Assembly: GCF_964204645.1 (NCBI RefSeq)
Contig: NC_134031.1
Location: 4,340,001 to 4,404,000 of the forward strand
Direction: 5' to 3'
Source: Tubulanus polymorphus
Taxonomy: Eukaryota > Animalia > Nemertea
DNA length: 64,000 nt
Shown here: positions 1 through 64,000 of the stretch, in pieces
How the letters are laid out: each line of letters starts with the position of its first letter
How positions within the stretch are numbered: position 1 is the first letter of the stretch
Translations under genes and position numbers: made by a program
Notes under the pieces: model-generated
The model's input: only the letters and a program-made list of their open reading frames with translations
What the model was told of the DNA's origin: nothing
Databases searched by the model: none

Positions 1-179
1 TCGATCATCGAAAATGCCCATGCTATGTAGAAATAAGCAACTGTTGAACTACGGTGAGTCGTTGGGTGGGGGTTAGTGAACAACATGAAGCTTGTATATA
101 GTTGTGTAGATAAATACCGTGTATATCGCTGTTAGTAGTGAACCAAGCATCTCTCTGGTGTTAAATCAACGTTTGATAC

Positions 180-376
180 CTTTGTATGATGCCTTTCATT
201 TGTCCGTCTTTCTCTGTCGGTTTGATCGACAGTTCGTTGTTTTCGAGTTTGTGTTGCCACTGTCGGATCAAGTGTTCCTGGTTCGATTCTTTCTGGTGCA
301 GTTTTTCCTCGGCCTCGCGTAGACGTGCCTGAGTTTCGGCGAGTTGCTTCGATAGTTTGTCGATCTCGCTTTCGTA
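180..376 (-). CDS. RASAL2: RasGAP C-terminal coiled-coil exon (YESEIDKLSKQL...EKDGQMKGIIQR)
   Basis: Matches the family EKDxQMKxIIxR coiled coil; donor AG|gtatca; the gene continues beyond the window. Confidence 0.92.
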
Positions 377-557
377 CTGAAATCAGACAATCGCGCCAAT
401 GATTAACGACGGGATAGAACGATTCGTTTAGGCTGAAAATGCAGCTTCGTTACACAAACGAGTAATTAAATGGAAAATGGAAATTTTTTTTTCACAAAAA
501 CCTAGGATATAGTAGAATAACCACACTCAAACGTGGAGAATAAATGATATAATAAAT

Positions 558-909
558 ACCCACTACGTACAGATTAGAAATTTTGAAAACCAAGAATTTA
601 TTGAATCAAAATTCTTTAAGACACAACATTTCGAACTGTCACTAGAGATCATCATCAGGTGCGTGAACAATGATCTCAAATGACCTATAAAGTCAAATGA
701 TAAAGACAATTGTATGTAGGTTACGTGGTTACATGAAGCTGTATTCAGGTGGTGTTAATCCAGATTAAAAAGGTTTTTATCATTCTGGGGGGGGGGGGGG
801 CAATTGTCCTAGAATCCTCAAATGAGAGTACAAAATGTTGTGTCATCTTAAAACTTTTTGATTCAATTAATTCTTGGTTTTAAAACTTTTAAATCTGTAC
901 ATAGTGGGT
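558..909. mobile_element. Inverted-repeat element with a minimal hammerhead motif (620-662, minus strand); probable Penelope-like remnant
   Basis: Arms at 558-630 and 833-909 are reverse complements; CTGATGA...GAAA core. Confidence 0.55.
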
Positions 910-1223
910 TTTTATCGCACGAGCCTATGATATGTACGTATTTCTAACATGCAGGGGACAAAAAACTATAGGCTATGACCATGTCCACTCTCGAGATTCT
1001 GTACACATGAATGAAAAAGCGTTTGATGAAAAAAGTAAACTAAGACCATATAAGGGCGCTGAGATCGGTAGAATATAATAGCACCCTGACAATCGGTACT
1101 TACAGGATGTTTTTTATATCGCGTAAGCTTCGTTTAAAACACAAGCACTCATTGAGTTACGATACGAAAATAAATCACGACTTCGAATTTTTCAATATTA
1201 TACACGATCTATTAAATATTCAC

Positions 1224-2636
1224 CTCTACTTTGCTGAGTTCTTGCGCTTGTAGTTTATGTTGTACGGAGCGCACGCCCATTCGGATCGATCCCGTCGGTA
1301 TCGGCAGCGAAGCTCTACGCTGACTGTTCGCCGGGTTATATCTCGGGCTGTCCGGCGGCGTCGACCATCCTGGAGAAATGTCCCAATTCGCGCCGGAGTG
1401 CGACGTCGTCGATATCACCGTATCGGTCGCCGTACGCCGCATGTGACTAACCGGCGCGCTTTGTTGCGACGAATTGCTTTTCGAAACGGAAAAATCGGCG
1501 CTACGCGAAATGTTTTTATCTTGGTTAGCCATCCACGACGATTTGGAAGTCTGTCCCGGCGACGGGGGCGAGGTTAACGTCGGCGACGCAAGCGTCAAAC
1601 TCGCCGATCGGTAACAACCGGGCGACGACGAAAGCGAAGACGAACGATAGTGTCGCGCTTTACCGCTAGGCGGCATCAGTAAGCATTCATCGCTGCGAGA
1701 CGATCCGGTGAATCGCGGCACGTTCAAATCAACCGGTTTGATGACCGGCGAACGCGGCGGAACTTTGCGTTCGCGGCGTTGTAACGAACCGTCCTCGCTG
1801 CTCGTCGAGCCCGAACTCACCGACGAGACTTTCTTCGAACGTCCGACGCTATTATTGTGACTAGAACTGTTGGCTGGATGATGATGATGATGATGAGGTT
1901 GAGGATGATGTTGATGATGTCTATAAACGGGGTTAGCGAACGATAACGGCTGCCGCGGCGTCGGGGTTATTTCCGGTACGGCTGCCGAATCGACCGGCGA
2001 ACTCGACTGACTGAAACTGGCGCCGTAGCTCTGATATCCGGACGACGCGACGTTCGACGTTTGACTAATCTCGCTGCGGTTATCGGCCGTTCCGCCGCTG
2101 CCGCCGTTCGCGACACGGTCGTCGGAGAACGGAATCAAATCGATGAATTCGCCGCCGTTGATGACTTCGGCCGCGCGCACCATCTGATTCCACGACTCGT
2201 TCAGTTTCTCCTCGTTCGCTTTCAAGTCTCTCATCGGACGGTTGAACGACGCGCTCGGACTCAAACTCGTGTCTTCTAATGCGCTGAAGAACGCGTTGTC
2301 TTCGTGCGTCGTTTGCTGACAGGCGCGGTGCGCGCGCGCTAAATTACTCATCACGCAACGATCGTAGACCTGCGTTAGATCCGCGTCGCCGAAACGGAAG
2401 TCGAGATTTCGCGCGCCGCTGTTGCGACGTAGTTCCGGCGTCGACGACGACGCCGGCGGGTAAAGCACGTCGCCGCGTACCGGCGTGTTCTCTTTCTCCC
2501 ACACGTTGTCGTAGTTACGCGTGCGACTGCTGCCCGCGACCGAACGCGGCCGTTTTAAAGTCAGGTCCGGGTTGTCGACGGCGTGCGTGATGTTTTTCAG
2601 AATGTCGGTTAAATCGTCCAAACGTTTCTCAGACGG
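1224..2636 (-). CDS. RASAL2: RasGAP large Ser/His-rich linker exon (471 codons; contains SSGYQS)
   Basis: Long ORF bounded by ttttcag and GAG|gtgaat, phase 0-0. Confidence 0.92.
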
Positions 2637-3535
2637 CTGAAAAACCAAGATGGCAGAAAATTAATCATTCATTTTGTGGAGTTTTGAAAATTTTGAGATG
2701 ATTCCCATAGATTTACTTGTTCAAATATGCCTGTTCTGCATTAGTGTAATTATTTCTATTATATCTTATTGATTCTATTACAATCTGGATTCAATGCAGT
2801 CAAAATTTTCAAAGCATTGATAATAAAACAATAATAGACATTTATACGTATACCGCACTGCAGTGCAGTTTACAATTTAAAGACGCGTTCGAATTGCTAA
2901 TAAAAATGTTCTTCAAAAAGGAAAATTCTAAGACGAGATTTAAAATTCTCAATGTCATTACAGTTCTGAAGACAAAGTATTTATTGTCTACAGTCAATTT
3001 TTAACCCGCAACTGTCAAACTGGTCCCAGTTCCGGAGTTGCGAATAAGATTTAACCTTGAAGGCAAAAAGTTAGAGAGCTATTAACTATTATCAATGAAA
3101 ACCTAACACAGGGTCATTCTAACTGGGTCGTCGATATTAATCCATAAGGATTCACAAAAATACAGGATCAAGGAGGTTCACCGCAGAAGTAAGTAACCAA
3201 AGAGGACAACATCAAGAACAGTAACAATGTAAAGGAGACAACAACGAATTAACATGCTTTTAACAGGAGATTCAAACCGGCAACCAAAGCAAATCAGCAA
3301 ATTAAATCTGTTATCAAATATTGCAGTTTTAAACTGAGTCGTTCCAAATGTAGTTCGCAGTCTTTTTGAAAGAAGGATACAGTCAAACATTGCTCGCGAC
3401 AATACAGCATATCGAATATTGATATCGAATGATTTTCAAATAGATACAAATGAAAGCAATGTTCGCCTGCATTCATCCGAGAAGCAAAATAAAAAGAACA
3501 CTGCCCCCAGTGCACACAACAACTACCTCTAATAC

Positions 3536-3637
3536 CTTATCCAACGTTTCTACAAGCAGTGAATGTAGAATGGATAGCTCCTTCCCGAGGTCGATATAAC
3601 CTTCGAAATCAAGCGTATCTGATGATTCAGTTGTACA
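3536..3637 (-). CDS. RASAL2: RasGAP exon (CTTESSDTLDFEGYIDLGKELSILHSLLVETLDK)
   Basis: FEGYIDLGxELS motif; an alternative in-frame donor lies 9 nt further, at 3527. Confidence 0.93.
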
Positions 3638-3959
3638 CTGAAAATAGATAAAATTGAATGACATTCTTATAATAACAATTGAATTTTCTATAGCGCCCTT
3701 TTTACTGAGACACAATGCTTTTCCTTAGTTGGGAGTTATTACCACAGCCTATAACTCCAACCGCTTCATTAGTCATCTCTCCCTGGGGAGAAGTAACACC
3801 CGAGCACCTGTTAGGCACTGAGGAGGCGCTGAGGAGGCACTGAGGAGTCATCTTTCAGGCCGGGTACCCACTTACTCTTGGGTCGAGAAAGGCAATGAGG
3901 ATAAGTGTCTTGTTTGAGGACTAAAATGAGAAATCTGTTTAAAACCGTGGTAAACTTAC

Positions 3960-4126
3960 GGATATTTTGTTTAGGAAACTTTTCATCGTAGCCCATTCAC
4001 GTTCGACAAAAACGTTCATGTATGTCATGTATTCTTCTTTGCCGCCGAATTTCGTAAAGTTTGCGAGACTCTGGATCGTTTTTGCGATTAATGTGAGATT
4101 CCGTGCTGATTTCTCATCTGGATATT
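3960..4126 (-). CDS. RASAL2: RasGAP domain exon ([34 protein letters not shown]...FLNKIS)
   Basis: LTLIAKxIQxLAN motif. Confidence 0.98.
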
Positions 4127-4443
4127 CTACAAAATAATGCCAAAAACTGATTATGTATGTTCAACGTTTTTTTGGGTCAGAGGTGCAATAAGTTATGATT
4201 TACACGTAAGGCCAATCCCAAAGCATTCGTTTCGATAGCTAATCTAAGGAATAGTTGCTCATTCATTACTAAATACCATAGGAACAAAGAACTTTGAATT
4301 GTCACTTAGTCAACTATCCACTGGTTAACTCTAAGCAACTTTCGAGCAACTGGCCCCAGCATGTAATGACTCCATAACCATAGTGTTAAACCAAAACTAG
4401 ACTTGTAATTCAGGCAAATATGATATTCTGCTTTAAAACTAAC

Positions 4444-4592
4444 CTTGACTGAGACCGAACAGACTAGGAGACAGTATGGCTGGACATAGAAACCGTAGAA
4501 ATATTGAAGCACTGATGAGATTGTCGCTGATATCCTCTTTACCGCGGTGATGACAACATTCACGAAAACTAGCGAAAACTTCTTTCAATTCT
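4444..4592 (-). CDS. RASAL2: RasGAP domain exon with FLR signature (ELKEVF...[23 protein letters not shown])
   Basis: [12 protein letters not shown] RasGAP signature. Confidence 0.98.
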
Positions 4593-4674
4593 CTGTAAAA
4601 TCAATTACATACCAGGAGATGAGATGCCGCTTAAAGTAACCCGTTAATTTGCACGGATTTAAGTTATAGCATAC

Positions 4675-4853
4675 TTTGGAAAGTAACAGAAACTGTTGAT
4701 TATTTTCACCCAGGCCATTTCGCAGTACATCATCAGATTCGTTTGGTTCTGTTGTAGACTGGCAGGTGGCAGCACTCTGGACGGATCCACCTCGCAATCA
4801 TCGGGAAATTCGATAATCGACTTCACAAAATCGCTCAATGTATCGTGTAAATA
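4675..4853 (-). CDS. RASAL2: RasGAP domain exon (YLHDTLSDFV...CEVDPS...NSFCYFP)
   Basis: CEVDP motif; GT-AG. Confidence 0.97.
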
Positions 4854-5248
4854 CTGAAGGAAAAGGAACATATAATTGCATTAGAGTAATTTGAAGAAAA
4901 ATTGCGTGGTCACTTTCATTTGACTTGCTTTTCCCTTGACTTTTCCCTGACTATTCCATGACATGCATGTTGTTTTCCCTTGACTTAATCTGCTAAGAAT
5001 CCAATTAATTAACTCTGTCAATTACGTAAGACTTAGATGGAAACTGTTTGATTTTACGCATGATCTAGCTATCTCAACAAATTTCCCTGACTTTTTTCAG
5101 ATCTTAAGCTTTTTTGAAAAATTTCCTTCTGACTTTTTTAAAGAAAAGAAGATTCCCCAACTCTCCCTGATTTTTCTGATTTCAAAGTAAGTGGCAACCC
5201 TGAAAATTGAAGATTAAATTTTGCGCTGAAACCAATCTTATACTTTAC

Positions 5249-5328
5249 CTTATCTCCGACTAGTTTCATGTATGCTTCAATTGACTTGGTAGCAATACTG
5301 TTCCCACGGAATGTCATATGTTCATTAT
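5249..5328 (-). CDS. RASAL2: RasGAP domain exon with arginine finger (DNEHMTFRGNSIATKSIEAYMKLVGDK)
   Basis: Catalytic FRGNS motif. Confidence 0.97.
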
Positions 5329-5776
5329 CTAAACAGAAGCAAATTAAATCCTCAAATTCATAACTAATTAACCATTATTTCAGGAATTATGTCCCCCATA
5401 AACTGGTAATTTGCCACACAAATAAGATAGACTTAGCAACACAAATATAATGGAATTAAACCAACAGTCAGGGGTAGTCAAAATAACTTAATAAGTTTCA
5501 AACAATAAGATTTATTAAAGAGGGACAGAATCATACAAACGAGCATTTCTGAATCCTTGGAATTGCTTGAATGTTCTTAAATAGTCTTAAATTTTTGAAA
5601 TTCGAAGCTTGAGAGGGGTGTTTTCTGGACCTTTCAGGCAAAATATTCAGGAAATTTCAGGAAATTTTGAACTAAGTATGCTGAACTTGGATTTAAAAGG
5701 GGGTCATCCGCACTCCAACCCCTTCTGGCGACGCACATGAATATCAATGTTTTTGTTCTACCCATATATATATTAC

Positions 5777-5939
5777 CTAGCCTGTCAACTTCTGCCATCA
5801 CGATGTCTGTTAGAAACTTCTTGGCCTGGCCAAGATTTTGAAAGATGTGTACTAAAGACGTGGCCACGTCGGTTTTCGCCTTGACGCTCACTAACGGCTC
5901 AAGTACATCGACTAGCACCAAATAATTATCAGTCAGATA
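5777..5939 (-). CDS. RASAL2: RasGAP domain exon (YLTDNYLVLVDVLEP...AKKFLTDIVMAEVDRL)
   Basis: GAP helices; GT-AG. Confidence 0.96.
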
Positions 5940-6021
5940 CTGGAATATAATAACGTTCGAAGTATTTTCTAACGTAATAGAAGCGAAAAATAGAAATAGA
6001 AATGAATGTAATTTATTCTAC

Positions 6022-6148
6022 CTGGATGAAATTCTTGTACATAACCATAGGCAGTATTTCAATAGTTTGATACTTGGCCTTGATACGAATAATCGGGAGT
6101 TCATTCTTCTCCTTGCCTTTGCCTAGTATTGCACAACTAGCCGTATAC
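6022..6148 (-). CDS. RASAL2: RasGAP exon, end of C2 (YTASC...PIIRIKAKYQTIEILPMVMYKNFIQ)
   Basis: IRIKAxYQ..ILP motif; not in the ORF track. Confidence 0.95.
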
Positions 6149-6235
6149 CTGCGTATGAAAAAAAAAACAATCGAAAAACGAACTTCATGAGATTAATAGG
6201 AAATATGGCAGAACACACAGTACAAACAACAATGT

Positions 6236-6427
6236 ATGTAAAGTTCTTGAGTAAAAGGTTTGTATATTTGAGCAACGATTCAGCTATAGACTAATAGCAA
6301 AAATACATAAAGAGGACCCTCTTTATGTTATTTTGCTAATAGCCATTCTTAGGCATACTGCATGCCTATTGATCTATAGCCAAAATATTCCTCAAATATA
6401 TACCCCTTAAACTCAAGAACTTTACAT
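6236..6427. mobile_element. Fold-back MITE with long imperfect TIRs and an internal palindrome
   Basis: ATGTAAAGTTCTTGAGT ... ACTCAAGAACTTTACAT. Confidence 0.65.
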
Positions 6428-6470
6428 CTTTGGCTGAACCATTGCAGAATTTATCTTGTATTTATCACAG

Positions 6471-6755
6471 CAGTACTCTCAATTACAGGTTTTAGAGGGG
6501 CGGCCACCCGTTTAATTTTTACATCCACCCCTCTGAGAATCAGCCACCCATTATAAAATATCTTCCACTACTACCAGAGTGGATGTCTATATTCTTTCAA
6601 TGCTGCTTTGAATTATATTTAGCTGATGTAAAAATTAGAAGATTACACCGAAATTAAGCTTAGATTTTTGTTATTTTTTGGGGGATCGAAAGCTTTGCTA
6701 CTTCAGCAGCCACGATGTAATAATGTTTTAAAATTCCAGCCTATGGAGAACACTG
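6471..6755. mobile_element. Dispersed ~280 bp repeat (second copy at about 20914-21207)
   Basis: Two similar copies with TIR-like ends CAGTGTTCTCCA. Confidence 0.7.
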
Positions 6756-6794
6756 CACAGATATTGTTTATCTTCTCGACTAATTAATACATAC

Positions 6795-6935
6795 CATCTT
6801 TCAATGAGATGACGACTGTGTATTTCTGTAACCGGTATATTTATATAACCGACCAACACGTTTTTCTCTTTTTTACGTTTTTTATCCGGTTCGCGATAGA
6901 GATTCACTGTTATAACGTCAACCGACGGAAGATTG
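6795..6935 (-). CDS. RASAL2: RasGAP exon, C2 domain (NLPSVDVITVNLYREPDKKRKKEKNVLVGYINIP...ERW)
   Basis: Family motif; phases match both neighbours. Confidence 0.96.
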
Positions 6936-7388
6936 CTGTAAATATAAAATGACACATGATGGAATGATAGAACCATGGAAACAACAGACAGGGTCCCAAC
7001 AGATCGGTCACTCCTGGATATAACAAGTTTTCAACGGGTTTTAAAGGAACAAAATTTCCCATTTCGAAGAAGTATCTGCATCATTTTTACATCCCAATTA
7101 TTCCTCCTAAATTGGAACTGCTTATCTCATTAAACCATTAATTCAGTGGTTTCATAAGCAAATTTTGATTCTTTAATCTACCTAAACTCAGTTTCTAAAT
7201 CGGTAACCGCCTAATTGGGTAAAAACAAATCCTGCTCCCAGCTGTATCGATTTAGGCTTAGTTTACCGTACAGCTAAAATCTAGACAAAAATTTCTAATT
7301 GCCTATTTCTCAAAATTGATGGAGTTTTAAAGGAGTAAGTTGGGGACTGTACGGTCCGAATACGAAAAAAACCTGATACAACACTAAC

Positions 7389-7589
7389 CTGAAATCGAAC
7401 TGTTCTCCCCAGAACAGCATGTCTCCTTTCGTTTTCGACGAGGTCCTCGCGTATAACGTCCGGTCTAAACATATCTCACAGAAATAACGTTTCTTCGGCG
7501 GCGTGTTTTTGGCTTCTTGTACCCAGATTTTCAGCGAGTTGTGAGTTCTCCTGATTTTGTCGTCGTCCGGGTTCATCGTTCTTCGCAAA
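7389..7589 (-). CDS. RASAL2: RasGAP exon, start of C2 domain ([20 protein letters not shown]...FWGEQFDF)
   Basis: SynGAP-type C2 motif; GT-AG. Confidence 0.96.
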
Positions 7590-7733
7590 CTGAAGAGAAA
7601 AGAAAAACAAAAATATTGAAAATCGATTTTTTGAGTTTTCAAGGTTTTCCAGGTCAATGGCCACCCTGTATACCAATTATACCAGTACACACTGTACTTT
7701 TGAAGTAGAACATTCTACAGATCATTTACTCAC

Positions 7734-7955
7734 CAATGAAGCCATTTTTCTCGTTCAGCCGCCGAACGACACGAATAATATTTATGGTTATTCTTGCTCA
7801 TAACTTGGAAGCAGTTGTCTTGTTTCAGTATGCTGTGATGTAACGGCCGCACGACGACATCGGCAGCCGTTAAATCCTGAGTGTGGAATGGTGAATTCGT
7901 GATTAGCAGTGATTCGTGTGACCGCGACGTTCTCATGCAAACCGGTCCGGGAGGA
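7734..7955 (-). CDS. RASAL2: RasGAP exon, C-terminal half of PH domain (SRSHESLL...CFQV...CRSAAEREKW)
   Basis: Family motifs SRSHESLL and CRSAAERxKW; GT-AG; phase 2-2. Confidence 0.95.
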
Positions 7956-8072
7956 CTGAAAATAACATAAACGCACGTTCTTAGTCAATCCGTATAGATT
8001 TACTGATTAAACTCAATATTGGAATGACAGTTATATCTAAATGATAACAAACTGAAGGAATATACTCATTAA

Positions 8073-8363
8073 CCCTTTCAGTGATGACTAATCAATACTC
8101 GAGAAAGTGCTGCAGATAATTTGAAACTTTTAACGATTTTACCCCAGTGAGTTGTATAACAAGCATACCGCTTTTTAGTGCATCTACACCACAGTGCGGT
8201 GTATCAATTAGTTACTAATATTTCTACATTTTAAACAGGGGCTGCCATCTTTCAATAAGAGATAGAAACTAATTACTAATAACATCAATAAACCGGGATG
8301 CAGTGTGTAGCGAAGTCCATCTCAGATCTATACACCGCACTGTGGTGTAGACACATGAAAGGG
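8073..8363. mobile_element. piggyBac-type MITE (TIR CCCTTTCAGTG)
   Basis: TTAA on the left flank and a degenerate right end; same family as the four copies below. Confidence 0.75.
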
Positions 8364-8693
8364 TTAGAATAGGATCAATTCACGAAAAACCCTTTAAATC
8401 GATCTAATTTCTTCCATATTTCAATCTATATCTTAAATCGATACAAGAGTTTATCATTTTTGTGAAACTGGACCCAGTAGCATAATAAAAAATAGCTAAT
8501 TACACAGTTATATGTAAAGTTGAGTAAGAAATCGGTTCATTCTCAAAAATATAACATCAGAGTCAAATTTGAATCTAGAATTGTTTGAGCATATGGAGTC
8601 GGTAACAGAATAACTTTAAGTTTAAATTTGATCCAGGGTAGAATCATCAGAAACAAACTGATTTTTTAAGCCCTAGTCACGCTGAGAACCCTG

Positions 8694-8831
8694 GGGCCAG
8701 TTGCACAGTCGTGACTTAAGTCCAAAAGTGGTCTTAAATCTTAAGACTGGTCCTACGTTGTTAGATTGGCTATAGAACTAAGTTGGTCTTAGAATGGTCT
8801 TAAGTCTAAGCCATGACTATGCAACCGGCCC
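8694..8831. mobile_element. PIF/Harbinger-type MITE (TIR GGGCCRGTTGCA, TSD CTG)
   Basis: TIRs and a 3-bp CWG duplication; related degenerate copy at about 25760-25990. Confidence 0.75.
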
Positions 8832-9257
8832 CTGATTATCGAAATTTTTTATGTATTTTCAATTTTCGCAATAACCTCATTGTTCTTCAGAGGCGTATCT
8901 GATAGGTTTTTTTAGAAATGATTTTTCCAGGTATGAAATCGGATGTAGGGCGAAAACAATGATAACAAAGATCCATTATCAAGATTACAACTGACAACAT
9001 CAGACAAACAGCAAAACAACTGCAGCCTTTCAAACTCACATCAAAGCACAATAATGAAGTTAATCCGTTGTCGTGAACTTGGTTGCATCGAACTCACGGC
9101 GCTGAAATCTGGCTTTTTTACACGATTTTCAAAGTCAAATTTCAAAGAGAGCATCTGTTTTCAGCAAGGTTTTATCGTTATCCTTTCGGATAACAACTGC
9201 TGTTTCATCGATAACATGGAAAATTGAACTTTCTTCTTTAAACTGGGCCCGGAGTTA

Positions 9258-9571
9258 GCCGCGATCACACAAGCGTTTTGGGCCTGCCGCGGAACAACCA
9301 TTTACATGGGTGCCTAATGGGCCCGTGCCAGTTTGGCCCAACCGAGGCGAAAACGTTGGACCAGGCCCCAGCCAAATTTTAGAACGGGTCAAATTTAAGC
9401 GTTTGAATTGCACCTGGTTCCGGAAGTGACTCACTTCGCTTTGCTTAAGCATTGTTTGATATCAAGTGAGTGGTTTACGTGTGAATGCACTATCTAGGCA
9501 TGGGCCATATTTAACTCGGGCCTGATCCGGGCCAACGTGGCCCAAGAGTGTCTCAAGAGTGTGATGGTGGC
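9258..9571. mobile_element. MITE family with TIR GCCGCGATCACAC (TTA/TAA flanks, Harbinger-like)
   Basis: Other copies at about 11432-11768, 39065-39482, 45093-45385, 48720-48880 and 57815-57915 share the GGGTGCCAAATGGGCCCG core. Confidence 0.75.
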
Positions 9572-10591
9572 TTATGAGTTGAGAGGAATAGAGAAATTTA
9601 TGCCCGTGATAACGAGTACGAGTTCGGGGGCTACAAATAGCAAATATGTCGAGCGCTGATGAAAGGGAAATTCAATTAGTTTGTCATCACACTTTCGCTG
9701 AAAGCTGATGAAAAACACGAATGTAAAGGTTTTTGAAATGTCACCACTGACATTCAAACGCGCAACCTCGGCATCAAACGCTTCGGGAAAATTGCTGACA
9801 AACCGAAGGTAGTGAAAGAAATGGAAGCGAAAAAATGACCACCCCCGCATTTGAATCAAAATCGTGAATAATAATCACAGGAGTCCTAATAGCGTATTCT
9901 GGTTCATAATAAACACCCTGATGTAAAAAATGCAAGTTTAATTTCATAAGCGCATAGGTTTTATTTATTCAATCGGTTTTGATATGATAAGGAAATGCGG
10001 GCACCCGAAGAAAAACCTGATGCCACAATTTTAAAAGTGCATAGGTTTTATATAATTGGTTTTGATATGAAGATGATAAGGAAAACTGAAATGCGGCCAC
10101 TCCAAGAAAACCCGATGCCACAAAGAGTTAGAAGCCTTGGATTCTGCTTCCAGAGTCGCCGGAGACAAATATCGATGGCCGAAGGGATGAAGAGAATTGA
10201 GTTAGTCTTGTTGGTTTTGCTTTCGTGCTAGCATCAAATCGAACCCAAAAAAATCAACCAGTTCGAAAATCAAACTCTTCTCAGAGATTTTGCCGCCAGT
10301 TGCGGATGGAATCTAATGCAGTTGTTTATCGATCGCGATTAGTTCACAGTCCGCCCGTTCTATTCGTAATTCTCATCACGATAATTCGCCATTTATTGTC
10401 TGCGCCGATAATCTTACACCCGAACAGTTCCAGTCGCTAACGACTATTCCTTCAGGAACGAAGCGGACGTGACACGAGAATCGCATACACGAAAATACCA
10501 CACAACCCTACACCGACCGGCTATACAAATAACATGCATATGATTCAGAAACATTTAGTAAGGATTTAGATATGAATAAAGTTATATGTTA

Positions 10592-10835
10592 GGCTGAAAA
10601 AATGATACCTTGTTTCCCATCTGCTGAGGCTAAAAGTTGACCCAGCCAGGCACCTACACTCTCTGTACATAACTTTTAAAAATCATGATCAGACCTCGGA
10701 GTTCAATGATTACTCCAAGATCAGACTAGCAATGACTGACCCGGCTGCTAGAGAAATGAACTGATTACAAATTTCATTGGAATTTTCAAAATGAACCGGC
10801 CCTCTGCGGAGAAACAAGGTATCATTTTTTCAGCC
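10592..10835. mobile_element. MITE with ~25-bp TIR GGCTGAAAAAATGATACCTTGTTTC and TSD TTA (Harbinger-like)
   Basis: Perfect TIRs and a TTA duplication. Confidence 0.85.
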
Positions 10836-11038
10836 TTATGTATAAAATGAAGAACTAAATTCATGCGCCATAGCACTGCACATCATGCAAAAACATCGGT
10901 AAATCCTGATTATTCTAAATCTACATCGATACGTTGTATAAATGAATTCCCGAAAACCAAAACAATCCACGAATTCGATAATTTGTCTAGACTAAGACTA
11001 ATTATAGCGTATTTGTTGTGTAGCAATCACCACCTCAC

Positions 11039-11212
11039 CTTTCATCAATAGTGGCCGGAAGAGATTCGTCGGGCGTGTACGCTCCAGGCAACGTGACACT
11101 ACTACCGGTGCCACCTACGACGACGCTGCCGCTCGACGCTGTACTCTTACGGCTGATTCGACCCAAACTAAAACTACGTTTTAACGGACTGGAGGACGAC
11201 GAGATTTTGTGG
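11039..11212 (-). CDS. RASAL2: Symmetric 174-nt phase 2-2 Ser-rich exon (HKISSSSSPLKRSFSLGR...PATIDE)
   Basis: Acceptor ggtttcag, donor AG|gtgagg, open frame; can be skipped without a frameshift. Confidence 0.72.
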
Positions 11213-11431
11213 CTGAAACCGGGAGACAAATAAACATACAAAAAAACTGCCGATAAAACGCCCCACCAAGCTTGAAATAGCAGAGAACTTAGTCCTTCAG
11301 TCACAGGTCTACAATGGGAGATCTTAATACAAGCCAAAATCAAGGAACACCCCACAAAAAATTCGTAGAGCAAATAAGGTTTCCAGTTTTATATTGGCTC
11401 TGCTGTTGAAATGCAGTTCTTGAAATCATAA

Positions 11432-11768
11432 GCCGCGATCGCAAAAGCACTTATGACCCGTGCCAAATTAGGCCCGGAACAACTGTTCACATGGGTGCCA
11501 AATTGGCGAGTACCAGTTTGGCCCGATAAGATATGTCGGACCAGGCCCGAGCTAAATTTTAGCACGAATGTGCGTCTGAATTGCTACTGGTTGCGGAAGT
11601 GACTCTTGTTTTCCGCTTTTATTCAGCATTGTTGGAAGTGACTCCGCTTTGGTTCAGCATTGTTGAGTATTTGAGTGATTGGTAAAAGTGCTCCCTAATT
11701 AGGACAGGCTAAATTTGACAAGGGTCTGAGTTTGGCCAGCGCCAAATCGACTCCCGTGTAATCGCGGC
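11432..11768. mobile_element. MITE, GCCGCGATC TIR family
   Basis: TIRs at both ends. Confidence 0.75.
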
Positions 11769-12384
11769 TATATTCTCATATACAAATACTTTATACCGTA
11801 TTCGTATATACGTCTCTTGATAAGTTTAGATATTGTATTAACATTGTAGGAACCTGTGACGAGAGTGACTAAGTTTTAGGAAAACTACCCGTCAATTCGA
11901 AGGACAAAACACAACGAATATCTATTCCAAGCGGAGGTGGGTTGTTCTAAAGCGATAATAATATCATGAAACAATTGAAAAAAACAGACGAATATATTGT
12001 CAACGGATATAAAGGAAATAGTCTAAAAATCGCTACTGCTAATGATGAAAAAAATCTAGAAAATGATTTCTAAGCAAGCTTAAAGCATATAAACTTCGTA
12101 TTAATTTCATGTTTTGCGTCATTCATGCATTGAAAAAGTTAGTTAGAGAGATGAATCAAATTGTTAATTCTAGATGTACGATTCTTTCATCAATTCATAC
12201 GGATACATGCATGGCGCGTACTTATCTAACAACTAAACTACTAAATACATGATTTCGAAAAGAAGATTAAAACGATGCCGTTAAAAATGGAATGAAATGA
12301 AAAGATTAATCGCCAGATTTCGCAAGAAATCAAAACGTTTGAATGAATAATATACATTCGGAGAGTTTTGGGAAAATCGCTTAC

Positions 12385-12485
12385 GATTCATGTTCCAACG
12401 CGGAGCCCGAGCGTTTACGATCTAACTTGGTCACGCTTTTCGTGCGCTTCAGGTTACTTTTGAACGGACGTCTGCTAAAAAAGTT
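12385..12485 (-). CDS. RASAL2: RasGAP exon (NFFSRRPFKSNLKRTKSVTKLDRKRSGSALEHES)
   Basis: Contains the KRTKS..KLDR motif of the DAB2IP/RASAL2/SynGAP family; phase 0 to 2. Confidence 0.92.
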
Positions 12486-12572
12486 CTACAATAGAAAAAA
12501 AACGAATTTTGGAATACAGGAGTAATATCAACGAAATGAACGTATCAGGACTGATTCATCAATAGCCTAGAA

Positions 12573-12843
12573 CAGGGTGGCCCCTTTTTGCCAATTTGCT
12601 AATCCCCTGATTTTTCCATGTGATTACACAAAATTCCTCAGGGAATCAGAAAAATTTCTAGATTTAAAATGTTACAATTCATTCATTTTTCATTGAATCA
12701 CATTTTGATAAAGAACTACGTTGTCAATAACATATCCAAATTCCCCGAGTTTTCCAGCTTTTTTGTGCAAAATTTAACAAATTCCCAGATTTTTCCATGA
12801 TTTTTTCTAGATTTTTCTGATTCCAAGGTCAGTGGCCACCCCG
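12573..12843. mobile_element. MITE family with TIR CAGGGTGGCCACT (Tc1/mariner-like ends)
   Basis: Related copies at about 4903-5202, 26352-26614 and 50100-50716, plus an end at 7655-7668. Confidence 0.65.
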
Positions 12844-12941
12844 TAGACATCTTTCCTTCGACTTAAATTCGAGTGCAATAAAAATCTTATCGACAGAACA
12901 ATTTCATCGATATCTTGTTTTATTACTATCGTTAGACTTAC

Positions 12942-13051
12942 GGCAATTTTCGAAGCTGGCGATGAGGTAGAATTATTATCGATATTATCTAACTGCGCGA
13001 GAGCTGGAACGCTACCCCTCCTTTCACCGAGAGCCTTCTCGTACGACGTAT
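12942..13051 (-). CDS. RASAL2: RasGAP shared exon (DTSYEKALGERRGSVPALAQLDNIDNNSTSSPASKIA)
   Basis: Acceptor ttttaattatcgacag, donor GCC|gtaagt, phase 1 to 0. Confidence 0.85.
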
Positions 13052-14620
13052 CTGTCGATAATTAAAAAAAACATCGAAATCTTTACATGCAATTTATCGA
13101 GGTAATCTTCATCTGTCGATGCATTCAAACAAAATCATAAAACATAAGTTTTTAGGAACGCTTTTACCATTGTATGTAATGTCTCTTACAATTTGTTTTT
13201 ATTTTCTAGTATTCCAATTATTTTCTAGTACGGTGTTTTAACAATTTCATGATTATCATTTCATGTAACCTTTTCTATATAAAGGGCTATGATTATTCTA
13301 TAGAATAGCGCTATAAAAAAATAAATTATGATCATAAGCATAATTATAATCATATTTAGTATTATCATATTTATCATTAATATTAAATCGCATATAATAG
13401 GGGATGTCTGTGATTGAGAGTGAAAATCCTGGTTAAGCAGGTTAGACTAAATGCTGTACAAATGTGAATTTTCAGAAATCGCAAGCATAACATATACATC
13501 GATAATGAGGTAAAATCATGATTGATTTATAGGGTACATAATCATTAGAAACAGTACGAACAGGAACAGCCAGACCCACAGACTAATAAGTTCATTCTAA
13601 GATTATTACAACTCTACTATCGAATTCAACTAATAGCAATAAAACAGCGTCTAGGAAGCAAGGCTACAGTTCGAACTGCTATTAGATTTGAAGCACAAGT
13701 AAAATTGGATCTCAGTTTCAGAGATAAAATCTACAGGACTGTAGAAGTGGATCTATCTTATTTTCTAGCTCAAAAAGTATGAGTCTTAGCATAAATATGT
13801 AAATGTTCTCAGCAACAAGACAGCACATGAGACATGGTGATGTTTGGTCAAGCAGGTCAACTCGTATTCTATTGCCGACAACTTGTCCCTGTATTTTGAC
13901 AAGCTATTCACCTCACCTACTTATTTTTCCTGGCTTTGTTCGTCAGACATCAAAGCAAAAAAAAATGAATCTTCCTTTTGCGCCATCAGGTTTACGCGCA
14001 ACGGAAGATATTTTTGACATCCGAAAAAAACCTATTTCCGATAATGGTTCTATACACGCGACTTTTTTAACTTCGTTAATACCAGCCGCGATGCTACAGG
14101 AAATATCGAGAAACTTGAACATGATAAAAATCGAGTGTAGTTCAGTACATCGAAACTTAAAAAGAGGGACGAGTTGAATGGGTACGAGTTGAATGTTAAA
14201 ATCCGATGATGTTTCAGTACGGAAACGTAGCCGATTAAGAACGAAGTGCTGCAGCCACGTCTGAGAGTTGAAGCGGGAGATGCTACAGTGCACGATCATC
14301 ATCCTGTTCCAGCGACATCGTCGGCATTCAGACAATTAGACACTAATGAGAGCCGCATTTCGAATCGTAAGGGAATAGCTGAATACACAGGGAATATCGA
14401 CGCAATTACATCGAACACTACACACGATCGAAAACTCGAATCAACGTCATCGAAATTAATGAAACGACAATAAAATCAGAGATAACTTAATGACGATTAC
14501 AGCGCTGAATCAATGTTAGCGCTGATGCGTTACCACGGATCTGGGTGGAGATACGACATTGTAAAAAACTCCTAGATCGAAGCACGATGCAGACTGAAGT
14601 CCTGCAAGAATGTAACTTAC

Positions 14621-14642
14621 ATTTGAAGTTAAGATATGGCAT
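14621..14642 (-). CDS. Weak candidate alternative first micro-exon (MPYLNFK)
   Basis: ATG with phase-1 donor T|gtaagt; very short. Confidence 0.25.
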
Positions 14643-15413
14643 TTAAAAAAAAACTAAATCTTCTAGATTGGGGTCGACGGTGACCGAGGTCGTGCTAGAA
14701 TGCAACCAACATTTTGGGCTAAGATATGACAACTTACGTACATTTCGGAGGTTTCCGCGAAATTACTTCCATCGCGATAAACGACAGTTTCTATAATGTA
14801 TCCTTTAAACGATCCGAAAGTGTTTCTCACAATAACCAGCGTATAGAAGAGACGGTCATAAAACAATTCTTCACCCGAAAACGTTTCTCGTATATGGTCA
14901 CAATTTCGCTGATCTGTTTTTCAGGATGTTACCTTCTACGGGAGAGTTATTTGTTCCGGATTATCAACAAACGAACAGTCATACTTAACCGGCACGTTAA
15001 TCCCGCATAATTCCATCATGTCACTTTCCTTCGAGGCGCGCTCGCTTGCGAATTTTGTTCACGATACACGCCTACAAACTGTGAGCGCGGGTTCTCGGTA
15101 AGATGAAGAAAATCCTCGCCCGACCCACCGCTCGCTCGCGATCAAAAATTACACGAAAAACAATTACGAAAACATCTCACCGACCAAGGATGGGAGAACC
15201 TAAGCGAGAGCTTAGACTTGTTGACTACTCGCGGTTTGAGCGTTATCGGTTGAAGATCTGTTCACTGATTCGTCGAATGTCAATAACGTGAATAGACGAA
15301 CAGTCGTTTCGAATGACTAAAATCAATAAATCCGAATAAAATCGAATCATCCTTGTAACTAATATCGTTTGTCAACACACAGAGAGAGTGAACAAATATC
15401 TTACATTTACGTG

Positions 15414-15433
15414 ATATATAATATATTTACGTG

Positions 15434-15521
<88 letters not shown>
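15414..15521. repeat. (AT)n microsatellite
   Basis: Directly visible. Confidence 0.95.
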
Positions 15522-15522
<1 letters not shown>

Positions 15523-16291
15523 TTCGATATTCCACAGTTCGCGGTGAAGATCGTGAGTCAAATCATAGAAGGTGAAGTGATGTCAATGCTAAATTCAAAA
15601 CTTCAGCCTAGCTCAGTTCGCCTTATGTGGTAGGAAATATAACTTATTCTATTCTTACGATTCGGCCTGCGATCAGTATGCCATCAATCCGTCTAGGTCA
15701 CAAGTACAATCATGTCGAAAAGATTCCTGATTGAAAGATCGCAGACTTAAATGCTGCGATGATATGATCAGATCCTAGTCGACCTGAGTTAGGCGTTGAT
15801 CGCGAACTCTGGAGCCAGATCCCGAATTTTACAATCTCAGATTCATACAAAAAAAATCCATATTTCAAGAATGCTGCGCACTATCCCTGAACCTGATTCT
15901 TCTCGGGGAGATCAAGCGTTTTTTCCATACAGGATCATTTAAACAAATCCCCTTTTTCCGGCGAAATGTAATCCGCGTTGACGTTTTTCATTACGCATTA
16001 TATAGATAGAAGTTGTTTCGACGGATTCTAAAATTCAAGGACGTCAAAACACGCGTGCGCGCGGTTAACGATAAATTTCAGTTAAGTTTCCGATGACGCA
16101 GAAGAAGCAGCAGCAGCGAGGAGGAGGAGGTTTGCGGCTCTCTTACTCAGTAGGAAGATACATCAACGCCGAGATGAGATATTAAAAACGTGATATGAAT
16201 ATATATCGTTTGAAAGTAAGACACCTGTTTTACATGTGATTATGAGATCACAACCGAGATCCACCTGAATATATACGTACACCTTGACCCC

Positions 16292-16331
<40 letters not shown>

Positions 16332-18148
16332 TAGATGAATCATAGATCCAGCACATGTCTGTAAACCTTCCTTCCTTCCTTCCTTCCTCACAGCCCCAAC
16401 AAACCTCACTCCCCAATAATAACATGTTGAAATACCGTAATCAGATTTTGAAGTCATGTTCTAAGGTCATAAGGAATCATTAGATCATAAGAAAGACCAT
16501 AATTAAGATCATAAGGAATCGGCAACCAGTCAAGATCCGATCCGATCGTCTGCGATTCAGTCTTAAGAACACTCACGTGACATCACTAGGTTGAGGTGCT
16601 GATTCGGACAAGACTCGTTTATCGGATCTTACCTAAACTCAGGTTACCTTAGATCCACCATAATTTTGAACCAAAGGCTTAAGTCATGTGATGTATATAC
16701 ATCGCTGTTCATTGGCTACGACCTCACGACCTACAGTCTTGGCTCAGGCATCTCGACCTTGCAACGTGACACGAGTGTTCTTAAGATGATCCATCGGATC
16801 TCCGTGAGACCCGAGTTAGGCTTTAGTCATCTGAGAAAGTGTCTGATGTTATCAGAGACGTTACGTATAACAACAGTTCAGCCTCCTCCCTATTCTCACT
16901 CCGTTGAATCTAACAATTTCAAAACAACACAGAATTACGGTTAAAAACAAATCATCCACTTACCATATCAAATGTTGTTCTGGACCTAGTTTAGTTCCCT
17001 AGCTGTTGGGTAAGTTTGACCCTGAGTTTATTTCCGATGTTTTAAACCTAGTCATAATTCATTCGAGGCTGCCTGAGATTTCGATATCAATCGGTATCAC
17101 GATACCGCTACTATTAATCCCTCCCCATTCCCTCTGCAACCCAATCTAATCAAATGATATCGTCCCTCTTCTCATTACGACATAGCGTTAGACGCAATTC
17201 TACTATGTAGTCATAATCAACCTACCATCGAATCGAAAAACATGAATCGTAGAGTTTGAATATCCATCCTAGAGAATGTAATCATAATGCTACCATGTAC
17301 GAGACTGGAGCCTGCGCAAGAATTTCCACAGTCACACATTCATCCGCAATGTCCTTGGGACAGATGGATGGATGCTGTGCCGTTGATGCTGTTGAATATT
17401 CGAGCGTCATAACAATCAGACAGGAGAGAGGAGAGCGGAGAGACGACAGAGGTTAGAGGGAGAGAGCGTACTGCTGACATCGACCTTTCGAGCTATGATC
17501 GAATCTAAAATAATGGACTCTAATGATTGAGTTCATTGACGAAAAAATTTCGAAAAATACGGTCGACTCGCTTCTCAAGTCATCATAACGTCAATGAATT
17601 AGAGTCATCGAAATGTTGACTAAGAAACATGTAACACTTAGTACTAAGTGGGACTAGAAATTAAGACACATTTTGAGTAATAACGCTGACTAATATGATG
17701 GCAACTTAGACTGCGCGTTCTCCCCTTTCCAGTCGTATTCCATCCGATAAAAGGTCAATATGTTTCTTTGTGCAGTATTATTTCTTTCATGCGTCATACT
17801 TTTTTTTCTAAAGATGAAAGCTCATCGTTCGTCCTTTTTCTGTGACATACTGAAGTGATGTACGTGTGTCTCTGGAAGAAGCGCGCGATGAGTTATTACC
17901 GAGATGAGGAGATTTCGCTGTTTACGTCACCGGCGCCGAGCGGTGTTCGTGTGCGCGCGTACGATTTGGAAAATCTATATTCATTTCGTCCTTCGACTTA
18001 AATTTGACATTTTCACTTGAAGCCTGCAGTTCGCAAACGGCAACATGATGGGACAAGAACAAGTTAAATACAAGACTTGAGCTAAATAATCTCAGTTTAA
18101 GGAACTGTTCTACAAGTATTTTCATTTATAAAACATCACACACGTTAA

Positions 18149-18422
18149 CCCTTTCAGTTCATCTACAGCGTGGTGCGGCGTATAAATTGGTTATGTACTT
18201 TGCTAGTACTTCGCATCGAGGGGTATCGATTTCATCGGTAATTAGTCATTATTTCTATTGAAAGATGGCAGCTCCTGTCAAACATAATGAAATGTGAGTG
18301 ATTGACGATACACTGCACTGTGGTGTAGATGCAGTATACAACAACGCACTGAGGTGGAATTTTTCTAGATTTTCGAAACATTTCCAGCAGTTAAGGGTGA
18401 AAATAAGTCAGGACTGAAAGGG
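18149..18422. mobile_element. piggyBac-type MITE
   Basis: TTAA-CCCTTTCAG...CTGAAAGGG-TTAA. Confidence 0.85.
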
Positions 18423-21412
18423 TTAAAGAAAAGGCAAGTATACGTAATACAGAAGCCAAATGTTATAACTTATTTTCTGATGAATGAGAAAACTCGAGTA
18501 ACCATGGCAACAATTAAACAAACTGAGCCCGCCTACGCGCGTAACAATTGACAATTGCATATTCACGGCAAAAAGTTAATTAGATTTTCGGCCGTGATCG
18601 CTGATAATAAACGCGAACCATTGACGCCACCCGGTGGTAAAATCGATTACTAATCTGCAGGATTGAGTATTAGATTAGTCTCAGATCTAGACACAAAATA
18701 AGCGCTATCTTCTCAATTCTCTCGGAGATTTATGTCAGTAAAAAAAGTAGAATTGCAACACTGACTCACCTATGGAGAATGAGATTAGAACCCACTAGAT
18801 ACACATTTGAACGATTAAAAAAAACAAATTTTTTTCCAAAATCATAAGATTGCTGAAAACAGCAATAACGGGTTTTCTGCCTTTTTGGTTAAAATACCAC
18901 ACTAACGTTTTGAAATCAGTCTTTAATCAGTTAATGAAATACGACTTTTTTATAGGGGTATTACCTAGAGACCAACACATATACTGGATATGGAGATCAT
19001 TATCATATGTGCATCAAGTGCTAAGTACTGATGTTGTAGCAAGTTTGAACTTAGCAAAGAAGATTGAAGAAAGATAGGGTGCTTTCACTTAACAATCCCC
19101 CTGGTGGCAGTTGTTTGAACTAATAATTTCAGTTGGCATGTCGCATTGCACATAAGTTTCAGACTCAAACCCGACGATGGTCTCTTCAAGCATCCGGATT
19201 TTCATGGCTTTTGTTAGTTTCAATCTTTTAATTTGTCTATAGCGGGTTTTAATCTCACCGGTTGGTAAAAATTGTATCGCAGATTTTCGAATGAATCACT
19301 GCTGAATCTTTCGAAGAATTTTCCCAAGATCTCGATACTGACCCCGAAGCCAATAATCTACGAGAAGTCATCTTTTCCGAAGTCGAGAGAGCACGCTGGT
19401 AAGCATCAACTGAACTCAGCGAACATAACGTGGAAAAAATTACCACTTTCAGCTCATTCGAATAAAACAAAGATGACTTTCTTCTCGGTTATGCAAGAAC
19501 GCTACTCACTCCCTCTCTAACTAATCCTTTGATGGATTGAGAAAATCAGGCAAAAGCTATTTACAAACAGTTCAGACCAAACTAGCTGTTGAAAACCGAG
19601 CCTGACTCATCACGGCTTTACAGGTGTTTTACGGATTTACAAAAAATGGACCCACAGCCATACGGGTTCGACCTCGCGTGGGTTAGAAAAAATAATCCTG
19701 CGCAATGGAAGGGGTGCAAGGGCTTTAAGGGATCACTACGAAGGTACCCTTGAAATGTATCGATTAAATGGATTATGTACAGTGACGATTTTGACGAACG
19801 ACAAAAAAACTTATTCAACTTTAGCCTAATCAGCAATAAGAACCATGAGGATATCATACTTCAAAACAAGATGAAATGAAATCCAGCGATTACATTTCTA
19901 AACCAACTCTATTCAGTAGACTTTTCACAACTATTTCAAACGCCACACTTATATATATTTGTCTATGGTATGAACTACCAACGTGAATTCAGCCTAGGGC
20001 CAGATTTCTTTTAGAAATGTTCAGACACACTATAAGAGATCATCCATTCACGTGAAAACTGGTCGCTATATTTGAAAAGAAAATCACGATTTTCCGACAT
20101 GATTATCGTTAATGCATTAAGAAATACCATTATCGCAGACAAAAAGAAATATATTTCAAAACCTAAGAGAATTATCAAACTGATCGTAAATAGCAGATTT
20201 CAGAGGTGCAGTGGCAGACAGTCTTCCACTCACTCTTAAGTGTCTTCTCACCCATAATAGGGCGAAAGAAAGCCCCATTCAGGTATTGAAATTAGAAGCT
20301 TTTTTTTACTTACGGCTAAGCGTGCCAACCAGCCTGCTATCAATCCTATAACATCGTGCCCTATTGCGCTAGTCGTGTATATATATCTGATATGCGAGAT
20401 ATTTGATAAATTGCGAAATTAAATCAAGCTGCGTGGTCTTGTGTATTACGCATTTGTATGTATCGATGAAAAGATCTGAAGGTCTTTCATTGTTCAATGG
20501 CATGAATTCAAATTGCCTTTGTTTTTCAGCGGTATATCTCTCTGTGCACTGAAGTGCTATACTCGGGTAGCTTCTGGCTTTATATAGCAGTAATATCGAT
20601 GTAACAGGTGTTCACCATGCGTTCGGATAGTCATCGATTTTTCATCAATTTGTGAAAGATTTATCGATTGTATATATACGATATATAGATACGTGAGCGA
20701 CGGTGAAAAGACTTTGAAGTCGTTTTTTCAGATGAAATCGACGCAGATTGAAGTCAAGCACTAGAGGAATTTGTAACGCTACAGCTGTAGAGGCCGGTTC
20801 AATATAGACGGGATAGAAATTCTAAAGAGATATTTCGAAAACAGTCCATACTTTTAACGCTTTACGTAAAGCCTTGTGCACACTTTTTTAGTTTCTTTTT
20901 GATTATCTGGAATCATTGTTCTCCACAACAGGTTTTAGAGGGGTGGCCACTACTTTCATTTTTACATCCACCCCTCTGAAAATCAGCCACCCCCTTATTA
21001 AGTATCCGCTGCTACTACCAGAATGGACGTCAATATTCTATCAATGCTGATAGTTGTTTTGAAATATATCGAGCTAATACGAAAAATGGAAGATTACACC
21101 AAAACATTAAGCTTAATCATTCTTAATTTTTTGGGGGATCGAAAGCCTTGCTAGTTCAGCAGCCACGAATGCGGGCCTTATAAAATTCCAACACATAGAG
21201 AACAGCGCTGGAATATGTGCACCAGGCCCATACTAAATCGAAACTAATAGTAAACCCATTTATGGCCCGTAAATATTTTGATTACTAGGTGGAAATAAAG
21301 CATTGATTGATTTGTTGATTCGATACAGACGTCAACCCATTTCACCACAAGCTGAATAGAGGATAGCGCGCCGATCGACGGGAAAGGGTTAATACGGCGA
21401 TAGCCAACTTAC

Positions 21413-21479
21413 TGAGACTGTAGCGATCGGACCGGTCCACGTCGGCCGACAGTCCCGAACACAGTTTGAATAAATCCAT
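21413..21479 (-). CDS. RASAL2: Putative alternative first exon V6 (MDLFKLCSGLSADVDRSDRYSL)
   Basis: ATG in ACGATGG context, 22 codons + 1 nt, donor CTC A|gtaagt, phase 1, CpG-rich. Confidence 0.55.
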
Positions 21480-22528
21480 CGTCGAACCTTACACAGAAAT
21501 AATCCGCGCGTAAACAAACAATTCGTTAAAACAGAAGACGTAGAGGACGATGATATCCTTCGGGCGTCGTAATAATCCTCGCCGATATCATTACGAGGTG
21601 GTTTTTTCATTCGCGCCACTGAAGGAAAGGCGACCACTGCGTTGTTTATGAGGAATACTGATCAATTGAATGAGGCCAATCAGTACTAGTTCGGATATAC
21701 ACGAATTGTGTAATCTCCTATGTATATGTCAATTCTAGTGATATAATTTACAGAGGCGCACACGACCAGATAACCAGATATAGGCAGGTAGGTATTTCAC
21801 GCCGATAAAATGTACTGTTACTAATATACCGCGCGTACACCCGAGTAACCCACCTAAACGACACCCTATTTCCTTTTTGACTTCTCGATCACAAAAAGAC
21901 GAATTCCAGAATTTAAAAAAGAAATCTATTCATAAGTAGATTATTCGACGGGGCTAGCGCGAGCGCGTGATCGTACGGAATTTCTCGACTTCCTCGATCG
22001 AAAGTTTCATGATCAAACCAAACAAACAAGTTTTCTCGATCTGATTATCCCCAAACGCGAGAGTGACAAACCGTTAAACTGTGATCGCATTACGCGGCTT
22101 GCATATATACATTTTAACAAGGGGTTTATCAAAGAATGCTTATCATAACCATCACAGATACTTATCACGAATGTCTGGTGTTTGTCACACGATTTCACAG
22201 GAAATTATTTACATTACTTAGAGTTGTCATTCCAAAAATAACTAATAACCATAAATTTTTACTGACAAATACCACGATGAAATTTTCCAGGCCCCAATCT
22301 CACAAAAATTTACCAAATTCCATAACGTGGTAGTGCTATAGGAAGATATAAAATATGTTTAAATGAGAGTCGATGTTTTGAAAATTGAATTTGAAGTTTA
22401 CCTGCTAAATGTGACGTGACTATCTTGGTCAAGATTACCGCATTCATGATCGAAGTCTATTCGTACTTTTAAAACCATACAAACTTCATTAATATATATG
22501 TATGAAATCTTTTGAGTGGACCACTTAC

Positions 22529-22598
22529 ATATTGGTCGAATGTATGAACTCTTGTCTTGTTGTGAATGAATGTCTTGATATGTTTGCGAAACAAACAT
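22529..22598 (-). CDS. Weak candidate alternative first exon (MFVSQTYQDIHSQQDKSSYIRPI)
   Basis: ATG with phase-1 donor T|gtaagt; AT-rich context, so it could be chance. Confidence 0.3.
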
Positions 22599-23589
22599 TC
22601 AATCATATATTATTCATTACTAGACACTTAGGCTAAATACTTCAATTTCTGATTTCAAAATCGAACCCCCTGTTTTGCAGGCGTGAGGGACACCAAATCA
22701 AAACAAATCAAACGAAATCTACCAATCAAATAAATATCAGGGTCAATCCCTATTTTAAAATATGCAACATCTTTTTAAACGGACGAGATTTGACCCTGTG
22801 GAATTTTAGAAATTCTACATTAATGTCAACTTCAGAAACCCGGGATTGCTTTATTCTAATACCTCCATCATTTAACCCGGCCGAGGAGTTAAATTTTAAC
22901 TTGAAAATCCACTTAAGTTTATTTTACGATTTCTTAAAAATGCAGAATAATCCACATTTGGATCTAAAAATGAATCTAATTTTTCACAATCTCTTAAAAA
23001 TATCCCAAACTTTGACTTCAGTTGTGTTGGTCATTGTTGGTCGTTATCTATTCATAAAAATAGATAATTGTGGGGTTATATAGCCTGTATTGTGGGGTAT
23101 TATTGTGGGGTTATATAGAGGTACTTTCAATCCCCTCCTACCAGGCCCAAACAATCAAGACAATCCAAAAGTACAGATGGAAACCATTCATTATGTTATA
23201 AGTTAACTATAGAATTGAGGCTATAATACGTTTACTGTAATAGCTTAATCTGGCATGAAATTCGTCGAAACATGTGACCGAGCGATTTAAATGAATGTAT
23301 AGTTAACACTCTCACTACCATGAAACCAGGATATCATGCATGAACACATGCGTCGCGCATATAAACATTTGTATATGACGATCATTATACAATAAACCTT
23401 GCCTAACTCTGACAAACTGGGAATGGGCAAAACTGGTCCACGGTGAACGAGGTCCGAGTTGAAGGAAAGGAAAATATGCCGGGATGTCAGGAAAATGATT
23501 CCGTGTTCGAGTAAGCCAAAGTACGAGACGGCCAAGTCCGAGTAAGGCAACGTTTACTGTAGATTGATTACCTAGAGATCTCAAGATGA

Positions 23590-23913
23590 AAAGTACTACG
23601 GCATATTGATAAAATGAACCCGATCTCTGGGCAAATTTGGAAATTTCCCACAAAAATATTGTTACATCGTCACTCCCTGTTTGATGAGTATTTTGTGTTT
23701 GTATATTTTGTACATTTTGTTGGACGTGTTTGTGAAATACTCACCGGGACTAAAGTACTACGGCATATTGATAAAATGAACCCGATCTCCGAGCAAATTT
23801 TGAAATATCCCACAAAAATATTGTTACATCGTCACTCCCTGTTTGATGAGTATTTTGTGTTTGTATATTTTGTACATTTTGTTGGACGTGTTTGTGAAAT
23901 ACTCACCGGGACT
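23590..23913. repeat. Near-perfect 162-bp tandem duplication that includes a splice donor
   Basis: 23590-23751 is nearly identical to 23752-23913. Confidence 0.95.
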
Positions 23914-23981
23914 CGGCGTTACCGGAGTACGAGCGTCGATCGTTGAACTTTTTACATAGGCATCCGTCGTTACTGCGTTAG
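23907..23981 (-). CDS. RASAL2: Symmetric 75-nt phase 1-1 (cassette) exon (xNAVTTDAYVKSSTIDARTPVTPSP)
   Basis: Polypyrimidine acceptor tttttctgtgtatttatag, donor CCC G|gtgagt, open frame, length divisible by 3. Confidence 0.7.
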
Positions 23982-26688
23982 CTATAAATACACAGAAAAA
24001 AAACAAGAGAATCAGAATCCTGTCGATTCGAGGGTCGTTTGGTAAATTTGTGATCCAAGCTGCCAACCTCTTAATAAAGTACCACCATGAATTTTCATCA
24101 GTAACATTTCATCGAAATATGTAAGAAAATGTTCAAATTAATCAGTAATCAACAGTAAGACCCTCGATAACATCTTTCATATTTCTGTACGCATCAAAAA
24201 AATCAAACCAGTTTTCTCATTACAAAATACTAACAAATAGTTACACTAACAGTACTGAAAATCAGGAACTGTTGGCAGCTCTGTGATCCCCCACGGGACC
24301 GTCCTAAATATCATCAACAAAAACAACTCTCGAGAAAGTTAGACGGAAAATCTTTCATGGAATCGTCTAATCATTTCGTAACCGACCCAGTTCTTTTTTC
24401 AATACACAAAAATATCGAACATAAACAGAAATAGCTCTCGGTCGCTGCGAATATCTGAAGAAGACTTACTGTCGCTGTTAGATTCGCCGTCCCATAAGAC
24501 ATATTTATGGAAAAAACAACTTAACCGACGACGCATTATTCCGCGATATACTAAAACGACTGCGACATTGCGGCTATAACCAGCAGCGCATTACACCAGC
24601 GCGAAATAACACATTTATCTATATCTAAGATGGCTGCTATAAGGCTATACAGTCATCGTTTATCTATCATTAAACGCCGATAACCAGCTATTTATAAGAC
24701 GTGAGTGAGCAGCATTGTTCTGGGAAAAGAATGCTACTTGAATTTTCAGCGTGAATACAACATTCGAAGGGTTACGCTCAAAATTCCAATGAAAAAAGGT
24801 TTTTGGCAAAAATTGATGAACTTACTTCCACCACCCATGGAAAAAAAAACAAGAATACGAAAACTCAGGTGTCGGGATAAAAAAAAACAGGTAGATAGTA
24901 AAGTTATACAGAAACAGGTGTTTGAAGTTGTTTTACAGAAGAACGGGGAACGCGAGCTAAGATAAACACTAATCTTATCATTAAACGGATAAGAGTTTGG
25001 ATAAGCCAACATTTCACACCACTGACTGATGAAAGAGAAGGCAACTAACAACAACAACAACAAGATCAAGGTATCTTCAGACACAGTTTTTGGCTACGGT
25101 ACATTTCACTCAGACCCTGAGATTCAGTTCAGTCAAATTTCAACGTTTTACTTCAAGTCGAATGTTCCTCCAAACCTTGATTTCTAAATGACAACAACGA
25201 AACTGGGTCGAAAAGCAGCTCGTTTGGCATCAACTGATTTCCTGATTGCCTGCTAGAACAATGTACCAGTCCACAATTCCCGCAGTCAGTACAGTAATCA
25301 AATCATTCTAAATTTGTCATTTCTACTAACTCAAGTATATTCGATTCAAGGAATCGGAGATGAGCGAATCGCGGCCGACGAAGGTTTTCCAGTGAACGAA
25401 CGGAACGCAGACAGACCGCAAATTGACTGAATAATAACAGATTAATGCTATAAATCCTGCCATTAACTCATTATTAGATGAGTCATAAGACTGTGTGTAT
25501 GAATGAATGAATGAATGAATGAATGACACAGGATTCTTATAGACGATATCTTCAACGCGCACCACCGGTACTGAGAATTAATGCAACCCGAGAATCAATA
25601 CTGTCTTCAACATCCAACAAAACAAAACAGTTCAACACGACTCAGACTCTAAAGCCATTAGAAGACCGAGGGGATTGTTATAAAACGTTATAAAATTTGC
25701 TAAGTGTTAAGATCAGCAAAGCGGTCCATCACTTAAATTTACTGTTACTAATACATAGTCGAGACTTAAGTTCAATAGTAGTCTGGGGTTCCTTAGTTGT
25801 GGGAACACCAATCTTAGACCAACTTAGTTCTATAGTCGGATTTAACAACTTTTGACCAGTGTTAAAATGTAAGACCACTTTTGGACTTAAGTCTTGAATA
25901 TGGAACTTGGCCCTGAAGTGTTAAGAATGGCTATAGAGCTGAGATGGTCTTAGACTGGTCTTAAGCCATGACTTTGAAACGGCTCCAGGGCCCCGGGTTC
26001 ACGGACTTATATTCGGAAAGTGTTTCAAATTTTGCGTTAGTTGTTTTTCGATAATCGCGCGGAAAAGATAACAAGCCAATCCCTAGATATTCCGAGCGAA
26101 GGGTTAAAGTTAATACCCGTTCATAAAAATTGGTTGGATAAATAAAAATGATGTTCAGTACATAATTTCGTGCGCGCGACATTGCTTCATCAAATATCAA
26201 TCATGTATAAATTGAATACGCAGCTAGTTGAGAATGCCAATTACGCAAGGCAATTTCAGAATTCATCTGATAACGCAGAAATAGATATATCAGAGCTCTT
26301 TCTATGGTTTTTTTTTACTGAATATGCTAGCAGTACTGATTATACTAGTACACGGTGGCCACTTTCTGTCCGTTTACAAATCCCCGTGGTTTTCCCTGAT
26401 TTTTCCATGTTATAACAAAAAATTCCCCAAGTAAATCAGAAAAATGTCTAGGTTTTAAAATGTTACAATTCATATTCATTCATTTCTCAATGAATCACAT
26501 AGTCAATATGACCAGAATTCCTTGAGTTTTCCAGGTTTTTGGTAAAATTTGTCAGATTCCGTTTTCCCAGATTTTTTCTTGATTTTTTCAGATTTTTCCA
26601 GGTCAGTGGCCACCAGACCGTAGTACGAAATAAACTTAACTTTTAACTAAAACCTAACACGAAAAATATGCGTTCCATCCCCACTTAC

Positions 26689-26833
26689 CCAGACGTAAAC
26701 TGCCGATTTCGCGATACCTGTACTTCCGTTTACCGCGTGCGCGGTTGAAAAATCCGGACAACTTCGGATAACGTTTCAAACTGAAATATTTACTCGCCCA
26801 TAAAATCGGGGCCGATTTCCATAAATCGTCCAT
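26689..26833 (-). CDS. RASAL2: Putative alternative first exon V5 (MDDLWKSAPILWASKYFSLKRYPKLSGFFNRARGKRKYRYREIGSLRL)
   Basis: ATG in ACGATGG context, 48 codons + 1 nt, donor CTG G|gtaagt, phase 1, CpG-rich upstream region. Confidence 0.62.
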
Positions 26834-28377
26834 CGTCGCGAAGAAAAAAAAAAACCGAGATCTATTCTAATCGTAAAACGAGGTCGACGTTGACCGCGGA
26901 GATCATCGGTCTAATTTTAGTCGCGTAATCCGGACGAGAACATTTTTATTTTAGTCGCGTAATCCGGACGAGAACATTTTTGCGGCTTAAACCTAATAAG
27001 GTAGTCCTTAAAAAAACCCTCGAAGAGAGTCGTTTTTGAAATATTCGCCGCTCGGCTCATCTACCCGCGGAGACAAGTAGTTATTAAAATAAAAATCCCG
27101 ACGAAAGACGACGACGACGGCGTCTAAATGTCAAACGAACGTTCCCAACTCGAACGGCTAGAGCGAAATATCCTGGTCAGCTTCACCAGTACATCCCGAT
27201 AGGTCTTGTATCGATAAACACTGAATAGTTCAGGGCACTGTTCTGAGTTCATCTGATCTTCTATCCTATTGCGAGTCTGCGTAAGATAAGAAATTCGCTT
27301 TCGCATTTTACCAGCAACCGGTGAGATCATCGACGGTAGACCTAACGCTTAATACCCTCCATATCCGTAAAATCATCGCTTTTTTCCTTTCAGCAAAAAC
27401 ATTCATTCACTGGTATAGTGAGGCGATGTGTGGCTATACAACTATTTCAATATATATGATATCGAAAAGGTGCGGAAAAAATTGTTGCCAAGACAAAATA
27501 AACATCCTCGTTCCTCTTCGTCTTTGCTGAGAACTACTGCGGATATACGTACGTATGAAATCCATATAGTTACGTAATAATATATACGCATAAAAATATG
27601 ACTATCTCTTCTCGCTGCGGCGGCGCGCAGACAGGCAGCACTTCATCGTGAACTCATTTCAACTGGCGCAGAGATCGGTTATAGACTGATGGCTCGATAG
27701 GATGCGCAGTCATCTCGCTAACAATTCTATAATTCATGAATATCTCCCCTGATTGTTGAACTTCCGACGAATTTAGCTTCTAGATACGCCTTGTTTACCG
27801 TTTCGAAATCCGCCTACGGATGACAAGTTCAATAAGGTATCTCTACCGCCTCGACCTTTTTTGCGCGATTATCCGATGGCGAATTCGATGCCCATCGTCG
27901 TCGTCGTTCTCTTTCTCTCTCTCTCTCGTTAGGTCTTTCCCTCGTTAACGCTCGAAACTAATTAACTAAAACGTTGTCTTAAGAGTCGAGGTTCGGCGCG
28001 CTGTAATCTACGTAATCAACCTCATCCCGTATTCCGGACATTCTCGCTCGGATAAATGGCCGATTCGTGCGCTTTATCTATAAACATAGACCATCTATAA
28101 ACATAGACCATCGATATATACACGTCTGTACGTCCGACCTGAAAACAAGTCGACCTGAAGCAACCCCTCAACCTCGAACGCTCTCTCACTCTCTCTCTCT
28201 ATCCGAAATGCTACGCTATCATGAAAGAACTACGTATCGACGACGATTTAAACCCTGAACGTTTTCCATCGACGAATCAAATGATGGCATGACTTCGGCG
28301 ACGTGTAGAAGCTTAGTCAGTCATCGACTGGTAAATGAGATGGCTCATCCTAAACATAAGCTCAATGGTATCATTCG

Positions 28378-29253
28378 CTCTCTCTCTCTCTCTCCTTCTC
28401 TCTCTCCTTCTCTCTCTCCTTCTCTCTCTCCTTCTCTCTCTCCTTCTCTCTCTCCTTCTCTCTCTCCTTCTCTCTCTCCTTCTCTCTCTCCTTCTCTCTC
28501 TCCTTCTCTCTCTCCTTCTCTCTCTCCTTCTCTCTCTCCTTCTCTCTCTCCTTCTCTCTCTCCTTCTCTCTCTCCTTCTCTCTCTCCTTCTCTCTCTCCT
28601 TCTCTCTCTCCTTCTCTCTCTCCTTCTCTCTCTCCTTCTCTCTCTCCTTCTCTCTCTCCTTCTCTCTCTCCTTCTCTCTCTCCTTCTCTCTCTCCTTCTC
28701 TCTCTCCTTCTCTCTCTCCTTCTCTCTCTCCTTCTCTCTCTCCTTCTCTCTCTCCTTCTCTCTCTCCTTCTCTCTCTCCTTCTCTCTCTCCTTCTCTCTC
28801 TCCTTCTCTCTCTCCTTCTCTCTCTCCTTCTCTCTCTCCTTCTCTCTCTCCTTCTCTCTCTCCTTCTCTCTCTCCTTCTCTCTCTCCTTCTCTCTCTCCT
28901 TCTCTCTCTCCTTCTCTCTCTCCTTCTCTCTCTCCTTCTCTCTCTCCTTCTCTCTCTCCTTCTCTCTCTCCTTCTCTCTCTCCTTCTCTCTCTCCTTCTC
29001 TCTCTCCTTCTCTCTCTCCTTCTCTCTCTCCTTCTCTCTCTCCTTCTCTCTCTCCTTCTCTCTCTCCTTCTCTCTCTCCTTCTCTCTCTCCTTCTCTCTC
29101 TCCTTCTCTCTCTCCTTCTCTCTCTCCCTCTCTCCCTCTCTCCCTCTCTCCCTCTCTCCCTCTCTCCCTCTCTCCCTCTCTCCCTCTCTCCCTCTCTCCC
29201 TCTCTCCCTCTCTCCCTCTCTCCCTCTCTCCCTCTCTCCCTCTCTCCCTCTCC

Positions 29254-29297
<44 letters not shown>
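28378..29297. repeat. Compound polypyrimidine satellite: about 60 copies of a 12-mer (TCTCTCTCTCCT), then (CTCTCTCC)n, then (CT)n
   Basis: Directly visible; it generates the spurious SPSL/LLSL/EREG ORFs. Confidence 0.98.
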
Positions 29298-29299
<2 letters not shown>

Positions 29300-29848
29300 A
29301 AGGATAAGAACGTTTGATCTCTATCCAATAAATGGAATACTTTTCTAGAAATCGTGTCAAACCTGAAGCAAGTGCGGATCTACGATTGATTGAAGGGGTG
29401 GACCTGATAATTGAAATGGGCACGTCATTTGATAAGAGCAATTTGACAAATTTGGTAATGCAAGGGCAGCAAGCCGAACATTCGGGGTTCTGGTGGTCCT
29501 CCCACAGAAAATTTCAGACTAAATGGGCTTTTCTGGTCCTGATCGCGACCCATTTGGATTTACATATTTTAAAATCGTCAGATATCCAGACTTTTTCATC
29601 TTTTTCCAAAAAAATGACGAAACTTTTTAGAGGGCACTTTCGAATTTTGAAGAGAGTGCACCAATCCACATGGTCCATCCCCCTTAATCCACCCTTGTGA
29701 ACCATATTTAACGAATAACCCTCAAGATCACAGTACCGAAGAAGCCAAACTCAATTTCACCACAATCTAGGACACTCTTTCCTAACATAAAATCGCCAGC
29801 TTTGATATCCAAATCTGAAAACCGTATCGATAGCCGATCTCGACTTAC

Positions 29849-29924
29849 CCTTTTTATTTCTGACGTTATAAGCCGGCTCGTCGGAGGACGACGATGACAC
29901 GCATGATAAACTTTTTAAATCCAT
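29849..29924 (-). CDS. RASAL2: Putative alternative first exon V4 (MDLKSLSCVSSSSSDEPAYNVRNKK)
   Basis: ATG, 25 codons + 1 nt, donor AAG G|gtaagt, phase 1. Confidence 0.5.
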
Positions 29925-30355
29925 TTCGAAGCATCTTTGTCGTTCGTAAATGAAGTCAACATGTCGTTTATCGACGAAAAAATCGCAAGTAAGGAATACA
30001 ACGAACGGTTACGCGACCAGGTGCGTTAACTCATTGATTACAGCTCTTTGTTTTGTGTGATTAATTGATAAAATGTCTCCGTGTATGAACAGTGTATGAT
30101 ATGACACATGGCATCGAATCTAGGTATGAGCTAAGTCAGACTTTCTCTGAAGGTATTTTCGCGTTCCGACTAAAAAGCAAATTGATAAGTTAATTGATTT
30201 TGTTTCGAAGGTTTTTATCGATTGGATATTTTTGATACAGGTTAACAAGCCAAAGTTATGAATCGACTTACTGATAACCGGACGATTTCCAAATGTTCCT
30301 CACTCAGGGGACAGTTTCAGCTAAATTAAGATCATTAACAACCATTTCAAATTAA

Positions 30356-30617
30356 TCCTTTCAGTGCATTTATACTACAGTGCGGTGTATAAATCGGTAA
30401 TGGACTTTGCTAGTACACCGCACTGCAGTGTATTGATATTAGTTTTACTTCGATTGAAAGATGGCAGCACCTGTCAAACAGTGAAAATGATAACTAATGA
30501 TACGCCGCACCGTGGGGTAAACATACTATAGCGGTATGCCAGTTAGGGTTGAATTTCTTTAAAATTTTCAAATTAACTCCAGCACCTTTAGGTATTGCTT
30601 AGTCAGCACTGAAAGGG
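30356..30617. mobile_element. piggyBac-type MITE
   Basis: TTAA TSDs and TIRs. Confidence 0.85.
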
Positions 30618-32805
30618 TTAAACTGTTCTAGATAAATCTAAGTAAATATCTAAAAATTTGTCAGTGTTCACAGATTAAGTCGCGCATATGCACGAGGAGG
30701 AGACACACTTTTCATACGGTACGGAGTAACGCATCGATTGACGTCGTCGATGCCGATGACTAACCGCGCAAGCAAAACGCCGAACAACTGAACGCTAAAA
30801 CTGTCTGAAGCACAATGAATAACCGATAGAAATCAAATACGATTGAGATAAAAATCCGCGGCGTTCACGCAATTTTTACGTACGTCCGTCCGATACGACG
30901 AATTCGCACCGACGATGAGGCCGTCAAATTTGCGACTTCCGTCTGTTAAAAGTAAACGAATGATCCAATCAAAGTATCCAATCAAATGATCCAATCAAAC
31001 GTTCCAATCAAAGGATTCAATCGGCTGCTGCTGCTACTCTAGAGACCAACGTAATTTGACGAGCGTAATTCCGAGCGATAAACACCTTACAAATATTCCC
31101 CGGTCATTGTAAAGAAACTGCTTTCATAATAATATATAGCGCCGGAAATCAGCTGATAGACTGGTCTTTTGTTTACGACTATAAATTTATAAGCTTCAAT
31201 ATATAATAGATTCTCATAGCGCGATAGTTTCAATGAAATACACCCTATGTATATTTGTCGCATGTAGATTTATAGTCGCCTGAGAATTTTTTTTTAGCAC
31301 GCATAGGAAATAGAAATAACAAGTTTTCGTCCCATCTGTGTCATATACAATAAAACGCTGTCGCGCGTACTGAAAATGAAGTCACGTCGAGATCCGACCT
31401 AAATTTTCCGACTGAACAGAAAAAAGTCTTCGGTTTTTGCTTTCAAGAAATAATTTTCAGAATTTTTCATCAGACGCGTTCACACTACGTTATTAAGAGT
31501 GTGAACGTGGCTATTATTTCGAAATATCGGTTTGAAAAATAGTTTGTAGAATGATGAAAGCCTTTTTAACAGCCAAGAAAATCATAATTTGAACTCGATG
31601 ACATCAAGGGCAGATCGAAGTCTACTAGTCCCCCCTAAATTATTTGGGTGCCCTCAAAATCTTAAGGAAAACGCTTCTTTTTCATTTTGTAAAATGAAAT
31701 TATTCCCTCATGACACCCATCAAATAGCCTTGGAGAACGCCAAAATTTTAAAAAACGTGGCTTTGCACCTTCGGCACTCGCCATGTCAGGTTCCCTTCAT
31801 GTCGGGTACCCTGGTCCCCCATCTTCCAAAAATCCTGGCTCCGCCCTTGGACAAACCCCTGCCCCAGGTGACCAGGAATGACACTTTTGCATTGCATCAT
31901 CCTTAAAAGAATCGAAGACCCAGATTTTTGAATAAATCAAGTCATCTTGATTGATCTTAAAATCTACAAGGGGAAATAAATGAAATAGATGTAGTCGAGG
32001 CATTAAACTCCGGTTTCGAGTATAAAGTAATGAACAAAACGCTTCAGATGCCAGAAGAAATATTAATTCTTTAGTTCGCAAAGCTGGCCACCAGTCACTT
32101 ACTTAGCGATTACGGAAATAAGAATTATTTCCGAGAAACAGGTAACCTTCGCCTGATGACATTTGATCTGCATGTGACAACTGAGTACAAGGAGTGTGTG
32201 AACACCACACAGATATTTTATTTCATTCAGGGTTGGGCATACAGTGTCGTTGCTTAAATGTTAGCCAGGGAATCGAGATCAGTCAGTTCCACACAAATAA
32301 CGCAACAGAGATACTGAAATATAATTCCATAAATTTCAGGCGATGAACACAGTTATGAACTCATCAGCTGCCAGTTATGCTCTAAGATAGGTTTAAGATA
32401 ACCGGCAGCTAAATACCATAGTACCATGAATTTTTCATTGTCACCATAATGTCAACTGTCAACAGGTAAACTCTTATCTTGGGAGTAATCATTTGATCAC
32501 AATAATGTCAACTATAAAGCACTAGTTAACTATAACCTACGAGCGATCATCTCAAGAGATGATTGCTCGGAGTTGAGATGATTGCTTGTTGCCCTTTGAG
32601 CAATCTTTTGACAAATGATTACTGACCAACTTTTGCTCCAATCAACTTTTGAGCAACTGGCCCCAGATACCTTTCTTGCGATGACGACATGTAAGAAAAG
32701 CAGTAGATCCAGCAACCAGGTCACACACCACGCTGCCATCTTTACAGCACTGACAGAAAACTAACATCACTCGCGGAACAATCCGCGATAGAAAAAAAAA
32801 CTTAC

Positions 32806-32971
32806 CGTGAACGTAAGCAGCGCAGCTGAACAAATCACCAACACGGTGCTGCCCCCTGCCGCACGATAACAGATTCATATCGCGGTGCTGCCCCCTGCCG
32901 GAGGATAACAGATTCAAATCGCTTGAATTTCGCCGGGAGCCCGAACAAGATAACACCTCGGCGTTACCCAT
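32806..32971 (-). CDS. RASAL2: Putative alternative first exon V3 (MGNAEVLSC...AAYVH, 55 codons)
   Basis: ATG, open frame, donor CAC G|gtaagt, phase 1. Confidence 0.6.
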
Positions 32972-33460
32972 AATAACCTCACTTCAAACAGATCTGATTA
33001 TCCATAAACAAACATATTCCACTTTTCCGATAACGGATCAAGGATGAATTAAAACAATTTTTTCAGAAAATGCAACAGGTCAAAACCATCATGTACCAAC
33101 TTCTCCCATTCTCCCAGCCGGTTGAACCGGAGAGTGCACTGTATTTACAAGATATCCTAAATTGGTGAATCCCGTGAAATGCTGCACTGTGAATCGAGAT
33201 GACGTCCGCAATTTCACTAACTCTTCACAATCGAAACCTCATTACGACTCCCGCGGTCAATTGCGCCGTGACTCCCGCGAGAGTCTTTGACGTTTAACGC
33301 GCTCGTTAGAATTCGGCGAGAGAAAGCCGATGAAATTTTATTACTTCGTCGTCTCGCGGTGGCGGATGTGTGCGAGTCACAACGGTAACCAATTGAAACC
33401 GATGGTGTGTACGTGTACTGTTTAGTACATCGATGACGACGATGAAAATGACGATGAAAT

Positions 33461-34085
33461 AATAATAACCATTGACAAAACGCTATATCCGTGTTGTGAC
33501 GGTAATATGCACAGAATCCCACAATAATGACGAAAAAATATAACATGAAGTCCAAAATTGTTCCCTTAATCAGGGAGATGGGATTCCTGGCTTTGAGCTA
33601 GTAGTTTATCCAATGTTTCGACTATTTTCTACTAGTCATCTTCCGAGTATTCCTGAAGATGATGATGCAATAATAACCATTGACAAAACGCTACATCCCT
33701 GTTGTCACGGCAAAATGCACAGAATCCCACAATAATGACGAAAAAATATAACTTAGTCCAAAAATGTTCCCTTGAGCTAGCAGTTTATCCAATGTTTCGA
33801 CTATATTCTACTAGTCATCTGCAAGTATTCCTGAAGATGACGATTGGAAAAATAACCACTGACAAAACGCTATATCCGTGTTTAAAGGATAATATGCACA
33901 CAATCCCACAATAATGACGAAAAAATATAAATTTAAGTCTAAAAATGTTTATTCGAGCAAGTATTTTATTTAACGTTTCGACTATATTTTTCTAGTCATC
34001 TTTTGTGAGTATTCCTGAAGATGACTACTAGAATATATTCGAAGCGTCGAATAAACTACAAGCTCAAGGAAACATTTTCCACACT
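33461..34085. repeat. Three ~180-210 bp tandem units plus an inverted partial copy, each with a degenerate minimal hammerhead motif (Penelope/retrozyme-like)
   Basis: Units start at about 33461, 33669 and 33850; GACTA..TAGTC-GAAAC stem on the minus strand; plus-strand hammerhead fold at 34010-34053. Confidence 0.7.
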
Positions 34086-35541
34086 TAATATAATATTCTT
34101 CCGTTATTATTGCTGGATTCTCTCTACAGAAACAACGATGACGTATAAAATCGACGCAATATCTTCAGTTTTCGCAAGAAATTCATATATATCTCCACGC
34201 AAAACGATAGAGCCGAAAGAGCTTGTAGTCATCGGGGTAGAGACATCTGATGATGGAAATAATTTGAATGCACCACTAATTTACGTGTCTGCAGCATACA
34301 TCCCTTCGTATATATAGATCACAATGAAATTGCAATAATTCAGTTATGTTCGGTAATGTGCTATCTTATTATGAAGTATAATTTAGCCCCGCGGCTGTCG
34401 GCATAGATAGTTCTTTGATTAGCTACGAAATAATCAACTTAATTTTCAAGGTTGCGCAAGAATATCCGCGGCAAGGTAAAACTTGATGCGTTGAAAATGG
34501 GTACCACAATCACGAAGCCGAAAAATCAAAATTATATAAATATCATATCAAAATTTATTTTCAAAATCCAAATTTTAGGTTTGCCTCTATAAAAAAAACC
34601 AATGGTTTTTAGTGGAAAACCTAAAATTTGGATTTTTAGAAAAAAAGTTTTAATGTTTTGGCTTTGAGGGACTTGATATTTAAGAATTGCTGTTGTCAAG
34701 TTCATGCCCTCAGGGCCTCGTACCACGTTAGACGTAAAGTTCGATACTTGGAATTGAAATAATTTCGAGTTAAATCCGAGTCCTCAGTAATCAAAACACA
34801 TGGTCAAGTTGCTGAAAGGTGCGCAAAAGTTTTACTAGCAGACAAGCCCGGAGTAGAAGTAGACATTGGTATCCCTGGTAAATGAACAACCCCCCACCAA
34901 CCCCCTGTACGTAATACTGATAAATCGCAACATAATTCAAACAATACATATGACAATTTCACACACAGATAAACTTATATAGGTAAGGTTAACCAGGACG
35001 ATGATAATCTAGTGAAATTAAATCTTTTGTTTAAACATTTCTTCGCTTTATGGGTTTTCTGAGAATTTATCCCGCAGTTTCGAAGAAAAAAACCGGAATC
35101 AATAAGATAAAAAAGCGTGCGATGTTTAGAGAAACTCAACGCTTGTAGTAACAGCCTGAACGAGGCCTGTTAGAATCAACCCCCGGCGTTTTTTATGTAA
35201 TTATCCATATCTTATTTGTTTTACGCAGTCGGAGACTTGGCCACCAACGATCGAACTATAGTAGATAGTGGAGACCTCTCGTAGTCAAACACAGAACTAA
35301 TACAGCGTGCGAGGCAACAGATATTTCCACGAGAAAAACTTGAACATTTCGAAATACTGAAGTTTATAATTATTCAGTCGATGGCTGAAAACATGGCCGA
35401 TCAATACTGTTTAGCCCTTAATTAGATGTGTAATTAATGGTCAAGAGCCCCCAAACCTCTATCTGTGATCCTAACACTAGTCTGTGCCAGGAGGCTTAGA
35501 AGGAATTAAGAGTTCCGGCAAAAACCTGCAAGTCACCCCGA

Positions 35542-35586
35542 AAGCTCAAGTGGTAGAGCAATTGCCCTGCAAGCGAGAGATGCGTG
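35542..35586 (+). pseudogene. tRNA-Ala(TGC)-like 5' half or SINE head remnant
   Basis: A-box/D-arm AGCTCAAGTGGTAGAGC and anticodon arm TTGC-CCTGCAA-GCGA; no T-arm or B-box. Confidence 0.35.
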
Positions 35587-36041
35587 AATGCTTTTCTCTG
35601 ACTTGTATCGCCCCCTATTAGTTTTCTTGTGAAACGTTTCTTAATCATATTATATCAAAAATACATAAAGATACATTCTTTATGTATTTTTGATTATATC
35701 TTATATTCTTCTCTTTTTCTCATATTGCTATCATCTTCTGCTTGTATCGTCTCTCTTTAATTTCATCGTATGTATTCATCATTATTTGTCTACCGTACTC
35801 ATATTCGTAACTCGTGTATTTATGTTAATATTTTATCGCATGTCATAATTCCTACGTAATTTGTGTATCATATGAAGCAATCGCATAACAATTCAAGTTG
35901 TCACTGTGTTACTTACTGGTCATTAATTCAAATCTATTGTTTAGATAATTGCTCGTAGTTCAAATACAGGAATCGAACGATATAAACACAGAATCGTTAC
36001 TGGGAACGTTCAGTACACGGAAGTTACGCTTGTTTTCTTAC

Positions 36042-36942
36042 CTGAATGAGAACGTTGCTGCCACAGGAGTCTCAAAACCGGCGAACCGCGTCTACCCCAG
36101 AACTCGGGGTCGACGGACTGATCCGACGCCCTCCTCTGCTGCGCGCGCGGTCCAACGTCCGGTTCGACCGACGACCGACGCATAGGGGAATAAATCAGTC
36201 GTTCGCGGGGCAGCGGCGGAGTTTCAGACGACTTGCGACGCGCGTTCGGCGACGACGAAGGTTTCGAGCAGCAGCCGCCGTTCGGATGATACTTCACGAT
36301 TCCGCGCGTATCCGGTTTTTGCTGGCAGTATTTCCTCAAATCGGGCTCGTAAGAAGCCCGCCGAGGCCCGGGACTCGTCGGCAGCAGCCTCTCGAACGCC
36401 GCGTAATGAGGATCGTACGACGACCGCTTGAAGAGTAATTTCTGGCGAACCCCGCGACTCGACGCCGGTTTATCCGCCGACGCTTTCCGTTCCTGCATAA
36501 GTTTAAGATCGCGATACAGATTCTGATCGGAAGAATGGCGGAATATTTGAAGCGACCGATCCGGTAGAACTTTGCTATCGTGCGGACTGTGATCGAATGA
36601 ACGCCGACAACTGTAGAAACCGTGGTCGCTAGAAATACTGAAACTATCGGCGGCGGCCGAGTCGTCGCGCACGCGTCCGCCGAGCAGTTGCTCGAAACCT
36701 CGATCGATGGAGCACCGCGTTACCATCAACTCGGGCATGCACGACGCCGTCCGGTGCACCGACGATTGATCGGTCGCGTTCACATCAAACGAACCCCGTT
36801 TACCCCTAAACTTCGGTTCCGAAGGCGGAGAGTCGACTCCGCTGTAGTCGACTTCAGCATCAGCGGCCGCCGAGTATTTCACCAGGCTGTACGAGCCCTT
36901 CTTACGATATCTATCCATATCGACGACGTTTTTCATATCCAT
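36042..36942 (-). CDS. RASAL2: Putative alternative first exon V2 (300 codons, RRxS-rich)
   Basis: ATG-initiated ORF ending in TCA G|gtaaga, a phase-1 donor; the junction would read HS-DTSYEK. Confidence 0.78.
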
Positions 36943-37514
36943 AAAACCGAGCGATTTTCGTTACGTCGAACGAGTCACGTTCGACGATTAATAAATTATT
37001 CATACGCCGCGACGACCGAACTGATGCGTCTATTCCGAGAGTACGTAATAAACATTTTAGTAACGGAGCTCGCGCGCGAAAAAAATCCTAATGAATATCT
37101 ATATCAACCATCGAAAATGATACGCGGCTGTAAACACTGGATTAATAATTCATAATAGAGACACGGAGATAGAGAACAGGCGTAATTGTGCAAACCAGTG
37201 CTGACAAACTACGATATCCCAAGACAATAACACTAAACAGTTGCAGCAGTATCAAACTTATTCTTTGTTCACCCTGCACTGTATGAGTGTATATTATGTG
37301 TATATTATGTATATATTACAATCATGAGCCCGAGAACAAAAGAATGACTTCACAATGGTCGATTGGTCTCGATCTCGCCGACCAGATAAGATTGTTTCGA
37401 CACAATTCGACGACACAATTCGACGACTTTGAGTGGATGAAACTGAAGATGCATCCGGATGCATTAACGATAAGAGCGTCGCGGCGAACTTTGCGGTGAG
37501 AATATACGCAAAAC

Positions 37515-37880
37515 ACTGAAATCAGGCGGCAGTACCGGCAGATGAAATCTATGAAATCCGCAAAATGGTCAAATTTTCCCAGCTTAGAATTGATGTATTT
37601 TTTTCAAACGTATAACGAAGCTTATATAACACGGCAAAAGTAACACCGAAATGGGGCAGCAATACCGGCAGATCAAACCATGAAATCCACAAAATGGTCA
37701 AATTCTCCTAGCTTAGGATTGATGTATTTTTCTCAAATGTATAAGTAACAAAGCTCCACAACACGGCAAAACGTTACACCGAAATTGGGTCACGGATCAA
37801 ACTATGAAATCCACAAAATGCTCAGATTCCCTTTGCTGAGGCTTGATGTATTTATTCTCACGTATATACAAGAAGCTGCA
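37515..37880. repeat. Three degenerate ~130 bp tandem units
   Basis: Recurring ATGAAATCCRCAAAATGGTCAAATT...TTGATGTATTT. Confidence 0.85.
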
Positions 37881-39064
37881 CAAGACAGCGAACTCTGATA
37901 CAGCAGCGACAAGTGGTTCTACGAACGCACAGTATCGCTACCCGGGTCGTCGCTGATTACAATGACGAAACATCGCCGGCGGGCGCAAAACATGAAAATT
38001 CGCCGTCTACTTCGTGTCGCGGCGCGCGCGACTGAAATTGCGCCCGGAACGTTCTCATTCGTATATACGCATCAGTTAATCCTATCTAAGTATTATATCA
38101 GCATCATATCGTCGCTCGGCGCGTGAAGACGCAGAAGAAGAACTACGGCTCTCGATGATGTATCCAACCGCTGAAGCTATGTTAATTAACTTATCAGGGG
38201 CATACTGGCGCTGTCATCCTGTTTATACAAGACGTCGAGTGTTCCTCGATTACGACGACTGAATTTTTTGAATAAATCGGCATCATATTCACGCGGCGTG
38301 AATTCCATCCTGGATTCGGCCTAGATCAATTATCAACATAAACCAGGTCCCTCTCGATCTATCTCTATAATCAACTAATAATAACTTCCTGGTCTCGCTA
38401 ACGAACGCAGTTCTAAAGTTCAGGCTAAACACTAATTACTTAATTACAGCGTGAGGTCTGGACGTTTTCATCCAAAAAGAAGCTTTCATAACACAGCCAC
38501 ATCGCTTATGTAAGCTGGTATCCCTGGATATCAAGACCAATAATCAGGATTATGAGTTTTACTCTGGTAACGCACTGCCCAAACAGTATCAGTTATCCCT
38601 AGATGCTAGACAGGTCATTGCCCTAACCATGCATATCCGAAACTCCTAGATGCAAAGCCGGGTACATATAGATATTATACGGCATCACCAAATACATTCC
38701 AAACTCGTACGGTAGTAAATCCCCGGGTAGAAAACTGGTAATTCGGAGAGATCATGAGATAAACCATGCAACACGAAACAATGTATCCCTGGAAACTAGA
38801 GCCGACTGTCCAGACTGTTAGCCGCGTTATACCACATACCACATGACGACGCACGCCAACTACTGTTCGAAAATGATAAGCAAATAGCCATCAAATTGAA
38901 TAGAACATTAACCCATGATATTTTCAGCGTAAAGGACAACTGTTCACGGCATACATCCCGCATGATAAATGTTCATCTTCACAATTGGCGCAAAATAAGA
39001 GATGTTCTGATCCGTATACTTGTACCATACAACAATTCTTGATGAAAAATGGATGTAAATATAA

Positions 39065-39482
39065 GCCGCGATCACACAAGTATTTTCGGCCAGTGGCAAA
39101 TTAGGGCCGGAACAACTGTTTACACGGGTGCCAAATGGACCCATGCCCGTTTGGCCCGCCCAAGAACATCGGACCAGGCCTGAGCCAAGCAATTAGCCGC
39201 AATGACACAGAGACGATTTGGCCTGGATCAAGCCAGATTTGGCACGTGCCTAATTAGAGAGCATTAAAAACCACTCGCTTGATATTAACCAACAAGCGAA
39301 TCAATTCTGGAACCAGTTTCAATTAATAAGCAGTTATTTGAACAGTGCTTAAATGAGGCCTTGGGCTTGCCCGACATTTTCGATCTGGTCAAAAATGCAC
39401 AGGCCCATTTGGCACCTGCAGTGTGTGAACCGTTGGTTCTGGTCTAATTTTGCATGGGCCAAAAATTCCATGTGAAAGCGGC
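39065..39482. mobile_element. MITE, GCCGCGATC TIR family (compound or nested)
   Basis: TAA flanks; a second TIR-like start at about 39195. Confidence 0.65.
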
Positions 39483-40696
39483 TAAAATACCACAAAATAA
39501 GAGATGTTTAGATCTGCATAGATACTTGGTTTGACGATGAAGAAGTTGAGCAAATTTTCCCGAACGAAAAAAGGACGAAAATATTGAGAAGGTACTGAGC
39601 TATTAGAACGTAGTCTAAAATTGGGAACTGACATCATGAAACAAGAACCTGTCCTACTCAATCATGATGGATATTGTTATGGCAAAGTTAAAACCCCCCC
39701 CCACCCCCCCCCCCCCCCCGGTTAAAACACGAGTAGCTGCACTGCAGAATAAACACGCTTAAAGTTTCTTGATATTCTGCGTTAGGTTAATAAAAATAAG
39801 CGCCTAATGAAATATCCTACACGTCTCTGTAGTGATTGTTTAGAGATAGAGCCAGGTAAAAATACCTCAACAAACAGTATCCCTAACCTTCAACCCCCTT
39901 ACCCAGTGAACTAACCATCAATCGACACGATTAAACCCTTCCCGCAAGAAGAAAACCCGATAATATTTTTGCAGACTTGATGCAACTGAACTTTGCGCTC
40001 GCTTATCATATATTCCTCGAATGCTGCTAATAATCGGAGAAGAAAATGTAAATTAGGTAGTCGTGTCATCGTGGAAATAAACATTTCATGTTAACTAGTC
40101 AAAACAAACGAACCCGAGGACATTGTTTGTAATATCAATAACATTATCTAAGTCAACATCGGTATGCTGGAAAAACCGGGTCACTGTGATGTAAGCAGGG
40201 CCTCGGTTTTAGTGGGTTACACTTTATACAGTGGGCCAGGGTCGAATAGAACTCAACTGTGAAAATGGCAACAGCGGGTATGTGGTGTTCTAACAAAATT
40301 GGGTCCTTGGTAAGTCATACAATAGACTCTACAGTGGACTCTGTTCTACAGTCCATGGTTATGGTTATACTCAGTAGCAGGCACTTGTACCCAGGTCAAC
40401 TCATACCCTATTGCCGACAACTGCATTTTGACAAGCTATTCACTTCACCTACTTATTTTCCCTGTTTAACTTTTGAATCAAGGCTATGTTTAACATCAAA
40501 GAAAAAATAAATGAAATTTTTGACTTCAGATAGTGGTTTAGATTATTTAAGTATTTTCTTATTTTTGTTAATACCATTGAGACGCTATATGAAATGTAGA
40601 GGTTAAAAGTTGAGTATAGTTAGGAACATTAGCCTCAGACTTAAACAGGGGTAAAAGTTGACCAGGTACGAGATGACTATATATCATTATACTCAC

Positions 40697-41903
40697 ATTG
40701 GAGTGGAGTTGTGACTGGCGTCTGCTGAACCGGGACCAGATCGACGCTGACCCCTCGCGGGTACAACCCCCGCGCCTTCCAGCGATTTCTCCTGCAAGCC
40801 GTTTCGATCATCTGTGTACTCGTTCCACCGCCAATAGGTGGCATGACGATCGCCGGTTTGTTGCCGCCGTGAAACGAGCCCGACAACCGACGTTCTCGGT
40901 TCTTAACGCAACCACTAGGGGGCATCGATCTTATGATGGGCGCGCGCGTGGCAGCGATCGTCGTCGGGTGAATCGGGGGGATCTCGCCGGAATCACACGA
41001 CGAATAAAACGATGAATCGAGTTGATTCGAATCACTCGTCGTATCTAGAATCTGATGGTATATTGAGTCATTGTTTAAACTACGCCGACGATGACGAGGA
41101 GGAAAGTTATTGAGACAAGTATCATCTACGCCGCGGTATTCATCTTCGTTTTTCCGCGCGAGTTTATTAAATTCGCGACTCAAGTTTTCGTCGAGTGCGG
41201 CCGCTGAGTCACACATCGTATTTTTCGCCTGGCGGGTGCCCGTAGTGAGAATGCGCCTGCGGCAAGCGGACGGTGCCGTAGCCCGGCGCGTAATCGGTTT
41301 CAAAAACACGAACTCGTCGTCTTCATCATTTTCGGCATCGAACGCGACGTGCGTGGACAACGGACGCATGAAATTCGCGTTGCTTCGATTCAAATTCGTC
41401 TTGTGACGATAATCCGATTCGTCGATCCAATCGGACCGGTCGCCGAAATCCCCGGCGGACTGGTTGCCGCCGGACTCGTACCCGTCGATTAAGTGGTAGA
41501 TCCGTTCGTGAACAGTGTCCCCCCCGTCCTCCCGATTCCGAAAATCGTCGAGCAGATTATGATAAACGTGCCCCGCGGCATCCGACCGGCGGCGGCGCCG
41601 ATCCAGATTCGCACCGATCTCGATCAGAGATTCGTATATCGGCTCGTCGTAGACGTCGTCCGGCGAACTGGCGACGCCCGACTCGCTCGAACACAGCGAC
41701 ATGTTCTCGCTCGACGTGTCGGCGGCGCCTGCGCCTGTATTCCAGCCCGGGTGAGCCCCGTAATCGTAACATATGTCCAGTAATTCCGCGTATATATGAT
41801 CGGCGGTCGATGAGTTTATTTTCGGATTCGAGTTCATCGCGTCTGCTGTATGCGTAGTCGTACGTCTGCTCGTAGCAGCAGCATTCCCTCGAGTTTTAAT
41901 CAT
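40697..41903 (-). CDS. RASAL2: Putative alternative first exon V1 (402 codons, disordered, rich in I/V-Y-x-x-L/I motifs)
   Basis: Long CpG-rich ORF ending in CAA T|gtgagt, a phase-1 donor just before the in-frame stop; compatible with the exon at 13051 or the cassette at 23981. Confidence 0.75.
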
Positions 41904-44900
41904 CTTCGTTTTTAGATTTCTCTCAATTTTCAACCGTTAAATTCCACGACATTTTCACATATACAGTCAGATAATCGATCCAATTAAGCAAATGAATTCT
42001 CAATCTGGGCCCAATGTTTATCTCAACCTTACGTGACCTATACGCGCGAAGACGAAATCGCAAATATTCTAAAATGGTCGCCGATATTCTCAGAATCACC
42101 GGTAAGAATGCTTTGATTGTATTCGCCCGGCACTTGACGGATTCCGACGAACAGGTCTTACACGCTGAATTATCAATCTGTTCTAGTTGATTTCTAGATA
42201 AATTCAAAGGTTTTCTGTGAACGAACAAATGAAGTCTTTGTTTTCGCTGTATGAACGAACGCGACGGTTTTTTGACTTACTGAATGTTTCATTCGTTCTT
42301 TCGAAACATATCTTCGAAGTCTAAATTATCCCCGGTTGTTCCTTCAAGGTATATTTTCTCACAGATGTATATAGACCACTGCTTCGACTGTGTGTGCTGT
42401 TCCTTCAAGATCATCCGTGAAAATGACGACATTAATTTGACATTAATTTGTCTAATCCGTGATTAATCGGCTAATTGTCAGATCTAATTAAACGTAGTTA
42501 GTGTTGACAGCAGGAGCCAGACAGTTTTCTATTGTCTCCGTAGACTGATCATCAAACGGTCATTAGTCCAGACTTCATGTGCATGAGTCTGTTATAATCC
42601 TATTAGCACGACCACAGCACAGACTCAAGACGCGGATTATTTGACCAAGGTCTCTCTCAACGCGCCCGCCACGTTTTAAATCCAATATCAACAGCGCGTG
42701 GAAATCCTCTGAGAAACTTTTCGACGAACTGTTTCTATAATAATCAGCCTTTTCGCGAACCTAACTTCAAATATTTGCCAAATCGGGGACAATATCGAAG
42801 GCGATGTTAGTTTTGTCCACAGGTGTTGTGGGATTTACTCGTGTGACGCTTAATTCCGTTGTTACAAAAGTTTGTTCTCAAATTACTCCGAGCGCAGGCA
42901 ATCCGATTAAAATACCTAGATGGATGTCTCTTCCAAAAGTTGACGTTAGCCGTAGAATCATCCGTTTTATTGTGCAACCAGACAATCTGTCCTATGATCA
43001 TCACCATGTAGCTTAATCCTTCCTAATTACGAAACCATAGATAATTGATGGAGAGAGGGTGGACAGAGGGTGGTCACCAGTGGTCAGTTCGTCTCGCCGA
43101 GATAATTAACCAGATGTCCGACAAATCGAATCCCCGCCATCACCCACTGATCAATCGATCAATCGCCTCGAATATGAATCCATTATATACGAATTCTCGA
43201 AAATTATAGGCCTCATCGGGGCGAATATTAATTACGAATAATCACGTATATGACACCTACGAGCCTCGCTACACGTATAGTTGCTACGTGCGTTCCGGCG
43301 AAATATTCGATGAAAATTCTCCCGTTTTCGCTCGCGACCACCGACAACCAATTGCTCATATCCGTACGAGCAAAATAGACGACACGACGTTCCGACGATA
43401 CGCAATTAACGAAACTAAAAAGCGCTGACTCGTTTCTTCATCAGTCGATCTGTCAGTCAGTCAGTCACGTCGACTAGAGTCTTAATTTCGACGCGGTAAT
43501 CGCGGTCAATATTTAATGAATGAATCATTAACTCAGATTCCTTTCCTCTTCAACGACAACGAATCGAACACCGAAGAAGACGACAGCAAATTTTCTTCTT
43601 CGGAAATTTGAGATGAAAAACGAAAGTTTACGTAGCAGACGCTCGGAAAATGAGCTATTTGTCCAATTTGGCCAGTGATGAACGAAGTCTTCGGCGACCA
43701 GTAATTCTATCCAGCCTGAAAATGAGCCGTTCGTCCAACTGCTGGTGGTGAAGTCTTCCCGGCCAGTAATTCTATCCAAGCCTGTGTTTGTACCGCACCT
43801 TCCGTGATTGTAAAAGGTTCCTGTGACAAAGAACAATGTCGCTCTCATTCACAGCACATCTATTCACAACTCCTGTCACAACCACCAGCAATCCTTAAAC
43901 AATAGCCATATATATAATGTAATATATACAGGAACAATGAATTAATGATAGCGGAAAATAATCAAAGCTACTCTCAGCAATTGATCTCCGATTCAGCCGA
44001 TTCTATTTGATTCAGAGTTTCAGCTAGATTTCATTACCATCGATATCTTCATCGTAGTTCCTTTGACACATTCATGTCATCCGATTACTATGAATTAAAA
44101 AACTTAAACTGAAACTCATTTTTTTTCGAAATTCGACCCCCGAATCAAATGATCCGATGCTATCGTATTTCGAAATTTCTAGCCGCGCTTTGATGGTAGT
44201 GATATATGCGAATTACATTTTTCGGTATTCTAGAAGTCGCGCGCGTGTAGCGCGGCGCGATGATTTACGTGGAAAACTTATTTCATATTCGAATAATGAA
44301 CTTTCCCGATCAAACGCAGATTATAAATGAAAAATAATCGCGACCCGTTTAAAGTGTTTTTTTTTGAAGAGGAAGAATTTAGCGACACCCAGAATTTATG
44401 ACTAGAGTTAAAATGAAATGCGCGCTTTGATCTGATATCGAGCGTGCTGTACTGATCAACCCCGTAAAAGTCTAAAAGCCGATACGATATGAAGAAACAA
44501 GACTGGTAGACTAATTCTAATCTTAGTATTTCAGAGTCAATGAGCTCAACCCACAGTTGATGATATTCTCGGTCTATTTTGGTCTCGGTCTAGTTTTGAA
44601 GTTTTGAATAAACTTTGTCAAAGACTTCGTCGAAAACTTCGTCATCAGAGAAACAAGAAAAACCAAGAAAACAAACATATTTTTCCTTGTTCGTTCCTCT
44701 GATGAACTGTTATATCATCGACCGCGGGTTTTGCTCATTAATGAAGAAACATACCCTGGATAGTGAGGCCGGCTTCGAAACGACGCCTGCTCCGCGTGAC
44801 CTCCGCTGAGCGAATATTCCGAAACTACTCGCGCTTCGCGATTAAACTGAATATCTGAGATCACTTCTCTTTTTTTTTATCTATAACCGATGCAAATACC

Positions 44901-47900
44901 TCCAGTCTATCGCTTTCTAAACACCTGCAGATTGATGGGGTATTTTTTAAAACAATGTTGTGGTTGTAAACGCCATCAACGATCTGGCGTCTTGATATCA
45001 AAACAATTCTCGAGCTCTCGAAATTTCCTGAACAATTGCCCCCTTCATCAACTCGACCAAAAGACACGTTCCTAAAATAATAACCGACTATAGCCGCGAT
45101 TAGGCCCGGAACAACTGTTCACATGGGTGCCAGATGGCCCGTACCCGGTTGGCCCGACCAAAGATGTCGGATCAGGCCCCAGCCAAATGTTAGGGGTAAA
45201 ATTATTGTGTGTGAATTGCCACTGGTTCTGGAAATGATTCATTTCGTTTTTTTTAAGCATTGTTTTAGAAACAAGTGAATGTTTTACATGTTGAATACGC
45301 TCTCTAATAAGGCACGGGCCAATTTGACTCCGGTCTGATCCATGCCAATTTGGCCCGGGTCAAATGGTCTTCAGGTGATTGCAGCACAATACACCATCTG
45401 ATGACCAATCTTGTGAAAAACAAAACAGAATTTTGTCAATCATTTAACCAGGAACTTAGACTCCAATGTTATCAAGGTATTTCAATGCTTCCATGAACAT
45501 ATTTTCTTAAAATAAAGTTATTTTGAAGTCTCCTCATATTTGCAGCAGTAGGCCTATATACATTTCCCCAGCAATTCTTAGATTTTTTTTCCCTTCAGAA
45601 TTAGCGCAGTTGATGAAATGTGAACCCGATATAACGGAACAGTTAAATAATGAATCCATAATCTGTGGCAGTCAGCGAATACCTGTCGTAGAACAGCTTA
45701 TCCCGGCGAACAACATCAAAGCAAACATAGTGAAAATATTGATTGCGATATTAAGCAGATTAAGTGGCAATAACACTTCATACGGTATTAAAATAGACCT
45801 ATTCGTCCACCAGTAACAACCACTGACTGTTTAATCGGATCTATCCACTTAAAATGCGATAAATTCCGCTGCAGATTTATACACTTAAAATCGAACTGCC
45901 CGATTAACACTTTGGTAGCCTGTCTAAAAATTGTTAAGGGAGGGCTGCATGCTAAAAGCAGAGTGCCTCAGAGGCGGATTTAGGGGAGCACCAAGAGGGA
46001 TGGACATCCAAAATTTTAGTAACATTGATTTAGGCTAGTCGTTTTTTTTCTCTATTGGTGCAAATTGTAAATATGTTGTTAGAAAAAAATCTTTATGACT
46101 ATTTAAGATCTGAGCAAACAGCTCGGCTGTAAGCTGTTCAAAATCTAGATACTTTGACTCCGACAAATTCATCAGAGTACCTGCGATGGAACGATGTATG
46201 AATAGTTCATTTACCGGAATAAAGAATGATTTATTGAATAGCGTAAGGAATTATTTTTGCAGCCCTTCAAAACTAAGGGAAGAATTGCGAAGTATATCAC
46301 AGACATGATCAAAGAAGACAAAATCATTATTGGTCTAGAATTACCTGATGATCTCGAACCCCTGCCACTTTCAAAGTAATAATTACGTCATTGTCAGGAA
46401 TGATTAATAGTCTGAGATGCACACACAGGTGTCATAATTAGATAATTGACCACTTCAATTAACACCAGTAATCAGTAATCAGTCCGATGACTCCAAGCAC
46501 CTACACAGTGAAAAGATGAGCCATAATCGGGCTGGAAAATAACATAGATACTAAACTAGAAAGCACCAGGGGTTCGCAACTTCAAAGGCAGCTTCGAAGG
46601 AATTTGTTCCTACCTGGACAACTGCCTACTAAGTTAAAAACAGCGTGGATTCATAAAAGCAACAAAGCAGGACAAGAGTTACCTAACAAAATGGCAGCTA
46701 GCAACTGGTGCATATGTTTTTTAAATACGTTCGTGGTTTGGGTTATCAATATTTGCAGAACGGTGAACCGTGACAAGCACTCGATCTCGTCAATTGACGA
46801 GGATCTTCAACCCCATTTTCCTTCATTTTGAAACGCATACACACACACACACTACACAAGTTTTCTTGAGCGCGCTTTCTCCGTTTCTAGCCCGAAACAA
46901 TTTACGATTTGGCTTCATCCCTTCACAGTTTTTAAAGACAGTCAAAATAATGGCTTTTTAAACGATACCTCATGAAGAGATCAGCGCTTCGAGCACGTGT
47001 TGATGGAATAGCTCCATAACAGCAATTATCGTTAATATCGTGTCCGTTAATGATTATTGAAAAGATAATCTAATAACCGCACCCAGTTCTTAAAACTTCA
47101 AAGGCATGTAAGATTGTTTTGATACAAAGATATTTTCCGCCTGGCTGGACAACTAATCAGTTGGGATCAAATGACAGTATAGCCTAACCTAAAGATTACT
47201 AATAGTAATCAGCCTGCTATACACTACTCATACTCAGACAATGGAATCAACAAAAAAAGATCACATGCAAGATTCTTGTCCAGCGACAAAGTGATCGGCT
47301 TTGACTGACAGTAAAATGATACTACTGAAACTTCTGCTAAATGGCAACATTAATCGTGAAAAGAAATGTACAATATTTCCCTACCTCGCATAATCAAAGA
47401 CGGCTTAAATACAGAGAAAGTGCAGAGAAAAATAAACATTCAACACAAACACCATTCCAAGATGAAACTTTTCCGAACAACAACTCGAACGAGGTGATTA
47501 CCGAACGAACGGGCTGCTACTTCAATCTTCATAGCTCAAACCACGGCGATGATTTCGGATCTTTTAAAGACAGATGTTCACAAACATCTCAAACACCGAC
47601 AACTCATCAGCGTGTAAAACCACTAAAAACACCGGTCCGACTTTAAATTCTTCAGTCAATTTTCTCGCAACGAATTCTTGTTTCAACCAGACCTGTTACA
47701 GATATACGTAGATTGGATAGAAGAATCTTGAAAAAGATTGAATCTTTTGAAATAGCAAGACTTGGGATAGTACATTGATTCCTATCTTCAAAAGTCTTCA
47801 TTTATCAAGGGGTGGATCCAGGAGCAGAGTTTGACAGGAGCACAAAGAAATGAAAAGGGCATATATACCGAAAAAGGGCAAGTTACCCACACAACCAAAA

Positions 47901-50900
47901 CAAGGGTCTGGAAAATTTTGATATTTCAGTGCATTTTCACACAATTTCTAGGCATATGAGTGACATTTTAGAGAATAGGCTATAAGCCTAAGCTAAATCT
48001 GTGATTGCAGGCTGATGTCTTGTGTGGGAAAGCTATAATTCTTTCGCAAATAGTGAACATTAATCGGTAAATGCTTCAAAATTCTCACAACACCAGATAG
48101 TGCTGCCATCCCTGAACAAACGACGAAACTAACCAAATCCATATAGTTCACGCAGTAAACTTCAGAGGGCAGCAGCTACTGACGATGAGTCAACTAACGC
48201 AGTCCCTATATACACACCCAGTGAATTAATTCAACCAGCGGTGATCAATGATAATGTCAGTCCCTGATAAAAATGACTCAATATTTACAACGTACAAATG
48301 AATATACGCTAAATCGTGTACTTTAACATTATTCATTCATTCGGCATATTTTGTATATTACACAAATTCTAACTGACTATCGTAAATATACACCAGCTAG
48401 CCCACTGCCGCGGCGGCGGCGCAAGATTTTCACACCACTTGTTTTCAGACAGCTGAGGATCAATTTAAAAAGTGATATATGACACATTGGAGACGTGTTT
48501 TATCTACATGAGTCATCGCAGTCACAACGTCGATGCATTAAGCAACAGTTGAAGCTGTAAATAATAACGGAAACCGCGAGGAGCCTAACAGTGCAAGCCA
48601 CTGTATAAAGTTAATTCCTGGGCATCGTAAAATTATACAGACGAGCAAAATGTTTTCAAAACAAATGCAACCTTGTAGTATATATAGGCCTAGCCCACGC
48701 ATTGATTGCACCAACATTTTTTTCCCGTGTATCAAATTGTGCTAGGAACAACCGTTCACACGGGTGGCCCGACCAAAGCGTTGGACCAGGCCCGAGCCAA
48801 ATTTTAGCACAGGTCAAATTATTGCTGGCTAAATTGTCTACGTGTGATAGCGGATTATTTTCGTCTCTGTGTGATCGCATCATTGTCAAAAAGCCATGAA
48901 CGAAGCCGCGGTATCTAACTTCATCAGAAAATCATCAAATTTCAAAGATCTGGTTGACAATTGAAATTGAAGGCGAAAATCTCAACTCTAGTCTCAGACA
49001 AGTCTAAATATTTTTAGTCTAATTAGAGGACAAAACGAGCTAAGTTGCAACTGTCAAACCACTCCATCCTCCCCTGGCCACCCTCCCCCCCCCCCGGTGG
49101 GTATTCCACCTGATGGCACTGAGATTAGCCATCATGGTACCAAACCCTGCCACACTAGCCCGAGCGATGTCATTGTAAGCCAAACAGAAATCCTGTTTTA
49201 TTTTAGGCCAGGTTTTCCAGTGAGAGTCGATCCGTGAAATTTGCCTCAGCGATTATACATCGGGCAATCTGACTTGCCCGCAAGTTTTCCCTTGCGGCAA
49301 ACCTGCGCACCTGGTCTAGTGTGGCGGGGTTCCTTGCCGTGGCTGAACGTAGCGATGCCATCAGGTTCAAATCCCTGCCGAGGGAGTATGGAACAACCCC
49401 TGAAGTAAGATATATTCTTCGCATTTCATATTGCCGATTCTCATGCTAGTTTCTGTTCCCTCAAAGACATACTTGAAGGATGTTATAGATTTAACGAGAG
49501 AATATCCCGCCTCGCGCCAAGTGCAACGAATATATAATCTCTACAAAAATACATATTTGCTCCGAAGCCTTTGAAAAGCGATCGTTTCAGGTTTTTTGTT
49601 ATCTTAACAAACAACACGTCGCGCGATGATGCATGAAATATCTCTCTTTCTCTCACTTGATCGCGATTCGCCGCGAGGCGCTTCGTACACGCCAAAAACC
49701 TAACAGCTCACACAGAAAAAAAGAATACCGGCGGCCGTGCTAGAATTTTTGTTACCTCAACAAACACAGACAGAACAAGGGGAAAAATTTTCGAAGGCTT
49801 CGCAGGCTTCTAACATAGCGCCGATAATATGAACTCAGGATTTCCGAGGTCAGGAATAGAGAGACCAGACATCCCATTACAAAGATTAGATCAGCCATAT
49901 ACGCGAATAACCTGATTATATTCATATGTCGAACGAGCGGGGGAGGATTTCAAACCAGCGTTGCGTCCTGTAATCAGATTCTGAACGATCCAGATTCCTC
50001 AGAGACGTTGAGGACTGCATACCGATGATGAAGATACCGTAACGATACAGGAATTTTCAGTTTGACTGCGATGATAGCTTCAACCACATCATCCATCAGC
50101 AGGGTGGCCACTTTAATGTGACAAGCTTTTTGCCGACTATTCCCCGATATGCACGTTGTTTTCCATCTTGATTTGCTAAGAATCCGATCAATCATGCTAT
50201 TTCCAAAATCTCGATGTATTAAATTAGCCAGCCAAGAAAATTCACCCCAATCAGTTGCCTTAACGATTTAGACTGAATGGAAGATTGTTTGAATGAACCG
50301 GAACCGAATTTCCAATTATGTACTTCGATTTAAAAAAGAAAAAAAAATTCTGTTAACTCGACCGCCGATCACACAACTATATTTGAACTTCGATTTCCGA
50401 TTTCAAAATCAAACCCCCTGTTTCGCTCCCGGCAGGTGTGGTGGGTCTGTAAGGGACACTCAATCAAAAAATCTAAAAACGAAATTTACGAACCAAATGA
50501 ATAACAGGGAAAATCCCTATTTTAAGATCAAAGAATCCAATCATTACAGTCAAATAAGTAAGAGACGAAACTGTTTGATTTTCTACCTGTGATCTAGATT
50601 TCCCCGACTTATCCCCGATTTTTAGCCTTTTTTCTACAAAACTCCCTGACCATTCCCCGACCTTTTGAAGAAAAGAAAACAACTTTTTCTTGATTTCCGA
50701 GTAAGTGGCCACCATGTACATATAGGGCCCCTGTAATTTTTCACCAAACTGAACTGATTGATAATATATCCACAGGAGAACACCTAGGACTGGAGCTTGA
50801 CGTATCCTTAACTGAATAAGGTGCAGCAGCATCTTGTGGCACATCCCACACAAAACGATATTGAAATTTTCAAAAAAGAGCCTTTCTGGGTGCAATCCTA

Positions 50901-51852
50901 AGCTTCGATAATAAACATTGCGAAAAAGTCTCCACATGAGAGTGATCACTCCTGAAAATTTGAAAGACCTCGTGAATGCCTTGTCTGTCTTAAGAGCAGA
51001 CACTTACAATAGGTCTTCAGGATACATAGAAGCAAGGTTGAGGCAAAAGTAAGCACTTTCAAGCATTTCTAAGCACTTTCATAAGGCAAAAGTGACACTT
51101 CTTACGATTTCCGACACGTGACACTCGTTCTTCTCAAAAATTGTCAAAAAACGTGCCGAAAGGAGATACGAAGTTGAAAGTAAGCACTTCGCGAGCACTT
51201 ATCTTCTTTTCAATAGCAAGGGTTTAAAGCACTATCACTCGGAATCTTACTATAAACCCTGTATATTATTAAATCAGATATATTTCATATGATTTATCCG
51301 CTTGAACGCCCTGTAATTATCATCGGCGAGAACTCAGGTAAACTACGAATATATGACTCAGCGATGAATAAATATCTACCATTGGCATAATATTAAGAGT
51401 TGTCCCAGCTCAGATCCGCGAGCGGGCGCCGGAGACAACTACAACGCACATTTTACATTCACATGCATATATACACGTACACGCTGTTTAAGAACAATGG
51501 AATGCGCGATCAGTCAACAAACTCTTGGATTTCATTTTTCGGCTGAAATGAAAAAGCGCGGTCACAGTCTGTTTACTACACGAACCAAGTACTCAAACCT
51601 AATTTTCGAAATGAAGCCAAAAGTCATAGACGAACACCAATTCTCTATACGTGCCCCGCCCTATTTTGAAATTTCCATATATAGTACTGGCACTCTCCGA
51701 TTTCTACGAAGTTCTGACATTACTCTATTGTTTGACAGTAAAGTCGCCTTACTCGCACATGGCCGACCCAGACTTTTGATTAACTCGCCACAAAAATGAT
51801 ATCATTCATAATGTATTTGAATGTATTCATCTTTCATTCGGACTACGCTTAA

Positions 51853-52132
51853 CCCTTTCAGTGTGTCTACACCGCAGTGCGGTGTATAAATCAGTGATAG
51901 ATTTTGCTAGTACACCGCACTGCGGTGTATTGATGTAATTAGTAATTATCTCTCTTGAAAAATGGCAGCACCTGTCAATATAGTGAAATACTAGTAACTA
52001 ACGATACACCGCACCGCTGTGTAGACGCACTATAGTGGTATTCCCGTTATTCAACACGCTAGGGTGGAATTTTAAAAAAATTTCAAATTATCTTTAGCAC
52101 TGTAGGGTATTAATTAGTTAGCACTGAAAGGG
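51853..52132. mobile_element. piggyBac-type MITE
   Basis: TTAA TSDs, TIR CCCTTTCAGTG, internal TACACCGCAGTGCGGTGTA palindrome. Confidence 0.9.
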
Positions 52133-52487
52133 TTAAACCTCGGACCAATTTTGCCAGTCCCAGTTTGTCGAAGTTAGCTTTACTGAAAAGTAGTGCTCAT
52201 TTTCCGCGCGTCAAAATATCCTAGATTTGACAATTCACATCAACATCAAATATGCAATCTCGCGACTTTCACGTTAACCGTAGCCGGTCTGTAATTCTAT
52301 TCAGCCGTTCTCTCTCTCAACAACTGAGAGAGACGTATCAGAAACGAGCATTAACGAAGCCAATTTCCAATTTCGAAGCTTCGAGTGACCTCGGTGAGCT
52401 CTCTGAAACTCGTTTATGTGCTAATACAACCACGCGTATACATTGGTCAAATTCGCTGATTTACTATTAGCTCCGTGTATATATACC

Positions 52488-52509
52488 ATCATCATCATCA
52501 GCGTCATCG

Positions 52510-52595
<86 letters not shown>

Positions 52596-52606
52596 GTCAT
52601 CATCAT
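52488..52606. repeat. (CAT)n microsatellite
   Basis: Directly visible; source of the poly-M, poly-I and poly-H ORFs. Confidence 0.97.
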
Positions 52607-55132
52607 AAAGCCGCCCGAAAACCCTTCACTACTACATACGCGCGCGACTCTTCACGATAAATAATGCCGCCGATTTTTGAGACGCACAAATGACTCTATT
52701 ACAGGAAACTGTCGTGAATGTGTGTCGACCTCCTAGAGACCGCCGGATAAATATTAGATCCATGAATAAACCAATAAAGATATCAACATCTATGAAAAGC
52801 AACATATAGCCTACCAATAACCATATACAGGCGATGATAGACTACGACGGGCCGTTCCAGTTCGAAGGAATTATGAAAAGTTGCTGAACGAGAACCATTT
52901 TCTTTCAATGAGTGACCAAAAAAGGTCCCTGGGAGAAACGACCCTAAAACAGGATCGATCAGTTTTGCGAGGAAACTGGGCCCCTAATGATACCCAAAAA
53001 GTAGCAAATGAGATCCTCCATTGGGCCGAAATCTGAATTTGGTAAATAAAAATAGTAGCAAAACTGGATGACCTGAGATTAGAAAAAAACACCTTTAAAT
53101 CGTGAATAAAACCATCCTTATTTCCGGTGATATGGCTAATTTTGTATGTAAATTCACACAAACATGAAATCTCTGTATTTCTGGGCAACAGCATTTCTAT
53201 CCTCGAAATTATTATTATTAATATACCACGTTGCAGGGGGCTTTTAACAATTCGGGAAGAATTCAGCCAATTACCCGACCGTTATATAGAAGCATAAAAA
53301 CATAAAAAAGAAAAACCATTAAAACCAACGGTAACTGCAATAGACCTTAGATCAGTTTGTATGCGGGTATTGAAATGCTATATAAGGGTATGATAATACT
53401 TGTATCCTAGCAGTAGCTAGTTTTATAGGCCCCCCGTGCACTTATGGACACGTGGCTATAGACAAAACCAAACCTAGTTCTATTTACACAATGTATGAAA
53501 AACCCCGCAGTCCCTAGACAATCTGTGTTATGTTTATACATGTATAAAAATACATGACAATGACACGCTAACATCTGCCCCACTACAACAGCAACGGGTC
53601 ATTATGATATGCTGAAATGCAGTTATGATACGCACTGGGAAAAATAGATGAAAATTTCAATGTTGCCATTCGCAATAATGCATAACAAAGCTTCATTTGA
53701 AATCCGTCGAAAATTCGACGCAGGGGTGGATTTAGGGGCTGGCCTCTGGAGTCCGGACCCCTGCCTTATAATTGAAGTTGCCCTTTTTGCCAAGTTCAAG
53801 ATCATCAAAACCTGCTACTTTTTCACTCATCTTTTTTTCAGAAATTTCATACTTTCGAACGTGTTTCTTCTAATATATCTAATAACGTTGGTGGGACTCC
53901 TCTCTAGTAGCCGCTTTATTTGAAAAAATGCCTTCTCTTTTCTTTTCTAGATCCGCCCCTCCAATGGAGATTCTCTTACAAATCTATACTCGAAATGGTT
54001 TCCGCTTTTCAGCAGGAATCTTTGCCAGTTGACTTCCGAATGATACTATTCCATCGGAGTCATCGGAGTCATCGAATATTTGATGATCTTATCTATCCCG
54101 ATCGACTATATCTCTTTCATAAACGATCAGGACATTTCTCAACGCGGCATATCACCAATACAAGACCTCGGCTTGACGCGAAGATTTCCGAGCGATTTTC
54201 TCACATGGGGCAAAAGGCAGAGGAGATCAATTGATTCGGTGCTAATGAATGTCAGACATGAAAGCTCTATCGCATGACAGAAAGAAGTCGAATTTCCTCG
54301 ACTCCGAAGTTGATAGCAACTGGTTCCGGATAGTTGACATTGACGATGAAGTCAGGTTAAGCCTCGATTATGGTTATATTGTAACTGATCTAATACATTA
54401 AAACTGATTTCAAGAATTATCATTTCTTAGATGTGGAAACTGTCCCTTTTATTCTTTTCATTCAGTGCGATTTGATTCACAAATCTACCACAGCTTCCAA
54501 GAGCATTAACAGGGTATAAAGATTTAGAAATCGGAAATCGAATAGTCATAGCAGAATCAAAAAGTCAGTTGAATAAACAGTTTAGGAAATCGACTGATTA
54601 GGGTTAATTTTGTTGGCTGCTTGATTTAATACACCCAGATTTGGATAAAAACTATCATAAAAGATTTAAGATTGTAGTCCTTATTGTACGTTGTGAAATT
54701 TGTGCTCTTTTACCGAGCGTAAAAGATTAGTAAGTGTGCAGAAAGTTTTTCTCGTAGTTTTTTTTAGACTCAGGTTGAGACCACGGAACGAAGCCCCGAA
54801 ATTGTGATATGACAAAACGAACGCGATTTCAATCGAAACATCACGAGCTGCGCAACTTTTACCAGCTGGGAAGTGATATCGCTAGACGTTCCAATAATAA
54901 CCCGTCATATAGGATAGCTCGTACTCTAGATCGGGACGCGTTCTCTATCATTCTACTCAACGAAGCTGAAACTGATCCGTACAGAGATGGACGGACATCG
55001 AGGACGGCGACGACCGCCGGAACTGTCACGAGAATCGATGATAAAATCGATGCACTGACAAATGATACGAACGTCAACGAGGTTATCATTCGAAACCGCG
55101 ATACTTACACGTACAGTAAAACCGTGCGCGCA

Positions 55133-55304
55133 TAACAAAAAAAAAAAATTCTGTTAACTCGACCTGTTTGTTCTTCGATTTCAAAATCAAACCCCCTGTT
55201 TCGCTCCCGGCAGGTGTGGTGGGTCTGTATGGGACACTCAATCAAAAAATCAAACGAAATTTACCAGCCAAATAGATAACAGGGAAATTCCCTATTGTAA
55301 GATC
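55133..55304 (+). mobile_element. 5'-truncated SINE/retro-like insertion with a 15-bp TSD (AAAACCGTGCGCGCA)
   Basis: TSD at 55118-55132 and 55305-55319; family copies at about 50280-50530, 22650-22760 and 57050-57260 (reverse). Confidence 0.75.
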
Positions 55305-55915
55305 AAAACCGTGCGCGCAGGGACTAGAGACTTTGCCACTAAGAACCCATATTGTTAACACTTACAACATTGATATCGCGCACTAAGCATTGAAATTTTT
55401 TTGTTGATGAGAATATTTTTTGTGGACAAAAAAGACATCTTTCTTTTCTATGATAAGGCATCATAAGATGAGTCTAGAAAATAAAAAATTTTGAGACCTA
55501 CATAAGGTCAGCTTACTCGCTGTAGGCACACAATTACCTTCAAGGTTTTTACCAGTCTTAACTGATGCCTGGACAAATATTGGGCCATTGTTGAAAGATA
55601 TGAAGTCCCAACTTAAAAATGTATTTGATGTCTTTCAGTTTAACATGTTCAGACAGGAAGAAATGGTTCAAAAACTGTAATAGACAATTAGTGCTGATCC
55701 TGTCTTTAAAATATGTTATAACGCACAGATGTTTCTGGTTTTTAAAAATTTTCTGTAAGAGGACCCCCAACCTTCGACACTGGTTGCTGACAAACAGCAT
55801 AAGCCCTTGAACTTTTTTCCTGATGTCTAACCAACGGAAAAATGAAGAATAGTCATTGAGATAGGATTTGAACCAGATAGCATCGAGAGACACTGCCACG
55901 GTAAGAACCCCTTAA

Positions 55916-56203
55916 CCCTTTCAGTGCGTCTACACCGCAGTGCGGTGTACGAATCAGTGATGGATTTTGCTAGTGCACCGCACTGCGGTGTATTGATTTA
56001 ATTAGTAATTACTAATTATCTCTCATGAAAGATGGCAGCCCCTGTCAAACATAGTGAAATATTAGTAACTAATGATATACCGCGCCAGGGTGTAGACACA
56101 CTATAGTGCTTTTCCCGTTATTCAATACACTAGGGTGGAATTTTTCAGAATTTTCAAATTATCTTCAGCACTATAGGGTATTAATTAGTCAGCACTGAAA
56201 GGG
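55916..56203. mobile_element. piggyBac-type MITE
   Basis: TTAA TSDs, TIR CCCTTTCAGTGC. Confidence 0.9.
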
Positions 56204-56560
56204 TTAAACCCTGTAGAGTCACTCCGGTTACTTCAATTATTACGATCTTCATCCGCCCTCAATCGCAGGGATCGCAACACGACGGCATCAAGACACAGAA
56301 TCCGAAACCTGCTCAATGTATAATGATAAATTACACGGGATCACTGACTAAATCCAGACGACCGCTTATTACAGCCGTACGATTTCCTCAGTGGATCTAA
56401 CCATCCTCAATCACTCGATCCTGACTCAGCAACGTCGACCAGTTACAAAACCCGGCGATTCAACTGGAATTAAACCGACTAAATGCTGCCGGACACTTCT
56501 TCATTAGCTGAAAAAAAAAATCCAGTACAAGATCGAAAAGAAAAAGATCGTCGAACTTAC

Positions 56561-56705
56561 CACCGGCTGCGAGCGGCGAATAGATTAACATGGCTTCGGC
56601 GATCGCCTCCATATTCTCGTAGCCCCATCGTTGATCGAAGGCCTCTTTACCGTCGTCCAATCTTATACGCGGCAGACTACAGGACGGACGGTGTTCATCG
56701 GCGGC
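56561..56705 (-). CDS. RASAL2: RasGAP exon 3 (AADEHRPSCSLPRIRLDDGKEAFDQRWGYENMEAIAEAMLIYSPLAAG)
   Basis: Acceptor tttcgtttctag, donor G|gtaagt, phase 0 to 1, open frame. Confidence 0.8.
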
Positions 56706-57341
56706 CTAGAAACGAAAATATCATCATCGCCTGTATTCGTTTATATTCATGAGACGACGGTCAGAGGGGACGTCGTCGTCGTCTGCTATGCATTTAAAAA
56801 GGCGTAGATCAGAGAGAAACCGGGGAAAATGGTTTCGAGAAAATTTGCACGAACGGATAATCTGTATTAATACAGCAAGCATTTTTGCCCTGCATTTCGC
56901 AAACCTAATAACCATTGATGAAACACTATATCCGCCTTGTGACTATATATAGAGAATCACACACTGACATAACGAAAAAGCTTCCTATAAGCTATCGATT
57001 GGTGGATTATCAATCTTTTCTAACCTTAAAAAAGGTTTTGTTTGACCCTTAATTGGTAGATTTTGTCTGATATGTTTTAATTCGGTTGTCTCTTACAAAC
57101 CCACCACACCTGCAGGGGGTGAAACAGGGCGTTTTATTTTGAAATCAGATATTGAAGTATGGATATAGCTGTATGTGATAGGCGTTCGGATTTACAGAAC
57201 TTAATCGAAGTACATAATTGGAAATTTCGGTTCCAGTTCTTTCAAACAATCTTCCAACCAATTGAAAGATTGTTCTTCAGTTTGTTCGTCAGATTTTTCT
57301 GAAGTTGGTTCAGAACAATCTTCTGAACCAACGGTTATGGG

Positions 57342-57370
57342 AAAATATGGAACACTTCACGAATTTGCGT
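57342..57370 (-). pseudogene. U6 snRNA 3'-terminal fragment
   Basis: ACGCAAATTCGTGAAGTGTTCCATATTTT matches the conserved U6 3' end at 28 of 29 positions; the mismatch is CpG to TpG. Confidence 0.75.
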
Positions 57371-57611
57371 TAGGATTTGATTGATCTTTCTCGTTGTATA
57401 AGTGTGGGATTCTCTATATTTTGAAGCCTATTTTTGGATTTCTAAATGGCGAATCGAACTGGCTTTAAAAAGAAGACAGTTCCCCATATACGGAGGGCCC
57501 ACCCTTAGTACGGATAGTAGGACTTAACGAAATCCTAAAATAACACGCCATGAAATGCAGCGAGGGTGAGATCGTCGAAGAATATTATTATAACTGCGAA
57601 AGATAAATCAC

Positions 57612-57739
57612 CTTCTCCATTCTGTATCGAGTATTGAAGGCTCGTTCATCTTGCCATAAAACGCAGAAATGCGGCTCCCAAATCGTTACTGGCGTTTTAC
57701 CGTCGTCGAATAAATCCTTAGCAACGGCTGGATCAACAT
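57612..57739 (-). CDS. RASAL2: RasGAP exon 2 (DVDPAVAKDLFDDGKTPVTIWEPHFCVLWQDERAFNTRYRMEK; PH beta2-3)
   Basis: Acceptor ttttctatag, donor AAG|gtgatt, phase 1 to 0; WxPxFCVL PH strand. Confidence 0.87.
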
Positions 57740-60700
57740 CTATAGAAAAGAGAAAAAAACAAGAAATAAATCAACACTTCGTTGCCGTATCTAATTTCGC
57801 TTTTTTTCTTAAGTTGGTTTGGGCCAAATTTGTCCGTGCCCAAATAGGCACGGGCCCATTTGGCACCCGTGTGAACAGTTGTTCAGGGCCAAAAATACTC
57901 GTGCGACCGCGTGTGAATTCTCAAAACTCACGATTTATACAAAAAGATTTATAAAAAGAAAGATGTTGATTTCTTACAAGAGGAATACGAAAGAACTAAA
58001 CGCTAAAAACATTTAGCTCGAAGAAGATCAGACAATAAATCGCGGATAATTTAACTTCAGTAGAAACTGTTTCTCCGTGTAAGTGAAATCTACCTATAAG
58101 ATTTCATGGCACTTATCATACACATGTATGTATAACATGATATGTATTACTTGGTATATGACTGTTATGTATACAGGTGTTAAGGGTAAACTCTTCCCTG
58201 CCAATCTCTCCCCCTCCCCTCCCCCCTTCGAGTGAAACCGCTCGCCATTTGTAATTTTCAATCAACAGTTAACGAACCCTACTCTACTACCGGAACCTTA
58301 CTCTACTACTGGTAGAACCTAAACGTTGATCGATCTGGAAATGCAGGGGGAAATGTGTCTAGAAAGCTCCGTTCATAAAAAGGACACAAATAATACTCCA
58401 CTTAAACAGAACTGATTCCAGACTGATTATCTTTCTAGATTTGAGATAAATCAAACTATCTGAAGTATTTCACGGTATACGTCGATTTTTAACCGCAGTG
58501 AATCTGTCGATAATAGTTCCCCCTGAAAGTCAAGCGATTAAAAGATATCTAATCGTCTTCGGTATAAAACATCGAGGCAGCTGGAATTTCCATCTAAACA
58601 AACTAAGTGAACTTTCAAATAACTACATCATTACATGCATTAGTCCGTCTATTATGAAGACAAGATACAATGAAAGCAATAGAAGGGTCCATACAGATCG
58701 GTCATTCCTGGATATAAGGAGTTTTCAAATTTCAAGGAAGCGTCTGCATCTCTGGTGGTTTTGTAAGCGAATTCCTATCCTTTCAGTATGAATCCAGGTC
58801 CCAACTGTAGCGACTTAGGTAATATATAACTTGTACTATGTTACTATATAACATCTTAAATTTCCAATTGTACTTATTGGCTATTTCTCAAAATTGAAGG
58901 ATTTTGAAAGGACATGCTGGCGTTTCGTTCAAATTAAAGGAGTTTCAAGCACTTTCATAAGTATTTTTCATCTAGAAGGAGTTTTCTATTTTTCTATTTC
59001 CATTTTTTATGGAATCGAGGAGTCTTAGTCTAATGAAATAGGCCCTAATAATGAATTTCTTAGATAAGCATTGAATTGTTCGGACAACCTCAACATGCAG
59101 GACAACCAGTACTGATTCTGATACAACCAGTACTGATTCTGATGTCATCCTGCAGGAAAACCAGTAACTGATTATGATATCATCATGCAGGACAACCAGT
59201 ACTGATTCTGACCTGCTCTTTCCATTCGTTTTAACGAAATTTTGAATCAAATAGCATCACATCGTGTAAGAGTTCCGCGTTATCAAACTTCAGCCCCCGT
59301 AGAACGGCGCCTGAATAGTTTAATAATATCGGCAGTAGATTAAAATCCATCGATCATGAATAATTAACAAAACTGTGCGTTCTATTTCAGAGATATAGGT
59401 TTAAGTAGACGGGCATCGGAATTATTGGAAAATCATTAATTATAAAACACAGCTCCAACCAATAACGGAAAAACACTGCGCGAGAGGGAGAGAATGCCCG
59501 TGTGGGAGTAATGTGCAGATTTGAAAAAAAAGCAATAATTGCCGAATGTTTTATCGAATTCCGGTATAACATGCTACAACAGGACCCTGGATTGGAATTA
59601 AGCCTCTAATGTACTTCGGTACTGAAAATATCCATGAATACAACATAAACCGAGCCATTTAATTTGTTTATAATACAATCTATTAGATGAAACACTTTTA
59701 CAGTTATAGTCCTCATATGGTATACAGTAAGATAAGTTAGTTGCTTCCGATAATATATGGTTGTTGACCTCAGTTAATCTCCCTTGCATGGCCTGAAATA
59801 AGCCATCTTGAAATGATACATCGTCTGAATATAGCAGGAAAAGCACAAGATCATTGGTAAATATAAGAATTCTGAGTGGAGACACCCGACGAGACTGTGC
59901 GATATGGCGACAAACTTGTCACAACGTGACAAATGGCGATGAAAAGCATGAAGTGAAAGCTTGAAGTAATCAGACTGAATGATTACTCCAAGGTGAAAGT
60001 AACCTAGGTCTTGATGATAGTCACTGTCAATACAGTATCGCAATACACTGTCAGTGTGAATGAGTGAAATCAGGATCTGGAAGAAGGACAAAGATCTTCC
60101 TTGGACTTTGAATATCCTTTATCCTTTAGTCATGTCCGTGTTAACTACCAGCATTTTTAAAATATGACAAAATTGCATTGGTCAATGGACTACATGCATA
60201 AGCACAGGGTTGCATTCACATATTGCATTGAAAAAAAGACAGAACTTCAGAATTGAAGGGGGATTGTAAAGATGTGAGGGGAAAGTTCAGAATGTAAGGG
60301 TATTTAACCACTTAAATTTTATTTCCTGAATTTAAAGGTATTCAAGGAATTTAAGGACACGTAGGATAGGCCTACCTGTTTCATCAACTATCCAACTATC
60401 CCCCTCAATATTCTTAACGCATCTTTGTTCGAATGCTAGGAGGACCTAAAGCCGATGTGACATTTTTACTGGCCGACAAAAAATGAGATAAAATACTTCC
60501 TTTTTTATAGGTCGCCACATCAACTACATGTAGGACATAAAACCACTGACGAGAAAGTGAAAACGAGGTCAGAGCGACATCAATTTTAGATATCTGCTGC
60601 CGGGTATTTTGGTACATTGCATTTGAATTCAATAGGCACGACTATCAAATTAGCAAATCGGACAATACACTAGAACTCATAATAAAAGACCGTCCAAAAT

Positions 60701-62063
60701 TAAGCTCTATTGAAATCGAAGATTGAAAGGGGTTCATTTCCTGCTGGCTAGAACTTGTCCAAATAACAAGAGCTCGAATCAAAAATAAAAGGCAGTTGCG
60801 CAGGCATGATTCGAATGAAGTTCATTTCGATCAGCATTTTACCGATACACCTCGTGTGTTTCTAGTTTAAAGTGACACTTCGTGTTAATTAATATGTCAG
60901 TGTTTACATCGATTATTATATTACTACTGACCTAATAATAGTGTAACAGTATAGGTGACACTAACGAAATACATAGATAGGCCTATACATAATTGGCCTG
61001 AACTAAGTAGAATAGATATATTTGCAAAGCAGCTTTACTCATTAGGCTGTATTTGAACTAATTACAGTTTAAACGAATCATAGTATCTCGTGTACAGATA
61101 AATAGAAGCCTCTGTAGCGGACTGCGTAAGCACCGGGATAATCTATTCAATATGTATTGCATATATACAGGCTATGTTTATGCTGTCTGTATAAGCATAA
61201 AAATTTTGGCTAGGATGATCTATTTAATGAGTGACCTAATCAATGATGTTAAGCATTGCTAATCGAAATAGGATTCAGTTATACCCGGTTTGTAAAATAC
61301 CTGATCGTGAAACAATAGCTAGTCTAGTATATAGCCATTGTTCCTGAAGGGGTAATCCATAAGATTGGGCGCTATTCTAGACTATAGACCAACACGATTA
61401 ACTAGGCCTCTCGCCTACCATAACCATTGATGAAACACTCTGTGCTTGTTGCGACGATAATAAAGAAAATCCAACACTTCGAAAAGAAAAATAAAGATGA
61501 CTGAAGAGTGTACTTGAACATGACTATTATGATAAGGTCAAAACATTTAATAGACTACTAGGGAACATTTTTGACATTATTTTTCATCCTAAGTGTGGGA
61601 TTTTCTATAGGTATTCTCCTCAACCTACCACCGTGACTTTGTTATTAATCAGTAATTTTATTAGGCTAACCCGGCAAATACACATAGGCTAACAGTATTA
61701 CGACACTTAGTCCTATTTCAATGTTTGACTGTATGTAGTCAAAATGAGTATGTTCAACTCAAAGTAAGGTACATTGTTTAAACCTAAGACACCCTGCACT
61801 GGGCCGCAGTAGCCGTAGGACTGACTGGCCACTCGTCTCATCAACTCACTGTGCCTCAACCTCAAGAATAACCAACTAAGTTAAGTTCACATCAGTCTTT
61901 TCTAGCTGTAATTTATCATTACTTAAAATAAACAAAATTTCACAACTTGACAGTTTCGACTTGACAGTTCACATTTTTCTTTTTCGTGAACTGAGCCCCG
62001 AACAAAAAAAACTGAACAGTATTAACTCAGACTATGTTTCTGGAAGTAAGTCAACAAACTCAC

Positions 62064-62145
62064 CCCAAACATTCAGCCAGCCTTCAATTCTAGCGGGAAA
62101 AACTGCATCTCTGGCGTTTTTTTCTTGAGATTGTAATTCCTCCAT
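62064..62145 (-). CDS. RASAL2: RasGAP first coding exon (MEELQSQEKNARDAVFPARIEGWLNVW; PH beta1)
   Basis: ATG, 27 codons + 1 nt, donor G|gtgagt; EGWL is a typical PH-domain start; phase 1 fits the next exon. Confidence 0.85.
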
Positions 62146-62229
62146 TTTATATGTGAGTTAAATTCATAATCCAGTACTCCATAGAGAGCGATAAAACATT
62201 TAAAACGATGGAATAGCAGACACTTGTCA

Positions 62230-62325
62230 CATCGTGGACGCCATGTTTAATTGTTCTATAAATAGAGCGGTAACAACGGCTGTGATTGGTCAATAGTTTT
62301 ACACCGGTAGATGGCAGCACAGTAT
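62230..62325 (-). promoter_or_regulatory. Probable distal promoter of the RasGAP gene: YY1-like AAACATGGCG (62239-62248), CCAAT (62285-62289), CTCF-like CCGGTAGATGGCAGCA (62304-62319)
   Basis: Motif cluster in the ~800 bp gap between the ACBD6 stop and the RasGAP ATG; motif matches only. Confidence 0.5.
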
Positions 62326-62950
62326 GGGTTTTCACAGGTGTCGGTATTACTCCGGTCCAATTAGGAACACTTTCGTTTCAGGAATTTGTCCCTCGATCAT
62401 TCTTGGAAGATGACTAAGTAGTCACCAGTTCTACGGTTTTGCCATACCCCTTGTAAAAAGTCAAATTCCTTGGCAATCATTTCCAGACATGATCTTACCA
62501 CTCAGTCTATTTTTTTGTCTGGAATCGATTTTTGTTGGATTCTAACACATATACCTCAATTTAGTTTAAATACTACCCAGTGAAACTGTGCATCTTTTTT
62601 ATATCGATTTTACACTGTTAAAAGATCGCCAAAAAGTCCTCATTTTCTCATGTTGAAAATATCAGCCGTTTTTTAAAAAGCCCTATGTGTTCAAAAGATG
62701 AAGCGAAATATCCCGAAAAGATGAAGCGAAATATCCCGAAAAGACAAAATAAATACACTTTAGACTCAACAACACAGATTTTTTAATAACAACTGATTAA
62801 ACTCTATTACGATATAAAACAGAATTTATGACCTGACAAAACTGACATTTTTCGGATCTGCATATAGATGGCATACGTCGTAGGCCTACAACAATGGCAA
62901 CACTGAGTCCATCTGATTAAACCAAAATCTCGTAGAACAAAATTTCTCAT

Positions 62951-63124
62951 TCATCTCTGTATATCAAACAGCGCTTTAATTTTTTCATTGTCCGTTGTAT
63001 CCATAGCGGTCAAACCCTCCGCATCTTTAATTGTGATGTCCGCACCCTCTGACAATAACAGCTCGGTAACATCCGAGTGATCACAAGAACAGGCGTAATG
63101 TAATCCAGTTTGTCCATCAGAATC
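62951..63124 (-). CDS. ACBD6: ACBD6 last exon, ankyrin repeat 2 (DSDGQTGLHYACSCDH...FDIQR*)
   Basis: GQTxLHYA ankyrin motif; TGA stop. Confidence 0.92.
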   Translation of the reverse strand, partial: DSDGQTGLHYACSCDHSDVTELLLSEGADITIKDAEGLTAMDTTDNEKIKALFDIQR

Positions 63125-63549
63125 CTGGAAGAAATATTCACAGCAGTCTTGTATGCAGTGTTGGAAGTTTCTTTTAAGGAAATCAAGTAAAAAGATAATG
63201 GAGGAAAATACATGGGTGGATCTAGGATTCTTCGAAGACAGTGCATGCACGAAAATTGGTGTGTACCTCTAGTTGCCCTCCCACAGGAAAATTAGGACAA
63301 AAAGGGGCTTTTCTGACCCTCATCGGGACCCTTTGGATTTATTATGTTTGTTTAAAAATTTTTTTTACAAAATAATTTTTCCAGACTTTTTGTAGGGCAC
63401 ATTCAAATTTTGAATCTTAAATTCGCCGTTGAAATGTTGGTGAAGTAAATCGTTTTTCAAAAACCCGAGATGCAAAAGATTTGTTAAATGTCAATTTCGG
63501 AAATGGCAAAGAAATTGAGAAATGTCAAAAATGTTTAGATTAGGCCTAC

Positions 63550-63639
63550 CTGCAGGTTGATATCAGCATTACATTTCAATAGTAACCTAACCATATCAAT
63601 ACAACCACGATCACACGCCCAATGAATTAAACCTAATCC
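63550..63639 (-). CDS. ACBD6: ACBD6 ankyrin repeat 1 exon (GLGLIHWACDRGCIDMVRLLLKCNADINLQ)
   Basis: HWACDRG motif typical of ACBD6; 90-nt phase 0-0 exon. Confidence 0.93.
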
Positions 63640-63738
63640 CTGAAAATAGATTTCGCATTCAGTACTGCCTCCTTGCGTACAAGTGTCCATTTTTTAATGG
63701 GCCATCATTTAAAAATTTGAATCAAGCCAAAAACTCAC

Positions 63739-63909
63739 ATCATCTCCTTTAATATTTATTGTTTCAGCTTTTAGATTTCGTTCTACGTTTTCCACATTGC
63801 CCTCAATGCACCAGTCGAAGATTGTTTTGTTCTCTGGTGCGACTTCTGCCTCTTCCCGATACAGCGTGCTGACGCCGATACCAAATCCAACCTTACAATC
63901 ACCACTGCT
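63739..63909 (-). CDS. ACBD6: ACBD6 internal exon (GFGIGVSTLYREE...KTIFDWCIEGNVENV...KGDD)
   Basis: Resembles the human ACBD6 linker GFGGPVISSLY...KNIFDYC; donor gtgagt. Confidence 0.88.
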
Positions 63910-64000
63910 CTAGATAATGACAAGACTCTGAAATCGTTACTAATTACTCCACTTTTGGGACATCTGTCGATTTAAAAAAATGTTCTAAAATTGAAGGGTT

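Follow-up and report, generated by a model that had tools for sequence, protein, structure and literature searches.

The window, the whole 64,000-nt stretch of DNA analysed here, carries on its minus strand a gene whose predicted domains assign it to the DAB2IP/RASAL2/SynGAP family of RasGAPs. The original prediction had called it a RasGAP gene, and this identity holds: a Pfam scan of the exons flanking the large intron described below gave matches to PH_RASGAP, RasGAP and DAB2P_C above the curated cut-off, and weak, sub-threshold matches to C2. All features lie on the minus strand. The C-terminal half of PH_RASGAP is in an open segment with an exon at 7733-7984 (PF25321, 85 bits, profile positions 54-121 of 127), the weak C2 matches are at 7313-7714 and 6731-7030, and the RasGAP catalytic domain appears in two pieces, one at 4442-4600 (PF00616, 31.4 bits against a cut-off of 28.3) and one at 3942-4160 (PF00616, below the curated cut-off). 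A long disordered exon at 1215-2648 and the DAB2P_C coiled coil at 164-382 (PF12004, 33 bits) follow. PH_RASGAP thus precedes C2, and both are upstream of the GAP domain. The shared core exons span 164-7714, and the gene continues past the window start. Profile positions 1-53 of PH_RASGAP must be encoded upstream of 7984; exons 1-3, scanned singly against Pfam, gave no match at E up to 1, and exons 1-2 are ones that we take to resemble the N-terminal PH halves of vertebrate proteins. Orthologous loci have the same exon order as the gene described here; on an ENA contig with an orthologue, divergence prevented placement of the PH and N-terminal exons.

Canonical exon 3 (56561-56705, minus strand) ends in phase 1 at a GTAAGT donor, and its last base, G, forms an Asp codon with the AT of exon 4. 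Common exon 4 (12936-13051, minus strand; 116 nt) has a phase-1 acceptor behind a T-rich tract, ends in phase 0 at GTAAGT and is translated as xTSYEKALGERRGSVP... Between the two lies a 43.5-kb intron (13052-56560, minus strand), which contains all the candidate first exons and also a possible cassette exon of 75 nt (23907-23981, minus strand). The cassette would begin at a strong acceptor and end at a GTGAGT donor, both in phase 1.

Eight ATG frames in this intron had been proposed to end in phase-1 donors and to be joinable to the acceptor at 13051. All eight were confirmed on the minus strand; each is an uninterrupted frame from its ATG, is 1 mod 3 in length and can be joined in frame to 13051, as exon 3 can. 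The donors read GTAAGT or GTGAGT in seven of the eight. Two frames are long: leader 1 (40697-41903, minus strand) has 402 codons and a phase-1 GTGAGT donor, and leader 2 (36042-36942, minus strand) has 300 codons and, as the eighth case, a phase-1 GTAAGA donor.

Four better short candidates, all on the minus strand, in phase 1 and starting with ATGG, are found at 32806-32971 (55 codons, MGNAEVLSC..., A at -3, GTAAGT, CpG-rich upstream), 29849-29924 (25 codons, MDLKSLSC..., G at -3, AGG before GTAAGT), 26689-26833 (48 codons, MDDLWK..., basic, A at -3, TGG before GTAAGT) and 21413-21479 (22 codons, MDLFKLCSG..., A at -3, GTAAGT, CpG-rich upstream). The third has the most CpG-rich upstream patch of the candidates (94th percentile), and the donor of the fourth also closes a phase-0 frame of 198 nt. 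Four leaders begin with Met-Asp, as had been noticed before (36942, 29924, 26833 and 21479). The two remaining candidates on the minus strand are weak: 22529-22598 has a poor ATG context and a CpG-poor upstream region (9th percentile), and 14621-14642, inside a CpG-rich patch, has only 7 codons and T at -3. Three extra phase-1 ATG frames on the same strand were absent from the original prediction. The frame at 55366-55438 is probably due to chance because its upstream region is CpG-poor (2nd percentile), and those at 24826-25012 and 24470-24536 are probably chance frames because they belong to a common repeat and would encode hydrophobic, low-quality peptides.

When ATG-open frames of at least 60 nt closed by GTRAGT donors of the intron (n = 25) were sorted by phase, phase 1 accounted for 9, phase 0 for 3 and phase 2 for 1. 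Background alone would give 2.6 frames per phase, and the expected enrichment of phase 1 was thus borne out (binomial p ~7e-4). The wider donor pattern GT[AG]AG[TA] gave a 12/3/2 split for phases 1, 0 and 2, and on the plus strand each phase had just one ATG-open frame, of at most 45 nt. GTRAGT itself occurred 26 times on the minus and 8 times on the plus strand, against a Markov expectation of 19.5 and 13.4, so the strand excess is partly compositional. Recursive splice sites were rejected as the source of the GTAAGT excess, since AG with a pyrimidine tract precedes only 1 of the 26 sites (18770). The statement that the good candidates sit in CpG-rich patches also stood: the upstream 400 nt of the six better candidates contain 22-41 CpG, corresponding to the 66th-94th intron percentile, against the 2nd-44th for the weaker ones. 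An ATGG start was present in 5 of 12 phase-1 frames and in 0 of 5 control frames. We favour the presence of several real alternative first exons, given that phase 1 is in excess, that the ATGG starts are Kozak-like, that CpG-rich patches lie upstream and that the two long frames look like coding sequence.

It could be argued that no first exons other than the two long leaders are real and that the short ATG frames arose by chance in an AT-rich, GTAAGT-rich intron. Some 2.6 such frames per phase are indeed expected from background, the phase-1 frames starting at 55438, 25012, 24536 and 22598 are clearly chance-like, GTRAGT is biased towards the minus strand partly by composition, and the short candidates are known from sequence alone. 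However, 9 frames against 2.6 expected leave an excess of about six, not two, and the four better short candidates all combine a purine at -3 and G at +4 with upstream CpG at the 66th-94th percentile, unlike the control frames. We therefore consider this restriction to the long leaders rather doubtful.

The two long frames have coding character. They contain 419 and 316 open codons, against maxima of 309 and 265 in 500 dinucleotide shuffles, their GC peaks at codon position 3 (0.62-0.64, with A3 at 0.12-0.13), and the sole variant in run X2, GAC to GAT, leaves the amino acid unchanged. Both are single-copy in the 268-Mb genome, which rules out a repeat or transposon origin. Leader 1 contains five IYxxLLD-type motifs and RRxS sites, and leader 2 contains seven R[RK]x[ST] sites. 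AlphaFold prediction of leader 1 from its single sequence gave a mean pLDDT of 36 and no fold, and both long leaders look disordered. Pfam found no family in either of them. A phmmer search with leader 1 against 1.84 billion representatives returned one match only, a spurious one to a tandem-repeat protein, a word search with leader 2 found no homologue, and an exact look-up of the full leader 2 ORF found no record in a collection whose scope may exclude this genome's own records. These searches are a weak test for homologues, because no close relative is within reach; the best protein match even of the C-terminal exon of the RasGAP gene is only 42% identical.

Expression-like data were taken from the contigs of two non-reference public runs, X2 and X3, which by their features are probably RNA-derived. 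Their coverage of both long leaders lies in discrete blocks, at 36020-36956 and from 40609 to beyond 42015, with a depth of 6-59, and falls to zero at 37220-37619 and 40220-40419, whereas X1, a DNA run, has a flat depth of ~30 over this single-copy sequence. The coverage tracks neither GC nor restriction sites; the bin 38420-38619 is covered though it has no GATC or GANTC, and 37820-38019 (GC 0.49) is empty. In total length, the X2 and X3 contigs equal one third of the genome. No part of the stretch was present in X4, a single run guessed to be RNA.

Three loose contig ends fall exactly on GATC sites (39514, 40847 and 41599) and one contig begins at a GAGTC cut position, which raised Hi-C as the source of X2 and X3. 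One loose end leads 47 kb off along the same chromosome, another to a different chromosome. Among the partners of the loose ends, one is missing from the assembly, one lies on the same strand 5 kb past the window start, and others map to contig C2, where the joint shows microhomology. No ligation scars of the GATCGATC type were found at these junctions, which show microhomology instead, and we read the joints as template-switch chimeras, not as splicing. If X2 and X3 were nevertheless an uneven DNA library, whether Hi-C or biased shotgun, they would not inform on expression, and their read-through contigs would be silent on splicing. The GATC ends and the distant partners agree with such a source, and the library type of the two runs is not on record. 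The depth of 0-59 next to the flat X1, bins whose coverage follows neither GC nor GATC/GANTC density, junctions without scars and a total of only one third of the genome speak against it, and we judge a DNA library improbable; Hi-C in particular was set aside as less likely on the coverage pattern and the missing scars.

Within X2 and X3, neither joints nor loose ends were found at donors 40697 and 36042. Record 17 of X3 spans 36888 to 36020 and further, through the leader 2 donor, and records 13 and 22, from both runs, cross 40697 and the in-frame stop and extend to 40609. These read-through contigs imply that unspliced molecules outnumber any spliced ones in that sample. The junctions to 13051 or 23981 foreseen in the original prediction were not seen among these contigs, which, being Logan contigs, lose rare variants, so that a missing junction is not proof of absence.

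The same contigs bring up another interpretation, in which each long frame is a gene in its own right, intronless and lineage-specific (408 and 310 residues), both nested on the same strand in the RasGAP intron, with coincidental donor-like motifs and with short candidates that are due to chance. Contigs crossing both donors, and the leader 1 stop codon too, would be expected of such genes. Leader 2 coverage begins at 36956, ~14 nt upstream of the ATG, as for a separate transcription unit, and that of leader 1 reaches past 42015, although contigs cannot show true starts. Neither homologues nor domains were found for the two frames, as orphan genes would show. On the other hand, both frames carry a consensus donor in the exact phase of the host, within 11 codons of the stop (in-frame stops lie 6 codons beyond the donor in leader 1, at 40677, and 10 codons beyond it in leader 2, at 36010), and by a rough estimate under an independent-ORF model a donor of the required phase so near both stops has a chance of ~1e-4. 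Furthermore, neither AATAAA nor ATTAAA occurs within 1.5 kb downstream of the leader 1 stop, no poly(A) loose ends were among the X2 and X3 contig ends listed, and nested genes leave the phase-1 excess at the other donors unexplained. We regard nested genes as clearly unlikely.

With a probability of roughly 0.6, we explain the locus by alternative promoters within the RasGAP gene and their first exons, of which roughly six are credible. The 43.5-kb intron 3 would hold several internal promoters in succession, each serving a first exon with an ATG of its own. From each of these exons, splicing in phase 1 would lead to common exon 4 at 13051, perhaps with inclusion of the optional 75-nt cassette 23981-23907 on the way. 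Once translated, the leader set would comprise two long, apparently disordered, RRxS-rich peptides of 402 and 300 residues, the first with its IYxxLLD motifs in addition, and about four short ones of 22-55 residues, three of which begin with Met-Asp. Isoforms starting in this way would lack exons 1-3, by resemblance the first half of a split PH domain, and would retain the second PH half, C2, the GAP domain and the coiled coil. The earlier reading of an array of variable first exons is thus kept in part: the phase-1 excess, ATGG starts, CpG patches and long coding frames support it, and no junction was seen at the long-leader donors. Its count of 6-9 isoforms, its loss of the N-terminal PH half and its modular Ras-inactivation system are inferred.

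Protocadherin and UGT1A loci, to which the array had been compared, have numerous first exons that splice to one constant exon set, and a separate promoter is presumed for each. The alternative exons of those loci are paralogous, and each specifies a complete functional domain; the leaders here, by contrast, are mutually dissimilar and disordered-looking. Pairwise comparison and a MAFFT alignment found no similarity among the leaders, save a repeat common to two weak candidates, so paralogy of the leaders was rejected and the comparison was not upheld. Without similarity and with a disordered look, the leaders suggest ordinary multi-promoter usage, not a duplicated variable-exon array.

This design is already known for SynGAP-family RasGAPs, in mammalian SynGAP and C. 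elegans gap-2, and involves no new mechanism. In human RASAL2 and DAB2IP, the short isoforms presumably have an alternative first exon that joins just before an RRxS segment matching exon 4. SynGAP A, B and C come from alternative promoters; A and B carry peptides of their own, and no complete PH domain is present in C (PMC3621422). The proposed N-terminal variation by alternative promoters is similar, but SynGAP has three N-terminal classes against the six or more proposed here, and its A and B forms keep the full PH domain. For gap-2, passages in PMC3771449 that cite Hayashizaki 1998 describe 9 mRNAs made through alternative start sites and splicing, promoters that drive expression in different tissues, and isoforms that differ in PKC, PKA and tyrosine-kinase sites. 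Expression of a gap-2 exon found only in isoforms g and j is confined to the ADE neurons (PMC11168454). The gene here, also a SynGAP-family RasGAP, would closely match gap-2 in isoform number and in kinase-site-rich leaders. It differs in that worm exon use was shown experimentally, with transcripts recovered via the SL1 trans-spliced leader, whereas the present exons are read from genomic DNA, and in that two of its leaders are unusually long (300-402 residues). To our knowledge, no leader similarity between gap-2 and the present gene is to be expected.

Should the exons be used, multi-promoter N-terminal diversification of SynGAP-family RasGAPs, PH-truncated forms included, would extend over nematodes, vertebrates and spiralians, either inherited or repeatedly evolved, and the two long motif-rich leaders would be open to tests of whether they target Ras inactivation in an isoform-specific way. 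It is a long shot that the leaders form a localisation code replacing the missing PH half, by which one gene would send its common GAP core to different membranes and subject it to different kinases; the short ones (MDLKSLSC, MDLFKLCSG, MGNAEVLSC) would then act as N-terminal lipid anchors, and leaders 1 (five helical IYxxLLD) and 2 (seven RRxS) as phospho-regulated docking modules, which we know of for no RasGAP. The practical value of the locus is that of an annotation lead, with the caution that contig-level RNA data may contradict an attractive splice model. At the possible cassette exon, the intron contains a 162-nt tandem duplication (23590-23913), in which the cassette donor is repeated at 23745.

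The minus-strand gene in the window is a RasGAP, as proposed, and by its predicted domains belongs to the DAB2IP/RASAL2/SynGAP family. Pfam matches on this strand comprised PH_RASGAP (open segment 7733-7984, covering profile positions 54-121), RasGAP (4442-4600, which passes the curated cut-off, and 3942-4160, which does not) and DAB2P_C (164-382), with weak sub-threshold C2 matches at 7313-7714 and 6731-7030. Homologue searches were run exon by exon, and the long disordered exon at 1215-2648 showed at most 42% identity to homologues in the protein collection, one of which is named RAS protein activator-like 2. Exon order is the same at two orthologous loci on ENA contigs. The orthologous locus on ctg37724 of ERZ25767047 (L005 / L006) is much more compact, running from C2 to the C-terminal exon in ~7 kb; a gene called at this locus has internal stops under code 11, and the gene caller or code may differ. 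Pfam Ank matches at 62954-63909 (minus strand) show that an ankyrin-repeat gene has its 3' exons immediately upstream of where the RasGAP gene starts.

A GTAAGT donor closes exon 3 (56561-56705) in phase 1. Exon 4, which encodes xTSYEK, begins at 13051 and is preceded by a T-rich tract; the intron therefore spans 13052-56560, as originally predicted. All eight frames listed within it as first exons (ATGs at 41903, 36942, 32971, 29924, 26833, 22598, 21479 and 14642) were found on the minus strand. Each begins at an ATG, contains no stop and has a length equal to 1 mod 3, and four of them begin with Met-Asp as claimed. Seven of their donors are GTAAGT or GTGAGT, and the one at 36042 is GTAAGA. 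The predicted excess of phase 1 was also recovered. The intron has 25 GTRAGT donors, and ATG-open frames of 60 nt or more ended at them nine times in phase 1, three times in phase 0 and once in phase 2. Given a chance of 0.106 that such a frame ends at any arbitrary position, 2.6 phase-1 frames were expected (binomial p 7e-4). The wider pattern GT[AG]AG[TA] gave 12, 3 and 2 frames in phases 1, 0 and 2, and ATGG starts occurred in 5 of 12 phase-1 frames versus 0 of 5 controls. Of the surplus of GTRAGT motifs on the minus strand (26 versus 8 on the plus strand), only part is real: a second-order Markov model already expects 19.5 versus 13.4. Recursive splice sites do not account for the surplus. 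The better candidates do lie in CpG-rich patches, with 22-41 CpG in the 400 nt upstream of 41903, 36942, 32971, 29924, 26833 and 21479 (66th-94th percentile); the poorer candidates fall at the 2nd-44th percentile. The window corresponds to G000:C7:4340001-4404000 in an assembly of 268 Mb, and its CpG observed/expected averages ~1.15.

The two longest candidates, leader 1 (40697-41903, 402 codons) and leader 2 (36042-36942, 300 codons), have the properties of coding sequence. At 419 and 316 codons, their open frames are longer than any in 500 dinucleotide-preserving shuffles (maxima 309 and 265), GC is maximal and A depleted at codon position 3, and the sole variant within them in the public sequencing run X2 is synonymous. 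Each is present in one copy in the genome. Neither matched a Pfam family, and no homologue was detected, an absence that carries little weight because no close relative of the species was in reach. AlphaFold predicted no fold for leader 1 (mean pLDDT 36). Leader 1 has five IYxxLLD-type motifs, each within a predicted short helix, and RRxS sites; leader 2 has seven R[RK]x[ST] sites, and common exon 4 has RRGS too. Upstream of the leader 1 ATG, the probably transcribed region contains strong GTAAGT and GTGAGA donors at 42281 and 42363 and two tiny ORFs at 41951 and 41943; the leader 1 5' UTR may be long or spliced.

Sequencing-run contigs were compared over 36020-42015. Run X1, a DNA run, shows even coverage of ~30-fold. 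X2 and X3 share a second sample, and for neither run is a library type on record. They cover blocks at 36020-36956, 38159-38648, 39905-40055 and from 40609 to beyond 42015 at depths of 6-59, and fall to zero in 37220-37619 and 40220-40419. Because this coverage corresponds neither to GC content nor to GATC/GANTC density, X2 and X3 are probably RNA. Leader 2 coverage begins ~14 nt upstream of its ATG. The predicted junctions from 40697 and 36042 did not appear: X3 record 17 runs continuously from 36888 across the 36042 donor to 36020 and further, records 13 and 22, from both X2 and X3, continue past 40697 and then the in-frame stop as far as 40609, no joint was reported in this interval, and none of the listed loose ends falls at either donor. 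These contig-level data from one sample mean that unspliced molecules predominated in it, and they favor the view that the long frames are independent or unspliced units. They are nonetheless compatible with splicing, because such contigs drop minor paths. In both leaders the consensus donor has the phase needed for joining to exon 4, and a stop follows it after only 6 (leader 1) or 10 (leader 2) codons; for unrelated stand-alone ORFs we estimate this double coincidence at ~1e-4 from the motif frequency on the minus strand. No poly(A) hexamer was found within 1.5 kb of the leader 1 stop. Alternative first exons of the RasGAP gene are favored by the way donor, phase and stop are arranged, by the surplus of phase-1 frames and by the missing hexamer; we assign this reading a probability of about 0.6 overall. 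The two long leaders are likely to be such exons; each of the short candidates at 32971, 29924, 26833 and 21479 is as likely as not, or slightly more likely, to be one. The frames at 22598, 14642, 55438, 25012 and 24536 are probably due to chance.

The loose ends listed for the X2 and X3 contigs are not splice junctions: some lead into sequence missing from the assembly, one to a site 5 kb beyond the window start, and others to contig C2 with microhomology at the joints. We read them as template-switch chimeras. Contigs break exactly after GATC(G) at 39514, 40847 and 41599 into one common foreign sequence that was not found in the assembly; this suggests that chimeras formed repeatedly with some highly abundant molecule. 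One X2 contig joins 41972, 69 nt upstream of the leader 1 ATG, to G000:C7:4334978-4335007 (L003:1501-1530) on the same strand, 5 kb past the window start and probably where this RasGAP gene has its 3' end. This joint is non-canonical with 2-nt microhomology, and either template switching at the 5' end of an RNA or a back-join could explain it. Between the long leaders, the single-copy 490-nt block at 38159-38648 (X2 and X3 depth 8-24, identical ends in both) lacks both a long ORF and terminal splice sites, and may be a non-coding transcript or enhancer RNA. The element at 39020-39514, also deeply covered by X2 and X3, is repeated: word depth over 39020-39219 in the DNA run is ~3700 versus ~30 in the flanks, or ~120 copies.

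Alternative promoters that vary the N-terminus are already established in the SynGAP-type RasGAP family. In SynGAP, alternative promoters give rise to A, B and C, of which C is without a complete PH domain (PMC3621422). C. elegans gap-2 yields nine mRNAs from alternative start sites, with tissue-specific promoters and isoforms differing in kinase sites (PMC3771449, citing Hayashizaki 1998); an isoform-specific exon of gap-2 acts in one neuron pair (PMC11168454). The suggested likeness to protocadherin and UGT1 arrays does not hold, because the leaders are not paralogues of one another.

Elsewhere in intron 3, a candidate 75-nt minus-strand exon at 23981-23907, in phase 1 at both ends, could plausibly serve as an optional cassette. 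A 162-nt tandem duplication (23590-23913, 97% identity) copies its donor end, so that the donor GTGAGTATTT occurs identically at both 23907 and 23745. A 923-nt microsatellite at 28374-29296, (TTCTCTCTCTCC) x ~77 with 95% identity, produces spurious ORFs of 330-356 codons across four frames as well as a strong spike in GC skew.
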